From the NCBI GenBank assembly GCA_035635735.1, contig DASQAM010000281.1, positions 1 through 32,172 of the forward strand: a stretch of DNA of 32,172 nt. Reading direction: 5' to 3'. Positions within the stretch are counted from its first letter, which is position 1. The number at the start of each line of letters is the position of its first letter. The translations under genes were made by a program, and so were the position numbers. The notes beneath the pieces are model-generated. The model was given only the letters and a program-made list of their open reading frames with translations. It was not told the DNA's origin and ran no database searches. The stretch is from Gemmatimonadales bacterium. GTDB taxonomy: Bacteria > Gemmatimonadota > Gemmatimonadetes > Gemmatimonadales > GWC2-71-9. Positions 1-32,172 of the stretch are shown here, piece after piece.

Positions 1-220
1 CGGCGTGCTCGATCCATCGTTCGGCATCCGCGAGTTCATCGTGGGGACGGGCGGGATGGGCACCAGCGCGGTCACCGCCGTGCAGCCCAACAGCGAGGTG
101 CGGAACCCCACCGTCTACGGGGTCATCAAGTTCGTCCTGAGCGCGGACGGCTACACTTGGCAGTTCATTCCCGCCGCGCCCAGCACCTTCACCGACTCGG
201 GCTCGGGAGCCTGTCATTGA
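1..220 (+). CDS. 3' end of a metallophosphoesterase-like protein (partial; 5' end outside the window; reading frame starts at nt 2)
   Basis: The C-terminal peptide ...YGVIKFVLSADGYTWQFIPAAPSTFTDSGSGACH resembles the conserved C-terminus of calcineurin-like metallophosphoesterases (YGVLKLTL..Y.W.F.P....FTDSG.G.CH). The stop TGA at 218-220 overlaps the TTG at 217 of the next gene. Confidence 0.5.
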   Translation, partial: GVLDPSFGIREFIVGTGGMGTSAVTAVQPNSEVRNPTVYGVIKFVLSADGYTWQFIPAAPSTFTDSGSGACH

Positions 221-3200
221 GCGCGCAGCGAGCAGCGACGACCGAGGCTCCCCCGCGGGACGCTGGTCTCACCCAGCGTACGCTCGCCGGGCTGGTGTGG
301 ACGGCGGGTGGGAGGGCGGTGTACGCCGTCCTCCGCCTCGTGGTCCTGTTTCTCCTGGCTCGGCTCGTCTCCCCCGCCGATTTCGGCGTGGTCGGCGCGG
401 CGACGGTCGTGCTGGGGTTCTCCGCCATCTTCTCGGAGCTGGGGATGGGGCCGGCGATCGTGCAGCGGCCCACGCTCGAGCTGCGGCACGAGCAGGCGGC
501 GTTCACTGCCTCCGTCGGCTTCGGCCTGGTGCTGGGAGCGATGCTCTGGGTGCTCGCTCCCCAGGTCGCGGGGTTCTTCCGCATCCCTGCCGTCGAGCCG
601 GTCCTGCGCACGTTTGCCTGGACGTTCCCGTTGGCCGGGCTGTCGCTGGTGGCGTACGCCGTGACGCAGCGAGCGCTGCGGTTCCGCTGGCTGGCCATCG
701 TCGACGTGGTGAGCTTCGGCGTCGGCTACGGAGTCGTCGGCGTCACCTTGGCGCTGCTCGGGTTCGGCGTGTGGGCCCTGGTAGCGGCGGAGATGTCCAA
801 GGTGGGAGTGTACACCGCCATCCTGCTGGTCGCGCACCCGCCGCGCGTCTCGCTCCGGCCGGATCGCCAGGCGTTCGCGGAGCTCATGTATTACGGCGGC
901 GGCTTCACGGTCTCCAAGGTCGCCAATTACCTGGCCCTGCAGCTCGACAACGTCATCGTGGGCCGCTGGCTCGGCGCAGTCGCCCTGGGTTTCTACGGGC
1001 GCGCGTACGAGCTGATGGCCGCAGCCCCGGCCCTGTTGGGCGAGCCCGTAGATAAGGTGCTGTTCCCCGCCATGGCCACGCGGCAAGGCGACATGCGGTC
1101 CCTCGCAGCCGCCTTTCGCCGCGGCGTCGCGACGATGGCGCTCATCACGCTGCCGCTCAGCGCGCTGCTCGTGGTCCTCGCCCCCGAGGCCGTCCCCGCG
1201 CTGCTGGGGCCCAAGTGGACGCCCGTCATCGTCCCCTTCCAGATCCTCACGCTCGGGATCTTCTTGCGCACGAGCTATCGGATCAGCGACGTCGTGGCGC
1301 GCGCCACCGGCGCGGTGTATCGCCGGGCGTGGCGGCAGGCCATCTACCTGGCGTGCGTGGTCGCGGGCGCCTGGTTCGGACGGCATTGGGGCATCGCGGG
1401 CGTGGCCTTGGGCGTGCTCGGCGCGCTCGCGGTGAACTACTTGTTGATGGCCCACCTCGGGCTGCGCCTGGCCGGGCTCAGCTGGCGCCGCTTCGGGCAA
1501 GCGCATCTGCACGCCCTGCTGACGGCCGCGGTGGTCGCCGTCCTGGTGGGGGGGTTGGCAGGGCTACTGCGCGCCTGGGCCCTGCCCCCCGTGGCCGTGC
1601 TGGTTACGGCGGGAGTGGTGGGGCTGGGCGGCACGCTCCTGCTGGTGTGGGCGGCCCCGCAGGCGTTCCTCGGGGCCGATGGACTCTGGGTGCTGCGCCA
1701 GGTCCGCGAGTTCGTCTCGAGCCGTGGCGCGTCCCGCTCCACGGTGCCGCCCGCGGCTGCACCACTTACCGCGGACCGGCCGTTGCTGTCGCTGGTGCGG
1801 CGCCTCGGCGAGGCGCTGGCGCGTGAGGGCATCTCCTACTGTTACTGTCAGTGGAAGGGCCACACCAAGCCCCACCGTTGGGGGACCGGTGCAGGGGACA
1901 TCGACCTGCTCGTGGACCCCCCCGATAAGACGCGGTTCGTGGGGGTGCTCACGCACCTGGGCTTCATCGCCGCCTTGGCGCCGCGGCCCCAACGGCTGCC
2001 GGGCGTCGAGAGCTATTTCGGGCTGGACCGCGGCACAGGCACGCTCGTCCATGTGCACCTGCACGAACGGCCGTTCATCGGGCGTCCCTGGTCGGCCGCG
2101 TGGGCCCTGCCGATGGAAGGCCTCTTCCTCGCTTCGGCCGCACGGGGCTCCGTGTTCCGCATCCCGGCTCCCGAAATCGAGCTGATCGCCCTCGTGGTCC
2201 GGACGGTCGAGCGGTACCGCCTGGCGACCGCCCTGCGGCGCCGCCCACCCGACTGGTCCGACGCGGTTCAGCAGGAGCTGGCGGACCTCGAGGCACGGAG
2301 CGATCCGACCAGACTGGCCCGAGCTCTCGAGCAGGTGCCGTTCCTGGACGCACCCTTCTTCGAGGCGTGCCGGCGTTCGCTGCGACCGGACTGCTCGACG
2401 CGGACGCGCGTGTTGCTGCGGTGGCGGCTGCTCCGCCGCCTCCGGACGAACGTGGTACGGCCCCCGATCGCGTTCGCCTTCCTGAGCTTGCTGCGTCGCG
2501 CCCGCACACTGGCGGGAGGACCCGGCGCTACCGCAAAGCGACTCGCCCGGCGCGGGGTGGTGATCGCACTCGGCGGGGCGGACGGCGCGGGCAAGTCGAG
2601 CTGCACGCGGGAGCTTCACGCCTGGCTCGCTCCCACGTTCGAGTGCGCCGCATTTCACCTGGGTCGACCGCCACGCTCGTTCCTGACGTTCGTAGTGGGC
2701 GCCGCACTGTGGGGTCGGACGCTGCTGCGGCGACTGGTCGGCCTTGCGCCCCCGGCCTGGCCGTCGCGCAACGAAATTCCGACGGGCCGCACGCCCGACG
2801 CGCTCGAGCTGCTGCGTCATGTGTGTACCGCGCGCGACCGCTACCGACTCGCGCTCAAGGCGAAACGCCTGGCGGCAGAGGGCGCATTCGTACTGTGCGA
2901 GCGCTACCCGAACATCACCACGCTGGCCGGGCCAAGCATCGAACAGCAGCAGTATCGCATGCCACAGACCGGAGTGGCCAGGTGGCTGGTGTCGACGGAG
3001 GTCGCGTACTACCAGGAGATGCCGGCGCCGGACGTGGCGGTGCTGCTCCTGGTCGAGCCGAAGCTCGCGGTGCGGCGCAAGCACGGCCAGGAGCCTGCCG
3101 CCTACGTGAAATATCGCGCCCAGCTCGTGGCGCAAAGCGACTGGACCAACAGCGGCGTCCAGGTGGTGGACGCGAACCGCCCCTTGGCAGAAGTCGTCCG

Positions 3201-3969
3201 GGACCTCCAATGCGTGATATGGTCGACGGTGTCCGGCGCGAAGTCCCGGAACAGCCTGATCTGGTCGGGGCCATCGCTGCCAGACTCCCCGCCGCCCGCT
3301 CCCCCCGCTCCACACGCCCCGGTCGTCGAGCTGGTCGGGCCGGCAGGCGTAGGTAAGAGCGCGGTAGCGGACGCCCTGCGGGACCATGACGGGACGCTGC
3401 GGGTCAGCATCTGGGGGCTGCCGTTGTCGTCGCTGCTGTGGAGCGCCGCAGCCCTGCTGCCCACTTTCGTCGCCCTGAGCGTCGCCGCACGGGCTGTCCG
3501 CTGGCCGGAGCTGAAGCAAATGATCCGTCTGAGCGCCCTGGGCCGCGTCTTGCCGCGGGCGGCGGAGGGTCGGAGCCTCGTCGTGCTCGACGAAGGGCCG
3601 GTGTTCGCCCTGGCCTGGCTTCAGGTCTTCGGCGCCGAGCGGCTGCTTCGCAGCGCGGCCTACGAGCACTGGGTCCATCGGACGCTGGCCGCCTGGGCGC
3701 ACGTGATCGACGCGGTGGTGGTGGTGGACGCCCCGGATCCCGTCCTGTCGCAGCGGATCCGCACCCGCGTGAAGCCGCACATGGTCAAAGACCGAAGCGA
3801 CGAGGAGATCACCGCGTTCGTGGCGCGGTTCCGGGCCGCGTTCGCGTCGGTGATTTCGGCCGTCACGGGCCTGAACGGCACGAAGCACCTTACGGTTCGC
3901 GCCGACCTCGAGACGCCGCACCAGCTGGCGGCGCGGGTGCGCCAAGCCGCCCTGGGAGGCGCTTCGTGA
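217..3969 (+). CDS. Multidomain fusion: Wzx/MOP-family polysaccharide flippase + PF14907-like nucleotidyltransferase + thymidylate-kinase-like P-loop domain + second P-loop NTPase/kinase-like domain
   Basis: One uninterrupted frame. The track ORF is 157-3969; TTG at 217 is preferred as the start because it forms a TTGA overlap with the upstream stop, so the start is uncertain. The N-terminal ~470 aa are multi-TM with flippase-like motifs (LARLVSPADFGVVG, GMGPAIVQ). Pro/Ala-rich linkers then separate the cytoplasmic domains. Confidence 0.8.
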   Translation: MSAQRAATTEAPPRDAGLTQRTLAGLVWTAGGRAVYAVLRLVVLFLLARLVSPADFGVVGAATVVLGFSAIFSELGMGPAIVQRPTLELRHEQAAFTASVGFGLVLGAMLWVLAPQVAGFFRIPAVEPVLRTFAWTFPLAGLSLVAYAVTQRALRFRWLAIVDVVSFGVGYGVVGVTLALLGFGVWALVAAEMSKVGVYTAILLVAHPPRVSLRPDRQAFAELMYYGGGFTVSKVANYLALQLDNVIVGRWLGAVALGFYGRAYELMAAAPALLGEPVDKVLFPAMATRQGDMRSLAAAFRRGVATMALITLPLSALLVVLAPEAVPALLGPKWTPVIVPFQILTLGIFLRTSYRISDVVARATGAVYRRAWRQAIYLACVVAGAWFGRHWGIAGVALGVLGALAVNYLLMAHLGLRLAGLSWRRFGQAHLHALLTAAVVAVLVGGLAGLLRAWALPPVAVLVTAGVVGLGGTLLLVWAAPQAFLGADGLWVLRQVREFVSSRGASRSTVPPAAAPLTADRPLLSLVRRLGEALAREGISYCYCQWKGHTKPHRWGTGAGDIDLLVDPPDKTRFVGVLTHLGFIAALAPRPQRLPGVESYFGLDRGTGTLVHVHLHERPFIGRPWSAAWALPMEGLFLASAARGSVFRIPAPEIELIALVVRTVERYRLATALRRRPPDWSDAVQQELADLEARSDPTRLARALEQVPFLDAPFFEACRRSLRPDCSTRTRVLLRWRLLRRLRTNVVRPPIAFAFLSLLRRARTLAGGPGATAKRLARRGVVIALGGADGAGKSSCTRELHAWLAPTFECAAFHLGRPPRSFLTFVVGAALWGRTLLRRLVGLAPPAWPSRNEIPTGRTPDALELLRHVCTARDRYRLALKAKRLAAEGAFVLCERYPNITTLAGPSIEQQQYRMPQTGVARWLVSTEVAYYQEMPAPDVAVLLLVEPKLAVRRKHGQEPAAYVKYRAQLVAQSDWTNSGVQVVDANRPLAEVVRDLQCVIWSTVSGAKSRNSLIWSGPSLPDSPPPAPPAPHAPVVELVGPAGVGKSAVADALRDHDGTLRVSIWGLPLSSLLWSAAALLPTFVALSVAARAVRWPELKQMIRLSALGRVLPRAAEGRSLVVLDEGPVFALAWLQVFGAERLLRSAAYEHWVHRTLAAWAHVIDAVVVVDAPDPVLSQRIRTRVKPHMVKDRSDEEITAFVARFRAAFASVISAVTGLNGTKHLTVRADLETPHQLAARVRQAALGGAS
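268..1671 (+). other. Domain: Wzx-like (Polysacc_synt / MOP) flippase, about 12-14 TM segments
   Basis: Hydrophobic segment pattern and the conserved N-terminal motif of polysaccharide biosynthesis flippases. Boundaries are approximate. Confidence 0.75.
1774..2256 (+). other. Domain: uncharacterised nucleotidyltransferase (PF14907 / NTP_transf_5-like)
   Basis: Motif GISYCYCQWKGHTKPHRWGTGAGDIDLLVDPPD matches the family pattern (h-h-h-K-G....G.DIDLLV). It parallels ...IEFLFAKAFQHYPDLGGDLDLLVLAR in the standalone gene 5913-6968. Boundaries are approximate. Confidence 0.55.
2548..3231 (+). other. Domain: thymidylate-kinase-like P-loop kinase
   Basis: Walker A IALGGADGAGKSS (nt 2572-2598). An ERY motif (FVLCERYPN) sits where Tmk has DRY. 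The layout parallels the standalone kinase 5255-5941. Boundaries are approximate. Confidence 0.6.
3316..3966 (+). other. Domain: second P-loop NTPase/kinase-like domain
   Basis: Walker A LVGPAGVGKSAV (nt 3337-3360) and Walker-B-like LVVLDEGP. It is preceded by the proline-rich linker PDSPPPAPPAPHAP. Confidence 0.5.
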
Positions 3970-5261
3970 AGACGACCGCCACGGCGTCGCTGCACCCGGC
4001 GATCCGCTGGGCGTTTTACGTGTTCATCCTCTCGCTCCCGTTCGAGTATCCCAGGCGAAGCATTCCCTGGGAGACCACCACCATCACGTGCGCGGTGTTC
4101 CTGTTCGCCGCCCTGTTCCAGGCGCGGCTCTGCTTCCGACGGTTCCCGGCGGCGGTCGCATGGTTCGGAGTATTCCTGTACGCCTGTCTCTTGTCGTTCG
4201 CCGTCAACGGCGGCGAGTATGCCGACGAAGTGCAGCGGATGCTCATCCTGCAGGTGCAACTGGCCCTGCTGCTCTGGGCCGGCTACAACGTGCTGCTCGA
4301 CGAGGAAGTGTTCCGCCTGGCCCCGCTCATGCTCGCGGTGGCGTGCGTGGCACGCGCGGCGCTGCAGGTGTCCGACATCGGGACCTCGCACGACGAAGAG
4401 TGGTACGGTGGCGAGCGCGTTTCCGCACTGGGGCAAAACGCCAATCACAGCGCCATGATCATGACCGCCGGGCTCCTGGCCCTGATCGGGCTCGCCTATG
4501 CCCGCTCCAGCGGCCGGCGCGGCTGGCGGGCGCTGATCTGGCCGTTCGCCGCGCTGATCGCCCTCGCGATCCTCCAGAACGGCTCTCGCGGCGGCGTGAT
4601 CGCCCTCGGGACGGGACTGCTCACGTTTGCGCTGGGCGGGTCGGGGGTGCGGGCGCGCATCCGCAACACCCTCGCCGTCGCGCTGGCGCTCGGCCTCGTG
4701 ACGTGGGCTTCCTACAATAACGAAGGGCTGCGCAACCGCTTCAAGCAGTCCATGGTCGCCGGCGCGATGGCGGGGCGGGAGCGGGTGTACCCGGAGCTGG
4801 TGCGAATGTTCGTCGAGCGGCCGATCGTCGGGTACAGCCCCATGGCCAACAAGTACGTGCTGGGAGGACGGCTGCCGGAGCAGCACTATACCCGGCGCGA
4901 CGCGCATAACCTGATGCTGGAAGTCATGACCTCCACCGGGATCGCCGGGCTGATTCCGTTCACCGTGGTGCTGGGGCTCGTCTGGCGCGCCGCTTGGCGG
5001 GCTCGGCGCGGCCCCGACGGCATCCTGCCGCTCGCGATGCTGGTGGGCGTGCTGACGGCCAACCTGAGCGGCAACTGGATCGCCGCGCCGTTGCTGTGGT
5101 TCACCTTCGCCTACGCGCTCGCGAGCGAACGGGCATCCGGCCGGGTGGCTCCGGTCGGGCACTCGGGTGTGCAGCGGCGCAGCCGCTCCTTCCGCTCTGC
5201 GGGACAGCGGCGCACGCCGCAACCGGCCCGGCTCGATGAAGCGGTGGTCGAGCGGTGCTGA
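3966..5261 (+). CDS. O-antigen ligase / Wzy-like polymerase family membrane protein
   Basis: GTG at 3966 forms a GTGA overlap with the upstream stop; the track ORF 3438-5261 has a spurious Arg/Gly-rich N-terminal extension. The protein is multi-TM with Wzy_C-type motifs (LQNGSRGGVIALGTGLL; RRDAHNLMLEVMTSTGIAGLIPF). Confidence 0.8.
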   Translation: MKTTATASLHPAIRWAFYVFILSLPFEYPRRSIPWETTTITCAVFLFAALFQARLCFRRFPAAVAWFGVFLYACLLSFAVNGGEYADEVQRMLILQVQLALLLWAGYNVLLDEEVFRLAPLMLAVACVARAALQVSDIGTSHDEEWYGGERVSALGQNANHSAMIMTAGLLALIGLAYARSSGRRGWRALIWPFAALIALAILQNGSRGGVIALGTGLLTFALGGSGVRARIRNTLAVALALGLVTWASYNNEGLRNRFKQSMVAGAMAGRERVYPELVRMFVERPIVGYSPMANKYVLGGRLPEQHYTRRDAHNLMLEVMTSTGIAGLIPFTVVLGLVWRAAWRARRGPDGILPLAMLVGVLTANLSGNWIAAPLLWFTFAYALASERASGRVAPVGHSGVQRRSRSFRSAGQRRTPQPARLDEAVVERC

Positions 5262-5941
5262 TCACCTTCTCGGGTCTCGACGGAGCCGGCAAGTCCACGC
5301 TGATCGAGTGGCTCAGGGACACGCTCGAGCGACAGAATCACCCCGTCGCCGTGTTCCACATGAACGATCATGTGGGTGCCTACGCGTACCTGCGGGCGCT
5401 GCGGGATCGCTGGTTCGGCGGGCCGCCGGCGGCGCCGGACGCCGATGGCGACGCGGGTGCTCCAGCGGCGCGGTCCAGTCTACGGGAGCGCATCTGGCGC
5501 CTCCGCATCGCCATCGTCTGGAACAAGCCACTGCGGCGCTTGCTCTATCTCTTCGACCTGGTGGTGTTCTGGTGCTACCGCCTCCGGATCGAAACGGCGC
5601 AACGGCGGATCCTGATCATGGACCGCTACTTCTACGACACCCTCGTGGACGTCTCGGACGGTCGGCACTGGTTCTGGATTCGGCTGCTGGAGCGGATCAC
5701 GCCGACCCCGGAAGTGCCGGTGCTCCTCGACATCAGCCCCGAGGAATCGTTCAACCGGAAGGGAGAATACTCGGTCGAATACCTGCGGGCGCGCTGGGTC
5801 GCCTACCGGACGGTCTTCCCGTGGGTTCGCGCAGCGGTCACGCTTCCCAATCGCGACCTGAGCGCAGCGAAGGCCGCGCTGCGGACGATCGTGATGGAGC
5901 GGTTGGGGGACAATGGGGAGGCCGCCGAACGTGCGCGATGA
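5255..5941 (+). CDS. Thymidylate-kinase-like P-loop kinase
   Basis: The GTG start overlaps the upstream stop (GTGCTGA). N-terminus is LITFSGLDGAGKSTLIEWL (Walker A) and a DRY motif is present (ILIMDRYFYDTL). Confidence 0.75.
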   Translation: MLITFSGLDGAGKSTLIEWLRDTLERQNHPVAVFHMNDHVGAYAYLRALRDRWFGGPPAAPDADGDAGAPAARSSLRERIWRLRIAIVWNKPLRRLLYLFDLVVFWCYRLRIETAQRRILIMDRYFYDTLVDVSDGRHWFWIRLLERITPTPEVPVLLDISPEESFNRKGEYSVEYLRARWVAYRTVFPWVRAAVTLPNRDLSAAKAALRTIVMERLGDNGEAAERAR

Positions 5942-6968
5942 ACGTGCGCAGGCACGCCTCCTGCTGCGGCTGCTGCTGAACGGCGATCGCCCGCCCATCG
6001 CGCGCGTGGACTGGCCTGCCCTGCTCCACCTGGCCCGCACCAACGGCGTCGTGATCCGCAGCGCCGACCTGTTGATGGCGCAGAACGTGACGCTGCCGCC
6101 GGCCTTCGCGAACAGCGTGGTGCGGGAGCGGCAGCGCGTGCAGGACGCGATCGGCCTGGTGCGCCAGGTCAGCCGGATCTGCACCGCGCACGGGATCGAG
6201 TTTCTGTTCGCCAAGGCGTTTCAGCACTACCCCGACCTGGGCGGCGACCTCGATCTGCTCGTGCTGGCTCGCGCCGCGGAAGTGGACGCCCTGCTCGCTC
6301 GCGAGCTGTCAGCCACCGTCGCGCCCCGGGATCTCGCCGGCTGGGTCGCCGGGAGCGTCACCTTCCGCGTTCGCGACGGGCTGCCGCCCCTGGACGTGCA
6401 ACATGGACGGATCGGGGCCGTCGGTGAACACCGGGCGTACGCCGTCGCGCTCGTGCGGAATCACCGGCAGATCGTGATCGACGGAACCGAGTGCGCGGTG
6501 CCCTGGCCGGAAGACCAGATCGTGCTCCAAGGCGTGCAGCGGATCTACGGGCGTCGGTCCCTGCGGTTGTCCGACGTCGCGTACACGATCGCGTCCCTGC
6601 GCGATCCGCTCGACTGGCCGTACGTCCTCAGCACGGCCCGCCGCATCGGCGTGCTGCCCGGCTTGGGCTGCTACCTGAGCTACGTCGAGCAGATCCACGG
6701 CGAGCTGTTCGGTGGCCCGCTCGTCCCGCAGCAGGTGCGCGACCGCCTGCCGCTCGCGGGGTGGGGCCGGGTGGAGTTCATGCGCGGGGCGTATCGGTTC
6801 CCGGCGCTGCGCGTGAACGCGCGGCTGTACCTCAAGCAGTTGGTCGCCGGGCTGTGGACCGCAAACTGGGATCGCGCGGCGCGATTGTGCCTGCTGCCGC
6901 TCGTGGGCGCGGCGCTGGCGGCCGGGCGCGTCGGCGCCGTGTCGTCGCGCTCGCTGGAGTCCGCGTGA
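5913..6968 (+). CDS. Uncharacterised nucleotidyltransferase (PF14907 / NTP_transf_5-like)
   Basis: Start is ATG 5913 or the in-frame GTG 5931; both overlap the upstream gene end (5941). Motif IEFLFAKAFQHYPDLGGDLDLLVLARAAEVDALL. It ends in a GTGA overlap with the next gene. Confidence 0.65.
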   Translation: MGRPPNVRDERAQARLLLRLLLNGDRPPIARVDWPALLHLARTNGVVIRSADLLMAQNVTLPPAFANSVVRERQRVQDAIGLVRQVSRICTAHGIEFLFAKAFQHYPDLGGDLDLLVLARAAEVDALLARELSATVAPRDLAGWVAGSVTFRVRDGLPPLDVQHGRIGAVGEHRAYAVALVRNHRQIVIDGTECAVPWPEDQIVLQGVQRIYGRRSLRLSDVAYTIASLRDPLDWPYVLSTARRIGVLPGLGCYLSYVEQIHGELFGGPLVPQQVRDRLPLAGWGRVEFMRGAYRFPALRVNARLYLKQLVAGLWTANWDRAARLCLLPLVGAALAAGRVGAVSSRSLESA

Positions 6969-8173
6969 GCACCGCGCGCACGGCCGATTTCCTGATCGTC
7001 GGTGGCGGCGTCATCGGCCTCACGATCGGCCTGGAGTTGAAGCGCCGCCGTCCGGACGCAGCCGTCACGCTGATCGAGAAGGAGGACGCCTGCGGTATGC
7101 ACGCGAGCGGGCGCAACAGCGGCGTGCTGCATGCCGGCTTTTACTATACGGCGGACTCGCTGAAGGCCCGCTTCACCAAGGCGGGGAACCGCGCGTGGAG
7201 CGCCTATTGCGAAGCGCGCGGGCTCCGCATCAATCGCTGCGGCAAGCTGGTCGTGGCTCGCAGCGCCCAGGAGTTGGCCGGATTGGACGAGCTGTCGCGC
7301 CGGGCCCGGGCCAACGGCGTCGAGCTCGCGGCGCTCACCGCCGACGAGGCGCGTCGCATCGAACCGCGCGTGCGCACCCACGAGCGCGCGCTGTTTTCCC
7401 CGACCACGGCCTCGGTAGACCCCGCTGAGCTGATCGCGGCGCTGACGACCGACGCGCTCGCGCTCGGCCTCACGATCCGCACCGCGACCGCGTACCGCGG
7501 GACGACGCGAGGGGCCGTACGGACTTCCGCTGGACGGTTTGCCGCCGGCTACGTGATCAACGCCGCGGGGCTGTATGCCGATCGCATTGCCCGCGACTAC
7601 GGCTTCGGCGAGCGGTACCGCATCCTGCCGTTCCGCGGCCTGTACCTCCAGGGCAACGGCGGCAGTCGGCCGCCGCGGACGCACGTCTATCCGGTGCCGG
7701 ATCTTGGGCAGCCGTTCCTGGGTGTGCATTTCACCGTCACGGTCACCGGCCACGCGACGATCGGGCCCACGGCCATTCCCGCGTTCTGGCGCGAGCACTA
7801 CGGCGGGATGGCGAACTTCGACCCGCGCGAGTGCGCGGAAATCCTCGCCTGTGAGGCGGGCCTGCTGCTCTCCAACGAGGGTGATTTTCGGTCACTGGCG
7901 TGGAGCGAGGTGCGCAAGTACAGCCGGCGCCGGCTGGTCCGCCTCGCCGCCGAGCTGGTGGAAGGGACGGAGCCCGCGGCGTATCGCCGCTGGGGCCCCG
8001 CGGGGATCCGCGCGCAGCTGTTCGATCGCCAGACCCGCAGGCTCGAGATGGATTTCCGCTACGAGGGCGACGACCGCTCCTTCCACGTGCTCAACGCCGT
8101 GTCGCCGGGCTTCACCTGTGCCCTGCCCTTCGCGGCCCACGTGACCGACTGCATCGAGCGGCTCCGCGCATGA
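6965..8173 (+). CDS. lhgO: L-2-hydroxyglutarate oxidase-like FAD-dependent oxidoreductase (DAO family)
   Basis: GTG 6965 forms a GTGA overlap; the track ORF 6491-8173 is N-terminally over-extended. Motifs: FLIVGGGVIGLTIG (FAD Rossmann), HASGRNSGVLHAGFYYTADSLKA, ILPFRGLY, YPVPDLGQPFLGVHFT, PAGIRAQL, NAVSPGFT. From memory these run colinear with E. coli LhgO/YgaF along the whole length. Confidence 0.75.
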   Translation: MSTARTADFLIVGGGVIGLTIGLELKRRRPDAAVTLIEKEDACGMHASGRNSGVLHAGFYYTADSLKARFTKAGNRAWSAYCEARGLRINRCGKLVVARSAQELAGLDELSRRARANGVELAALTADEARRIEPRVRTHERALFSPTTASVDPAELIAALTTDALALGLTIRTATAYRGTTRGAVRTSAGRFAAGYVINAAGLYADRIARDYGFGERYRILPFRGLYLQGNGGSRPPRTHVYPVPDLGQPFLGVHFTVTVTGHATIGPTAIPAFWREHYGGMANFDPRECAEILACEAGLLLSNEGDFRSLAWSEVRKYSRRRLVRLAAELVEGTEPAAYRRWGPAGIRAQLFDRQTRRLEMDFRYEGDDRSFHVLNAVSPGFTCALPFAAHVTDCIERLRA

Positions 8174-9420
8174 TCTCGGCCCCCGCCCTCGTGGCGCCTC
8201 CGTCGCTCGCGCGCGAGCGCGTGCTGGTGCTGGACGCCCACACCAACCAGGCGCTGGCATGCGCCCGCTCGCTCGGCCGCGCCGGTCACGAGGTGTTCGT
8301 CGCGAGCCATCGGTTGTGGCCGCTCGCCGCCTGGTCGACCTATTCCCGCGGCCGGTTCCGGCTGGCGGGCGAGTCGGTCGAGGCGTTCGCCGAGCTGCGC
8401 GCCTGGGCGGGCGAGCGTGGCGTGACGGTCGTGCTGCCGCTCACCGAGCGCGCCTGCCTGCTCTGCAACGCGGAGCGCCACGCATGGGAGGCCCTGGGCA
8501 TCGTGGTGGGGTGCGGCCCGGACGAAATGTTGCTGCGGGCATTCGACAAGGCGGAGACGGCGCGCTACGCCACGGCCAGCGGCGCCGCGCTGCCCCCGAC
8601 CAAGGCGCCCCGATCGCTCGCCGAGTGCCGGGCGGCGGCCCAAGCGGTGGGCTTTCCCTGCGTCGTCAAGCCGCGGTTCAGCAACGTCCACGATGGCTTC
8701 GTGTTCCAGCCGGGAGAGTCGGCGCGCTACGTCGGCCATCCGGACCAGCTCGACGCAGCGATCGAAGCGACGCGACAGGGCGATCGCTGGCCCCTGATTC
8801 AGGGATTCGTGCCCGGCGCGGGCAAGGGGGTGTTCGCGCTGTGTAACCACGGCGAAGCCGTGGCCTGGTTCGCCCACGAGCGGTTGCGGGACGTCCGCCC
8901 GTCGGGCTCCGGCAGCAGCTTGCGCCGGGCCATCGCGCTCGACCCGCGGCTGCGCGCGCCGGCGGAGCGTCTGCTGCGCCAGATGCAATGGCACGGCCCG
9001 GCGATGGTCGAGTTCCGCGACGACGGTGTCAACGCACCGTACCTGATCGAGGTGAACGGCCGTTTCTGGGGCTCGCTACAGCTCGCCGTCTCGGCCGGCG
9101 TGGATTTTCCGCACCTCTGGCTGGCGCTGCTCCGCAATCACAGGCTCCCCCCCTCCCGCGGCTACGTCGAGGGCGTGACGCTGCGGTGGCTCTGGGGAGA
9201 CGTGAAACGCTTCCTCTACATCCTCGCCGGGGCACCGCGGGGGTATCCGGGTCCCTACCCGAGCGTCTGGCAAGGTGTGCGGGAGCTGTTGGGCCCGCAG
9301 CCGCGAGGCACCCTGAACGAAACCTGGACCGCCGGCGACCGCTGGCCCGTCCTAGGGGAGGTCGTCCAAGGGGTGCGCGAGCTCGTGATCCGGTTGCTGC
9401 GGCGCGGCGCGCCGCCCGTC
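8170..9420 (+). other. Domain: ATP-grasp
   Basis: Motifs FPCVVKPRFS..., GFVPGAGKGVFAL, MVEFRDDG..PYLIEVNGRFWGSL (E-x-N). Boundaries are approximate. Confidence 0.75.
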
Positions 9421-11577
9421 CCCGCGCCGGTGTCCATGGATGCGTCCCACGCCCTGCGCGTCCTCATGCTCACGCCTGACTGGCCCACGCCGGATCGCCC
9501 CCGCACGACCAATTTCATCAAGCGCCAGGCGGAAGCGCTGCGGGCCGCGGGGGCCCATATCGACGTCTTCCATTTCGCCGCCGAGCAGCGGCTCTGGAAC
9601 TATCTGCGCGCGTGGCGCGCCGTGCGCCGCCGCCTCGCCACGGGACGCTACGACCTCGTCCACGCCCAATTCGGGCAGAGCGGCCTCGTGGCGTTGCCCA
9701 AACGCGTACCTCTCGTGGTCACGTTCCGCGGCAGCGACCTGTTGGGCATCGTGAGCGACAAGACCGGCCGTCATACCTGGCGGGGCCGCGTGGCGCAGCG
9801 GTGTTCCCGCATGGTTGCGCGCCTGGCGGACGCCGTGATCGTGGTGTCCGAGCACATGAAGGCGCAGCTCCCCGCCGCCGTGCGCCCGACCGTGATCCCG
9901 TCCGGCCTCGACCTGAAGCTGTTTCATCCGATTCCCCGCGACGAGGCGCGGCGGCGGCTGGGGTGGTCGCCCGGCCGGCGCGTCGTGCTGTTCGTCGGCC
10001 GACCGTTTCAAGCACGCAAGCGGCACAGCCTCGCTCGCGATGCAGTGGCGCTCCTCAACCGCTCCCTCCCCGCAGAGCTGGTGGTCGCCTGGGGCGTGCC
10101 CCACACCGAGATGCCGGTCTACATGAGCGCGGCCGACGTGCTGGTCTGCACGTCGATGCAAGAAGGGTCTCCCAACGTCGTCAAAGAAGCACTCGCGTGC
10201 GATCTGCCGGTGGTCTCGGTGCCCGTGGGGGACGTGGCGCTGCGTCTCCAGGGGGTCGCGGGATGCGAGCTGTGCGCCGACGACCGGCCCGAGACGATCG
10301 CCGCCGCGCTCGAGCGCGTCCTGCGCCGCGACCAACGCATCGACGGTCGCGACGCAGTCCGACCGCTGGACGAGGAGTTGCTGACCCAGCAGGTCCTGGA
10401 CATCTACCGGTCGGTCGTCAACGGTCACGCCCTCGACCGGCGAGGGCTCGGGAAGGGCCGCTTGACGGTACGCAAGGCGTCGCCGTCCGAAGAGCTCGAG
10501 TGGAACACGTTGGTGCAGCGGTTCGACCACTGCCGCATCGCCCATACGCGCGCGTGGCTCCGCTCGCTCGAAGCCTCCGGCTGCGGCCAGCCACTCTACC
10601 TCGTGTTCGAGCGGGATCACGAGATCGTAGGCTGTCTGCCCGGTCTCCTGGTGCGGTTCGGCCCGCTCCGCTTGTTCGGCTCCCCATTGCCGGGGTGGCA
10701 AACCGTCAGCATGGGTCCGGTGTTCGACGAGCGCCGGGTTTCTGCGGCGGACCTCGTCGCCACGCTGGTGCCGTTCCTCCGTCACCGCTACGGCATCCAC
10801 CACATCGAGCTGATGTGCAGCCATCTGGATCCCGCTGCCATGCAGGCCGCGGGCTTCCGGGGCGACGCCGTCACCACCTACCGGGCGCCGCTCGCTGCGG
10901 ACGAGGCCACGACGATGAAGGCCATGAAGGACAGCACGCGGCGCAATGTGCGACGCGCGATCAAGCTCGGCCTCGTCACCCGATTCGAAACCGAGGAGTC
11001 CTTCGTGGACGAGCACTACTCCCAGATCAAGGAAGTCTACGCCCGCCGCGGCTTCAGCGTGCCGTTCGGTAAACGGCGGGTGCTGGAGTTCTTTCGCCAC
11101 ATGAAGGCAGCCGGCAGCCTGCTGGCAATCGCCGTCTACCTCGAAGACGGGGGGCCGTGCATCGCGACGGGCATGTTCACCGTGCACGGCCGCGAGCTGC
11201 TGCTGTCGATGTGGACCCATCGCACCCGGTACCGCTGGTACCGGCCGACGGAGCTGATGACGTGGACGGTCATGCAAAAGGCGATGGCGCTGGGGTGCGA
11301 CAACTTCGATTTGATGGGCCGCGGTGATTTCAAGGCCAAGTTCGGCGCGACCCCGGACGCGAGCAAGCGCCGTTGGGTGTGGAGCCGTTACGCCTGGCTC
11401 ACCGCGGCGCGCGATCTGGCCGAGAAGGGCTACCGCTGGCAGCAAGGCATCCGCGGCCGCTTGGCCCGGCTGACGTCCACATCCCTGCCGCCCAGCCCGG
11501 TCGAAGCCGGCCAGGTGGAGGATGAGCAGCCTGCGCGGTCGCCCAGCCGCGTCCCCGTGGAGACCACCCATGCGTGA
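8170..11577 (+). CDS. Tri-domain fusion: ATP-grasp ligase + GT1 (GT4-like) glycosyltransferase + FemAB/CelD-like GNAT (PF13480-type) acyl/aminoacyl-transferase
   Basis: ATG 8170 forms an ATGA overlap with the lhgO-like stop; the track ORF 7900-11577 is over-extended. One uninterrupted frame of 1135 aa, with short Pro/Gly-rich linkers between the domains. Confidence 0.8.
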   Translation: MISAPALVAPPSLARERVLVLDAHTNQALACARSLGRAGHEVFVASHRLWPLAAWSTYSRGRFRLAGESVEAFAELRAWAGERGVTVVLPLTERACLLCNAERHAWEALGIVVGCGPDEMLLRAFDKAETARYATASGAALPPTKAPRSLAECRAAAQAVGFPCVVKPRFSNVHDGFVFQPGESARYVGHPDQLDAAIEATRQGDRWPLIQGFVPGAGKGVFALCNHGEAVAWFAHERLRDVRPSGSGSSLRRAIALDPRLRAPAERLLRQMQWHGPAMVEFRDDGVNAPYLIEVNGRFWGSLQLAVSAGVDFPHLWLALLRNHRLPPSRGYVEGVTLRWLWGDVKRFLYILAGAPRGYPGPYPSVWQGVRELLGPQPRGTLNETWTAGDRWPVLGEVVQGVRELVIRLLRRGAPPVPAPVSMDASHALRVLMLTPDWPTPDRPRTTNFIKRQAEALRAAGAHIDVFHFAAEQRLWNYLRAWRAVRRRLATGRYDLVHAQFGQSGLVALPKRVPLVVTFRGSDLLGIVSDKTGRHTWRGRVAQRCSRMVARLADAVIVVSEHMKAQLPAAVRPTVIPSGLDLKLFHPIPRDEARRRLGWSPGRRVVLFVGRPFQARKRHSLARDAVALLNRSLPAELVVAWGVPHTEMPVYMSAADVLVCTSMQEGSPNVVKEALACDLPVVSVPVGDVALRLQGVAGCELCADDRPETIAAALERVLRRDQRIDGRDAVRPLDEELLTQQVLDIYRSVVNGHALDRRGLGKGRLTVRKASPSEELEWNTLVQRFDHCRIAHTRAWLRSLEASGCGQPLYLVFERDHEIVGCLPGLLVRFGPLRLFGSPLPGWQTVSMGPVFDERRVSAADLVATLVPFLRHRYGIHHIELMCSHLDPAAMQAAGFRGDAVTTYRAPLAADEATTMKAMKDSTRRNVRRAIKLGLVTRFETEESFVDEHYSQIKEVYARRGFSVPFGKRRVLEFFRHMKAAGSLLAIAVYLEDGGPCIATGMFTVHGRELLLSMWTHRTRYRWYRPTELMTWTVMQKAMALGCDNFDLMGRGDFKAKFGATPDASKRRWVWSRYAWLTAARDLAEKGYRWQQGIRGRLARLTSTSLPPSPVEAGQVEDEQPARSPSRVPVETTHA
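9454..10416 (+). other. Domain: GT1-family glycosyltransferase
   Basis: LRVLMLTPDWPTP...FIKRQAEALRAAG and an EX7E motif (MQEGSPNVVKEALAC). By-eye alignment suggests about 70% aa identity to the standalone GT1 at 12772-13827. Confidence 0.8.
10462..11430 (+). other. Domain: FemAB/CelD-like GNAT (Acetyltransf_6-type)
   Basis: The pattern EWNTLV....AHTRAWLRSLE...YLVFERDHEIVGCLPG...MKDSTRRNVRRAIKLG...YRPTELMTWTVMQKAMALGCDNFDLMG is the same architecture as the standalone gene 15675-16700. Boundaries are approximate. Confidence 0.6.
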
Positions 11578-12775
11578 CACGCGGCCGCTCGCATGCGTCA
11601 TGGGTGATATGGACCTGCTTCGTCCGCTCGGGCTGGCGCGCATACCCTGCGTGGTCGTCGCGCCGCCCGGGGCCGCACCCTGCTTCTCGCGCTTCACGCG
11701 CGCCACGCTCCCGTGGGTGGACACATGGGATCATCCGGACGAGCAGGTGGACACGTTGGTCCGCTTCGCGTCCGCGCAGCCCGAGCCTCCGGTCCTGTTC
11801 TATCAGGAGGACCGGGAGCTGCTGCTGGTCTCCCGCTACCGCGAGCGCCTGCGCCCGGCGTTCCGGTTCGCCATCGGCGACGCGACGCTGGTGGAAGATC
11901 TGGTCGACAAGGGGCGGTTCCAGGCCCTCGCGTGGCGGCTGGACCTGCCCGTGCCCGTCGCGCGCCCGCTCGACCTCACCCGGCAGCCGCGCCCCGGGGA
12001 CGTCGACGTGCCCTTTCCGATGGTGATCAAGCCGCTCACGCGCCGCACCGACCGCTGGACTCCGCTGGGCGGCCCGGGCAAGGCCCTGCGGGTCGAGAGC
12101 CTCGAGGTCCTGCAGCAGCTGTGGCCCCGCGTCGTGGTGGCGAACGTGCCCCTGCTGGCGCAGCAGCTGGTGCCCGGTCCGGAAACGGACGTCGAGAGCT
12201 ACCACGTCTACGTGGACGAGTCGGGGGAGATCGTGGGCGAGTTCACCGGCCGAAAGATCCGGACCTGGCCCCTGGAGCTCGGCCACAGCACCGCGCTCGT
12301 GATCACCGACTCGCCCGAGGTGGCCGAGCTGGGCCGAGCGGTGGTGCGACGGCTGGAGCTGCGGGGGGTCGCGAAGCTCGACTTCAAACGCGGGCCCAAG
12401 GGCCGGCTCTACCTGCTGGAGATCAACCCCCGCTTCACCCTGTGGCATCATCCGGCGGCGCTGGCGGGCGTGAACGTGCCGGCGCTGGTGTACGGGGACC
12501 TTGCCGGCCTGCCCCGACCCGCCGCGCGACGCGCTCACCCGGGCGTGCGGTGGTGCAAGATCTGGCACGACGCCCCCGCCGCTCGCAGCGCGGGCATGCC
12601 GTTCCTCCGGTGGCTGCCTTGGGCGCTCCGGTGCGAAGCCAAGAGCGCCTTCAGCTGGGACGACCCACTTCCCCTGTTCGGCGCGGCCGCGTGGGCGGCG
12701 GCGCGACGGTTCGCCGCGTCGCTCCGCGCGCTGCTCCCGCCGGCCGCGCGCCCGGTCAAGGCCCGTCTGCCATGA
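11570..12775 (+). CDS. ATP-grasp domain protein (carboxylate-amine ligase-like)
   Basis: ATG 11570 overlaps the upstream stop by 8 nt. Motifs FPMVIKPLTRR, LLAQQLVPG, VAKLDFKRGPKGRLYLLEINPRF. Confidence 0.75.
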   Translation: MRDTRPLACVMGDMDLLRPLGLARIPCVVVAPPGAAPCFSRFTRATLPWVDTWDHPDEQVDTLVRFASAQPEPPVLFYQEDRELLLVSRYRERLRPAFRFAIGDATLVEDLVDKGRFQALAWRLDLPVPVARPLDLTRQPRPGDVDVPFPMVIKPLTRRTDRWTPLGGPGKALRVESLEVLQQLWPRVVVANVPLLAQQLVPGPETDVESYHVYVDESGEIVGEFTGRKIRTWPLELGHSTALVITDSPEVAELGRAVVRRLELRGVAKLDFKRGPKGRLYLLEINPRFTLWHHPAALAGVNVPALVYGDLAGLPRPAARRAHPGVRWCKIWHDAPAARSAGMPFLRWLPWALRCEAKSAFSWDDPLPLFGAAAWAAARRFAASLRALLPPAARPVKARLP

Positions 12776-13827
12776 CGCCGATCCGCGTGCTCATGATCAC
12801 CAGCGCCTGGCCCACTCCTGGGGCGCCCCGGACGACGCATTTCATCAAGCGCCAGGCGGACGCGCTGCGCGCGGCGGGCGTCGAGGTGGACGTGCTCCAC
12901 TTCCAGGGCCAGCGGCCGGACCGGTATCTCCTCGCCTGGCTGCGCGCCCGCCCGCGGCTCGACGCGAGGCGCTACGATCTGGTCCATGCGCAGTTCGGCC
13001 AAAGCGGCCTGCTGGCGCTTCCCAAGCGCCTGCCGCTGGTGGTGACATTCCGAGGGAGCGACGTCTTGGGAATCGTGAGCGACGCGGACGGCCGCTACAC
13101 CTGGAAGGGACGCGTGGTACAGTGGCTCTCCCGTCTGGTAGCCCGGCGGGCCGACGCCGTGATCGTCGTATCCGACCACATGAAGCGGTCCCTGCCCTCC
13201 TCGGTTTCCGCAGCCGTCATCCCTTCCGGTCTGGATCTGGAGCGGTTCCGGCCGCTGCCTCGCGACGACGCGCGGCGCGTTCTCGGCCTGCCGCTCGACC
13301 GGCGCTACGTGCTGTTCGTCGGCCGGCCCACGCAGGCTCGGAAACGGGGCGACCTGGCGCGCCGGGCCGTGGAGCTGCTCGATCGATCCTATCCGGCGGA
13401 GCTCATCACCGCGTGGGGAGTGCCCCACGGCGATATCCCGCTCTACATGAACGCCTGTGACGTGCTGCTCTGCACCTCGATGCAGGAAGGGTCCCCCAAC
13501 GTGGTCAAAGAGGCCCTGGCGTGTGATACGCCGGTCGTCTCGGTCTCGGTGGGCGACGTGCCTACGCGGCTCGCGGGGATCGAGGGATGTGAGCTGTGTG
13601 CCGACGACCGACCGGAGACGATCGCAGCGGCGCTGGAGCGCGTGCTCCGCCGCGGCCAGCGGGTCCGGGGCCGCGAGACGGTCGCGACGCTGGACGAGGC
13701 ACTCCTCACCCAGCAGGTGATCGCCATCTATCGCTCGGTGCTCCACCGCGGGCGGGGCGGCGCGCCCTCTCAGCCCGTGCCACCCCCACGCCCTCCGGGC
13801 GCCGCCCTCGCGGGGACGCCGTCGTGA
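12772..13827 (+). CDS. GT1-family glycosyltransferase (paralog of the GT1 domain at 9454-10416)
   Basis: ATG 12772 forms an ATGA overlap; the track ORF 11713-13827 is over-extended. Motifs IRVLMITSAWPTPGAPRTTHFIKRQADALRAAG and EX7E (MQEGSPNVVKEALAC). Confidence 0.85.
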   Translation: MTPIRVLMITSAWPTPGAPRTTHFIKRQADALRAAGVEVDVLHFQGQRPDRYLLAWLRARPRLDARRYDLVHAQFGQSGLLALPKRLPLVVTFRGSDVLGIVSDADGRYTWKGRVVQWLSRLVARRADAVIVVSDHMKRSLPSSVSAAVIPSGLDLERFRPLPRDDARRVLGLPLDRRYVLFVGRPTQARKRGDLARRAVELLDRSYPAELITAWGVPHGDIPLYMNACDVLLCTSMQEGSPNVVKEALACDTPVVSVSVGDVPTRLAGIEGCELCADDRPETIAAALERVLRRGQRVRGRETVATLDEALLTQQVIAIYRSVLHRGRGGAPSQPVPPPRPPGAALAGTPS

Positions 13828-14867
13828 CCGCCACGCCTGCGTTCGTCTCCATCGTCGTCCCGTGCCGCAACGAGGAACGCTACCTCGGGGCCTGCCTCGA
13901 CTCGATCCTGGCGGGCGACTATCCGCCGGATCGTCTCGAAGTGCTCGTGGTGGACGGCATGAGCGATGATCGGACGCGAGAGATCCTCGGCCGCTACACG
14001 GCGCGCCATCCCTTCATCCACCGGCTGGACAATCCGCAGCGGATCACGCCCGCCGCGCTCAACGTGGGGATCCGGGCCGCGCGGGGAGACGTCATCATGC
14101 GGATGGATGCGCACGTCCTGTACCCCTCGACCTACGTCTCCCAGCTCGTCGCGGCGCTCGAGGAGACCGGGGCCGATTGCGTGGGTGGGGTCATCGAGAC
14201 CCTCCCCGCCGACGACTCCGCCACCGCGCGGGCCATCGCCCTTGGGATGTCTCACCCCCTCGGGGTCGGCAACTCGTATTTTCGCATCGGCTCGCGGGAG
14301 CGGCGCTGGGCCGACGCCGTGTCGTTCCCCTGCTACCGACGCGACGTGTTCGACCGTATCGGCCTGTACGACGAGGAGCTGGTCCGCAATCAAGACGACG
14401 AGTTCGATCTCCGCCTGATCAAGCACGGCGGGCGCGTCCTCCTGGTGCCGGAGGTGGTGGCGCGCTACTACGCCCGGCGCTCGCTGCGGCAGGTGGCCCG
14501 CATGTTCTACCAGTACGGCTACTTCAAGCCGTTGGTGGTCCGGAAGCTCGGTCGCGTCATGACCGTGCGGCCTCTCGTCCCCACCGCGCTGCTCGTGAGC
14601 CTGCTCGTGTCGGCTGTGACGGGGCTCTGGTGGACGCCGGCGGCCTGGGCGGGCGCCGCGATCTTGGGGTGCTACACAGCCGTGGTGCTGGGGGCCGCAT
14701 TCGGGGGCGTGCGGCGGCTCGGCGTTCGGGCCGGCGCCGCGCTGACGACCGTGTTTCCGGTGATCCATTTCAGCTACGGCCTAGGTTTCCTGCACGGCAT
14801 CGCCGTGCACATGCTCCGACTCACACGCCGGCGGCCGCACGCGGCCGCTATCTCGTTGTCCCGGTAG
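13824..14867 (+). CDS. GT2-family glycosyltransferase with C-terminal TM segments
   Basis: GTG 13824 forms a GTGA overlap. Motifs FVSIVVPCRNEERYL and VVDGMSDDRT (DxD), plus a hydrophobic C-terminal ~100 aa. Confidence 0.85.
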   Translation: MTATPAFVSIVVPCRNEERYLGACLDSILAGDYPPDRLEVLVVDGMSDDRTREILGRYTARHPFIHRLDNPQRITPAALNVGIRAARGDVIMRMDAHVLYPSTYVSQLVAALEETGADCVGGVIETLPADDSATARAIALGMSHPLGVGNSYFRIGSRERRWADAVSFPCYRRDVFDRIGLYDEELVRNQDDEFDLRLIKHGGRVLLVPEVVARYYARRSLRQVARMFYQYGYFKPLVVRKLGRVMTVRPLVPTALLVSLLVSAVTGLWWTPAAWAGAAILGCYTAVVLGAAFGGVRRLGVRAGAALTTVFPVIHFSYGLGFLHGIAVHMLRLTRRRPHAAAISLSR

Positions 14868-14883
14868 CCGAGGAGACTCCCGC

Positions 14884-15678
14884 TTGTCCACGCGCACACC
14901 GCGGATCGCGAGCTTCGGCTACCACGAGGTGACGGACGATCCCACGATGTCGGGCTTCCAGCGGCCGGCCGCTCTCCCGTTCAAGCACACGCCCCGTGCG
15001 TTTGCCGAGCACCTCGCGACTGTCGCCGCCGGACCGTTCGTCCCCGGCCTCATCGGGGATATCGACTTCACCCGCCCCGGCCGGCACGTCCTGCTCACCT
15101 TCGACGACGGGGGTAAGAGCGCCGTTTACGTCGCGGACCAGCTGTCCCGGCGGGGGTGGAGGGGGCACTTCTTCATCGTCACCAGCTTGATTGGCACCCG
15201 CACGTTCCTCGATGCGGCGGACATCCGGTACCTGCGTAGCAGCGGCCATGTCGTCGGCAGCCATTCGCACACCCACCCCGACATCTTTCGCGACGAGACG
15301 CCCCAGCGGATGATCGAGGAGTGGCGCACGAGCTGCGGGATCCTGGCCGACCTGCTGGGCGAGCCGTGCAGCATAGCCTCGGTGCCCGGCGGCGACATCT
15401 CGACCGCCGTGCTGCGCTCGGCGGCGCCCGCCGGCCTGCGCTACCTGTTCACGTCCGAGCCGTGGACGGCGCCCCGACAAATGAACGGCACCTGGATCCT
15501 CGGGCGCTTCGGCCCGAAGGTCGGTACGTCTCCGGCTCGTGTGGGCGCGCTCGTGCGGTTCCACGGCTGGCAGAGCGCCCTCCTCGAGCGTCGCCTGAAA
15601 GGGGTGGTGCGGCGCAGTCTTCCGGCCCTGTACCGCTTCTACGTCCGGCGCACTACCCAGGACTGGGTGCCTCAATGA
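14884..15678 (+). CDS. Polysaccharide deacetylase (CE4 / NodB-homology)
   Basis: TTG start with GAGGAG 8 nt upstream (14871-14876). Motifs LLTFDDGG and GSHSHTHP. Confidence 0.8.
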   Translation: MSTRTPRIASFGYHEVTDDPTMSGFQRPAALPFKHTPRAFAEHLATVAAGPFVPGLIGDIDFTRPGRHVLLTFDDGGKSAVYVADQLSRRGWRGHFFIVTSLIGTRTFLDAADIRYLRSSGHVVGSHSHTHPDIFRDETPQRMIEEWRTSCGILADLLGEPCSIASVPGGDISTAVLRSAAPAGLRYLFTSEPWTAPRQMNGTWILGRFGPKVGTSPARVGALVRFHGWQSALLERRLKGVVRRSLPALYRFYVRRTTQDWVPQ

Positions 15679-16700
15679 GCGTCGCCGTCGAGGACTTCCA
15701 GGGGGCTCCAGCCGAGTGGGACGCTTTCGTGCGCGCCCAGCCGCAATGGACGCAGGTCCATCTGTTCGGATGGAAGACCGTCATGACACGTGCGCTGGGG
15801 CACGAGTGCCTATATCTCGCCGCACGCGACCCAGCCGGTCGCCTCGTGGGCGTGCTGCCGCTGGTACGAGTGCGGAGCCTGGCCTTCGGACACTACCTCG
15901 TGTCCATGCCGTTCCTGAACCAGGGCGGGCCGCTCGGCAGCGACGCGGCCGTGCAAGCGCTCGTCGCGCGGGCCATAGAGTTGGCCCAGCGAGACAAGGC
16001 CAAGCTGCTCGAGCTCCGCAGCCGCGGCCCGCTCCCTATCACCCTTCCGGTCAGTCATCGCAAGGTGGGCGTCGTGCTCGACTTGGTCCCGGGCGCGCCG
16101 GAGGCCGTGTGGCAGGAGATCAGCCCCAGGCTCAAGGGCTACGTGCGGCGTACGAAAAAAGGCGGCGTGACCGTGCGGTTCGGGCCAGATCAGATCGGCG
16201 CCTTCTTCCAGGTGTTCTCGCGGCACATGCATGAGCTCGGAACACCCACGCATCACCGCCGGCTGTTCGAAACGATCGCGGAAGTGTTCCCCGAGGATAC
16301 GTGGTTCGGCTGCGCCTACTACGAGGGACGGCCCGTCGCGTGCGGGTGCGCCCTACGGTGGGCGGGCGAGGTGGAGGTCACGTGGGCGTCGGCCATCGCC
16401 AGCGCCCCGGACCTGCGGCCGAACGTGCTGCTGTACTGGGCGTTCATGGAGCGGGCGGCCACGGAAGGGCTGCGCACCTTCAACTTCGGCCGCTCGACTC
16501 CGGGCTCCGGCCCCCACGAATTCAAGCGCCGCTGGGGATCCCGCGATGAGCCATTGTGGTGGTACGACCTGTCTGCCAACGGGGCAACCACGCCCTCCCC
16601 TCAGGATCCGGCCTTGGCTTGGGGCCCCCGGCTGTGGAAGCGGTTGCCGCTTGCGCTGGCGACGGCTTTAGGCCCACGCATCGTCCGCTGTCTCCCCTAA
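15675..16700 (+). CDS. FemAB/CelD-like GNAT acyl/aminoacyl-transferase, similar to the FemAB-related proteins of PEP-CTERM-type EPS loci
   Basis: ATG 15675 forms an ATGA overlap; the track ORF 15321-16700 is over-extended. Pattern EWDAFV....QVHLFGWKTVM...LAARDPAGRLVGVLPL...YVRRTKKGG...PNVLLYWAFMERAATEGLRTFNFGRS..GSGPHEFKRRWG. Confidence 0.7.
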   Translation: MSVAVEDFQGAPAEWDAFVRAQPQWTQVHLFGWKTVMTRALGHECLYLAARDPAGRLVGVLPLVRVRSLAFGHYLVSMPFLNQGGPLGSDAAVQALVARAIELAQRDKAKLLELRSRGPLPITLPVSHRKVGVVLDLVPGAPEAVWQEISPRLKGYVRRTKKGGVTVRFGPDQIGAFFQVFSRHMHELGTPTHHRRLFETIAEVFPEDTWFGCAYYEGRPVACGCALRWAGEVEVTWASAIASAPDLRPNVLLYWAFMERAATEGLRTFNFGRSTPGSGPHEFKRRWGSRDEPLWWYDLSANGATTPSPQDPALAWGPRLWKRLPLALATALGPRIVRCLP

Positions 16701-16903
16701 GACATCCTGCCGTCACACAGCCGATGCTAAAGTGTTGGCGATCTGTGGCAATCCCCGACATCCGGCCCGACCCATGCCTGGAGCTGGCACATAAGTCATT
16801 TAGTGACATTATGTTGACACACATCACGAGAACCCCGGCCCGGCACGAGACCTGATATGGAGGGCAGTACCGCAGGTGTCTCGAACCCTGAACCGATGGT
16901 GCA
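16701..16903 (+). promoter_or_regulatory. AT-richer intergenic region; probable promoter/leader for the downstream gene set starting at 16904
   Basis: This is the only sizeable non-coding gap in the + strand locus and is visibly lower in GC than its flanks. It contains TTGACA (16814-16819) without a convincing -10 box, and TGGCAC (16785-16790). No transcription start can be assigned from sequence. Confidence 0.3.
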
Positions 16904-18877
16904 ATGACCTCCGCACGGCTCGAACTGGAGCAACTCGTCTATAGCGTCGCGTGGCCGGTGCGGGCGCTCGCCGCCGTGACTCACACTCTGGACCCGCTGC
17001 TGCGGAGCTCTATGGCGCGGCGGGTGGCGAAAGCCGGAGTCGACTTCTTCTGTGCGGTGGGGGCTGTGGTGGCCGCGGTGGCCGTGGGCGAGGGCGTGAA
17101 CCGCTTCGGCCCGGGCAACACCGCGACCCTCGCCGGAATAGTCGGGCTGCTGGTGGTCGCCGCCGACACGCTGTGCGGCAGCTATCGCACGATCTGGCGC
17201 TATACGAGTCTCAAGGAGGTTATGGCGGTCGGGTTCTCGAGCCTGGTGGTGCTCGGAGTGCTGCTCGCCGGACAATCCCTGGGCTTTCTCGACCTGTCCG
17301 GCGCGACCAACCTGCTGATCGCGCTGCTGCTGCTGTTTCTGTGCGTCGGCGCGCGCGCTCTGCGCCGCTGGTCGGTGGCCGATGCCAAGCGGCGGGAGCG
17401 CCTGGCGCCGGGTGGCCTGGTCCCCTCGCGCCGGGTCCTCATCGCCGGGGCCGGGGAGCACGGCCTCTCGATCGGGCGTGAGCTGCTGGTGAGTGCGGCG
17501 GCCGGTGTGGAGCTCGTGGGGTTCCTGGATGACGATCCGGCGAAGCTCGGCGCCGCGCTGAACGGTGTTCCCGTCCTCGGACGGCTGCAGGACGCCCTCG
17601 CGCTGGCGGAACGGCACCACGTGAGCGAGGTGATCGTCGCCATGCCCTCGGCCCGACCCGACGCGGTCCGCACGTTTGGCCTACAGCTCGAGGGCGCGGG
17701 TGTGCGGGTTCGCGCCGTGCGCGGCATCGAGCGGTTCGTGCTGGGCGGCGACCTCCATCGCCCGGGATCCGCGACGCTGCGCGACTTGCTCGACGCCGGG
17801 TCGCCCGTTCTCAAACACCAGGGCGCCGCCGACGGCGCGGGTCGCGTGCTGGTCACCGGCGGTGCCGGGTTCATCGGCTCACACCTGACGCGCATGCTGC
17901 TGGAGCGCGGGTACCACGTTCGAGTGCTGGACCGCTTTGATTACGGCCGCGCCGGCGTCGAAGGGTTGCACCACCCCCGCCTCGAAGTCATCCAGGGAGA
18001 CATCTGCAGCAGTCGAGACGTGAGCCGAGCGCTGCGCGACGTGCACGGTGTCCTGGCCCTCGCCGCGATCGTCGGTGACCCCGCGTGCAACCTCGATCCC
18101 GAGGAGACCATCAATCTCAATTACACCGCGACCAAAGTGCTCATCGAGGCGTGCAACTTTTACGGCGTGCGCCGCCTCGTGTTCGCCTCGAGCTGCAGCG
18201 TGTACGGTGCCAGCAACCTCGACCTCTTGACCGAGCGGTCGCGGCTGAACCCGGTGTCGTTGTACGCGAGGACTCGGGTCTTGAGCGAGAACCTCCTGTT
18301 CGACCGCGCGGGCGACGTCGAGCCCGTAGTGCTGCGGTTGTCCACGGTGTTCGGCCTCTCGCCGCGCATGCGCTTCGATCTCGTGGTGAACACCCTCACG
18401 GTGCGCGGCGTGGTGGAGGGTCGAATCCCGATCCAGGGCGGCAACCAGTGGCGACCCAACGTTCATTGCCGGGACGCGGCGCGCGCGTTCATCGCCGCGC
18501 TGGTGGCACCGGCCGAGCGGGTCGCCGGTGAAGTGTTCAACGTGGGCGGCGACGCCCTGAACCACCGCATCGCGGACCTCGGGGAAATGGTCGCGGGCAT
18601 CATCCCCGGCGTCGAAGTCATCCGCCAGCCGGATGTGGCCGATCCTCGTGACTATCGCGTCTCGTTCGAGAAGATCCGCACGGTCCTGGGGTTTGAGCCG
18701 GAATTCACCGTGGCCGAGGGAATCCGCGAGGTCGCGGCCGCGGTGCAGAGTCAGCCGGCGCTCCGCAGCTACCAGGATCCGGCGTTCCACAATGTGCACG
18801 CGCTGCGCCAGACCTTTGCGACGCCGCGGCGGCGGCGGGGGGATGTGGCGCCGCACGCCAGCCTCGCCCGGGCGTGA
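16904..18877 (+). CDS. Membrane-anchored NAD-dependent sugar epimerase/dehydratase: WbpM/PglF/CapD-like N-terminal TM + CoA-binding-like module fused to an extended-SDR domain
   Basis: About 4 N-terminal TM segments. The middle module reads VLIAGAGEHGLSIGREL...VGFLDDDPAKLG..NGVPVLG...VIVAMPS. The SDR domain has VLVTGGAGFIGSHL and FASSCSVYG. The catalytic motif reads YARTR (YxxxR) instead of YxxxK. Confidence 0.8.
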   Translation: MTSARLELEQLVYSVAWPVRALAAVTHTLDPLLRSSMARRVAKAGVDFFCAVGAVVAAVAVGEGVNRFGPGNTATLAGIVGLLVVAADTLCGSYRTIWRYTSLKEVMAVGFSSLVVLGVLLAGQSLGFLDLSGATNLLIALLLLFLCVGARALRRWSVADAKRRERLAPGGLVPSRRVLIAGAGEHGLSIGRELLVSAAAGVELVGFLDDDPAKLGAALNGVPVLGRLQDALALAERHHVSEVIVAMPSARPDAVRTFGLQLEGAGVRVRAVRGIERFVLGGDLHRPGSATLRDLLDAGSPVLKHQGAADGAGRVLVTGGAGFIGSHLTRMLLERGYHVRVLDRFDYGRAGVEGLHHPRLEVIQGDICSSRDVSRALRDVHGVLALAAIVGDPACNLDPEETINLNYTATKVLIEACNFYGVRRLVFASSCSVYGASNLDLLTERSRLNPVSLYARTRVLSENLLFDRAGDVEPVVLRLSTVFGLSPRMRFDLVVNTLTVRGVVEGRIPIQGGNQWRPNVHCRDAARAFIAALVAPAERVAGEVFNVGGDALNHRIADLGEMVAGIIPGVEVIRQPDVADPRDYRVSFEKIRTVLGFEPEFTVAEGIREVAAAVQSQPALRSYQDPAFHNVHALRQTFATPRRRRGDVAPHASLARA

Positions 18878-18935
18878 GCGGATTCGCTGCACGGCGCACC
18901 GGGCGGCCCCCCGCGACCGAGACGGTTCGAACAGG

Positions 18936-20399
18936 GTGACGCCGGTGCACGCCCGCAGGCTGGCATACCTGGCCGGCACCATTGCCCTAGGCTGCGGCGG
19001 GGCCGCGCCGATCCCGCTGGTCCCGCCCCGCGGCTACTATACGGCGCCTTCCGGCTCGACCAACGGGGACGGGACCTTGAGCAGCCCGTGGAGCCTGTCG
19101 ACCGCGTTGCTCGGGGGGAACGGAGCCGTTCGCCCGGGCGACACCATCTGGTTGCGCGGCGGCACCTACAGCGGCGAGTTCACGAGCACCCTCACCGGCA
19201 GCGGTCGCAGCCCGATTATCGTCCGAGGCCTCTCCGGCGAGCGGGCCACGATCGACGGCCGGCTGAACGTGTTCGGCGCCGACGCCGTGTACTGGGGGCT
19301 GGAGCTGATGCAGTCGGACCCGGTCGCGACCGGGGAGGACGCCCTGGATGCCACGGGACCGAGCAAGCAGTTCATCAACCTGGTGATTCACGACGCCGGG
19401 AAGCAGGGCTTCAGCTTCTACGACGCGGGGGGCGTGTCCGAGCTGTATGGGTCCATCATCTACAACAACGGGACTCATGAAGAGTTCGACCACGGGGTCT
19501 ACGCGGTCAACGACGCCGGCACCAAGTATATTCGCGACAACATCATCTTCAACAATCTGGCGTACGGGATCCATGTCTTCGCGACACCCGACCACTCCGT
19601 GCTCGCAGACGTGCACGTCGAAGGGAATGTCTCCTTCAATAACGGCTCCATCTCCACCCACGGTATGGCGAAATCGAATCTGGTCATGGGGGGAGACCAG
19701 CCGACCAAGGGGATGCACGCGCTGGACAACCGCCTCTATTTTGCGGCCGGTGCGACCGGATCGAACGCGCGCTTCGGCGTGGCGGGGCAAGCCAACGAGG
19801 ACGTGGAGCTGCGGAACAACTACGTGGTCGGCGGGGCCACCGCCCTGCAGCTCGAGAGCTGGCAGTCTGCCACCGTGCAGAACAACACCTGGCTCGGCGC
19901 CGAGGACATGGTATACCTGACCGCCGCCGCCGCCGCCGCCGCCCCGGCGTATACCTGGGGCGGCAACACGTGGTATCGCGACCCGGCCGCCTCCGCCTGG
20001 CGCTACGAGGCGACCCCCTACTCGTTCGACGCTTGGCGGACGGCCACCGGTCTGGGCGCGAGCGACCAGACGACGCAGGACGGCCCGACCGGGCAAGCGG
20101 TGTTCGTGCAGGCGAACCAGTACGAGCCGGGGCGCGCCCACATCATCGTATACAACTGGAGCGGGGAGGCGACGACCCTCGTGAACGTGTCGGGACTCCT
20201 GCACACCGGGGACCACTACGAGGTGCACAACGCCCAGGACTTCTTCGGGGTCCCCGTGACGACGGGTACCTACGACGGCAGCCCCATCGTCGTATCGATG
20301 GCCGGCGTCAATCCCCCGGTCCCGCTCGGCCGGAGCACGCCCACGCCGCCGAAGACGGCGCCGTTCTTCGACGTCTTCGTGCTCACCCGCACCCCGTAG
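18936..20399 (+). CDS. Right-handed parallel beta-helix (pectate-lyase-fold) lipoprotein; candidate glycan lyase/hydrolase/epimerase
   Basis: Start is GTG 18936 or GTG 18945; the track ORF 18633-20399 is over-extended. The signal peptide has a lipobox-like LAGTIALGC. The motif SSPWSLSTALLGGNGAVRPGDTIWLRGGTYSG is followed by repeated N-rich beta-helix turns (IIYNNG, IIFNNLAYGIHV, VSFNNG). Confidence 0.7.
   Translation: MTPVHARRLAYLAGTIALGCGGAAPIPLVPPRGYYTAPSGSTNGDGTLSSPWSLSTALLGGNGAVRPGDTIWLRGGTYSGEFTSTLTGSGRSPIIVRGLSGERATIDGRLNVFGADAVYWGLELMQSDPVATGEDALDATGPSKQFINLVIHDAGKQGFSFYDAGGVSELYGSIIYNNGTHEEFDHGVYAVNDAGTKYIRDNIIFNNLAYGIHVFATPDHSVLADVHVEGNVSFNNGSISTHGMAKSNLVMGGDQPTKGMHALDNRLYFAAGATGSNARFGVAGQANEDVELRNNYVVGGATALQLESWQSATVQNNTWLGAEDMVYLTAAAAAAAPAYTWGGNTWYRDPAASAWRYEATPYSFDAWRTATGLGASDQTTQDGPTGQAVFVQANQYEPGRAHIIVYNWSGEATTLVNVSGLLHTGDHYEVHNAQDFFGVPVTTGTYDGSPIVVSMAGVNPPVPLGRSTPTPPKTAPFFDVFVLTRTP
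19923..19943 (+). repeat. (GCC)7 trinucleotide tract encoding Ala7 inside the beta-helix lipoprotein gene
   Basis: Direct reading: acc gcc gcc gcc gcc gcc gcc gcc ccg. Confidence 0.95.
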
Positions 20400-20406
20400 C
20401 CCGACG

Positions 20407-21153
20407 ATGAACTGCAAGGCCCTGTTCTACCCGGAAAGCCGTTTCGGTGGCTTCACCGACAGCGACGCCTACGTCGTCTTCTACGCCCGGGTCAACGCGC
20501 TCCTGACGCCCGACTCGGTGGTGCTGGATATCGGTTGCGGACGCGGCGCCTATGCGGACGACCCGGTGGCGTTCCGGCGGCAACTGCGGATTCTCAAGGG
20601 CAAAGGCCGCCGGGTCATCGGGATCGACGTCGACCCGGCGGCGGCGGCGCATCCATTCCTCGACGAGTTCCGCCGGCTCGAGCCGGCGAACGGCCGCTGG
20701 CCGGTGGACGACGCCTCCATCGACGTCGCCGTGAGCGTCAGCGTCCTGGAGCACGTGGAGGACCCGGAGCATTTCTTCGCCGAATGTCGCCGCGTCATCA
20801 AGCCGGGGGGCTACCTCTGCCTGCGGACCACGAACGTCCTGAGCTATTTCGGCGTCGTCGCGCGCCTGATCCCGAACCGCTACCATGCCGCGATCATTCG
20901 TCGCGTGTCCGAGAGTCCCCGCGACGAGGTGGACGTCTTCCCCACGCTGTACCGCTGCAACACCCTCTTCAAGGTGCGACGGTTGTTGCGCCGGTTCGGG
21001 TTCGAGCACTACGTGTACGGTTACCAATCGGAGCCCTCGAGTCTCTCGTTTTCGCGCTTCTTCTATTTCTGGGGCGTCATCCACCAACACATCGCGCCCA
21101 CCATGCTGAAGCCCACCATCTTCGCCTTTGCGCGACGGGGACAGGCGGGGTAG
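20407..21153 (+). CDS. Class I SAM-dependent methyltransferase
   Basis: Motif I VVLDIGCGRGAY and a post-I acidic residue (GIDVD), plus LEHVEDP and IKPGGYLCL. Confidence 0.8.
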   Translation: MNCKALFYPESRFGGFTDSDAYVVFYARVNALLTPDSVVLDIGCGRGAYADDPVAFRRQLRILKGKGRRVIGIDVDPAAAAHPFLDEFRRLEPANGRWPVDDASIDVAVSVSVLEHVEDPEHFFAECRRVIKPGGYLCLRTTNVLSYFGVVARLIPNRYHAAIIRRVSESPRDEVDVFPTLYRCNTLFKVRRLLRRFGFEHYVYGYQSEPSSLSFSRFFYFWGVIHQHIAPTMLKPTIFAFARRGQAG

Positions 21154-21166
21154 ACAGGGAGCACCC

Positions 21167-23179
21167 ATGTGCGGCATTACGGGCTACTTTCGACCGGGCG
21201 GGCTGGACCCAAGCCGCGTAGACGCGACGCTCGCGGCGATGACGGACGTCATTCGTCACCGCGGGCCCGACGACAGTGGCACCTGGGTGGACGCTGGCGC
21301 GGGGATCGCGCTGGGGTTCCGCCGGCTCGCCATCCTCGACTTGACGCCCAACGGACACCAACCGATGGCGTCCGCCTGCGGACGCTATGTCCTGATCTTC
21401 AACGGCGAGATCTACAACTTTCGGGAGCTTCATAGCCAGCTGGTGGGCTTGGGTCATCGCTTCCGCGGGCACTCGGACACGGAAGTCATGCTGGCCGCGT
21501 TCAGCCAGTGGGGCGTGTTCGAGGCGGTCCAGCGCTTCAACGGGATGTTCGCATTCGCCCTCTGGGATCGGCACGATCGCGTGCTCCATTTCGCGCGCGA
21601 CCGCGCGGGGGAAAAGCCCGTCTACTACGGGTGGATGGGCGATACCCTGCTGTTCGGATCCGAGCTCAAGGCGCTGCGGGCCCACGACCAGTTCACCGCC
21701 GCGCTCGATCACGATGCGCTGGCCGTGTTTCTCCGGTTGGGGTACGTACCCTGCCCCCATACCATCTACCGAGGCATCTGGAAGCTGCCGCCCGGCACGC
21801 TCCTGAGCCTCCGGAGCGACCACGGCCACGAGCTACCGGCTCCAGTGCCCTATTGGTCCGCGCGTCAGGCCGTCGAACAGGGGTGCGCCGATCCCTTCCG
21901 CGGGTCGCCGGACGAAGCCCTGGAGCAGTTCGACACGCTGCTCCGGGACGCCGTCAAGATCCGCATGGAGGCGGACGTGCCCCTCGGCGCGTTTCTCTCG
22001 GGGGGCATCGACTCGTCCACCGTGGTCGCGCTGATGCAGGCGCAGAGCGATCGCCCGGTTCGCACCTTCACGATCGGCTTCCTCGAGGCCGGCTACAACG
22101 AGGCCCAGCACGCGCGGGCGGTCGCACGGCACCTCGGCACGGCGCACACGGAGCTGTACGTGACGCCGGTGGAAGCGCTCGCGGTGATTCCGCGCCTGCC
22201 CGCCTTGTACGACGAGCCATTCGCCGACCCGTCCATGATTCCGACGTTCCTCGTTTCCGAGCTGGCACGGCAGCACGTCACGGTGAGCCTGTCGGGCGAC
22301 GGCGGAGACGAGCTCTTCGGCGGGTACGGGCGCTACCGGCTGGGACGCGCGCTGTGGCGCAGCTTCGGCTGGATCCCTCACCGGCTGCGCCGAGGCGCGG
22401 CTGCCCTAATCCGGCCGCGTGGGGCGCCGGGACGGCTCTCGAACGCCGTCGACGACGTGGCCCGGCGCTTCACCGGCTCACGCAGCCTGCGCGAGCGGAT
22501 GCGGCAAGCGGCGGACGTGGTCTCCGCTCCATCGTCGACCGCCCTGTATCACTATCTCATGTCGTATTGGAAGCAACCGGCGACGGTGGCGCTCGGCGCC
22601 ACCGAGCCGCCTATTGCCCACACCGACCCTCGCCGCTGGGCGCACGTGCCCGAGATGGCGCACCAGATGATGTATCTGGACCTCGTCACCTATCTCCCGG
22701 ACGACATCCTGGTCAAGCTCGATCGCGCCAGCATGGGGGTCAGCCTCGAAGGTCGGGTCCCGCTGTTGGATCATCGCGTGATGGAGTTCGCCTGGCGCCT
22801 GCCCCTGGGGCTCAAGCTGCGAGACGGCGTGGGCAAGTGGCTGCTGCGTCGGTTGGTGCAGCAGTATCTGCCGCCGGCGTTGGCGGCGCGGCCCAAGATG
22901 GGGTTTGGCGTACCGATTTCCGCGTGGCTGCGCGGCCCACTGCGCCCCTGGGCGGAGGCCCTGCTCGACGAGCAGCGCCTCCGCCGGGAGGGGATTCTCG
23001 ATGCCCGACCGATCCGGACCAAGTGGATGGAGCACGCCTCGGGCCGGACCCGCTGGGATTACGACCTCTGGGCGGTGCTCATGTTCCAGGCCTGGCTGGA
23101 GGCGAACCCCGGCAAACCCGCCCGCGCGACGTCCCAGCCTTCACGCGCTCACCGGGACTCGTACGCTCCGATATCATAA
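21167..23179 (+). CDS. asnB: Asparagine synthase (glutamine-hydrolysing) family amidotransferase
   Basis: ATG 21167 has AGGGAG 6 nt upstream. The N-terminal nucleophile is MCGITGY, and a PP-loop is present (FLSGGIDSSTVVALM). This is the AsnB family, as seen in EPS loci; the true substrate is unknown. Confidence 0.85.
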   Translation: MCGITGYFRPGGLDPSRVDATLAAMTDVIRHRGPDDSGTWVDAGAGIALGFRRLAILDLTPNGHQPMASACGRYVLIFNGEIYNFRELHSQLVGLGHRFRGHSDTEVMLAAFSQWGVFEAVQRFNGMFAFALWDRHDRVLHFARDRAGEKPVYYGWMGDTLLFGSELKALRAHDQFTAALDHDALAVFLRLGYVPCPHTIYRGIWKLPPGTLLSLRSDHGHELPAPVPYWSARQAVEQGCADPFRGSPDEALEQFDTLLRDAVKIRMEADVPLGAFLSGGIDSSTVVALMQAQSDRPVRTFTIGFLEAGYNEAQHARAVARHLGTAHTELYVTPVEALAVIPRLPALYDEPFADPSMIPTFLVSELARQHVTVSLSGDGGDELFGGYGRYRLGRALWRSFGWIPHRLRRGAAALIRPRGAPGRLSNAVDDVARRFTGSRSLRERMRQAADVVSAPSSTALYHYLMSYWKQPATVALGATEPPIAHTDPRRWAHVPEMAHQMMYLDLVTYLPDDILVKLDRASMGVSLEGRVPLLDHRVMEFAWRLPLGLKLRDGVGKWLLRRLVQQYLPPALAARPKMGFGVPISAWLRGPLRPWAEALLDEQRLRREGILDARPIRTKWMEHASGRTRWDYDLWAVLMFQAWLEANPGKPARATSQPSRAHRDSYAPIS

Positions 23180-25710
23180 CCCAGGCCCAGTGGCCGCAGC
23201 ACGCCGTCCAGATCCTTGAGCACGCTGAGCACCGTGATGCCGGCATCGACGGCCGGACTACCGACCGCCAGATGGAAGTCGAAGCCCGCGGCGTTCACGA
23301 ACTTGGGATCGGTGTTCTCGATATTACCGACCGAGGTCAACCCCGAGACGCTGGGCCAGGAGACCGCGTTCGTCGACAGATTGTTCGCGACCAGCGCGCC
23401 GGACCAGGTGCCGCCGTCGGCCGCATCGAACCAGATCCCCGTCGTATTCGGCTGGTAGAACACGTTGTTCTCGATCACCAGGTTGTTCGTAACCCCCGCG
23501 ATGACGATCTGGCCCTGTTTGTCGGGGTTCGGGACGGCAAAGGTGTTGTTGACGATGTAGAGCCCCCGGGCGGTCGCGCCAGGACCGCTGTACCGGTGAT
23601 AGGACCAGCCGTGGATGTTCCGGTACATCAGGTTGTTCCGGACGATGATACTGTCCCCCACGCCGTGATAGATGCCGTGGTCGTGGTTCTGCCAGTTCGT
23701 GGTGCTCGGCTGGCAGCCCTGCTCCCCGGGTGAGAGGCGACCGATGTCGTGAATGACGTTCTCTTCGATCACCATGTTGCTGGCGTAGGCGTCGATCCCC
23801 GCCCGCCCGCCGGTATCATCCGTGCAGATTCTGCCGATGTCGTGGATGTGGTTCCGCGCCAACCGGACGTCGTGGCTCGCGGCAACGAGCTCGTTGCCGT
23901 TGTAGGCGTCCATCCCGGAGCGACTCATCCCCCGGATCTCGAAGCCCTCGACGGCGATGTAGTTCCCTGAGACGCTGACGCCCGCCGACGAGCTGTTGTT
24001 CTGCCCGTCGATGATCGCGCCCCAGCGATGGACCGCGCGGAACACGATCCAGTTCGTCGCCGTACCGCTCCGGTTGATGCCAAGGACGGTCGCGCCGCCG
24101 GTGTAGACGCCGTCATTCACCAGCACGCCATCGCCCGGGCTCACCACGTTGGCGGCCTGCTGGAGGGTACGGAATGGCTGGCCACTGGTGCCCGGGTTGG
24201 CATCGTTGCCTGCGGCTGCATCGACATAGTAGCAGCTGCCGGAGCCGGTGGACCCGCAGCTGGACACGGGCGGCGCCGTGGTAACCGTGACGTTGGCCGT
24301 TCCGGACTTCCCGCCGGTAGCGGCCGTGATCGTCGCCGAGCCGACCGCGCCCCCCGTCACGAGGCCAGCCGACGTCACGGCGGCAATCAGCGTGTTGGAG
24401 CTGGACCAGGTCATCGTCCGACCTGTTAAGGTATTCCCGGCGCTGTCCTTGGCAACTGCGGTCAGCGGCACCGTGCCGCCGACCCCGACGCTCGTCGACG
24501 CCGGGCTCACCGCCACCGACGCGATGGGGACGATCGCCACTGTAATCGCGGATGTCCCGCTCTTTCCTCCGGTCGCCGCAGTGATCGTCGCGGCGCCGGC
24601 GGTTCTCGCTGTGACGAGCCCGCTGGTGCTCACCGTCGCGACCGCAGTGTTGTCGCTTGACCACGTGACGGTCTGGCCCGTCAGCGGATTGCCCGCCGAG
24701 TCCTTCGGCGTCGCGGTCAGCTGCAGCGTCTGCCCGACGTACAGGCTCCCGGACGCGGGGCTGACCGTCACCGAGGCGATGGTGACGTTCGCCACCGTAA
24801 TCGCAGATGTGCCGCTCTTTCCTCCGCTTGTCGCCGTGATCGTCGCCGAGCCGGCACCTGTGCCCGTCGCGAGGCCGCTCGCAGCGTTGACCCCCGCGAC
24901 CGCGCTGTTGCTGCTCGACCAGGTGACCGCGCGGCCGGTCAGCGGATTCCCCGCCGAGTCCTTGGGCGTCGCCGTCAGCTGCAGCGTCTGTCCGACGTAC
25001 AAGTTCCCGGACGCCGGGCTGACCGTCACCGTCGCCACTGGGACGTTCGTCACCGTGATGCTCGAAGAGGCACTCTTCCCCTCACTCGACGCCGTGACCG
25101 TCGTCGAACCCACGGCCACCCCGGTGACCAGCCCGCTCCCGTCCACCGTCGCGATACCCGTGTTGCCGCTGGACCAGGTCACCGTTCTTCCATTCAGCAC
25201 GGCGCCGGTCGAGTCCAGCGTCGTCGCCGTGAGCTGCGCCGTCTGCGTCGGCAGCACACTGGCGGACGCCGGACTGACGCTCACCGAGGCCACGGGCGGG
25301 AGGGTAACGGTGACCGTCGCGGTATCCGACACGGCGCCGCCCTGACCCCGAGCGATGATCTTCACTTTGCCCGTGTCGGAGCCGGCCTTGTACTTACCGT
25401 AGTGGCGCCCGCCTCTCGTGCTCGTATCCGTGATGGCGCCGCTCGTCACACTCCAGTTCACGGACGCAATGGCCGTATCACCGGTGCTCGTGAGCGCGAC
25501 GGCCATGAAATCGGCCGCCTGGCCCGTCCGGATCATCATCGTCTTGGGGTAGACTACCAGCTGCGAAACCGTGCCGCTTCCTGTATCGGTGAGCCGGACC
25601 GGCATCTCGCACGCGAACACCACCGCTGCCGCGAGGAGCGCCGGCGAGAACGCCACGATGCGGTCTCTCATCAGTGCCAGACGGCACGACAACTTGTGCT
25701 TGAAGGTCAT
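23149..25710 (-). CDS. Lipoprotein with about 5 Big_2 (bacterial Ig-like) repeats and a C-terminal right-handed beta-helix domain
   Basis: ATG 25710 is preferred because GAGGA lies 9 nt upstream and it gives MTFKHKL, matching the paralog; the track start is 25719. Lipobox-like VVFAC. Four canonical Big_2 repeats (V.VSPAS..L.VGQT.QLTAT.KDSAGN.LTGR.VTWSS.N..(I/V)A.V...GLVT....G.ATITA) follow one degenerate repeat. The beta-helix starts near GQPFRTLQQAANVVSPGDGVLVNDGVYTGG. Confidence 0.85.
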   Translation of the reverse strand: MTFKHKLSCRLALMRDRIVAFSPALLAAAVVFACEMPVRLTDTGSGTVSQLVVYPKTMMIRTGQAADFMAVALTSTGDTAIASVNWSVTSGAITDTSTRGGRHYGKYKAGSDTGKVKIIARGQGGAVSDTATVTVTLPPVASVSVSPASASVLPTQTAQLTATTLDSTGAVLNGRTVTWSSGNTGIATVDGSGLVTGVAVGSTTVTASSEGKSASSSITVTNVPVATVTVSPASGNLYVGQTLQLTATPKDSAGNPLTGRAVTWSSSNSAVAGVNAASGLATGTGAGSATITATSGGKSGTSAITVANVTIASVTVSPASGSLYVGQTLQLTATPKDSAGNPLTGQTVTWSSDNTAVATVSTSGLVTARTAGAATITAATGGKSGTSAITVAIVPIASVAVSPASTSVGVGGTVPLTAVAKDSAGNTLTGRTMTWSSSNTLIAAVTSAGLVTGGAVGSATITAATGGKSGTANVTVTTAPPVSSCGSTGSGSCYYVDAAAGNDANPGTSGQPFRTLQQAANVVSPGDGVLVNDGVYTGGATVLGINRSGTATNWIVFRAVHRWGAIIDGQNNSSSAGVSVSGNYIAVEGFEIRGMSRSGMDAYNGNELVAASHDVRLARNHIHDIGRICTDDTGGRAGIDAYASNMVIEENVIHDIGRLSPGEQGCQPSTTNWQNHDHGIYHGVGDSIIVRNNLMYRNIHGWSYHRYSGPGATARGLYIVNNTFAVPNPDKQGQIVIAGVTNNLVIENNVFYQPNTTGIWFDAADGGTWSGALVANNLSTNAVSWPSVSGLTSVGNIENTDPKFVNAAGFDFHLAVGSPAVDAGITVLSVLKDLDGVLRPLGLGYDIGAYESR
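24280..25296 (-). repeat. Tandem ~255-nt (85-aa) Big_2 coding repeats x4; two neighbouring units are near-identical over long stretches
   Basis: For example, 24536-24590 versus 24791-24846 and 24671-24775 versus 24925-25030 align at an offset of 255 nt with few mismatches. Confidence 0.9.
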
Positions 25711-25738
25711 AAAATCCATTCCTCGATTCGGGTCCGCC

Positions 25739-28700
25739 TCACGGCGTGAAGAATTCGCTCATGTCAGGCGCGTTCGCCGCCGCGCCCGGGAACACGTTGA
25801 TGCCGAGGCCTTTGAGGATCAGCCGGAGCGTGCTCTGGTGTTGGTACAGCGTGGTGGACTGGTAGCCGAGCTTCGACTTCGGGCTGACGGCCACCCACAC
25901 GATCCGCCCGCCACCGTTGGTGTTGTCGCTGCCCGCTTCGTCGAACACGATGATGAGCAGCCCGTCCTGCTGGAACGTCGCGCTCTTGATCAACGGGTCG
26001 ATGTTGTTCTTGAGCCAGGTATCGGCGGTCGAGAGCCCGCAGTCGTGCGCATCGTTGCACAGATTCGGCACGATGTTCGAGAAATGGGGGAGCGTGCCGT
26101 TCGCCAGATCCGTCGCGAACTGCGTGAACGGTACGTTGTTACACGCCTGCAGCGGGTCGTTCGCCACGTCCGAGAGCAGCGGAAAGACGTTGTGCTTCCG
26201 GGCGTAGTTCCCAGTATCGCCGCCGAGGTAGCACGCGTTCGGAATATCCTCGGCGTAGGACTTCCACGTTTTCCCGGCCGCGAGCAAGCTGCGCACGATG
26301 TTCGGGACGTTCTGCACCGTCGAGAAGTTGTCGTCGTTCGTGATGATCTGGCCCGTGGCCAGCATGAAGTAGTTGCCGATCGACGGGTGCGTGTTCGCGT
26401 AGTACTGCGTCGCCAGCCCGTACTGCTGCGCCAACCCGTTGAGGTACGGCATCGACGAGCTGCCGATGACGCTCGAGTAATCGGTGTTCTCCTCGGTGAC
26501 GACGAACACGTGCCCGAACTGGGAACCGCCACTGGAGGCCGTCACGGTGATGGACGAGCTGCCGCTCTTGCCCTCGCTCGTCGCGGTGATCGTCACGGGG
26601 CCGCCCGCGGCGACCCCGCTCACGAGCCCGCTGCCGTTCACGCCGGCGATCGTGTTATTGCTCGACTGCCAGGTGACCACCCGACCGGTCAGCGGATTGC
26701 CATTAGCGTCCTTCGGGGTCGCAGTGAGCTGCAGCGTAGCGCCCACGGCCACGCTCGCCGAGGCCGGGGCGACTGTCACCGACGCGACCGGCACCGGCGT
26801 GACCGTGAGGGCCGACGTCCCGCTCTTGCCCTCGCTCGTGGCCGTGATCGTCGCCGAGCCCGCCACCTTCGCGGTCACGAGCCCGCTGCTCGAGACCGTG
26901 GCGACGGACGTGTTGTTCGAAGACCACGTCACCGTGCGGCCAGTCAGGATGTTGCCGTTGGCATCCTTGAGCGTCGCGGTGAGCTGTTGCGTCTGGCCCG
27001 CCTGCACGCTCGCCGACGCCGGGGTGACTGTGACGGAGGCGACCGGGGCACCCGCCACCGTGACGCTCGCCGTGCCGCTCTTGCCCTCGCTCGTGGCGGT
27101 GATGGTCACCGACCCGGCCGCCACGCCCGTGACTAGCCCACTGCCATTGACCGTGCCGATAGTGTTGTCGCTCGACGACCAGCTGATCGCGCGGCCGGTC
27201 AGCGGATTGCCGTTGGCGTCCTTCGGCGTGGCGGTGAGCTGCACCGTCCCGGTGATCGCGATGTTCGCCGTGCTCGGCGCCACCGTGACCGAGGCCACCG
27301 GCGCGAGAGTGACGTTGACGGCCGCGGTCCCGCTCTGGCCTTCACTCGTCGCCGTGATGGTCACCGGTCCACCGGGCCCGACACCCGTGACGAGCCCGCT
27401 GCCGCTCACCGTGGCGATCGTGTTGTCACTCGACGACCAGGTGATCGTCCGGCCGGTCAAGGGATTGCCGTTGGCGTCCTTGGGCGTGGCCGTGAGCTGC
27501 GCCGTCTGCCCCACTGTCAGGCTCGCCGTGGCCGGGCTGACCGTCACCGATGCCACGGGCACTGTGGGAACGATCTTCGCGAGATTGCCTTGCACCACCC
27601 AGCCGCTCGTGCCCGACGCAAACAGGACGTGGTAGCGGATTGCGCCGTCGCCCCCGGCGGTCGTGTTCAGCACCGGCCCGGAATCGACCACGCCCCGCGC
27701 CCCCGCCGGCTGCGTCCCGATGACGCTCGGCGGCGTTCCGGTCACCGGGTCCGCGGGCGGTTGTGAGGTGTTCCGTACCCACGTAGAAACCGTCGTCTGC
27801 ACGCTGTCGCCGATGGCGAATTGACCGGTCGGCGCAGTCACCGTTACACTCGCGGTCCCGCTCTTTCCCTCGCTCGTGGCCGTGATCGTCGCGGACCCGG
27901 CACCGGCGGCCGTCACCAACCCGGTGCCGCTGACCGTCGCGACCGAGCCGTTGTCGGTCGACCAGGTCACTGCCCGGCCGGTCAACGGATTACCATTGGC
28001 GTCCTTGGGCGTGGCCGTGAGCAGCGCCGTCTGCCCCACGCTTAGGCTCGCCGTCGCGGGGCTCACCGCCACCGATGCGACCGGGACGGTCGAGACCGTG
28101 ATGGCCGACGCTCCGCTCTGACCTTCGCTCGTCGCGGTGATCGTCGCCGACCCGACAGCGTTCGCCGTCACCAAACCGCTGGCGCTCACCGTAGCGATGG
28201 TCGTGTTGTCGCTCGACCACGTCACCACCCGGCCGCCCAGCGGATTGCCGTTCGCGTCCTTCGGCGTCGCGGTGAGCTGCACCGTCTGGCCGGTGAGCAC
28301 GCTCGCCGCCGCCGGCGTCAGGCTCACTGAGGCGACCGGTGCCGGGGGACACGCCACCGTGATCGTGGCGGTATCGGTGAAGTCCCCGGGATGGCTCCTC
28401 GCCACCAGCTTGGAGGGGCCGCAGCCGCCGTTGTGGTAATGGCCGTAATGCCGCTTGCCGCTCGTGCTCGTGTCGACGGTCCCTACGGTCGCGCTCCAAG
28501 TCACGCTGATGTCCGCGGTATCCCCCGTGGCGGTCAAGCCTACGGCGAGGAAGTCCTGGACCTGGTTTTCTTGAAGCGTGACGACTTTAGGAGAGACGAC
28601 GAGTTGTGCGACTGACGAATTCGGCTCGGTGACGCTGACGGGCTTTTCGCAGCTCGCGACCCACAGCAACGCGAGCCCAGCGACAGCCACGACAACGCCG

Positions 28701-28750
28701 CGGTCTCTGAGCAGGGCCAGACGGTGCGCCAGCTTGTGCTTGAACGTCAT
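25739..28750 (-). CDS. Lipoprotein with about 7 Big_2 repeats, an inserted SH3-like domain and a C-terminal phosphoesterase (PF04185 acid phosphatase / phospholipase C family-like) domain
   Basis: ATG 28750 with GAGGG 6 nt upstream; the track start is GTG 28753. The leader MTFKHKLAHRLALLRDR is followed by the lipobox VASC. There are six canonical Big_2 repeats (TATPKDANGNPLTGR.(V/I)(T/S)W) plus one degenerate repeat. The C-terminus HVFVVTEENTDYSSVIGSSSMPYLNGLAQQYGLATQYYANTHPSIGNYFML...NLCNDAHD...IVFDE resembles the phosphoesterase family. Confidence 0.85.
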   Translation of the reverse strand: MTFKHKLAHRLALLRDRGVVVAVAGLALLWVASCEKPVSVTEPNSSVAQLVVSPKVVTLQENQVQDFLAVGLTATGDTADISVTWSATVGTVDTSTSGKRHYGHYHNGGCGPSKLVARSHPGDFTDTATITVACPPAPVASVSLTPAAASVLTGQTVQLTATPKDANGNPLGGRVVTWSSDNTTIATVSASGLVTANAVGSATITATSEGQSGASAITVSTVPVASVAVSPATASLSVGQTALLTATPKDANGNPLTGRAVTWSTDNGSVATVSGTGLVTAAGAGSATITATSEGKSGTASVTVTAPTGQFAIGDSVQTTVSTWVRNTSQPPADPVTGTPPSVIGTQPAGARGVVDSGPVLNTTAGGDGAIRYHVLFASGTSGWVVQGNLAKIVPTVPVASVTVSPATASLTVGQTAQLTATPKDANGNPLTGRTITWSSSDNTIATVSGSGLVTGVGPGGPVTITATSEGQSGTAAVNVTLAPVASVTVAPSTANIAITGTVQLTATPKDANGNPLTGRAISWSSSDNTIGTVNGSGLVTGVAAGSVTITATSEGKSGTASVTVAGAPVASVTVTPASASVQAGQTQQLTATLKDANGNILTGRTVTWSSNNTSVATVSSSGLVTAKVAGSATITATSEGKSGTSALTVTPVPVASVTVAPASASVAVGATLQLTATPKDANGNPLTGRVVTWQSSNNTIAGVNGSGLVSGVAAGGPVTITATSEGKSGSSSITVTASSGGSQFGHVFVVTEENTDYSSVIGSSSMPYLNGLAQQYGLATQYYANTHPSIGNYFMLATGQIITNDDNFSTVQNVPNIVRSLLAAGKTWKSYAEDIPNACYLGGDTGNYARKHNVFPLLSDVANDPLQACNNVPFTQFATDLANGTLPHFSNIVPNLCNDAHDCGLSTADTWLKNNIDPLIKSATFQQDGLLIIVFDEAGSDNTNGGGRIVWVAVSPKSKLGYQSTTLYQHQSTLRLILKGLGINVFPGAAANAPDMSEFFTP
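26540..28339 (-). repeat. Tandem Big_2 coding repeats x6, interrupted by the SH3-like insert at about 27566-27832
   Basis: The protein-level period is about 84-88 aa, with recurring DNA blocks (ccggtcagcggattgccgttggcgtccttcggcgtggcggtgagctgc-type). Confidence 0.9.
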
Positions 28751-28779
28751 CACACGCCCTCGACGGGTCTAAAGGCGAA

Positions 28780-28823
28780 CCGGGCCGCCAACGTCGACCC
28801 GTGGTCGATCGCTGGCGGCCCGG
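28780..28823 (-). promoter_or_regulatory. Long GC-rich stem-loop in the leader immediately upstream of the Big_2/phosphoesterase gene
   Basis: An 11-bp perfect inverted repeat pairs 28780-28790 (CCGGGCCGCCA) with 28813-28823 (TGGCGGCCCGG). It encloses a second 6-bp stem, 28794-28799 (TCGACC) with 28803-28808 (GGTCGA). On the - strand it ends about 20 nt before the GAGGG ribosome-binding site. Confidence 0.5.
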
Positions 28824-28865
28824 CGAGCATGGCGGAGGTCCGCGTTAGCCCCGTAGCTCTGCGTC

Positions 28866-28881
28866 ACCGCCTTTCGGCGGT
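28866..28881 (-). promoter_or_regulatory. Small hairpin with a GNRA (GAAA) tetraloop when read on the - strand
   Basis: ACCGCC/GGCGGT is a 6-bp stem. The loop is TTTC on the + strand, which is GAAA on the - strand. Confidence 0.4.
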
Positions 28882-28927
28882 TTTGCTCTGAGCAGCGTGG
28901 TTTACGCCCTCAACCTAGGCGGCCCCG

Positions 28928-28961
28928 GGGGATTCAGACCGTGACGCAGGTCATAATCCCC
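28928..28961. promoter_or_regulatory. Imperfect hairpin (7 bp + 4 bp) in the hflX to Big_2 intergenic region
   Basis: GGGGATT (28928-28934) pairs with AATCCCC (28955-28961). An inner stem pairs GACC (28937-28940) with GGTC (28949-28952). Confidence 0.35.
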
Positions 28962-28993
28962 GCGGCAACAAGTGGTGGGATGTATCTCTTTGA

Positions 28994-29015
28994 AACCGGG
29001 AGAGTTGACCCGGTT
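28994..29015 (-). terminator. Weak candidate terminator hairpin just downstream of hflX
   Basis: AACCGGG (28994-29000) pairs with CCCGGTT (29009-29015) around an 8-nt loop. On the - strand it is followed by TCAAAGAG, which is not a good U-tract. Confidence 0.25.
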
Positions 29016-29028
29016 GCGGACGATCGCT

Positions 29029-30354
29029 TCATGACCCGATTTGGACGCTGACTCCTTCGCGCCGGAGCTTGCCCAACAGCCAGGCCTCGACCCGCGCCGT
29101 CACCTCCACTACCCCGTCCACTTGGGACTCGTGCAGCACTTCCGAGTCGCGGTGCAAAGCGGCCAGCAGCTTGCCGTCCTCGACGGGGACGTGGATGCGG
29201 GCCACTGGTCGGAGGGCTTGGGCGGAGGCACGGAGTACGCTCCGCAACCCTTCCACGCCGAGCGCGGGATGCGGGGCGCGGGATGCGGAGCGCGCCGACG
29301 TGAGCAGGGCATGCGGGTAACGTTCCCGAACGCCAGCGAGGAACGCTTCGGGGTCGCCGATCAAGTCGGCCTTGTTGAAGACGTACACGACTCGCTTACG
29401 ATCGCGTCCCGCGCTGCCCGCCTCCTCCCTCCCACTCCCGGGCGTGTACAATCCCATCTCCTCGAGCACCGTCTCCACCACGTTCACCTGTTGCTCCCAA
29501 CCGGAATGGGAAGCATCGACCACGTGGAGCAGCAGATCCGCGGCGCGCGCCTCTTCGAGCGTGGCGCGGAACGAAGCGACCAGATGGTGCGGCAGCTTGC
29601 GGATGAAGCCGACGGTGTCGGCGACGCGGAACCGGTACCCGCCGCCGACGTCGAGCTCGCGGGTGAGCGTATCGAGCGTCGCGAACAAGCGATCCTCGAC
29701 GAACACGTCGGCACCCGAGAGCGCGCGCAGGATGCTCGACTTCCCGGCGTTGGTGTAGCCCACCAGCGCGGCGCTGGGAAGGTCACGGCGGCCCTGGCGC
29801 TGGTTCGCGCGGTGGTCGGCCACGCCTTCGAGCCGGCGCTTTAAGACCGAGATCTTGCGGCGGATGACCCGGCGGTCGGTCTCGAGCTGGGTTTCGCCGG
29901 GACCGCGCAACCCGATGCCACCGCGGATCCTCGACAGGTGGGTCCACATGCGCGTGAGCCGCGGCAACAAGTACTCGAGCTGCGCCAGCTCCACCTGCAT
30001 CTTCGCCTCCGCCGAGCGCGCGCGCGTGGCAAAGATGTCGAGGATCAGCTCGGTCCGGTCCATCACGCGCACCGCCAGCGCCTTCTCCAGATTCGTCCCC
30101 TGCACCGGCGAGAGGGGCTCGTCGAACAGCACCAGCGTCGAGCGGGTATCCTGCAGGACGGCCTTGAGCTCCTCGACCTTCCCCTGACCCAGGTAGAAGG
30201 TGGGCGTCGGTGCCTCGACGCGCTGATGCGTCTTCCCCACCACCTCGGCCCCGGCGGTGTCGGCGAGCCGACGCAGCTCGTCGAGATGGTCTTCCACCTG
30301 GGTCGCGTCGGCGGAGCCCTTGCGTGGGGCACCGACCAGGAACGCCTTCTCCAC
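29029..30354 (-). CDS. hflX: GTPase HflX
   Basis: The HflX N-terminal domain (LGQGKVEELK...LVLFDEPLSPVQGTNLEKAL...VMDRTELILDIFATRARSAEAKMQVELAQLEYLLPRL...GPGETQLETDRR) is followed by the G-domain (GYTNAGKSS, DTVGF, NKAD). GTG start at 30354. Confidence 0.92.
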   Translation of the reverse strand: MEKAFLVGAPRKGSADATQVEDHLDELRRLADTAGAEVVGKTHQRVEAPTPTFYLGQGKVEELKAVLQDTRSTLVLFDEPLSPVQGTNLEKALAVRVMDRTELILDIFATRARSAEAKMQVELAQLEYLLPRLTRMWTHLSRIRGGIGLRGPGETQLETDRRVIRRKISVLKRRLEGVADHRANQRQGRRDLPSAALVGYTNAGKSSILRALSGADVFVEDRLFATLDTLTRELDVGGGYRFRVADTVGFIRKLPHHLVASFRATLEEARAADLLLHVVDASHSGWEQQVNVVETVLEEMGLYTPGSGREEAGSAGRDRKRVVYVFNKADLIGDPEAFLAGVRERYPHALLTSARSASRAPHPALGVEGLRSVLRASAQALRPVARIHVPVEDGKLLAALHRDSEVLHESQVDGVVEVTARVEAWLLGKLRREGVSVQIGS

Positions 30355-30400
30355 CGGCGGCTGGATCTCAATTAGTTGCCGAATACGCTGAGGCCTCCCC

Positions 30401-30859
30401 TCATTTGAGCAGTTTCATCAGCGGCACGTTCCCCTTCCCGGTGAGCGCCATGGACTTCTCCCCGAGCGGAGTGTCGAGCAACACGCGTCCGGTGATGCCG
30501 TAGCCTACCGCCCGGCGCGTCAGCAGCGCCTTGGCCCCAGCACCCACCCCGGTCCATTCGAACCGCACCGGCACCACCACCCGGCTGTGGTTCGTGGGCG
30601 ACAGGTCGAGAGGCCGGTCGAGCAGCGCGTCGCCGAAGTGCGTGCCCTCGAGATCGACGCCCACTTCCATGCGGGTCGAGCGGATGCGATAGTCGTTCGG
30701 GTTGTAGACGTCGAACACTAGGTCGAACGTCCCGCCCGTCAAGCCGATCCCGGTCACCGCGATCTCTTGCAGCGAGATGTCGGGCTCAGTGAACGCCAGT
30801 CGGCCGAGGGTCGCGCAGGCGGCCAGGAGCAAAAGGGCGGACAGGCGCACGACTCTCAT
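30401..30859 (-). CDS. LEA_2 (LEA14/NDR1-HIN1-like, PF03168-type) lipoprotein
   Basis: ATG 30859 forms an ATGA overlap with the rarA stop. The signal peptide is MRVVRLSALLLLAAC (lipobox LAAC). The body reads ISLQEIAVTGIGLTGGTFDLVFDVYNPNDYRI....VGVDLEG, which is typical of the LEA_2 fold. Confidence 0.7.
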   Translation of the reverse strand: MRVVRLSALLLLAACATLGRLAFTEPDISLQEIAVTGIGLTGGTFDLVFDVYNPNDYRIRSTRMEVGVDLEGTHFGDALLDRPLDLSPTNHSRVVVPVRFEWTGVGAGAKALLTRRAVGYGITGRVLLDTPLGEKSMALTGKGNVPLMKLLK

Positions 30860-32172
30860 CCGTCCGCCTGACCGCGTGGCCGGGTGGCCGCCTTCTTGAG
30901 GTCCGCCCACCATTCCATCCGTTTCTTGATGTCCTTTTCGAATCCGAACTCCGTGGGCTCGTACCAGCTCGCCCCCCGCAACGCCTCCGGCAAATAGTCC
31001 TGCGGGACGTAAGCGTGCTCGTACGCGTGCGCGTACTTGTACCCCGCGCCGTACCCAAGCTCCTCCATGAGCTTGGTCGGGGCATTGCGAATATGCAGCG
31101 GCACGGCTTCGGCCGGATGCTCCGCCGCGGCGTCCATCGCTTGGCCGAATGCCGCGTACACGCGGTTCGACTTCGGCGCGGTCGCGAGGTACACCACGGC
31201 CTCGGCGAGCGCCAGCTCACCCTCCGGCGACCCCAGGAAGTGGTAGGCGTCTTTCGCGGCGAGCGCGAGCGCCAGGGCCCGCGGGTCCGCGAGCCCCACA
31301 TCCTCGGCGGCGATGCGGACCAGGCGGCGCGCGATGTACAGCGGGTCCTCGCCGCCCGCGAGCATACGGGCCAGCCAGTAGAGCGAGCCCTCCACGTCCG
31401 ACCCACGCACGGCCTTGTGCAGGGCGGAGATCAGGTTGAAGTGCTGCTCACCGGATTTGTCGTAGCTCGGCAGCGGGCGCTCCAGCACGGTGACGACCTC
31501 AGCCCGCCCGAGGGGGAGCGGGGAACGGGGAGCGGTCCCCACACGTTGCAGGACCGCCTCCAACGCGTTAAGGGCTCGGCGAGCATCACCCTGCGCATAC
31601 ACGACGAGAGCGTCTCTCGCCTCATCGGAGAGTACCGCTCCCCGCTCCCCGCTCCCGGTCTTGTCGAGCGCCCGCTCGATCACCAATCGGATGTGCTCGT
31701 CTTTCAACGGCTCGAACACGAACACCCGACAGCGGGAGAGCAGCGGGGCCGTCAGCTCGAAGCTCGGGTTCTCGGTCGTGGCTCCGATCAGCGTGATGAT
31801 CCCATTCTCAACCCACGGCAGGAACGCGTCCTGCTGTGCCCGGTTGAAGCGATGGATCTCGTCGCAGAAGAGAATCGTACCGCGGCCTTCGTACTTGAGG
31901 CGCTCTTCCGCCTCCTTGATGATCTCGCGTACCCGCCCCACGCCTTCGGTCACCGCGGAAAACGGCTCGAAGTGGCGGTCGGTGTAATTGGCGACGAGGC
32001 GGGCGAGTGTGGTCTTGCCGGAGCCGGGCGGCCCCCAGAAAATGCACGATCCCACGTCGCCGCGGCGGATCAGCTCGCCCAGAGGCTTGTCGGGCCCGAG
32101 GAGGTGCTCCTGACCGAGGAACTCCTCGAGTGTGGTGGGACGCATCCGGGCCGCGAGCGGCTCCGCGGAGCG
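30856..32172 (-). CDS. rarA: Replication-associated recombination protein A (AAA+ ATPase), 5' end outside the window
   Basis: Motifs: MRPTTLEEFLGQEHL, Walker A GPPGSGKTT, Walker B ILFCDEIHRFN, GATTENPSFE and the C-terminal MgsA domain. The frame stays open to the window edge (RSAEPLAAR-MRP), matching the usual ..PLA.RMRP N-terminus, so the true start is probably upstream of 32172. Confidence 0.9.
   Translation of the reverse strand, partial: RSAEPLAARMRPTTLEEFLGQEHLLGPDKPLGELIRRGDVGSCIFWGPPGSGKTTLARLVANYTDRHFEPFSAVTEGVGRVREIIKEAEERLKYEGRGTILFCDEIHRFNRAQQDAFLPWVENGIITLIGATTENPSFELTAPLLSRCRVFVFEPLKDEHIRLVIERALDKTGSGERGAVLSDEARDALVVYAQGDARRALNALEAVLQRVGTAPRSPLPLGRAEVVTVLERPLPSYDKSGEQHFNLISALHKAVRGSDVEGSLYWLARMLAGGEDPLYIARRLVRIAAEDVGLADPRALALALAAKDAYHFLGSPEGELALAEAVVYLATAPKSNRVYAAFGQAMDAAAEHPAEAVPLHIRNAPTKLMEELGYGAGYKYAHAYEHAYVPQDYLPEALRGASWYEPTEFGFEKDIKKRMEWWADLKKAATRPRGQADG

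Follow-up and report, generated by a model that had tools for sequence, protein, structure and literature searches.

We identified a single gene in a 32,172-nucleotide stretch of a Gemmatimonadales MAG contig (DASQAM010000281.1; hereafter, the window) that was shown to be a fusion of four neighbouring genes of a Wzx/Wzy PEP-CTERM-type exopolysaccharide locus. Its protein product consists of a Wzx flippase, a PF14907-like nucleotidyltransferase (NTase), a thymidylate kinase (Tmk)-like domain (Kin1) and a second P-loop kinase domain (Kin3), in the order given by the first-pass annotation of this DNA, and all motifs quoted in that annotation were found where it had placed them. This fusion in a soil bacterium, together with the occurrence of the same parts beside flippase genes in many phyla, points to an unstudied ATP-using step in the building of surface polysaccharides. 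The gene and its parts are as follows.

217..3969, + strand: whole fused gene, Wzx plus NTase plus Tmk-like kinase plus dNK/AK-like kinase, 1250 aa plus stop
217..1656, + strand: MOP/PST flippase (Wzx) domain, aa 1-480, ~14 TM helices, predicted N-in/C-in
1657..1776, + strand: cytoplasmic tail and Pro/Ala-rich linker 1, STVPPAAAPLTAD, aa 508-520
1777..2541, + strand: PF14907-like Pol-beta-type NTase domain with helical extension, ~aa 521-775 (WKG aa 546-548, D561-I-D563, D604, H614)
2542..3246, + strand: thymidylate-kinase-fold domain Kin1, ~aa 776-1010 (P-loop GGADGAGKSS, HLGRPPRS, TARDRY, CERY, LID AVRRK)
3247..3321, + strand: linker 2, PDSPPPAPPAPHAP at aa 1022-1035
3322..3966, + strand: nucleoside/nucleotide-kinase-fold domain Kin3, aa 1036-1250 (P-loop GPAGVGKS, LDEGP, LID RIRTRVKPH)

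The open reading frame extends from TTG codons at 157 or 217 to 3969 on the + strand without an in-frame stop, as had been claimed for the flippase and the soluble domains. Note that the length of the frame alone is no proof, because, at 70% GC, the fused gene is overlapped on the antisense strand by spurious frames as long as 793 aa. These long opposite-strand frames, as well as the existence of the parts as separate genes in close relatives, speak for an artefact, in which the frame would have stayed open by chance in GC-rich DNA, or separate genes would have been merged by a mis-assembly or frameshift. However, third-position GC (GC3) was uniform in one frame (0.81-0.95 from ~300 to ~3900), and this signal shifted to other frames before ~220 and after ~3970. 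Furthermore, the 1250/1216-aa product was present on at least 10 independently assembled contigs from four sources (NCBI, ENA, JGI and Logan), the four-domain layout was kept in at least seven homologues of 56-74% identity from other lineages, and the linkers are in frame, with no Shine-Dalgarno (SD) sequence plus in-frame start codon when the region of linker 1 was scanned. An artefact is very improbable against this evidence; the homologues and the many independent assemblies confirmed that the gene is a genuine, conserved fusion rather than chance read-through, as the first-pass annotation had supposed. Translation from TTG 217 gives a product of the same length as NCBI HYR98909.1, in the same 90% cluster. 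This start codon follows a GGAG at a distance of 7 nt and shares bases with the stop codon of the preceding gene (TTGA); likewise, the stop codon at 3967-3969 shares bases with the GTG at which the Wzy gene downstream starts (GTGA).

The flippase domain is a member of the MOP/PST family by profile cut-off. Specifically, PF13440 matched aa 46-338 with E=1.8e-72 and 244.5 bits (cut-off 23), PF01943 matched with 111 bits (cut-off 28.2), and NF007773 ('MOP flippase family protein') aligned aa 18-477 with positions 3-464 of its 492, at 178 bits, which is under the equivalog cut-off of 273. Membership is also indicated by genomic context, namely the Wzy_C gene that overlaps the stop and the GT2, GT4, deacetylase and AsnB genes downstream. 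The closest unfused Wzx orthologues are 500-520 aa long. A manual hydropathy model contained 14 TM segments, the last ending at ~aa 480 (nt ~1656; ~1670 in the first-pass annotation), with 19 Lys and Arg residues (plus 4 in the tail) inside and 3 outside. The fused soluble domains are thereby predicted to lie in the cytoplasm, consistent with the even TM count and the positive-inside bias and in line with the earlier claim of a cytoplasmic C-terminus; this placement is also implied because the soluble domains would use ATP. Pro/Ala-rich linkers had been reported between the domains, and two stretches indeed behave as variable linkers whose length and sequence differ among the fused homologues, but the NTase and the first kinase are not separately linked. 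In a close relative, locus L048, the gene boundary after Wzx lies at the place equivalent to linker 1, and L048, L004 and L003 have a gap between genes at the position of linker 2.

Profile searches bore out the domain names in part, giving strong matches for the flippase, whereas the NTase, Kin1 and Kin3 of the window all scored under Pfam cut-offs, with family-level matches for the NTase and Kin1. Because of these scores, assignment of the soluble domains relies on family-level evidence and on AlphaFold/Foldseek, which recovered a Tmk fold for Kin1 and a nucleoside/NMP kinase fold for Kin3. The NTase domain scored 14-16.5 bits against PF14907 (cut-off 31.2) and is thus outside the family by Pfam cut-off, and 95 of its 102 homologues matched PF14907 at E<0.01 (best E=1.6e-8). 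The motif GAGDIDLLV is located at aa 558-566 (nt 1888-1914), and the Pol-beta signature is complete, with W-K-G(548), 12 residues, D561-I-D563 and then D604; the Lys, the DxD and the third Asp were invariant in 19 sequences from at least eight phyla and also in a 102-sequence alignment (A1). An hhalign comparison paired the fused GDIDLLV with GDLDLLV of the separate PF14907 gene at 5913-6968, with weak statistics. The strand and helix order of the AF2 model (pLDDT ~90) was compatible with an NTase core. A profile search of PDB sequences with the NTase domain alone gave no relative at E<=10, and the top 50 Foldseek matches for the NTase-Kin1 pair were all Tmk matches to Kin1, so that this list was saturated for the NTase half. 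The NTase fold is assigned from motifs, family-level Pfam matches and predicted secondary structure.

Kin1 carries its P-loop GGADGAGKSS at aa 786-795 (nt 2572-2601) and CERY at aa 894-897. It scored 16-20 bits against PF02223 (cut-off 27), which matched 76 of the 102 homologues, and its scores of 17 bits against TIGR00041 (cut-off 83) and 22.8 against PRK07933 (cut-off 193) place it outside these NCBIfam Tmk profiles. Its top 50 Foldseek matches were all thymidylate kinases (2plr, E=7.7e-8; target-normalised TM-score 0.56-0.72), and the GxDGxGKS P-loop, RDRY, ERY and the Arg and Lys of the LID were invariant in 102 sequences, as expected for a Tmk fold. In a transitive alignment via P0410 to the P. 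falciparum TMPK, with an E-value of only 0.002, ARDRY was paired with SANRW and CERY with CDRY, both acceptor-phosphate arginines of Tmk were aligned in Kin1, and the position of the base-stacking Phe of Tmk ('LLF-SANRW') was taken by a Cys that is shared by 92 of the 102 sequences. Because both arginines align while the stacking Phe is a Cys, a phosphate ester other than dTMP is the probable acceptor of Kin1. The NTase and Kin1 formed one integrated two-domain unit in the AF2 model (pTM 0.88; hereafter, the module), and the same unit occurs as a standalone protein of ~490 aa in over a thousand clusters. The family comprises ~1400 50%-identity clusters at E<=1e-30, is uncharacterised, and consists mostly of free-standing soluble proteins.

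Kin3 has its P-loop GPAGVGKS at aa 1041-1048 (nt 3337-3360) and VVLDEGP at aa 1122-1128. It scored 25.5 bits against AAA_33 (cut-off 27) and is not a member by this cut-off; a Nostoc homologue matched AAA_33, Tmk and dNK. The AF2 model (pLDDT 93.6) was matched by Foldseek to AbmG (8j5g, E=6.8e-6), AK (6ln3), dCK and dAK, with E ~1e-5 and TM 0.5-0.6, indicating a nucleoside/NMP kinase fold with a Walker A motif and an Arg-rich LID. Residues G22, G25, G27, K28, D106-E-G-P109, R161, R165 and R187 were invariant in 115 sequences, and standalone homologues of 220-275 aa adjoin the module in many phyla. With catalytic motifs preserved in each of the three, the soluble domains most likely represent enzymes, not relics. 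We also considered the hydrophobic helices after each P-loop as a mark of lipid binding; this was rejected, as they are amphipathic, carry conserved Arg/Lys and resemble ordinary sub-domain helices.

We then compared the gene with other loci. In L048, Wzx (62% identical), NTase-Tmk, the P-loop kinase and Wzy are encoded by individual genes that follow one another in the order of the fusion and overlap or adjoin, and in L039 and L040 the module lies directly 3' of Wzx. Fusions of Wzx and the module (P0059/60/64, P0274 and P0368), of Wzx and Kin3 (P0414), of a phosphoglycosyl transferase (PGT) and the module (P0110 and P0276), and of the module and Kin3 (P0328 and P0410) were all found, indicating that the architecture in the window belongs to a set of interchangeable fusions among conserved neighbours. 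Gemmatimonadota, Methylobacter marinus A45 and other phyla share the gene order PGT, module, Kin3, ..., flippase, Wzy; in Nostoc linckia, the module adjoins Kin3, and a PGT and a Wzc-type gene lie close by on the other strand. Altogether, the module sits in Wzx/Wzy polysaccharide loci of at least eight phyla, with a MOP-type flippase within the flanks of 29 module loci and Wzy as its most conserved neighbour (26 of 44 loci). By Rosetta-stone logic, the alternative fusions suggest functional coupling. The first-pass annotation had proposed phosphorylation or nucleotidylation of the repeat unit in step with its export; since fusions with the initiating PGT exist as well, any coupling would be to the undecaprenyl-phosphate (Und-P)-linked assembly machinery in general rather than to export specifically.

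The genes on either side of the fusion are listed below.

2..220, + strand: 3' part of the preceding gene, encoding the C-terminal domain of a PKD/calcineurin-like metallophosphoesterase, with a stop codon that shares bases with TTG 217 (TTGA)
3966..5261, + strand: Wzy_C (O-antigen polymerase/ligase-like) gene, PF04932 E=1.4e-11, GGGAGG SD, GTGA overlap
5255..5941, + strand: standalone 228-aa Tmk-like kinase, which exceeds the PF02223 cut-off (35 bits against 27)
5913..6968, + strand: standalone 351-aa PF14907 nucleotidyltransferase, which exceeds the cut-off of that family (41 bits against 31.2)

BLAST with the upstream fragment retrieved PKD+Metallophos proteins encoded directly 5' of the module or flippase in L003, L006, L007 and L011. 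The standalone Tmk-like gene, which overlaps the PF14907 gene by 29 nt and probably belongs to the same chemistry as the fused domains, is also found in L046, L048, L002, L003 and L047, and the extra Tmk-like plus PF14907 pair in the window, L046, L003 and L048. Because the syntenic L046 keeps this pair and has a flippase without the fused NTase-Kin1, the latter is either dispensable or replaced by the standalone pair. The window also encodes a Big_2+PF04185 phosphoesterase, and L046 has a gene for a PF04185 phosphoesterase.

Our favoured reading is a cytoplasmic, ATP/NTP-dependent tailoring or activation of Und-P-linked intermediates. Specifically, the 14-TM Wzx would end in the cytoplasm, where a flexible linker would tether the integrated NTase/Tmk-fold unit and a second linker the dNK/adenylate-kinase-fold domain. 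The three enzymes together would be a conserved accessory to the Und-P-linked assembly line, which leads from PGT through glycosyltransferases to Wzx and Wzy, and would act with ATP/NTP on the cytoplasmic face before Wzx flips the lipid-linked repeat unit. For the dNK-like kinase, the acceptor would be a hydroxyl; for the Tmk-like kinase, in which both acceptor-phosphate arginines are kept and the thymine-stacking Phe is absent, it would be a phosphomonoester; and the Pol-beta-type NTase would transfer an NMP or a phospho-group. Fusion to Wzx, or to PGT in other lineages, would hold the enzymes at the membrane beside their substrate. That the three enzymes modify the lipid-linked repeat unit, or its phosphate head-group, with phosphate and/or a nucleotidyl/phospho-substituent is a tentative proposal, to which we give a chance just short of even. 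The genes for exported PKD-metallophosphoesterases in the window and in several related loci, and the PF04185 genes of the window and L046, are circumstantial support for phosphoester chemistry.

There is a modest chance that the kinases and NTase instead build an activated phospho-donor from a soluble small molecule, with a separate transferase decorating the glycan and the tether only raising local concentration. Activated donors are usually made by kinase and NTase pairs, as in the synthesis of PAPS by ATP sulfurylase and APS kinase, of CDP-choline by LicA and LicC, and of 3'-phospho-CDP-amidate by Cj1416 and Cj1415. The kinase folds match those of soluble nucleoside/NMP kinases, the extra standalone pair described above is consistent with such a pathway, and a Tmk-like plus PF14907 pair was reported to flank PEP mutase in the phosphonate gene-cluster family GCF 540, suggesting activation of a small-molecule phosph(on)ate (PMC8942020). 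However, the making of a soluble donor would not call for anchoring at the membrane, yet repeated and independent fusions have joined the module to two different membrane-integral enzymes that handle Und-P-linked substrates. Moreover, Pol-beta-type NTases usually nucleotidylate hydroxyl groups rather than make NDP-X, and no LicD-, EptA- or sulfotransferase-type transferase was found among the conserved neighbours.

A small chance is left to local recycling, in which the Tmk-like and AK/dNK-like domains would re-phosphorylate the UMP released by PGT and the NDPs released by glycosyltransferases, pulling initiation forward and regenerating NTP for the synthesis of sugar-nucleotides beside the assembly complex. 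Characterised members of both kinase folds phosphorylate nucleosides or NMPs, and Kin1 keeps the two Tmk arginines that bind the NMP phosphate; both folds are typical for nucleoside/nucleotide substrates, and recycling fits them equally well. The module is also often fused to, or directly 3' of, PGT, whose product is UMP and whose reactions are reversible and UMP-sensitive. On the other hand, the Pol-beta NTase with its invariant active site would have no part in recycling, Kin1 has a conserved Cys where Tmk has the Phe that stacks on thymine or uracil, and scores against the NCBIfam dTMP, CMP and adenylate kinase equivalogs were far under cut-offs. Bacteria already possess the housekeeping enzymes PyrH, Cmk and Ndk, and up to three such kinases plus two NTases per locus would be excessive. 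It is improbable, finally, that the soluble domains are a regulatory or scaffolding appendage that binds nucleotides, senses energy or nucleotide-sugar status, and gates the flippase or recruits partners. The MOP flippase MviN of M. tuberculosis, with its fused kinase-like regulatory domain, is a precedent (PMC12599244), and some syntenic loci (L046 and L047) do without the module; however, the Walker A Lys/Ser, the DRY-like Arg, the LID arginines, and the NTase DxD and third Asp are invariant in more than 100 sequences from many phyla, and most members of the NTase-kinase family are free-standing and soluble.

Compared with known systems, the N-terminal 480 aa resemble PST/MOP Wzx proteins such as E. 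coli WzxC in matching PF13440 and NF007773 and in adjoining Wzy_C. Canonical Wzx proteins are ~410-520 aa long and end after the last TM segment, whereas the fused protein has 770 extra, predicted cytoplasmic residues with three enzyme-like domains. As the first-pass annotation had suspected, no description of a Wzx joined to a PF14907-type NTase and two kinase-like domains was found in the searchable literature, and the only described precedent found for a flippase with a kinase-like domain was MviN (MurJ) of M. tuberculosis. Its fused cytoplasmic Hanks-type Ser/Thr pseudokinase does not bind ATP and docks FhaA in a phospho-dependent manner (PMC12599244). The two proteins are alike in that a MOP-superfamily flippase for lipid-linked glycans carries a C-terminal cytoplasmic kinase-like domain; the present domains, unlike that of MviN, have P-loop NMP-kinase and Pol-beta NTase folds, which are unrelated to Hanks kinases, and keep their catalytic motifs. 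In fact, no Pkinase-type Pfam match followed the flippase.

Kin1 shares with Tmk the fold, the G-x-D-G-x-G-K-S/T P-loop, the DRY-like E-R-Y, the second phosphate-binding Arg and the basic LID. Unlike Tmk, it has HLGRPPRS, an insertion of ~40 residues and a Cys for the base-stacking Phe, and is always fused to an NTase in polysaccharide loci, and its profile scores fall under the cut-offs. Kin1 is not a Tmk orthologue. The NTase shows the WK[GS]-x12-DxD...D pattern and the predicted alpha/beta core order of PF14907 (NTP_transf_5), a family for which no characterised member was found. It differs from canonical PF14907 proteins, one of which is encoded 2 kb downstream of the fused gene, as a divergent sub-family permanently joined to a Tmk-like domain. 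Kinase and nucleotidyltransferase-fold activities place phosphate-linked groups on envelope glycans in the LicA/LicC/LicD (phosphocholine) and Cj1415/Cj1416 (MeOPN) systems, and LpxK is a P-loop kinase that acts on a lipid-anchored sugar at the membrane. Note that LicC and Cj1416 are Rossmann-type rather than Pol-beta-type NTases, and that, to our knowledge, none of these enzymes is fused to a flippase or initiating transferase or has a sequence or profile relationship to the module.

The fused protein also resembles Wzc BY-kinases in being a predicted P-loop ATPase dedicated to a Wzx/Wzy polysaccharide pathway. BY-kinases belong to a MinD/ParA-like family, have a Walker A' motif, end in a Tyr cluster and include a fused PCP (GNVR) domain; the fused protein had no AAA_31, CbiA or GNVR match, and its C-terminus (…RVRQAALGGAS) has no Tyr cluster. 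Since the related loci L001, L033 and L046 carry a separate Wzc alongside the module, the module is an addition to Wzc, not a substitute for it.

The first-pass annotation had described an uninterrupted fusion gene at 217-3969 (+), and the reading frame (157/217 to 3969, +) indeed contained no in-frame stop, giving 1250 aa from the TTG start at 217. Since ORF length is poor evidence in GC-rich DNA, and the window (32,172 nt, ~70% GC) has spurious antisense ORFs as long as 793 aa across the fused gene, we examined codon-position composition. GC3 in the frame of the fused gene was 0.81-0.95 between about nt 300 and nt 3900; other frames took over on either side. The 793-aa antisense ORF at 1564-3945 (-), which spans most of the fused gene, showed the wrong codon-position GC pattern and was rejected as a by-product of the 70% GC. 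A GGAG lies 7 nt 5' of TTG 217, which shares bases with the stop codon that closes the gene before it (TTGA). At the other end, the fusion's stop forms a GTGA with the GTG start of the gene that follows, which is served by a GGGAGG Shine-Dalgarno sequence. No Shine-Dalgarno sequence with an in-frame start codon was found at the junctions (nt 1650-1800, 2450-2600 and 3230-3340), and internal starts that would yield separate proteins were rejected.

The same protein was found on at least 10 contigs across NCBI, ENA, JGI and Logan assemblies, its length being 1250 or 1216 aa according to which start is called, and an exact-sequence look-up showed that its 90% cluster includes NCBI HYR98909.1, an "oligosaccharide flippase family protein". 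When the C-terminal 760 aa were used as a query, seven full-length relatives (1201-1260 aa, 56-74% identity) kept the four-domain layout of flippase, nucleotidyltransferase (NTase), thymidylate kinase (Tmk)-like kinase (Kin1) and second P-loop kinase (Kin3), and two further relatives were incomplete, ending at contig ends. The motifs and both Pro/Ala linkers quoted in the annotation were located where it had placed them; the linkers varied in length and sequence among fused homologues and thus fit true inter-domain linkers. The GC3 pattern, recovery from independent assemblies and conservation in divergent homologues rule out a chance ORF or assembly artefact, a reading whose probability we consider negligible. 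The fusion is real, as first proposed, and not a read-through.

PF13440 matched the flippase over aa 1-480 (E=1.8e-72), and the NF007773 MOP flippase model spanned this domain end to end. Because a manual hydropathy model gave 14 TM helices, with 19 Lys/Arg (plus four in the tail) in predicted cytoplasmic loops versus three outside, the C-terminus of the fused protein is predicted to be cytoplasmic.

The proposed profile assignments held directly for the flippase; the window's own NTase and Kin1 (aa ~521-1010) scored below threshold for PF14907 and PF02223, yet their homologues matched these families (95 and 76 of 102, respectively; best PF14907 match 1.6e-8). An AlphaFold2 model built with the family alignment had a pLDDT of 90 and a pTM of 0.88, indicating that NTase and Kin1 form a single integrated two-domain unit. 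The 50 best Foldseek matches of this model in the PDB were all thymidylate kinases (E down to 7.7e-8, target-normalised TM-score up to 0.72), and among them no structural neighbour of the NTase was placed. In Kin1, the P-loop G-x-D-G-x-G-K, R-D-R (TARDRY), E-R-Y (CERY) and LID R-K were invariant. Transitive alignment via the homologue P0410 to P. falciparum TMPK paired SANRW with ARDRY and CDRY with CERY, indicating that both acceptor-phosphate arginines of Tmk are retained, and placed a conserved Cys where Tmk has the thymine-stacking Phe. For the NTase, W-K-[GS], the DxD pair (D561, D563) and a third Asp (D604) did not vary among 19 sequences drawn from at least 8 phyla, and the helix/strand order predicted by AlphaFold2 was compatible with a Pol-beta-type core. 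Searches of the PDB with an NTase-only profile (A3) returned no relatives at E<=10, a single-sequence search gave no match, and two other family profiles (A1, A2) matched P-loops only.

Kin3 (aa 1036-1250) was modelled with a pLDDT of 93.6, and Foldseek matched it to nucleoside/NMP kinases, namely AbmG, adenylate kinases, dCK and dAK (E about 1e-5, TM 0.5-0.6). Its Walker A motif, D-E-G-P and three LID/C-terminal arginines were invariant in 115 sequences. All three soluble domains retain their catalytic signatures. Note that the hydrophobic stretches after the P-loops (aa ~822-840 and 1063-1094) were considered as membrane anchors or polyprenol-binding lids and rejected, as family profiles showed amphipathic helices with conserved Arg/Lys/Asn, not TM segments, and supported no lipid-binding feature in them.

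The NTase-Kin1 unit belongs to a large, unnamed family: a full search of 1.84 billion representative proteins yielded 3724 matches at E<=1e-3, of which 1406 reached E<=1e-30, and standalone proteins of ~470-520 aa made up most of the 150 best matches listed. In a scan with one genome per species, the unit was found in Gemmatimonadales, Acidobacteriota, Chloroflexota, Planctomycetota, Bacteroidota, Actinomycetota (among others Blastococcus, Modestobacter and Aeromicrobium sp. Root495), Nostoc linckia FACHB-104, Methylobacter marinus A45 and an alphaproteobacterium. It occurs in at least 8 phyla, and the named Methylobacter, Nostoc, Blastococcus, Modestobacter and Aeromicrobium carriers are culturable strains. 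Kin3 also exists as a standalone protein of ~220-275 aa, usually encoded by the gene next after the unit, in several phyla. Standalone orthologues of the soluble parts lie at L018 7887-9470 and 9365-10192 in Methylobacter marinus A45 and at L033 7998-9515 and 9500-10294 in Nostoc linckia FACHB-104. Public databases label these proteins either "oligosaccharide flippase family protein" or "thymidylate kinase", or leave them as "hypothetical".

The window's fused gene is found split into its component genes in the homologous locus L048, where Wzx (510 aa) is followed by the NTase-kinase (469 aa, 8-nt overlap), a P-loop kinase (229 aa) and Wzy_C; this Wzx (P0418) is the closest unfused orthologue of the window flippase, at 62% identity. 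Other homologues carry different combinations: Wzx with the NTase-Kin1 unit and without Kin3 (P0059/60/64, P0274, P0368), Wzx with Kin3 and without the unit (P0414, 76% and 58% identical to the matching parts; its locus is syntenic with the window), the phosphoglycosyl transferase (PGT) Bac_transf with the unit (P0110, P0276), and the unit with Kin3 (P0328, P0410). The fusion joins genes that are neighbours elsewhere, in a set embedded in Wzx/Wzy loci across phyla, and its partners alternate between two membrane proteins that handle undecaprenyl-phosphate-linked sugars, the flippase and the PGT. A MOP-type flippase of either of two families was present in the flanks of 29 fetched loci, Wzy in 26 of 44 loci and a PGT in 16. 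The second flippase-like membrane family (~516-546 aa; L002 11476-13056, L004 12178-13818, L018 14207-15784 and others) accompanies the unit in many loci and has little or no Pfam signal; phmmer gave no cross-match between it and the window Wzx, indicating that the unit associates with two different MOP-like families. The main result thus reaches beyond this one fusion: the three-enzyme module is widespread, conserved, uncharacterised and part of Wzx/Wzy pathways, and in the 1250-aa protein it takes its most complete fused form.

The window itself is a Wzx/Wzy exopolysaccharide locus, with the following genes around the fusion:

2-220 (+): PKD/calcineurin-like metallophosphoesterase, C-terminal domain, partial
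3966-5261: Wzy_C
5255-5941 (+): standalone Tmk-like kinase, 29-nt overlap with the PF14907 gene
5913-6968 (+): standalone canonical PF14907 NTase
6968-8173 (+): FAD oxidase, inserted after the PF14907 gene and before the ATP-grasp fusion; 295.8 bits versus the cut-off of 299 for the L-2-hydroxyglutarate oxidase equivalog
7900-11577 (+): 1225-aa fusion of ATP-grasp (ATPgrasp_Ter), GT4 and FemAB-like/Acetyltransf_6
15678-16700 (+): FemAB-family XrtA/PEP-CTERM-associated protein (TIGR03019, 275 bits versus the cut-off of 260)
16904-18877 (+): CoA_binding_3 fused to an SDR epimerase/dehydratase instead of Bac_transf
21128-23179 (+): AsnB-type amidotransferase, best match the XrtA/PEP-CTERM amidotransferase, below its cut-off
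23149-25719 and 25739-28753 (-): two giant Ig-like repeat proteins (Big_2/Big_1/Invasin_D3)
Elsewhere in the window: further ATP-grasp, GT4 and GT2 genes; a polysaccharide deacetylase, a beta-helix protein and a methyltransferase

The standalone pair runs kinase then NTase, the reverse of the fused order. It recurs in L003 and in the syntenic locus L046, and L048 probably carries it too, with a second gene lacking a Pfam match. The pair may be a paralogue or a redundant duplicate of the fused unit; L046 retains it without the fused NTase-kinase, so the two may be redundant. When the fused domains were aligned with the pair by hhalign, alignments were sensible around the motifs, with probabilities of 3-41%, low because the templates were single sequences. 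L046 also lacks the FAD oxidase gene, has a 1132-aa counterpart of the ATP-grasp fusion, and shares the CoA_binding_3-SDR arrangement; CoA_binding_3 is the typical N-terminal domain of WbaP/WcaJ-type PGTs. The ATP-grasp fusion suggests a coupling between glycosyl transfer and the decoration of a sugar with amino acids or peptides. Judged by its gene content, the window looks like an exosortase-type EPS locus; no exosortase gene was found within it, and no Bac_transf PGT within its 32 kb, the contig beginning just 5' of the fusion. The Ig-like protein at 25739-28753 (-) has a C-terminal phosphoesterase domain of the phospholipase C/acid phosphatase family (PF04185), and a PF04185 gene also lies at the edge of L046. 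The upstream PKD-metallophosphoesterase is presumably exported, and genes of this kind lie directly upstream of the unit or flippase in other Gemmatimonadales loci (L003 1-363, L006 2733-7793, L007 1-345, L011 6757-7947).

The annotation's observation is thus confirmed, and its interpretation, a modification of the lipid-linked repeat unit in step with export, is supported in part. Our tentative preference is a modification by the three enzymes on the cytoplasmic side, before flipping, in which the lipid-linked repeat unit, or the phosphate head-group of that unit, receives a phosphate and/or nucleotidyl/phospho-group; the dNK-like domain would phosphorylate a hydroxyl, the Tmk-like domain would act on a phosphomonoester, and the Pol-beta NTase would transfer an NMP or phospho-group. 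Synthesis of a soluble activated phospho-donor, by a PAPS/CDP-X logic, seems unlikely; in its favour is the sole literature mention found, of a Tmk and PF14907 pair flanking a PEP mutase in phosphonate gene-cluster family GCF 540 (PMC8942020). It is quite unlikely that the module recycles UMP/NDP locally and thereby pulls the reversible PGT reaction. A regulatory appendage, like the pseudokinase of MviN (PMC12599244), is very improbable for domains with intact catalytic motifs.

A more specific version of action on the lipid-linked unit, "tag-then-flip", is a long shot. The module, tethered to the PGT or placed where Wzx opens to the cytoplasm, would transiently phosphorylate or nucleotidylate the completed Und-PP-linked unit, and the mark would license or drive flipping, then be kept as a phosphodiester decoration or removed outside by the exported PKD-metallophosphoesterases encoded immediately upstream. 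In the usual view, the flipping stage takes no energy input; such a mechanism would be a new ATP-coupled checkpoint in many Wzx/Wzy pathways.

Wzx/Wzy-dependent assembly is the commonest route to O-antigens, capsules and exopolysaccharides, and the catalogue of its cytoplasmic steps, with PGT, glycosyltransferases, tailoring enzymes and flippase, is generally regarded as complete. To this machinery belong three conserved nucleotide-handling enzymes, with intact catalytic motifs, that are repeatedly fused to the flippase or the initiating transferase. Modification of the lipid-linked unit by the module, if it occurs, would represent a new class of tailoring or licensing of glycans, and give a first biological role to PF14907 and to a large family mis-annotated as "thymidylate kinase". 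In addition, the fusion proteins are natural reagents to trap the flippase with enzymes acting just before it.

In literature searches on PF14907, Wzx with thymidylate kinase, and flippase with a fused kinase domain, no description of the four-domain architecture or of the module's role was found, in line with the first-pass remark that the architecture was not a described one. The only described MOP flippase with a fused kinase-like domain found in these searches is mycobacterial MviN, in which that domain is an inactive Hanks-type pseudokinase serving as a docking site (PMC12599244); both fold and logic differ from those of the fused protein. Kin3 is not a BY-kinase (Wzc), as ruled out by its fold family, the absent Tyr cluster and the separate Wzc in related loci. 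The fused NTase groups with PF14907, itself uncharacterised. Kin1 is Tmk-like and not a Tmk; it shares the fold but fails the profile cut-offs and lacks the base-stacking residue. The N-terminus of the fused protein is an ordinary Wzx.

What the first reader, a model, noticed from the sequence alone, without database searches (positions are those of the whole stretch)
6965..23179. The enzyme set predicts an amino-acid or hydroxy-acid-decorated, amidated glycan made without NRPS or ribosomal steps
One co-oriented locus combines two ATP-grasp ligases, two FemAB/CelD-like GNATs, a CE4 deacetylase, an AsnB-type glutamine amidotransferase, a SAM methyltransferase and an LhgO-like FAD oxidase, alongside the GT1/GT2 transferases and Wzx/Wzy. 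A coherent inferred pathway runs as follows. The deacetylase exposes an amino-sugar amine. The ATP-grasp or FemAB enzymes re-acylate it, or a uronic acid, with an amino acid or dicarboxylic acid. AsnB amidates a free carboxylate. The methyltransferase caps the product. FemAB-related proteins, deacetylases and AsnB-like amidotransferases are known markers of PEP-CTERM/exosortase-type EPS loci, but their chemistry is essentially uncharacterised. No exosortase, PEP-CTERM substrate, initiating phosphoglycosyl transferase, Wzz/PCP or Wza gene is visible in this window.
Basis: inference. Interest (0 to 1): 0.7.

Follow-up and report, generated by a model that had tools for sequence, protein, structure and literature searches.

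The report
Tailored surface-sugar operon of soil bacterium

Summary
The gene inventory is confirmed. Window 319-23179 is one co-oriented, mostly start/stop-overlapping operon of 16 genes, probably from an uncultured soil Gemmatimonadales bacterium. It encodes Wzx, Wzy, two ATP-grasps, two FemAB-like GNATs, two GT4s, a GT2, a CE4, a membrane SDR, a beta-helix lipoprotein, a methyltransferase and AsnB. One ATP-grasp, one GT4 and one GNAT are fused in a single 1135-aa protein.

A tailored, amide-bearing glycan remains the best reading. The ATP-grasp recurs in 190 species genomes, fused to GT4, GT2, GNAT, a CapK-like ligase or a P-loop kinase, and almost always has a CE4 nearby.

The LhgO-like oxidase tracks the SDR gene instead: they are adjacent in 57 of 69 testable metagenome loci, and only 6 of 37 long loci hold any ATP-grasp. 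The SDR's closest solved relative is, from my memory, Cj1427, which reduces 2-oxoglutarate to L-2-hydroxyglutarate. A redox-recycling pair is therefore more likely than a hydroxy-acid decoration.

The PEP-CTERM link is weak. Only FemAB passes its subfamily model, and no exosortase appears in the window or among the membrane ORFs of 160 related loci. The "missing" priming transferase, aminotransferase and Wzc-like gene lie just upstream in a relative. A conserved c-di-GMP riboswitch controls the neighbouring lipoprotein operon.

The parts
2..220 (+). 3' end of an upstream gene for a secreted metallophosphoesterase (Metallophos + PKD type)
   Evidence: The 72-aa fragment aligns to the C-terminus of L012:3-1949, which carries PF00149 + PKD. 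Homologues occur in 19 ATP-grasp-anchored and 14 LhgO-anchored loci.
319..3969 (+). 1216-aa fusion. Wzx/MOP flippase (about 319-1758), then an NTP_transf_5-like domain plus a thymidylate-kinase-like P-loop (about 1759-3273), then a second P-loop domain (about 3274-3969).
   Evidence: PF13440 244.3 bits. The middle part scores weakly for PF14907 (E 0.0015) and PF02223 (E 6.5e-5). The C-terminus matches AAA_33/AAA_18. The gene is called as 1216 aa in the JGI contig. In relatives the three parts are separate genes (L008).
3966..5261 (+). Wzy_C-domain membrane protein: repeat-unit polymerase, or a ligase
   Evidence: PF04932 44.9 bits against a cutoff of 31.7. TIGR03097 scores only 24.3 against 188. 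Its GTG start overlaps the preceding stop.
5255..5941 (+). Thymidylate-kinase-like P-loop protein, the most conserved partner of the ATP-grasp
   Evidence: PF02223 35 bits. Present in 37 of 39 long Gemmatimonadota and Acidobacteriota loci. Fused to the ATP-grasp or to NTP_transf_5 in some relatives (P0101, P0145, P0156).
5913..6968 (+). NTP_transf_5 (Pol-beta-fold) nucleotidyltransferase, substrate unknown
   Evidence: PF14907 41 bits. G110, D112 and D114 are invariant. The AlphaFold model has pLDDT 91.8. Its only Foldseek hit below E 0.001 is MenT1, with ANT(2'')-Ia and CCA-adding enzymes at E 0.002-0.03, and TM-scores are low. No PDB sequence relative.
6965..8173 (+). LhgO-like FAD-dependent L-2-hydroxyglutarate oxidase/dehydrogenase
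   Evidence: NF008726 294.2 bits against 299, covering profile positions 2-388 of 389. Best PDB match is 8w75, 148 bits. Close relatives lie next to an SDR gene in 57 of 69 testable loci.
8170..11577 (+). 1135-aa tri-domain protein: ATP-grasp (about 8170-9369), GT4 (about 9415-10480) and FemAB-like GNAT (about 10495-11577)
   Evidence: PF15632, PF13439/PF00534 and PF13480 all hit one ORF. The identical gene call appears in independent assemblies. Homologues P0002-P0009 and P0011-P0013 keep all three domains. The ATP-grasp model has pLDDT 93.1, and its best Foldseek match is 2pn1 at E 3e-18. E294, N296 and R298 are invariant.
11570..12775 (+). Second, distantly related ATP-grasp ligase
   Evidence: PF15632 34.7 bits. 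Best PDB match 2pn1, E 1.6e-6. 28% identical to ATP-grasp 1 over the C-terminal half. Follows the ATP-grasp-GNAT fusion in 8 of 20 Acidobacteriota loci.
12772..13827 (+). Stand-alone GT4 glycosyltransferase, a recent paralogue of the GT4 domain in the tri-domain protein
   Evidence: PF13439 and PF00534. 72% identity to window 9415-10480.
13824..14867 (+). GT2 glycosyltransferase with C-terminal membrane segments
   Evidence: PF00535 94.7 bits. Present in 19 of 19 long Gemmatimonadota loci.
14884..15678 (+). CE4 polysaccharide de-N-acetylase
   Evidence: PF01522 66.1 bits. TFDDG and HSHTH motifs. No TIGR03006 hit. Present in 19 of 19 long Gemmatimonadota loci; a different CE4 is present in 19 of 20 Acidobacteriota loci.
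15675..16700 (+). FemAB-family GNAT, presumed aminoacyl-tRNA-dependent transferase
   Evidence: TIGR03019 273.7 bits, above 260.35, covering 1-330 of 330. Weak PDB match to an aminoacyl-tRNA-dependent peptide synthase, 9wqy. Lies in CE4-FemAB-SDR-LhgO blocks in L121, L122, L134, L135 and L152.
16904..18877 (+). Membrane-anchored sugar-nucleotide SDR: 4 TM + CoA_binding_3 (like the N-terminal half of a PGT) + extended SDR with a Tyr-x3-Arg motif
   Evidence: PF13727 61.8 bits and PF01370 155.1 bits. TIGR03025 matches its positions 2-229 only. The SDR domain's best PDB match is 6vo6/6vo8 at 146.7 bits, ahead of 6wjb at 115. YxxxR occurs in 59 of 62 family members.
18843..20399 (+). Beta-helix (Pel9A-like) lipoprotein, a probable glycan lyase or hydrolase
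   Evidence: PF13229. PF22842 in the precomputed annotation. Lipobox ...ALGC. Homologues in 19 of 20 Acidobacteriota and 6 of 19 Gemmatimonadota long loci.
20407..21153 (+). Class I SAM-dependent methyltransferase (accessory)
   Evidence: PF08241 60.8 bits. Among the ATP-grasp-anchored loci, a homologue appears only in L013.
21167..23179 (+). AsnB-type glutamine-hydrolysing amidotransferase
   Evidence: PF00733 407.6 bits; TIGR01536 489.5 bits, above 267; TIGR03108 592.6 bits, below 816.9. N-terminal MCGI. Present in 15 of 19 long Gemmatimonadota loci.
23149..25719 (-). Lipoprotein with Big_2/Big_1 repeats and a Pel9A-like beta-helix; convergent with AsnB
   Evidence: PF02368 143.5 bits, beta-helix, choice-of-anchor Q. 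Lipobox. Conserved neighbour in 10 of 19 Gemmatimonadota loci.
25739..28753 (-). Lipoprotein with Big_2/Big_1/invasin repeats and a PF04185 phosphoesterase domain
   Evidence: PF02368 279.2 bits and PF04185 101.9 bits. Lipobox. Conserved neighbour in 10 of 19 Gemmatimonadota loci.
28811..28897 (-). c-di-GMP-I riboswitch aptamer leading the two-lipoprotein operon
   Evidence: RF01051 65.6 bits against a gathering score of 35, covering the full model. The same element sits at the 5' end of the homologous operon in 7 of 7 related loci tested.

Best explanation
The finding covers the distal two-thirds of a single operon of about 23 kb (window 319-23179), probably from an uncultured soil Gemmatimonadales bacterium. 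The operon assembles and tailors an undecaprenyl-linked repeat unit by the Wzx/Wzy route. The product is most likely an extracellular or cell-surface heteropolysaccharide belonging to a c-di-GMP-controlled matrix programme.

Shown here:
- The gene content, the domain fusions, the catalytic motifs and the conservation pattern.

Inferred:
1. The membrane-anchored SDR (16904-18877) oxidises a nucleotide-sugar hydroxyl (probably C4) to a keto-sugar. Like Cj1427 and WbpB, it re-oxidises its bound NADH with 2-oxoglutarate, which releases L-2-hydroxyglutarate.
2. The LhgO-like flavoenzyme (6965-8173) converts that by-product back to 2-oxoglutarate. This pulls the reaction forward and prevents product inhibition.
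3. In relatives, a C4-type aminotransferase and a small priming transferase lie beside these genes, so the keto-sugar probably becomes an amino sugar.
4. GT4, GT4 and GT2 extend the unit at the membrane.
5. CE4 removes an N-acetyl group.
6. The free amines and/or carboxylates are then joined to small acids or amino acids. The two ATP-grasp ligases would work through an acyl-phosphate. The two FemAB-type GNATs would use an aminoacyl-tRNA donor.
7. AsnB converts a remaining carboxylate to a carboxamide, and the methyltransferase adds a methyl group.
8. Wzx flips the unit and Wzy polymerises it. Secreted beta-helix and phosphoesterase lipoproteins process the polymer.

The identities of the sugars and acyl groups are unknown. 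So are the roles of the conserved P-loop kinase-like and NTP_transf_5 proteins.
For: Operon structure:
- GC3 frame plot and start/stop overlaps.
- Wzx and Wzy domains.

The ATP-grasp acts on the glycan:
- The tri-domain ORF is conserved.
- Rosetta-stone fusions join the ATP-grasp to GT4, GT2, GNAT, a CapK-like ligase and a thymidylate-kinase-like protein.
- 190 relatives exist in GTDB species genomes. All of the top 80 are MAGs, nearly all labelled Gemmatimonadota, Acidobacteriota (mostly Pyrinomonadaceae) or Sphingomicrobium.
- Co-occurrence census: CE4 accompanies the ATP-grasp in 38 of 39 long Gemmatimonadota and Acidobacteriota loci, a GT4 is found in most of them, and AsnB is in 15 of 19 Gemmatimonadota loci.
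- The ATP-grasp fold is confirmed: pLDDT 93, Foldseek E 3e-18 to 2pn1, invariant E-x-N-x-R.

Other tailoring enzymes:
- FemAB passes TIGR03019.
- AsnB has Cys2 and CE4 has its metal motifs.

The SDR-LhgO pair:
- They are adjacent in 51 + 6 of 69 testable loci.
- The SDR's best solved relative is 6vo6, 146.7 bits over the full length.
- Cj1427 chemistry: bound NADH is oxidised by 2-oxoglutarate to give L-2-hydroxyglutarate (PMC10680097).
- WbpB is coupled to D-2-HG dehydrogenase, and this coupling is needed for normal O-antigen (PMC8651671).
- A C4-type DegT aminotransferase is present in 34 of 80 LhgO-anchored loci.
- An ATP-grasp is present in only 6 of 37 long SDR+LhgO loci.

Missing pathway parts found in relatives:
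- In L099 the priming transferase, DegT and a Wzc-like gene lie just upstream of Wzx.
- Bac_transf is present in 34 of 80 ATP-grasp loci.

Matrix context:
- A c-di-GMP-I riboswitch leads the neighbouring lipoprotein operon here and in 7 of 7 relatives tested.

Precedents for sugar-amide-forming ATP-grasps:
- Cj1438 and Pyl/UDP-yelosamine.
Against: - No substrate or product is known for any of these proteins. All relatives come from uncultured organisms, so nothing has been tested experimentally.
- The window itself shows no priming transferase, aminotransferase, UDP-sugar 6-dehydrogenase, Wzc or Wza.
- The SDR has Tyr-x3-Arg in place of the canonical Tyr-x3-Lys. It is also similar to true 4-epimerases (6wjb, 115 bits), so a dehydrogenase role is not proven.
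- That 6vo6 is Cj1427 rests on my memory. The held papers did not let me confirm the PDB code.
- LhgO falls 5 bits short of its equivalog cutoff.
- The ATP-grasp's nearest structural neighbours are carbamoyl-phosphate synthetase, biotin carboxylase, PurK and PurT, not amino-acid ligases. Its acid substrate could therefore be bicarbonate or formate rather than an amino acid.
- The metagenome loci are not phylogenetically independent samples.
Confidence: 0.6

Rival explanations
1. This is a PEP-CTERM/exosortase-type EPS locus in which LhgO takes part in a hydroxy-acid or dicarboxylic-acid decoration. The exosortase and its substrates would be encoded just outside the window.
For: - FemAB passes TIGR03019, 273.7 bits against 260.35.
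- AsnB's best model is TIGR03108.
- Some relatives carry a DUF3473-CE4 that nearly reaches TIGR03006, 251.8 against 276.2.
- One related Pyrinomonadaceae locus, L073, holds a genuine PEP-CTERM protein.
- Sigma-54 response regulators sit near SDR-LhgO modules, with TIGR02915 at 359.7 bits.
Against: - AsnB (592.6 against 816.9), CE4 (no hit), the GT4s and Wzy_C all fail the XrtA-associated models.
- The window has no exosortase, PEP-CTERM tail or PrsK/PrsR.
- None of the polytopic membrane ORFs in 160 related loci (up to +/-10 kb) matched an exosortase model.
- The response regulator scores no better for PrsR than for AtoC.
- LhgO co-localises with the SDR, not with the ligases.
Confidence: 0.12
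2. LhgO serves the decoration chemistry. An ATP-grasp would N-acylate an amino sugar with 2-oxoglutarate or L-2-hydroxyglutarate, as Pyl does in UDP-yelosamine synthesis. LhgO would supply 2-oxoglutarate, or oxidise the attached 2-hydroxyglutaryl group.
For: [quoted passage not shown] 2014, as cited in PMC8987622 and PMC11257628).
- In the window and its closest relatives (L092, L094-L099), LhgO sits directly upstream of the ATP-grasp gene.
- Both ATP-grasps belong to the 'carbamoyl-phosphate-synthase-like' PRK12767/2pn1 group.
Against: - Across relatives LhgO follows the SDR: 57 of 69 loci. Only 6 of 37 long SDR+LhgO loci hold any ATP-grasp.
- Conversely, only 3 of 80 ATP-grasp-anchored loci hold LhgO.
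Confidence: 0.15
3. This is a protein O-glycosylation system rather than a polysaccharide. The Wzy_C protein would be an O-oligosaccharyltransferase (PglL/TfpM-like), and the adjacent Big_2 lipoproteins would be its targets.
For: - Pfam's Wzy_C family covers ligases and O-oligosaccharyltransferases as well as polymerases.
- Weak NCBIfam matches exist to the 'O-glycosylation flippase' model for the window's Wzx (123 bits against 720) and to TfpM for Wzy_C-like ORFs in relatives.
- Ig-repeat lipoproteins are conserved neighbours.
- The small PGT + aminotransferase + membrane SDR layout in relatives resembles the Pgl bacillosamine logic (the comparison is from my own knowledge).
Against: - All those matches are far below their cutoffs.
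- Wzc-like co-polymerases in relatives and the secreted beta-helix lyase-like proteins argue for a polymer.
- The lipoproteins are on the opposite strand, under their own riboswitch.
Confidence: 0.08
4. The genes are peptidoglycan or primary-metabolism enzymes (FemX, Ddl-like ligase, PgdA, AsnB/LtsA, LhgO) that merely sit near glycan genes.
For: - Each family has peptidoglycan or central-metabolism members.
- AsnB passes the generic asparagine synthase model TIGR01536.
- LhgO nearly passes the L-2-hydroxyglutarate oxidase model.
Against: - Start/stop overlaps couple these genes to the glycosyltransferases, Wzx and Wzy.
- There are covalent fusions to GT4 and GT2.
- The lineage-restricted, variable gene content resembles serotype loci.
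- Housekeeping genes (HflX, RarA) begin only beyond 29 kb, on the other strand.
Confidence: 0.03

Closest known systems
Cj1438 of Campylobacter jejuni HS:2 capsule (GT2 fused to a TupA-like ATP-grasp amidoligase)
   Same: A glycosyltransferase is fused to an ATP-grasp inside a polysaccharide locus. In Cj1438 the ATP-grasp has been shown to form an amide on the glycan's glucuronate carboxylate (PMC11800379).
   Different: - The ATP-grasp subfamily differs: PF15632/PRK12767/2pn1-like here, and Pfam returned no TupA-like ATP-grasp match.
- The domain order is reversed, and a FemAB-like GNAT is added.
- The route is Wzx/Wzy rather than an ABC-transporter capsule.
- The substrate here is unknown.
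Pyl, the ATP-grasp of UDP-yelosamine synthesis in Bacillus cereus ATCC 14579
   Same: Pyl is an ATP-grasp that N-acylates a UDP-4-amino sugar with a small acid (2-oxoglutarate). It is encoded beside a dehydratase, an aminotransferase and a small priming transferase. Relatives of this locus also carry an SDR, a C4-type aminotransferase and a small PGT.
   Different: - Sequence relationship to Pyl was not tested.
- The keto-sugar here is predicted to come from a dehydrogenase paired with LhgO, not from a 4,6-dehydratase.
- In most loci the ATP-grasp is not linked to the aminotransferase module: 2 of 80.
Cj1427 (C. jejuni GDP-heptose C4-dehydrogenase), and WbpB with D-2-hydroxyglutarate dehydrogenase in Pseudomonas aeruginosa
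   Same: These sugar-nucleotide dehydrogenases hold NADH tightly and re-oxidise it with 2-oxoglutarate, producing 2-hydroxyglutarate. In P. aeruginosa, loss of the 2-HG dehydrogenase lowers O-antigen. The SDR domain here is closest to PDB 6vo6, which I recall as Cj1427 (146.7 bits).
   Different: - Here the 2-HG-oxidising enzyme is encoded next to the SDR (57 of 69 loci), a linkage I did not find described.
- The SDR is membrane-anchored through a PGT-like N-terminal domain.
- It carries Tyr-x3-Arg instead of Tyr-x3-Lys.
- WbpB belongs to a different fold family and makes the D-enantiomer.
XrtA/PEP-CTERM exopolysaccharide loci (Haft's EpsH system; Zoogloea floc-formation cluster)
   Same: They share a FemAB-family protein (TIGR03019 passes), an AsnB-like amidotransferase, a polysaccharide deacetylase, GT4s and a Wzy_C-type protein.
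   Different: - There is no exosortase, PEP-CTERM substrate, EpsI or PrsK/PrsR.
- The amidotransferase, deacetylase, GT4s and ligase all fail the XrtA-associated models.
- The core genes here (ATP-grasp, P-loop kinases, NTP_transf_5) are not part of that system, as far as I know.
PglF/WbpM-type membrane-anchored sugar-nucleotide dehydratases working with a small PglC-type priming transferase
   Same: The architecture matches: an N-terminal membrane domain with a CoA_binding_3-like domain, followed by an SDR. In relatives this pairs with a separate small Bac_transf enzyme and a C4 aminotransferase.
   Different: The SDR domain belongs to the Epimerase/Cj1427-like group (PF01370 155 bits) rather than Polysacc_synt_2 (36.8 bits). 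Its linkage to LhgO implies net oxidation rather than the internally balanced 4,6-dehydration.

Membership tests
XrtA/PEP-CTERM (exosortase) EPS system | An exosortase (EpsH/XrtA) gene in or near the locus | tested here: not met
   No exosortase family appears among the Pfam or NCBIfam hits of any window ORF. No exosortase model matched the polytopic membrane ORFs of 80 ATP-grasp-anchored or 80 LhgO-anchored loci. The rest of the source genome could not be examined.
XrtA/PEP-CTERM (exosortase) EPS system | PEP-CTERM sorting-signal proteins | tested here: not met
   No PEP-CTERM-like C-terminus in any window ORF of 60 aa or more. The secreted proteins carry lipoprotein signals instead. One PEP-CTERM protein was found in relative L073 only (TIGR02595 26.8 bits, above 16).
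XrtA/PEP-CTERM (exosortase) EPS system | Associated subfamily models: FemAB TIGR03019, amidotransferase TIGR03108, deacetylase TIGR03006, GT TIGR03088, ligase TIGR03097 | tested here: inconclusive
   FemAB passes (273.7 against 260.35). The amidotransferase fails (592.6 against 816.9). CE4 has no hit. The GT4s score 43-44 against 409. Wzy_C scores 24.3 against 188.1. One of five passes.
Wzx/Wzy-dependent glycan assembly | A MOP-family flippase and a Wzy-type polymerase in the operon | tested here: met
   PF13440 244.3 bits and PF04932 44.9 bits, both above their cutoffs. Both genes are translationally coupled to the tailoring genes.
Wzx/Wzy-dependent glycan assembly | Priming phosphoglycosyl transferase and PCP/Wzc co-polymerase | tested here: inconclusive
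   Absent from the window. Present immediately upstream of Wzx in relative L099: Bac_transf 157.5 bits, plus Wzz/GNVR/CbiA (P-loop ATPase) domains. Bac_transf is present in 34 of 80 ATP-grasp loci. Wza was not looked for specifically.
ATP-grasp carboxylate-amine/thiol ligases | ATP-grasp fold with the Mg/ATP-binding E-x-N motif and conserved lysines | tested here: met
   The model has pLDDT 93.1. Foldseek gives 2pn1 at E 3e-18 with TMt 0.80, then carbamoyl-phosphate synthetase, biotin carboxylase, PurK and PurT. K127, K167, E294, N296 and R298 are invariant in 64 sequences. Ligase activity and substrate were not testable.
FemAB/FemX aminoacyl-tRNA-dependent transferases (PF13480/PF02388) | Family HMM match; use of aminoacyl-tRNA as donor | tested here: inconclusive
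   PF13480 scores 57.7 and 45.6 bits, above 22. PF02388 scores 20.2 and 24.6 bits, about at its cutoff of 24. There is a weak PDB match to an aminoacyl-tRNA-dependent peptide synthase, E 0.01. The donor cannot be tested with these tools.
Class II (Ntn) glutamine amidotransferase / AsnB | N-terminal catalytic Cys2, plus GATase and Asn_synthase domains | tested here: met
   The protein starts MCGI. PF13522/PF13537 147 bits, PF00733 407.6 bits, and TIGR01536 489.5 bits, above 267.1.
L-2-hydroxyglutarate oxidase (LhgO/LhgD, NF008726) | Equivalog HMM score above cutoff | tested here: inconclusive
   294.2 bits against a cutoff of 299, over 387 of 389 profile positions. Substrate could not be tested.
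Cj1427-type ping-pong sugar-nucleotide dehydrogenase | Extended-SDR fold with the Tyr-x3-Lys dyad; tightly bound NADH re-oxidised by 2-oxoglutarate | tested here: inconclusive
   The best PDB relative is 6vo6, 146.7 bits over the full length. However, the dyad is Tyr-x3-Arg in 59 of 62 family members. Cofactor behaviour could not be tested. The gene linkage to LhgO (57 of 69 loci) is indirect support.
CE4 polysaccharide deacetylase | NodB domain with the Asp-Asp and His-x-x-x-His metal-binding motifs | tested here: met
   PF01522 66.1 bits, above 23.1. TFDDG and HSHTH were read in the sequence.

The most novel reading that the evidence does not exclude
Two dominant soil phyla (Gemmatimonadota and Acidobacteriota) share an undescribed glycan-tailoring cassette. 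Its hub is an ATP-grasp ligase, hard-wired by gene fusion to glycosyltransferases, FemAB-type GNATs, CapK-like adenylating enzymes and P-loop kinase / Pol-beta nucleotidyltransferase pairs. The cassette would build peptide- or acyl-bearing, possibly phosphorylated or nucleotidylated, side groups on a c-di-GMP-regulated matrix polysaccharide. Alongside it, a dedicated L-2-hydroxyglutarate oxidase is genetically coupled to a membrane-anchored, Tyr-x3-Arg SDR. Together these would form a 2-oxoglutarate/L-2-HG redox shuttle that drives sugar oxidation.
Probability: 0.3. Interest if true: 0.7.

Novelty: new variant of a known kind. Interest (0 to 1): 0.55.

Why it matters
- **Soil relevance.** Matrix polysaccharides of Gemmatimonadota and Acidobacteriota help bind soil aggregates and retain water, yet almost none has been characterised chemically.
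- **Cloning targets.** This operon and its roughly 190 relatives offer concrete enzymes to clone and test. Examples are an ATP-grasp fused to its glycosyltransferase, and two kinds of FemAB-like transferase.
- **A testable rule.** A membrane SDR encoded next to an L-2-hydroxyglutarate oxidase may mark sugar oxidation driven by 2-oxoglutarate. If correct, this extends the Cj1427/WbpB chemistry, so far known from two pathogens, to a genetically hard-wired enzyme pair. It would also improve the annotation of many "LhgO" genes that are not part of lysine or glutarate catabolism.
- **A caution.** A PEP-CTERM-named FemAB model can match outside exosortase systems.

Tried and rejected
1. **Flank extension.** I tried to extend the window's left flank through contigs of the same organism. 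All of them are about 29.5-29.9 kb and stop at about the same point. The flanks could therefore be seen only in relatives.
2. **Exosortase search.** I looked for an exosortase among polytopic membrane ORFs of the related loci. The hits were only Wzx-like and Wzy/TfpM-like proteins, a zinc transporter, or nothing. A regex for PEP-CTERM tails gave one hit in 80 loci and none in the window.
3. **Sequence search of PDB.** For the ATP-grasps it found only the uncharacterised 2pn1 and generic carboxylases. For NTP_transf_5 it found nothing. For the kinase-like protein it found only P-loop-level matches.
4. **Fold search of the ATP-grasp model.** It did not single out an amino-acid ligase. The neighbours are carbamoyl-phosphate synthetase, biotin carboxylase, PurK and PurT, so the acid substrate remains open.
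5. **Fold search of the NTP_transf_5 model.** It gave only the generic Pol-beta nucleotidyltransferase core at low TM-scores, which is not enough to assign a substrate.
6. **PDB code check.** I could not confirm in the held literature that 6vo6/6vo8 is Cj1427.
7. **PrsR test.** The sigma-54 response regulator near SDR-LhgO modules scored no better for PrsR than for AtoC, so it was rejected as evidence for a PEP-CTERM system.
8. **Glycolipid reading.** I considered a product like GlcN-phosphatidylglycerol, because the GT4s weakly hit NF053787. The score is 56-63 bits against a cutoff of 480, and Wzx, Wzy and the PGT argue against it.
9. **Literature.** Searches found no description of this cassette, nor of PF14907 beyond one passing mention.

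Full report
**Anatomy**

The window has about 70% G+C, so I called genes from third-position GC and frame persistence and refined the starts by hand.

From 319 to 23179, sixteen genes lie on the + strand. Most neighbours overlap by 4-35 nt (ATGA- or GTGA-type start/stop overlaps) or are separated by 7-16 nt. The one larger gap, 203 nt, lies before the SDR gene at 16904.

In order, the operon encodes:
- Wzx fused to two further cytoplasmic modules (319-3969)
- Wzy_C (3966-5261)
- a thymidylate-kinase-like P-loop protein (5255-5941)
- an NTP_transf_5 nucleotidyltransferase (5913-6968)
- the LhgO-like flavoenzyme (6965-8173)
- a 1135-aa ATP-grasp-GT4-GNAT protein (8170-11577)
- a second ATP-grasp (11570-12775)
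- GT4 (12772-13827)
- GT2 (13824-14867)
- CE4 (14884-15678)
- FemAB (15675-16700)
- a 4-TM + CoA_binding_3 + SDR protein (16904-18877)
- a beta-helix lipoprotein (18843-20399)
- a methyltransferase (20407-21153)
- AsnB (21167-23179)

Downstream, on the opposite strand, lie two Ig-repeat lipoproteins (23149-25719 and 25739-28753). Housekeeping genes follow: HflX, a LEA_2 protein and a RarA-like ATPase. Upstream, positions 2-220 are the 3' end of a metallophosphoesterase gene.

**Checking the observation**

AsnB begins MCGI, so it has the catalytic Cys2. CE4 carries the TFDDG and HSHTH motifs.

Three points need correcting:
- One ATP-grasp, one GT4 and one GNAT form a single ORF. It is called identically in JGI, ENA and NCBI assemblies and is conserved at 61-87% identity in eleven other tri-domain protein clusters.
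- Wzx and Wzy lie to the left of the stated start.
- The membrane SDR and the beta-helix lipoprotein lie inside the coordinates but were not listed.

**Source and relatives**

The same DNA occurs in a JGI soil metagenome (sample 3300012205) and in MAGs GCA_009772215.1 and GCA_009772255.1. I scanned one genome per GTDB species with an alignment of the ATP-grasp domain. This found 190 relatives. The best 80 are all MAGs, nearly all labelled Gemmatimonadales/Gemmatimonadaceae, Pyrinomonadaceae/Blastocatellia/Acidobacteriota or Sphingomicrobium. The wider ATP-grasp family has 731 cluster representatives at E <= 1e-30 among 1.84 billion proteins.

**The conserved cassette**

I ran a phmmer census of every window protein against the six-frame ORFs of those loci. 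I then clustered the unmatched ORFs and scanned cluster representatives with HMMs.

Recurrent core shared by both phyla:
- the ATP-grasp (by construction)
- the thymidylate-kinase-like protein (37 of 39 long Gemmatimonadota and Acidobacteriota loci)
- Wzy_C (36 of 39)
- a GT4
- a CE4 deacetylase (38 of 39; the two phyla use different CE4 subfamilies)
- a 506-aa NTP_transf_5-like + P-loop protein (30 of 39)
- another P-loop protein (29 of 39)
- NTP_transf_5 (24 of 39)
- a secreted phosphoesterase
- a beta-helix protein

Lineage-specific additions:
- GT2 (19 of 19) and AsnB (15 of 19) mark the Gemmatimonadota version.
- The GNAT fusion (15 of 20) and the second ATP-grasp (8 of 20) mark the Acidobacteriota version.

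The window combines both versions. Its two GT4 copies are 72% identical, which points to a recent duplication.

The precomputed domain architectures show the ATP-grasp fused in different relatives to GT4, GT2, the GNAT, a CapK-like AMP-binding enzyme and the kinase-like protein. Fusions of GT4 with GNAT + kinase, and of GT4 with NTP_transf_5, also occur. These Rosetta-stone fusions tie the ligase, the glycosyltransferases, the GNAT and the P-loop/NTase proteins into one pathway that acts on the nascent glycan.

By contrast, LhgO, the standalone FemAB, the SDR and the methyltransferase are rare in these loci. They occur in 3, 2, 4 and 1 of the 80, respectively.

**What the ligases are**

The AlphaFold model of ATP-grasp 1 is confident (pLDDT 93.1). 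It matches the ATP-grasp fold: 2pn1 first, then carbamoyl-phosphate synthetase, biotin carboxylase, PurK and PurT. The ATP/Mg residues are invariant.

No characterised close relative exists, by sequence or by fold. The chemistry (an acyl-phosphate, then an amide or related bond) follows from the superfamily, but the acid substrate is unknown.

Two biochemical precedents make a sugar-amide role credible:
- Cj1438 is a GT2 fused to a TupA-like ATP-grasp that amidates the capsule's glucuronate (PMC11800379).

The two GNATs are only 23% identical to each other. The standalone one passes TIGR03019 and weakly resembles an aminoacyl-tRNA-dependent peptide synthase.

**The LhgO gene: a different explanation**

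I scanned metagenome contigs with the LhgO-like protein. This returned 80 loci at 53-98% identity.

- In 51 of the 69 loci with enough flanking DNA, a homologue of the window's membrane SDR lies immediately upstream, on the same strand, with gaps of 0-138 nt.
- In 6 more loci, a soluble SDR lies immediately downstream.
- In 3 more, the SDR is elsewhere in the locus.
- Five of the nine apparent exceptions are short contigs with the window's own gene order, in which the SDR would lie beyond the contig end.
- Only 6 of 37 long SDR+LhgO loci contain any ATP-grasp.

LhgO is therefore tied to the SDR, not to the ligases.

The SDR domain's closest solved relative is 6vo6/6vo8, at 146.7 bits over the full length. 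That is ahead of 6wjb (115 bits) and of the 4,6-dehydratases (about 70 bits). I recall 6vo6 as Cj1427 and 6wjb as the UDP-GlcNAc 4-epimerase PelX. Neither code could be confirmed in the held papers.

Cj1427 is a ping-pong C4-dehydrogenase. Its tightly bound NADH is re-oxidised by 2-oxoglutarate, giving L-2-hydroxyglutarate (PMC10680097). WbpB behaves likewise with D-2-HG, and loss of the D-2-HG dehydrogenase lowers O-antigen (PMC8651671).

The SDR-LhgO pair is flanked by other sugar-pathway genes:
- a C4-type DegT aminotransferase in 34 of 80 loci
- a PIG-L deacetylase in 38
- a small Bac_transf priming transferase in about 30

 An aminotransferase needs a keto-sugar, which fits this picture.

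The most economical reading has three steps. The SDR makes a keto-sugar at the expense of 2-oxoglutarate. LhgO regenerates the 2-oxoglutarate. An aminotransferase then makes the amino sugar.

Caveats:
- The family has Tyr-x3-Arg instead of Tyr-x3-Lys (59 of 62 members).
- LhgO is 5 bits below its equivalog cutoff.
- The window itself shows no aminotransferase.

**The PEP-CTERM question**

- Of the XrtA-associated models, only FemAB passes. AsnB, CE4, the GT4s and Wzy_C do not.
- The window has no exosortase, no PEP-CTERM tail and no PrsK/PrsR.
- None of the polytopic membrane ORFs in either set of 80 related loci matches an exosortase model.
- One PEP-CTERM protein occurs in L073.
- Some relatives have a DUF3473-CE4 that comes close to TIGR03006.

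A distant evolutionary link is possible, but membership is not supported.

In L099, which has the window's gene order, a Bac_transf PGT, a DegT aminotransferase and a divergent Wzz/GNVR (Wzc-like) gene lie directly upstream of Wzx. Bac_transf occurs in 34 of the 80 ATP-grasp loci.

**Regulatory context**

Rfam finds a full-length c-di-GMP-I riboswitch at 28811-28897 on the minus strand, 58 nt upstream of the phosphoesterase lipoprotein gene. The same element heads the homologous operon in all seven relatives tested, and L008 has two copies. This places the neighbourhood in a c-di-GMP-controlled matrix or adhesion programme. It supports an extracellular glycan.

**Unresolved**

The roles of the three P-loop kinase-like domains and the two NTP_transf_5-type domains are not explained. 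The NTP_transf_5 model (pLDDT 91.8) shows a Pol-beta nucleotidyltransferase core with an invariant G-x-D-x-D. Its matches (MenT1, ANT(2'')-Ia, CCA-adding enzymes) have low TM-scores. Together with the conserved secreted phosphoesterases, these genes hint at phosphate- or nucleotide-containing substituents. That remains speculation.

**Verdict**

A tailored, amide-bearing glycan is the best reading. The LhgO role and the exosortase classification should both be revised.
- The locus is a new variant of a known kind: a Wzx/Wzy glycan operon.
- It has two features worth testing experimentally: the fused ATP-grasp hub, and the SDR-LhgO pair.

Noticed in passing
window 28811-28897 (- strand); also L008, L029, L051, L083, L121, L134, L149: A c-di-GMP-I riboswitch (RF01051, 65.6 bits) lies 58 nt upstream of the Big_2/phosphoesterase lipoprotein gene. 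It is conserved at the same position in 7 of 7 related loci tested, and L008 has two copies.
   Followed up: partly
window 16904-18877, residues 454-458 of the protein (PVSLYARTRVLSE): The LhgO-linked membrane SDR family has Tyr-x3-Arg instead of the canonical SDR Tyr-x3-Lys (59 of 62 members). Soluble SDRs that lie downstream of LhgO in other loci keep Tyr-x3-Lys.
   Followed up: partly
window 319-3969: The Wzx flippase is fused to about 740 cytoplasmic residues: an NTP_transf_5-like domain, a thymidylate-kinase-like P-loop and a second P-loop. In relatives these are three separate genes, and in some (L097, L098) Wzx is fused to the last P-loop only.
   Followed up: partly
window 5255-6968 and 1759-3273: The thymidylate-kinase-like + NTP_transf_5 module occurs twice, once as two genes and once as a fusion. 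It is also fused in P0145 and P0156. One paper notes the same pair flanking PEP mutase in a phosphonate gene-cluster family. Its function is unknown.
   Followed up: partly
window 9415-10480 versus 12772-13827: The GT4 domain inside the tri-domain protein and the standalone GT4 are 72% identical. This suggests a recent duplication that created or expanded the fusion.
   Followed up: yes
window 2-220; L012:3-1949: The window begins inside a secreted Metallophos/PKD phosphoesterase gene. Counting the PF04185 lipoprotein at 25739-28753, the operon is bracketed by secreted phosphoesterases, and these recur in about 40 related loci.
   Followed up: partly
L099:3-4893 (contig Ga0070698_100000423): A relative with the window's gene order carries a Wzc-like gene (divergent), a C4-type DegT aminotransferase and a small Bac_transf priming transferase directly upstream of Wzx.
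   Followed up: yes
L073:20058-20933: A genuine PEP-CTERM protein (TIGR02595 26.8 bits, above 16) lies about 9 kb downstream of the ATP-grasp in one Pyrinomonadaceae locus. It is the only such case in 80 loci.
   Followed up: partly
L001-L007 (contigs of 24.8-29.9 kb from JGI, ENA and NCBI): Most of the independent assemblies of this organism (about 29.5-29.9 kb) break at nearly the same left boundary, just upstream of Wzx. A repeat (PKD/Ig-domain gene) or strain variation there may explain it.
   Followed up: no
window 29029-32172 (- strand): HflX GTPase (TIGR03156 421.6 bits), a LEA_2-domain protein (30401-30913) and a RarA-like AAA ATPase mark the return to housekeeping genes. They set the right-hand limit of the glycan region.
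   Followed up: no
window 20407-21153; L056:1299-3266: The methyltransferase's best NCBIfam match is the DVU_1556 family (49 bits against 155). The CapK-like ligase of relatives best matches the DVU_1553 family (106 bits against 300). These are two members of one uncharacterised Desulfovibrio gene neighbourhood. Both scores are far below their cutoffs.
   Followed up: no

Follow-up and report, generated by a model that had tools for sequence, protein, structure and literature searches.

A natural but rare fusion of ATP-grasp, GT4, and Fem-like GNAT domains in a surface-polysaccharide gene cluster from the Gemmatimonadales

The window analyzed here, a stretch of 32,172 nucleotides from a soil bacterium, an uncultured member of the Gemmatimonadales (GenBank assembly GCA_035635735.1, contig DASQAM010000281.1), carries a Wzx/Wzy-type surface-polysaccharide locus. 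Its features are the following.

157-3969, + strand: Wzx-type flippase in one gene with P-loop domains and an unknown region
3966-5261, + strand: Wzy_C polymerase/ligase-like membrane protein
5255-5941, + strand: P-loop kinase-like gene (Kin), a conserved upstream partner
5913-6968, + strand: NTP_transf_5 gene (NT5), a conserved upstream partner
6965-8173, + strand: L-2-hydroxyglutarate-oxidase-like FAD enzyme, a conserved upstream partner
8170-11577, + strand: tri-domain gene, with ATP-grasp, GT4, and Fem-like tandem GNAT in one protein of 1135 aa (Pfam and NCBIfam)
8170-9420, + strand: its ATP-grasp domain (AGF, aa 1-417; AlphaFold fold, invariant residues)
9421-10433, + strand: its GT4 (GT-B) cassette, absent in L004/P0010 and 71.5% identical to GT4b
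10434-11577, + strand: its Fem-like tandem-GNAT domain (GNF; fold and profile matches)
11570-12775, + strand: standalone ATP-grasp (AG2), 28% identical to AGF
12772-13827, + strand: standalone GT4 (GT4b), paralogous to the fused GT4 by an old duplication
13824-14867, + strand: GT2 glycosyltransferase (Pfam Glycos_transf_2, 95 bits)
14884-15678, + strand: CE4 polysaccharide deacetylase (Pfam Polysacc_deac_1, 66 bits)
15675-16700, + strand: standalone FemAB-family protein (GNb) of the XrtA/PEP-CTERM-associated type (TIGR03019)
16904-18877, + strand: membrane-anchored NAD epimerase/dehydratase
ending at 20399, + strand: beta-helix protein
20407-21153, + strand: methyltransferase
21128-23179, + strand: AsnB-type amidotransferase

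The separate ATP-grasp, GT1, GT2, CE4, and FemAB-like genes that an earlier note on this DNA had placed 3' of the fusion are all confirmed by Pfam and NCBIfam; its "GT1" is Pfam Glycos_transf_1, which corresponds to CAZy family GT4. In most loci Kin and NT5 lie upstream of the ATP-grasp gene, at times they are fused to domains of the ATP-grasp/GT4/GNAT set (P0036, P0087, P0095, and P0101), the GT2-CE4 adjacency is conserved across most Gemmatimonadales loci, and the gene order of the 16904-23179 section is repeated in L008. No transmembrane segments were found in the fused or separate ATP-grasp, GT4, GNAT/FemAB, GT2, and CE4 enzymes. The CE4 deacetylase, whose best NCBIfam match is a weak one to HfsH, was also searched for a signal peptide, with none found, and it is a likely candidate for the source of a free sugar amine. 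The window holds no UDP-sugar dehydrogenase or aminotransferase that would define the sugar, and no exosortase or PEP-CTERM gene.

The reading frame of the tri-domain gene is open from 7900 to 11577, and its start codon, the ATG at 8170, shares ATGA with the stop of the upstream gene. Pfam places three domains above their cut-offs in the 1135-aa protein, namely ATPgrasp_Ter at aa 215-324, Glyco_transf_4/Glycos_transf_1 at aa 430-719, and Acetyltransf_6 at aa 922-1054, and these calls confirm that an ATP-grasp, a GT1, and a FemAB-like GNAT share one frame, as had been claimed; the FemAB score of Pfam is borderline (24.9 bits vs. a cut-off of 24). This protein is soluble, and a search for hydrophobic or TM-like segments found none in it. 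We consider it a genuine, natural but rare fusion of three intact cytoplasmic enzymes: a ligase, a glycosyltransferase, and a Fem-type transferase.

The top 11 PDB fold matches of the GNF model (pLDDT 88.2) are Sbb17/Sba18, FemX, and FemA, with TM-scores, normalized to the PDB chain, of 0.59-0.78 and Foldseek E-values of 1e-12 to 1e-15; acyl-CoA-using tandem GNATs (2wpw and VipF) appear lower in the list. Its only profile matches are Sba18 (E = 8e-5), Sbb17, FemA, and FemX, all of them weak (E-values of 8e-5 to 1e-2). The F-K of its GDFKAKFG segment, near the end of the second GNAT domain, is invariant and, by its place in that domain, is a candidate counterpart of the catalytic residues Lys305 of FemX and Phe328-Lys329 of DhpH (PMC12945691). 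GNF thus resembles FemX, FemA, Sbb17, and Sba18 in its tandem-GNAT fold and in a weak but specific profile similarity, and from these matches it would be expected to depend on aminoacyl-tRNA. It differs from these four enzymes in that its sequence identity to them is only 11-18%, in its fusion to an ATP-grasp and, in some cases, to a GT4 as well, and in lying in a polysaccharide locus, whereas Fem-type transferases act in peptidoglycan or antibiotic pathways. A sugar amine as the acceptor has a precedent in Orf11, which glycylates the amine of an amino sugar with Gly-tRNA (PMC12945691). The AlphaFold model of AGF (pLDDT 92.9) has a classic ATP-grasp fold, with K127, K167, E281, E294, N296, and R298 invariant; its top PDB match is 2pn1, a protein of no assigned function that gives no cue to specificity, and the next matches are biotin carboxylases, CPS, PurK/PurT, and Ddl.

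We infer that the tri-domain locus most likely acts in the cytoplasm to add a sugar, and amino acids in amide linkage, to a Wzx/Wzy repeat unit. Acting on the undecaprenyl-linked unit in the cytoplasm, the GT4 would add the sugar, the Fem-like domain would then use aminoacyl-tRNA to aminoacylate a sugar amine, which CE4 may have set free, and the ATP-grasp domains would make further amide bonds, either between a carboxylate and an amine or by amidation of a uronic acid. The product would be a polysaccharide decorated with amino acids or short peptides, and the fusion would hold sequential steps together. The tri-domain enzyme is a useful, not revolutionary, lead on how the amino-acid decoration of sugars may come about.

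A different chemistry, which we judge possible but rather unlikely, would make the GNAT an acyl-CoA-dependent N-acyltransferase and the ATP-grasp a Cj1438-like amidoligase joining a uronic acid to a small amine, which the kinase, nucleotidyltransferase, and FAD enzymes encoded upstream would make. The Acetyltransf_6 assignment, the presence of 2wpw and VipF in the fold list, and the precedent of Cj1438 all agree with it, as does a hint of a uronic-acid polymer in the NCBIfam matches, in which TuaC, from Bacillus teichuronic acid synthesis, is the top match of both GT4s, TuaB the second match of the flippase, and TuaG a weak match of the GT2. However, the Tua matches reach 65-142 bits against equivalog cut-offs of 400-580, a family-level resemblance only, Pfam places the ATP-grasp outside the TupA-like family of Cj1438, and the top folds and the only significant profile matches of GNF are all aminoacyl-tRNA-dependent enzymes.

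Cj1438, from the HS:2 capsule cluster of Campylobacter jejuni, is the closest characterized parallel to the tri-domain protein. It combines a GT2, a linker domain, and a TupA-like ATP-grasp amidoligase with GlcA as its substrate, and a paralogue of its GT domain with the same activity, Cj1434N, is encoded in the same cluster (PMC11800379). In both cases a polysaccharide locus encodes a glycosyltransferase and an ATP-grasp ligase as one physically joined protein, and the tri-domain protein may be likened to Cj1438 in that the ligase of the latter places an amide substituent on the sugar on which its GT then works. A paralogue of the fused GT within the cluster is also common to both systems, with an identity of 67% between the GT domains of HS19.11 and HS19.08 (PMC11800379) and of 71.5% here. 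The tri-domain protein differs in having a GT4 instead of a GT2, an ATPgrasp_Ter/CPS-like instead of a TupA-like ligase, the reverse domain order, an extra Fem-like GNAT domain, and a Wzx/Wzy context instead of ABC-transporter capsule synthesis. With this published precedent, the channeled addition of a sugar and its substituent, as proposed earlier, is plausible by analogy.

The earlier note had further read the locus as an ancient module duplication with later fusion or fission, which amounts to an en-bloc duplication of ATP-grasp, GT4, and GNAT in which one copy would have become fused and the split copy would have gained GT2 and CE4. The order ATP-grasp, GT4, ..., GNAT is indeed colinear in both sets and homology is detectable in all three pairs, but the identities are very unequal: BLASTP gives 27.9% for AGF and AG2 (140 aa, E = 5e-6) and 23.4% for GNF and GNb (145 aa, E = 2e-4), a divergence much stronger than that of the GT4 pair, just as had been noticed by eye. 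AG2 keeps the catalytic residues of AGF, differs at substrate-lining positions, and forms a separate deep family (NJ bootstrap 1.0); both families also occur in Acidobacteriota, in Pyrinomonadaceae loci that carry a fused AGF-GNAT, AG2, and a single GT4. GNb, whose branch is very long when the GNATs are set in a tree, reaches TIGR03019, a FemAB family associated with XrtA/PEP-CTERM systems and defined by exopolysaccharide-locus position (275.1 bits vs. a cut-off of 260.35), whereas GNF, with 64 bits vs. 260, is a distinct subfamily. In L005, a 65% relative, the tri-domain gene occurs with no split GT4 or FemAB nearby. Across 84 loci, AG2 goes with the fused-type GNAT and does not follow GT4b, being present in 16 of the 26 loci with GNF vs. 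1 of the 58 without it (Fisher p = 1e-9, with kinship among loci ignored). The two ATP-grasps, like the two GNATs, fall into separate deep subfamilies, each with its own distribution, which makes an en-bloc duplication improbable; the histories of the three pairs are unrelated.

What recurs across the 84 loci is a core of AGF and GT4, to which the fused-type GNAT and AG2 are an add-on; one AGF and one GT4 are found together in 48 of them. The architectures among 120 homologue matches (ATP-grasp fused to GNAT, 48; to GT4, 25; to another domain, 21; tri-domain, 12; another domain preceding the ATP-grasp, 11) make AGF a fusion-prone hub domain. An ATP-grasp followed by a GT4 is mostly separate from it (40 vs. 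12 fused), while one followed by a GNAT is mostly fused (17 vs. 4 separate). As for the suggested fusion and fission, both are frequent in the family of this gene.

The two GT4s align colinearly over 323 aa with one gap and 71.5% identity (BLASTP, E = 4e-151), very near the 70% estimated by eye, and the four identical blocks quoted in the earlier note are all present. Such similarity could suggest a recent duplication or gene conversion, as was then proposed, yet these blocks are catalytic and donor-binding motifs conserved throughout the family, nucleotide identity is 73% overall and 56% at third positions, the NG86 dS is 0.80, the longest identical run is 22 nt, and identity is spread evenly along the pair. 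Across genomes the orthologues of either copy cluster with one another, at 78-92% identity (L001, L007, and L008; for GT4b, 87.5% in L001 and 77.6% in L008) with a dN/dS of 0.12-0.19, and paralogues within a genome (68-74%) are no closer than fused and free paralogues between genomes (70-74%). A recent duplication or gene conversion is thus highly improbable; given the dS and the third-position identity, the two genes are true paralogues from an old duplication. Catalytic residues are intact in both, the E-x7-E motif of the fused GT4 (E665, E673) is invariant, and in NJ trees built on simple distances GT4b (clade bootstrap 0.995) is sister to the fused-GT4 clade with a bootstrap of 0.815.

The fusion is not an artefact, because 12 independent protein clusters of 61-100% identity, from JGI, ENA, NCBI, and Logan, show the same architecture; the three genome-collection loci that encode it (L007, L008, and L012) come from Gemmatimonadales or Gemmatimonadetes MAGs. 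Adjacent genes of the operon overlap by 4-8 nt and single-base errors could in principle merge their frames, but the junction error raised in the earlier note has practically no standing against clusters from different projects and assemblers that align through both junctions with conserved linkers, and against a GC3 coding signal unbroken along the ORF.

A close relative, L004/P0010, lacks exactly the window segment 9421-10433, and its flanks align on both sides, which delimits a GT4 cassette of 1013 nt within the ATP-grasp-GNAT linker. We favor, with some confidence as a whole, an account in which the core of the family is an AGF ligase that almost always adjoins, or is fused to, a GT4 of one orthologous group, and a subset of loci also has AG2 and the Fem-like tandem GNAT, the latter in most cases joined to AGF. 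In the lineage of the window, an old GT4 duplication would have left one copy as the linker cassette and the other as the free GT4b after AG2. It follows from this history that the apparent second module would be no duplicate of the first; it would consist of AG2 as companion to the fused GNAT, the paralogous GT4 of old date, and an unrelated FemAB of the PEP-CTERM type.

That the tri-domain form arose only once is uncertain, since in NJ trees on simple distances the monophyly of all fused GT4s has a bootstrap of only 0.565 and the two tri-domain clades never come out as sisters by their ATP-grasp domains (0 of 100 replicates), and its history is reticulate. Recombination among locus variants would reshuffle the ATP-grasp, GT4, and GNAT segments; the identity profile of L004 against the window is a mosaic, with upstream DNA 93-97% identical.

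The tri-domain protein is a genuine fusion and a rare form within a widespread, uncharacterised family of putative polysaccharide-decoration enzymes. Its gene lies within a co-directional operon that runs from about 157 to 23179 with gene overlaps of 4-8 nt, as defined by the ORFs present and by GC3 analysis of the reading frames, in a window with a G+C content of about 70%. The earlier note had described an ATP-grasp, a GT1 and a FemAB-like GNAT in one frame, followed by separate genes for an ATP-grasp, a GT1, a GT2, a CE4 deacetylase and a FemAB-like protein, and the Pfam and NCBIfam domain calls agree with this arrangement, the GT1 genes being named GT4 here. The genes considered are the following, where "~" marks a fusion.

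5255-5941, plus strand: P-loop kinase-like gene (Kin)
5913-6968, plus strand: NTP_transf_5 gene (NT5)
6965-8173, plus strand: FAD oxidoreductase
8170-11577, plus strand: tri-domain gene, 1135 aa, AGF~GT4~GNAT; Pfam ATPgrasp_Ter aa 215-324 (AGF), Glyco_transf_4/Glycos_transf_1 aa 430-719, Acetyltransf_6 aa 922-1054, FemAB borderline
11570-12775, plus strand: standalone ATP-grasp (AG2)
12772-13827, plus strand: standalone GT4 (GT4b)
13824-14867, plus strand: GT2
14884-15678, plus strand: CE4 deacetylase
15675-16700, plus strand: FemAB-family protein, above the TIGR03019 cut-off

A search of 5.8 billion proteins yielded, among the best 120 matches, 12 clusters with the tri-domain architecture, all with the same domain order, 1113-1151 aa in length and 61-100% identical. 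These clusters derive from separate assembly sources (JGI, ENA, NCBI and Logan) and align across both junctions, differing only in short variable linkers, which rules out the fusion being an artefact. The loci of the genome collection that carry the tri-domain gene (L007, L008 and L012) all belong to soil MAGs of Gemmatimonadales or Gemmatimonadetes. The best 150 matches in a library of 1.84 billion representatives at 50% identity contained neither a full-length tri-domain representative nor a further tri-domain lineage, and they added di-domain variants. One of these, P0121 (719 aa), is a GT4~GNAT protein that lacks the ATP-grasp and shares 61% identity with aa 428-1127 of the fusion; P0121 may represent a separate architecture or a gene cut off at a contig end. 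Our literature search, whose coverage did not extend to the amidoligase survey of Iyer et al. 2009, found no paper on the ATP-grasp~GT4~Fem-like architecture, and nothing on ATP-grasp with FemAB and exopolysaccharide or on FemAB with PEP-CTERM and exosortase. The observation is confirmed; its original interpretation is partly supported.

In L008 (QHVD01000151, Gemmatimonadetes AG12, positions 2656-3579), a 920-nt epimerase-like piece corresponding to window 17817-18743 is placed inside the ATP-grasp domain, next to a duplicate of window 9168-9288. Since the intact tri-domain protein P0005 matches the GT4 and GNAT part essentially exactly, the insert is probably a scaffold mis-join; it was treated as a probable mis-assembly and left out of the evidence.

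Judged from their conserved residues, the ATP-grasp, GT4 and GNAT domains all look catalytically intact. Against PF15632 (ATPgrasp_Ter, cut-off 29.1 bits), the fused ATP-grasp scores 38.7 bits and AG2 34.8 bits, and the two families share K127, K167, E281 (D in AG2), E294, N296 and R298 as conserved residues. The model of the fused ATP-grasp domain (pLDDT 92.9) has the three-subdomain ATP-grasp fold and matches, with a Foldseek probability of 1.00, 2pn1, biotin carboxylases, CPS, PurK/PurT and Ddl; the best match is 2pn1, a protein of unknown function, and the fold search, which returned generic ATP-grasp enzymes only, gave no hint of the substrate. As expected of CAZy GT4 enzymes, which are retaining glycosyltransferases of the GT-B type, both GT4 copies pass the Pfam models of the Glyco_transf_4 N-domain and the Glycos_transf_1 C-domain (60.7 and 42-44.5 bits), and the two glutamates of the E-x7-E motif, E665 and E673, are invariant in QEGSPNVVKEALA, a stretch that GT4b has too. 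The equivalog NF047684 for TuaC, a teichuronic acid GT, with a cut-off of 550 bits, is reached neither by the fused GT4 (65.4 bits) nor by GT4b (89.3 bits).

The GNAT model (pLDDT 88.2) has a tandem GNAT fold resembling FemX/FemA, and its 11 best Foldseek matches in the PDB are all to transferases that depend on aminoacyl-tRNA, namely Sbb17/Sba18, followed by FemX and FemA (E 3e-15 to 3e-12); the matched Sbb17/Sba18 structures hold the amino-sugar substrate streptothrisamine. A GNAT-only profile gave as its four top matches Sba18 (E = 8e-5), Sbb17 (1e-3), FemA (6e-3) and FemX (0.012). The fused GNAT clearly passes Acetyltransf_6 (45.8 against 22), and for Pfam FemAB (PF02388) the whole-protein score is 24.9 against a cut-off of 24, with no single stretch passing. 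The pair F1054-K1055, located about 10 residues beyond the end of the HMM alignments, is invariant in the fused GNATs and the standalone FemAB. K1055 may be the counterpart of the catalytic lysine, comparably placed, of FemX (K305) and of DhpH (K329, after F328), and Orf11 uses Gly-tRNA to glycylate a sugar amine (PMC12945691).

The first interpretation of this locus was an ancient duplication of the whole module, and the three pairs of homologous domains do not share the history that it implies. By BLASTP, the two GT4s are 71.5% identical over 323 aa, close to the roughly 70% first estimated by eye, and share all four of the identical peptide blocks then quoted. The ATP-grasps are 27.9% identical over 140 aa and the GNATs 23.4% over 145 aa; the much greater divergence of these two pairs had been recognised. 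AGF and AG2 constitute two deep families (bootstrap 1.0), both also carried by Acidobacteriota; the two families keep their catalytic residues alike and differ at several pocket positions. The standalone FemAB protein passes the TIGR03019 cut-off of 260.35 (275.1 bits) whereas the fused GNAT fails it (64.5 bits), and a very long branch parts the two in the GNAT tree. In L005, a 65% relative, the tri-domain gene is accompanied by AG2, GT2 and CE4; over the 10 kb that precede this gene there is no free GT4 or FemAB, and directly downstream of it the operon stops. An en-bloc duplication of the module is not supported. The locus is a caution that colinear "duplicated modules" may be built from parts of unrelated history.

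The GT4 pair is the product of a true duplication, and the question is its age. The clade of fused GT4s and that of GT4b (window, L001, L008) are sisters with a bootstrap of 0.815, and together they nest within the GT4s of Gemmatimonadales, outside the Acidobacteriota/Alphaproteobacteria clade (support 0.905), so the duplication is lineage-specific. It is also old, since third-position identity is 56% and dS is 0.80 (nucleotide identity 73%, dN/dS 0.26). Each copy has its own orthologues, 82-92% identical for the fused GT4 and 78-88% for GT4b, with dN/dS of 0.12-0.19, and paralogues from the same genome are no closer than those from different genomes. A more recent duplication or gene conversion, as proposed in the earlier note, is rejected on these grounds. 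Conservation between the two GT4s does not differ between the N half, which binds the acceptor (70%), and the C half, which binds the donor (74%). In an 87% relative (L001/L002/L003, about 5405-7186 in L001 coordinates), the free GT4b and a methyltransferase form one protein of 593 aa; the nearest methyltransferase in the window (38% identical) is a separate gene at 20407-21153.

At the level of the family, AGF is a fusion hub that is joined to a variety of partners.

Architectures of AGF-containing clusters among the best 120 hits
AGF~GNAT: 48 clusters
AGF~GT4: 25 clusters
AGF~GT4~GNAT: 12 clusters
AGF with another C-terminal partner, e.g. GT2: 21 clusters
AGF with an N-terminal partner, e.g. 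AMP-ligase-like or kinase-like: 11 clusters

When the window proteins were mapped onto 84 non-redundant loci, the functional units were found to be a core (AGF and GT4) plus an add-on (GNAT and AG2), instead of the two parallel triplets, one fused and one split, that the window alone had suggested. Exactly one AGF and one GT4 are present in 48 of the 84 loci, the GT4s belonging to a single group with roughly 60-70% identity; the two genes are usually neighbours. Gemmatimonadales have the order Kin-AGF-GT4-GT2-CE4, and Pyrinomonadaceae often have Kin-NT5-(AGF~GNAT)-AG2-GT4. AG2 occurs in 16 of the 26 loci with a fused-type GNAT and in 1 of the 58 without it (Fisher p = 1e-9, uncorrected for phylogeny), this single locus being a truncated contig. 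AGF and the following GT4 are separate genes in 40 loci and joined in 12, and AGF and the following GNAT are joined in 17 loci and separate in 4; the occurrence of both states at both junctions indicates repeated fusion and fission, which bears out the later fusion or fission first envisaged.

In most loci Kin and NT5 lie ahead of the ATP-grasp gene, and in some cases they form fusions with GT4, GNAT or ATP-grasp domains (P0036, P0087, P0095, P0101; L061, L077). The matches of the kinase-like gene are confined to the P-loop segments of dTMP kinases, and the PDB holds no relative of NT5 by sequence. The loci L017, L019, L020 and L085, which come from Alphaproteobacteria, including Sphingomicrobium, and in one case from a Pseudomonadota MAG, have AGF~GNAT (two ORFs in L020), two GT4 genes and a second AGF-type ATP-grasp replacing AG2; as one GT4 of each pair falls into a basal clade of its own, an independent GT4 duplication seems to have taken place in them.

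The history of the fused gene itself is reticulate. Locus L004 encodes P0010, an AGF~GNAT protein whose two domains share 87% and 81% identity with the outer domains of the window protein, in the same gene context, with Kin, NT5 and the FAD oxidoreductase upstream and AG2 downstream. Its DNA aligns to window 5256-9420 and 10434-12595, the intervening 1013 nt of the GT4 domain being replaced by 17 nt, and its short linker matches both flanks of the cassette, while acidobacterial AGF~GNAT linkers are longer and unrelated. Identity between L004 and the window is 71-81% over 5256-5800, 93-97% over 5838-9138 and 76-83% beyond 9138, a mosaic that places a recombination breakpoint within the ATP-grasp coding region of the gene. 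The ATP-grasp tree joins P0010 to the window (bootstrap 1.0). Its place in the GNAT tree, among the clade-A tri-domain proteins, is weak, with clade support of 0.56 when it is included and 0.12 when it is not. The more parsimonious reading is that the cassette was lost, or replaced through recombination. A single origin of the tri-domain architecture is not established, as all fused GT4s are monophyletic with a support of only 0.565 and the two tri-domain clades are sisters in 0 of 100 replicates of the ATP-grasp tree. The locus family offers a natural experiment, with alleles that have or lack the GT4 cassette and junctions that are fused or split.

Little is known about how enzymes attach amino acids to the polysaccharides of bacteria, and, to our knowledge, Cj1438 of C. 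jejuni is the one well-studied case of a GT joined to an ATP-grasp, from families that differ from those described here. It is the nearest characterised analogue of the fusion. Cj1438 consists of a GT2 fused to a TupA-like ATP-grasp amidoligase, in which GlcA is amidated before the GT acts, and its GT domain has a paralogue within the same cluster (PMC11800379). The two proteins share the fusion of a GT to an ATP-grasp, the location in a polysaccharide locus and the duplicated GT. In contrast, the present protein has a GT4 instead of a GT2, carries an extra Fem-like domain, and its Pfam results lack a TupA-like ATP-grasp. By analogy, it may work like Cj1438 without being a homologous member of that family.

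Unlike the flippase and the Wzy-like protein, which are membrane proteins, the fusion, AG2, GT4b, CE4 and FemAB proteins have no TM-like segments and, for this reason, are expected to act in the cytoplasm. The substrate would be a lipid-linked repeat unit, to which the GT4 would add a sugar; CE4 would then expose an amine, the Fem-like domain would aminoacylate it, and the ATP-grasp enzymes would form further amide bonds. We tentatively suggest, as a possibility that we rate below even chances, that the AGF-GT4 core with its Fem-like GNAT/AG2 add-on represents an uncharacterised pathway that is widely distributed among the Gemmatimonadota and Acidobacteriota of soil. Through aminoacyl-tRNA and ATP-grasp chemistry, this pathway would equip a surface polysaccharide of the Wzx/Wzy type with side chains, and possibly with cross-links, that consist of amino acids or short peptides and are made without the ribosome. 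If so, a peptidoglycan-like peptide logic would operate on an exopolysaccharide, with the tri-domain protein as its most integrated form. The natural fusions link ATP-grasp, GT4, Fem-like transferase, kinase-like protein and nucleotidyltransferase, and so provide a list of components for a decoration pathway that can be put to the test, in soil phyla that are abundant but uncultured.

Some neighbouring genes also deserve mention. The plus-strand ORF at 157-3969 (1270 aa) fuses a MOP/Wzx flippase (aa 38-497) to a stretch of unknown type of about 500 aa and to regions of the P-loop kinase-like/AAA kind (aa 892-979 and 1054-1226); the flippase, the middle stretch and the P-loop part are separate genes of 491, 518 and 226 aa in L005. 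The FAD oxidoreductase, which at 295.8 bits falls short of the L-2-hydroxyglutarate oxidase cut-off of 299, is limited to the sub-clade of the window (window, L004, L007 and L008), directly upstream of the fusion gene. Directly after the locus, on the minus strand (23149-28753), there are two large proteins with Ig repeats (Big_2/Big_1), one with a DUF1565/beta-helix region and the other with a phosphoesterase domain, followed by HflX, LEA_2 and MgsA/RarA genes.
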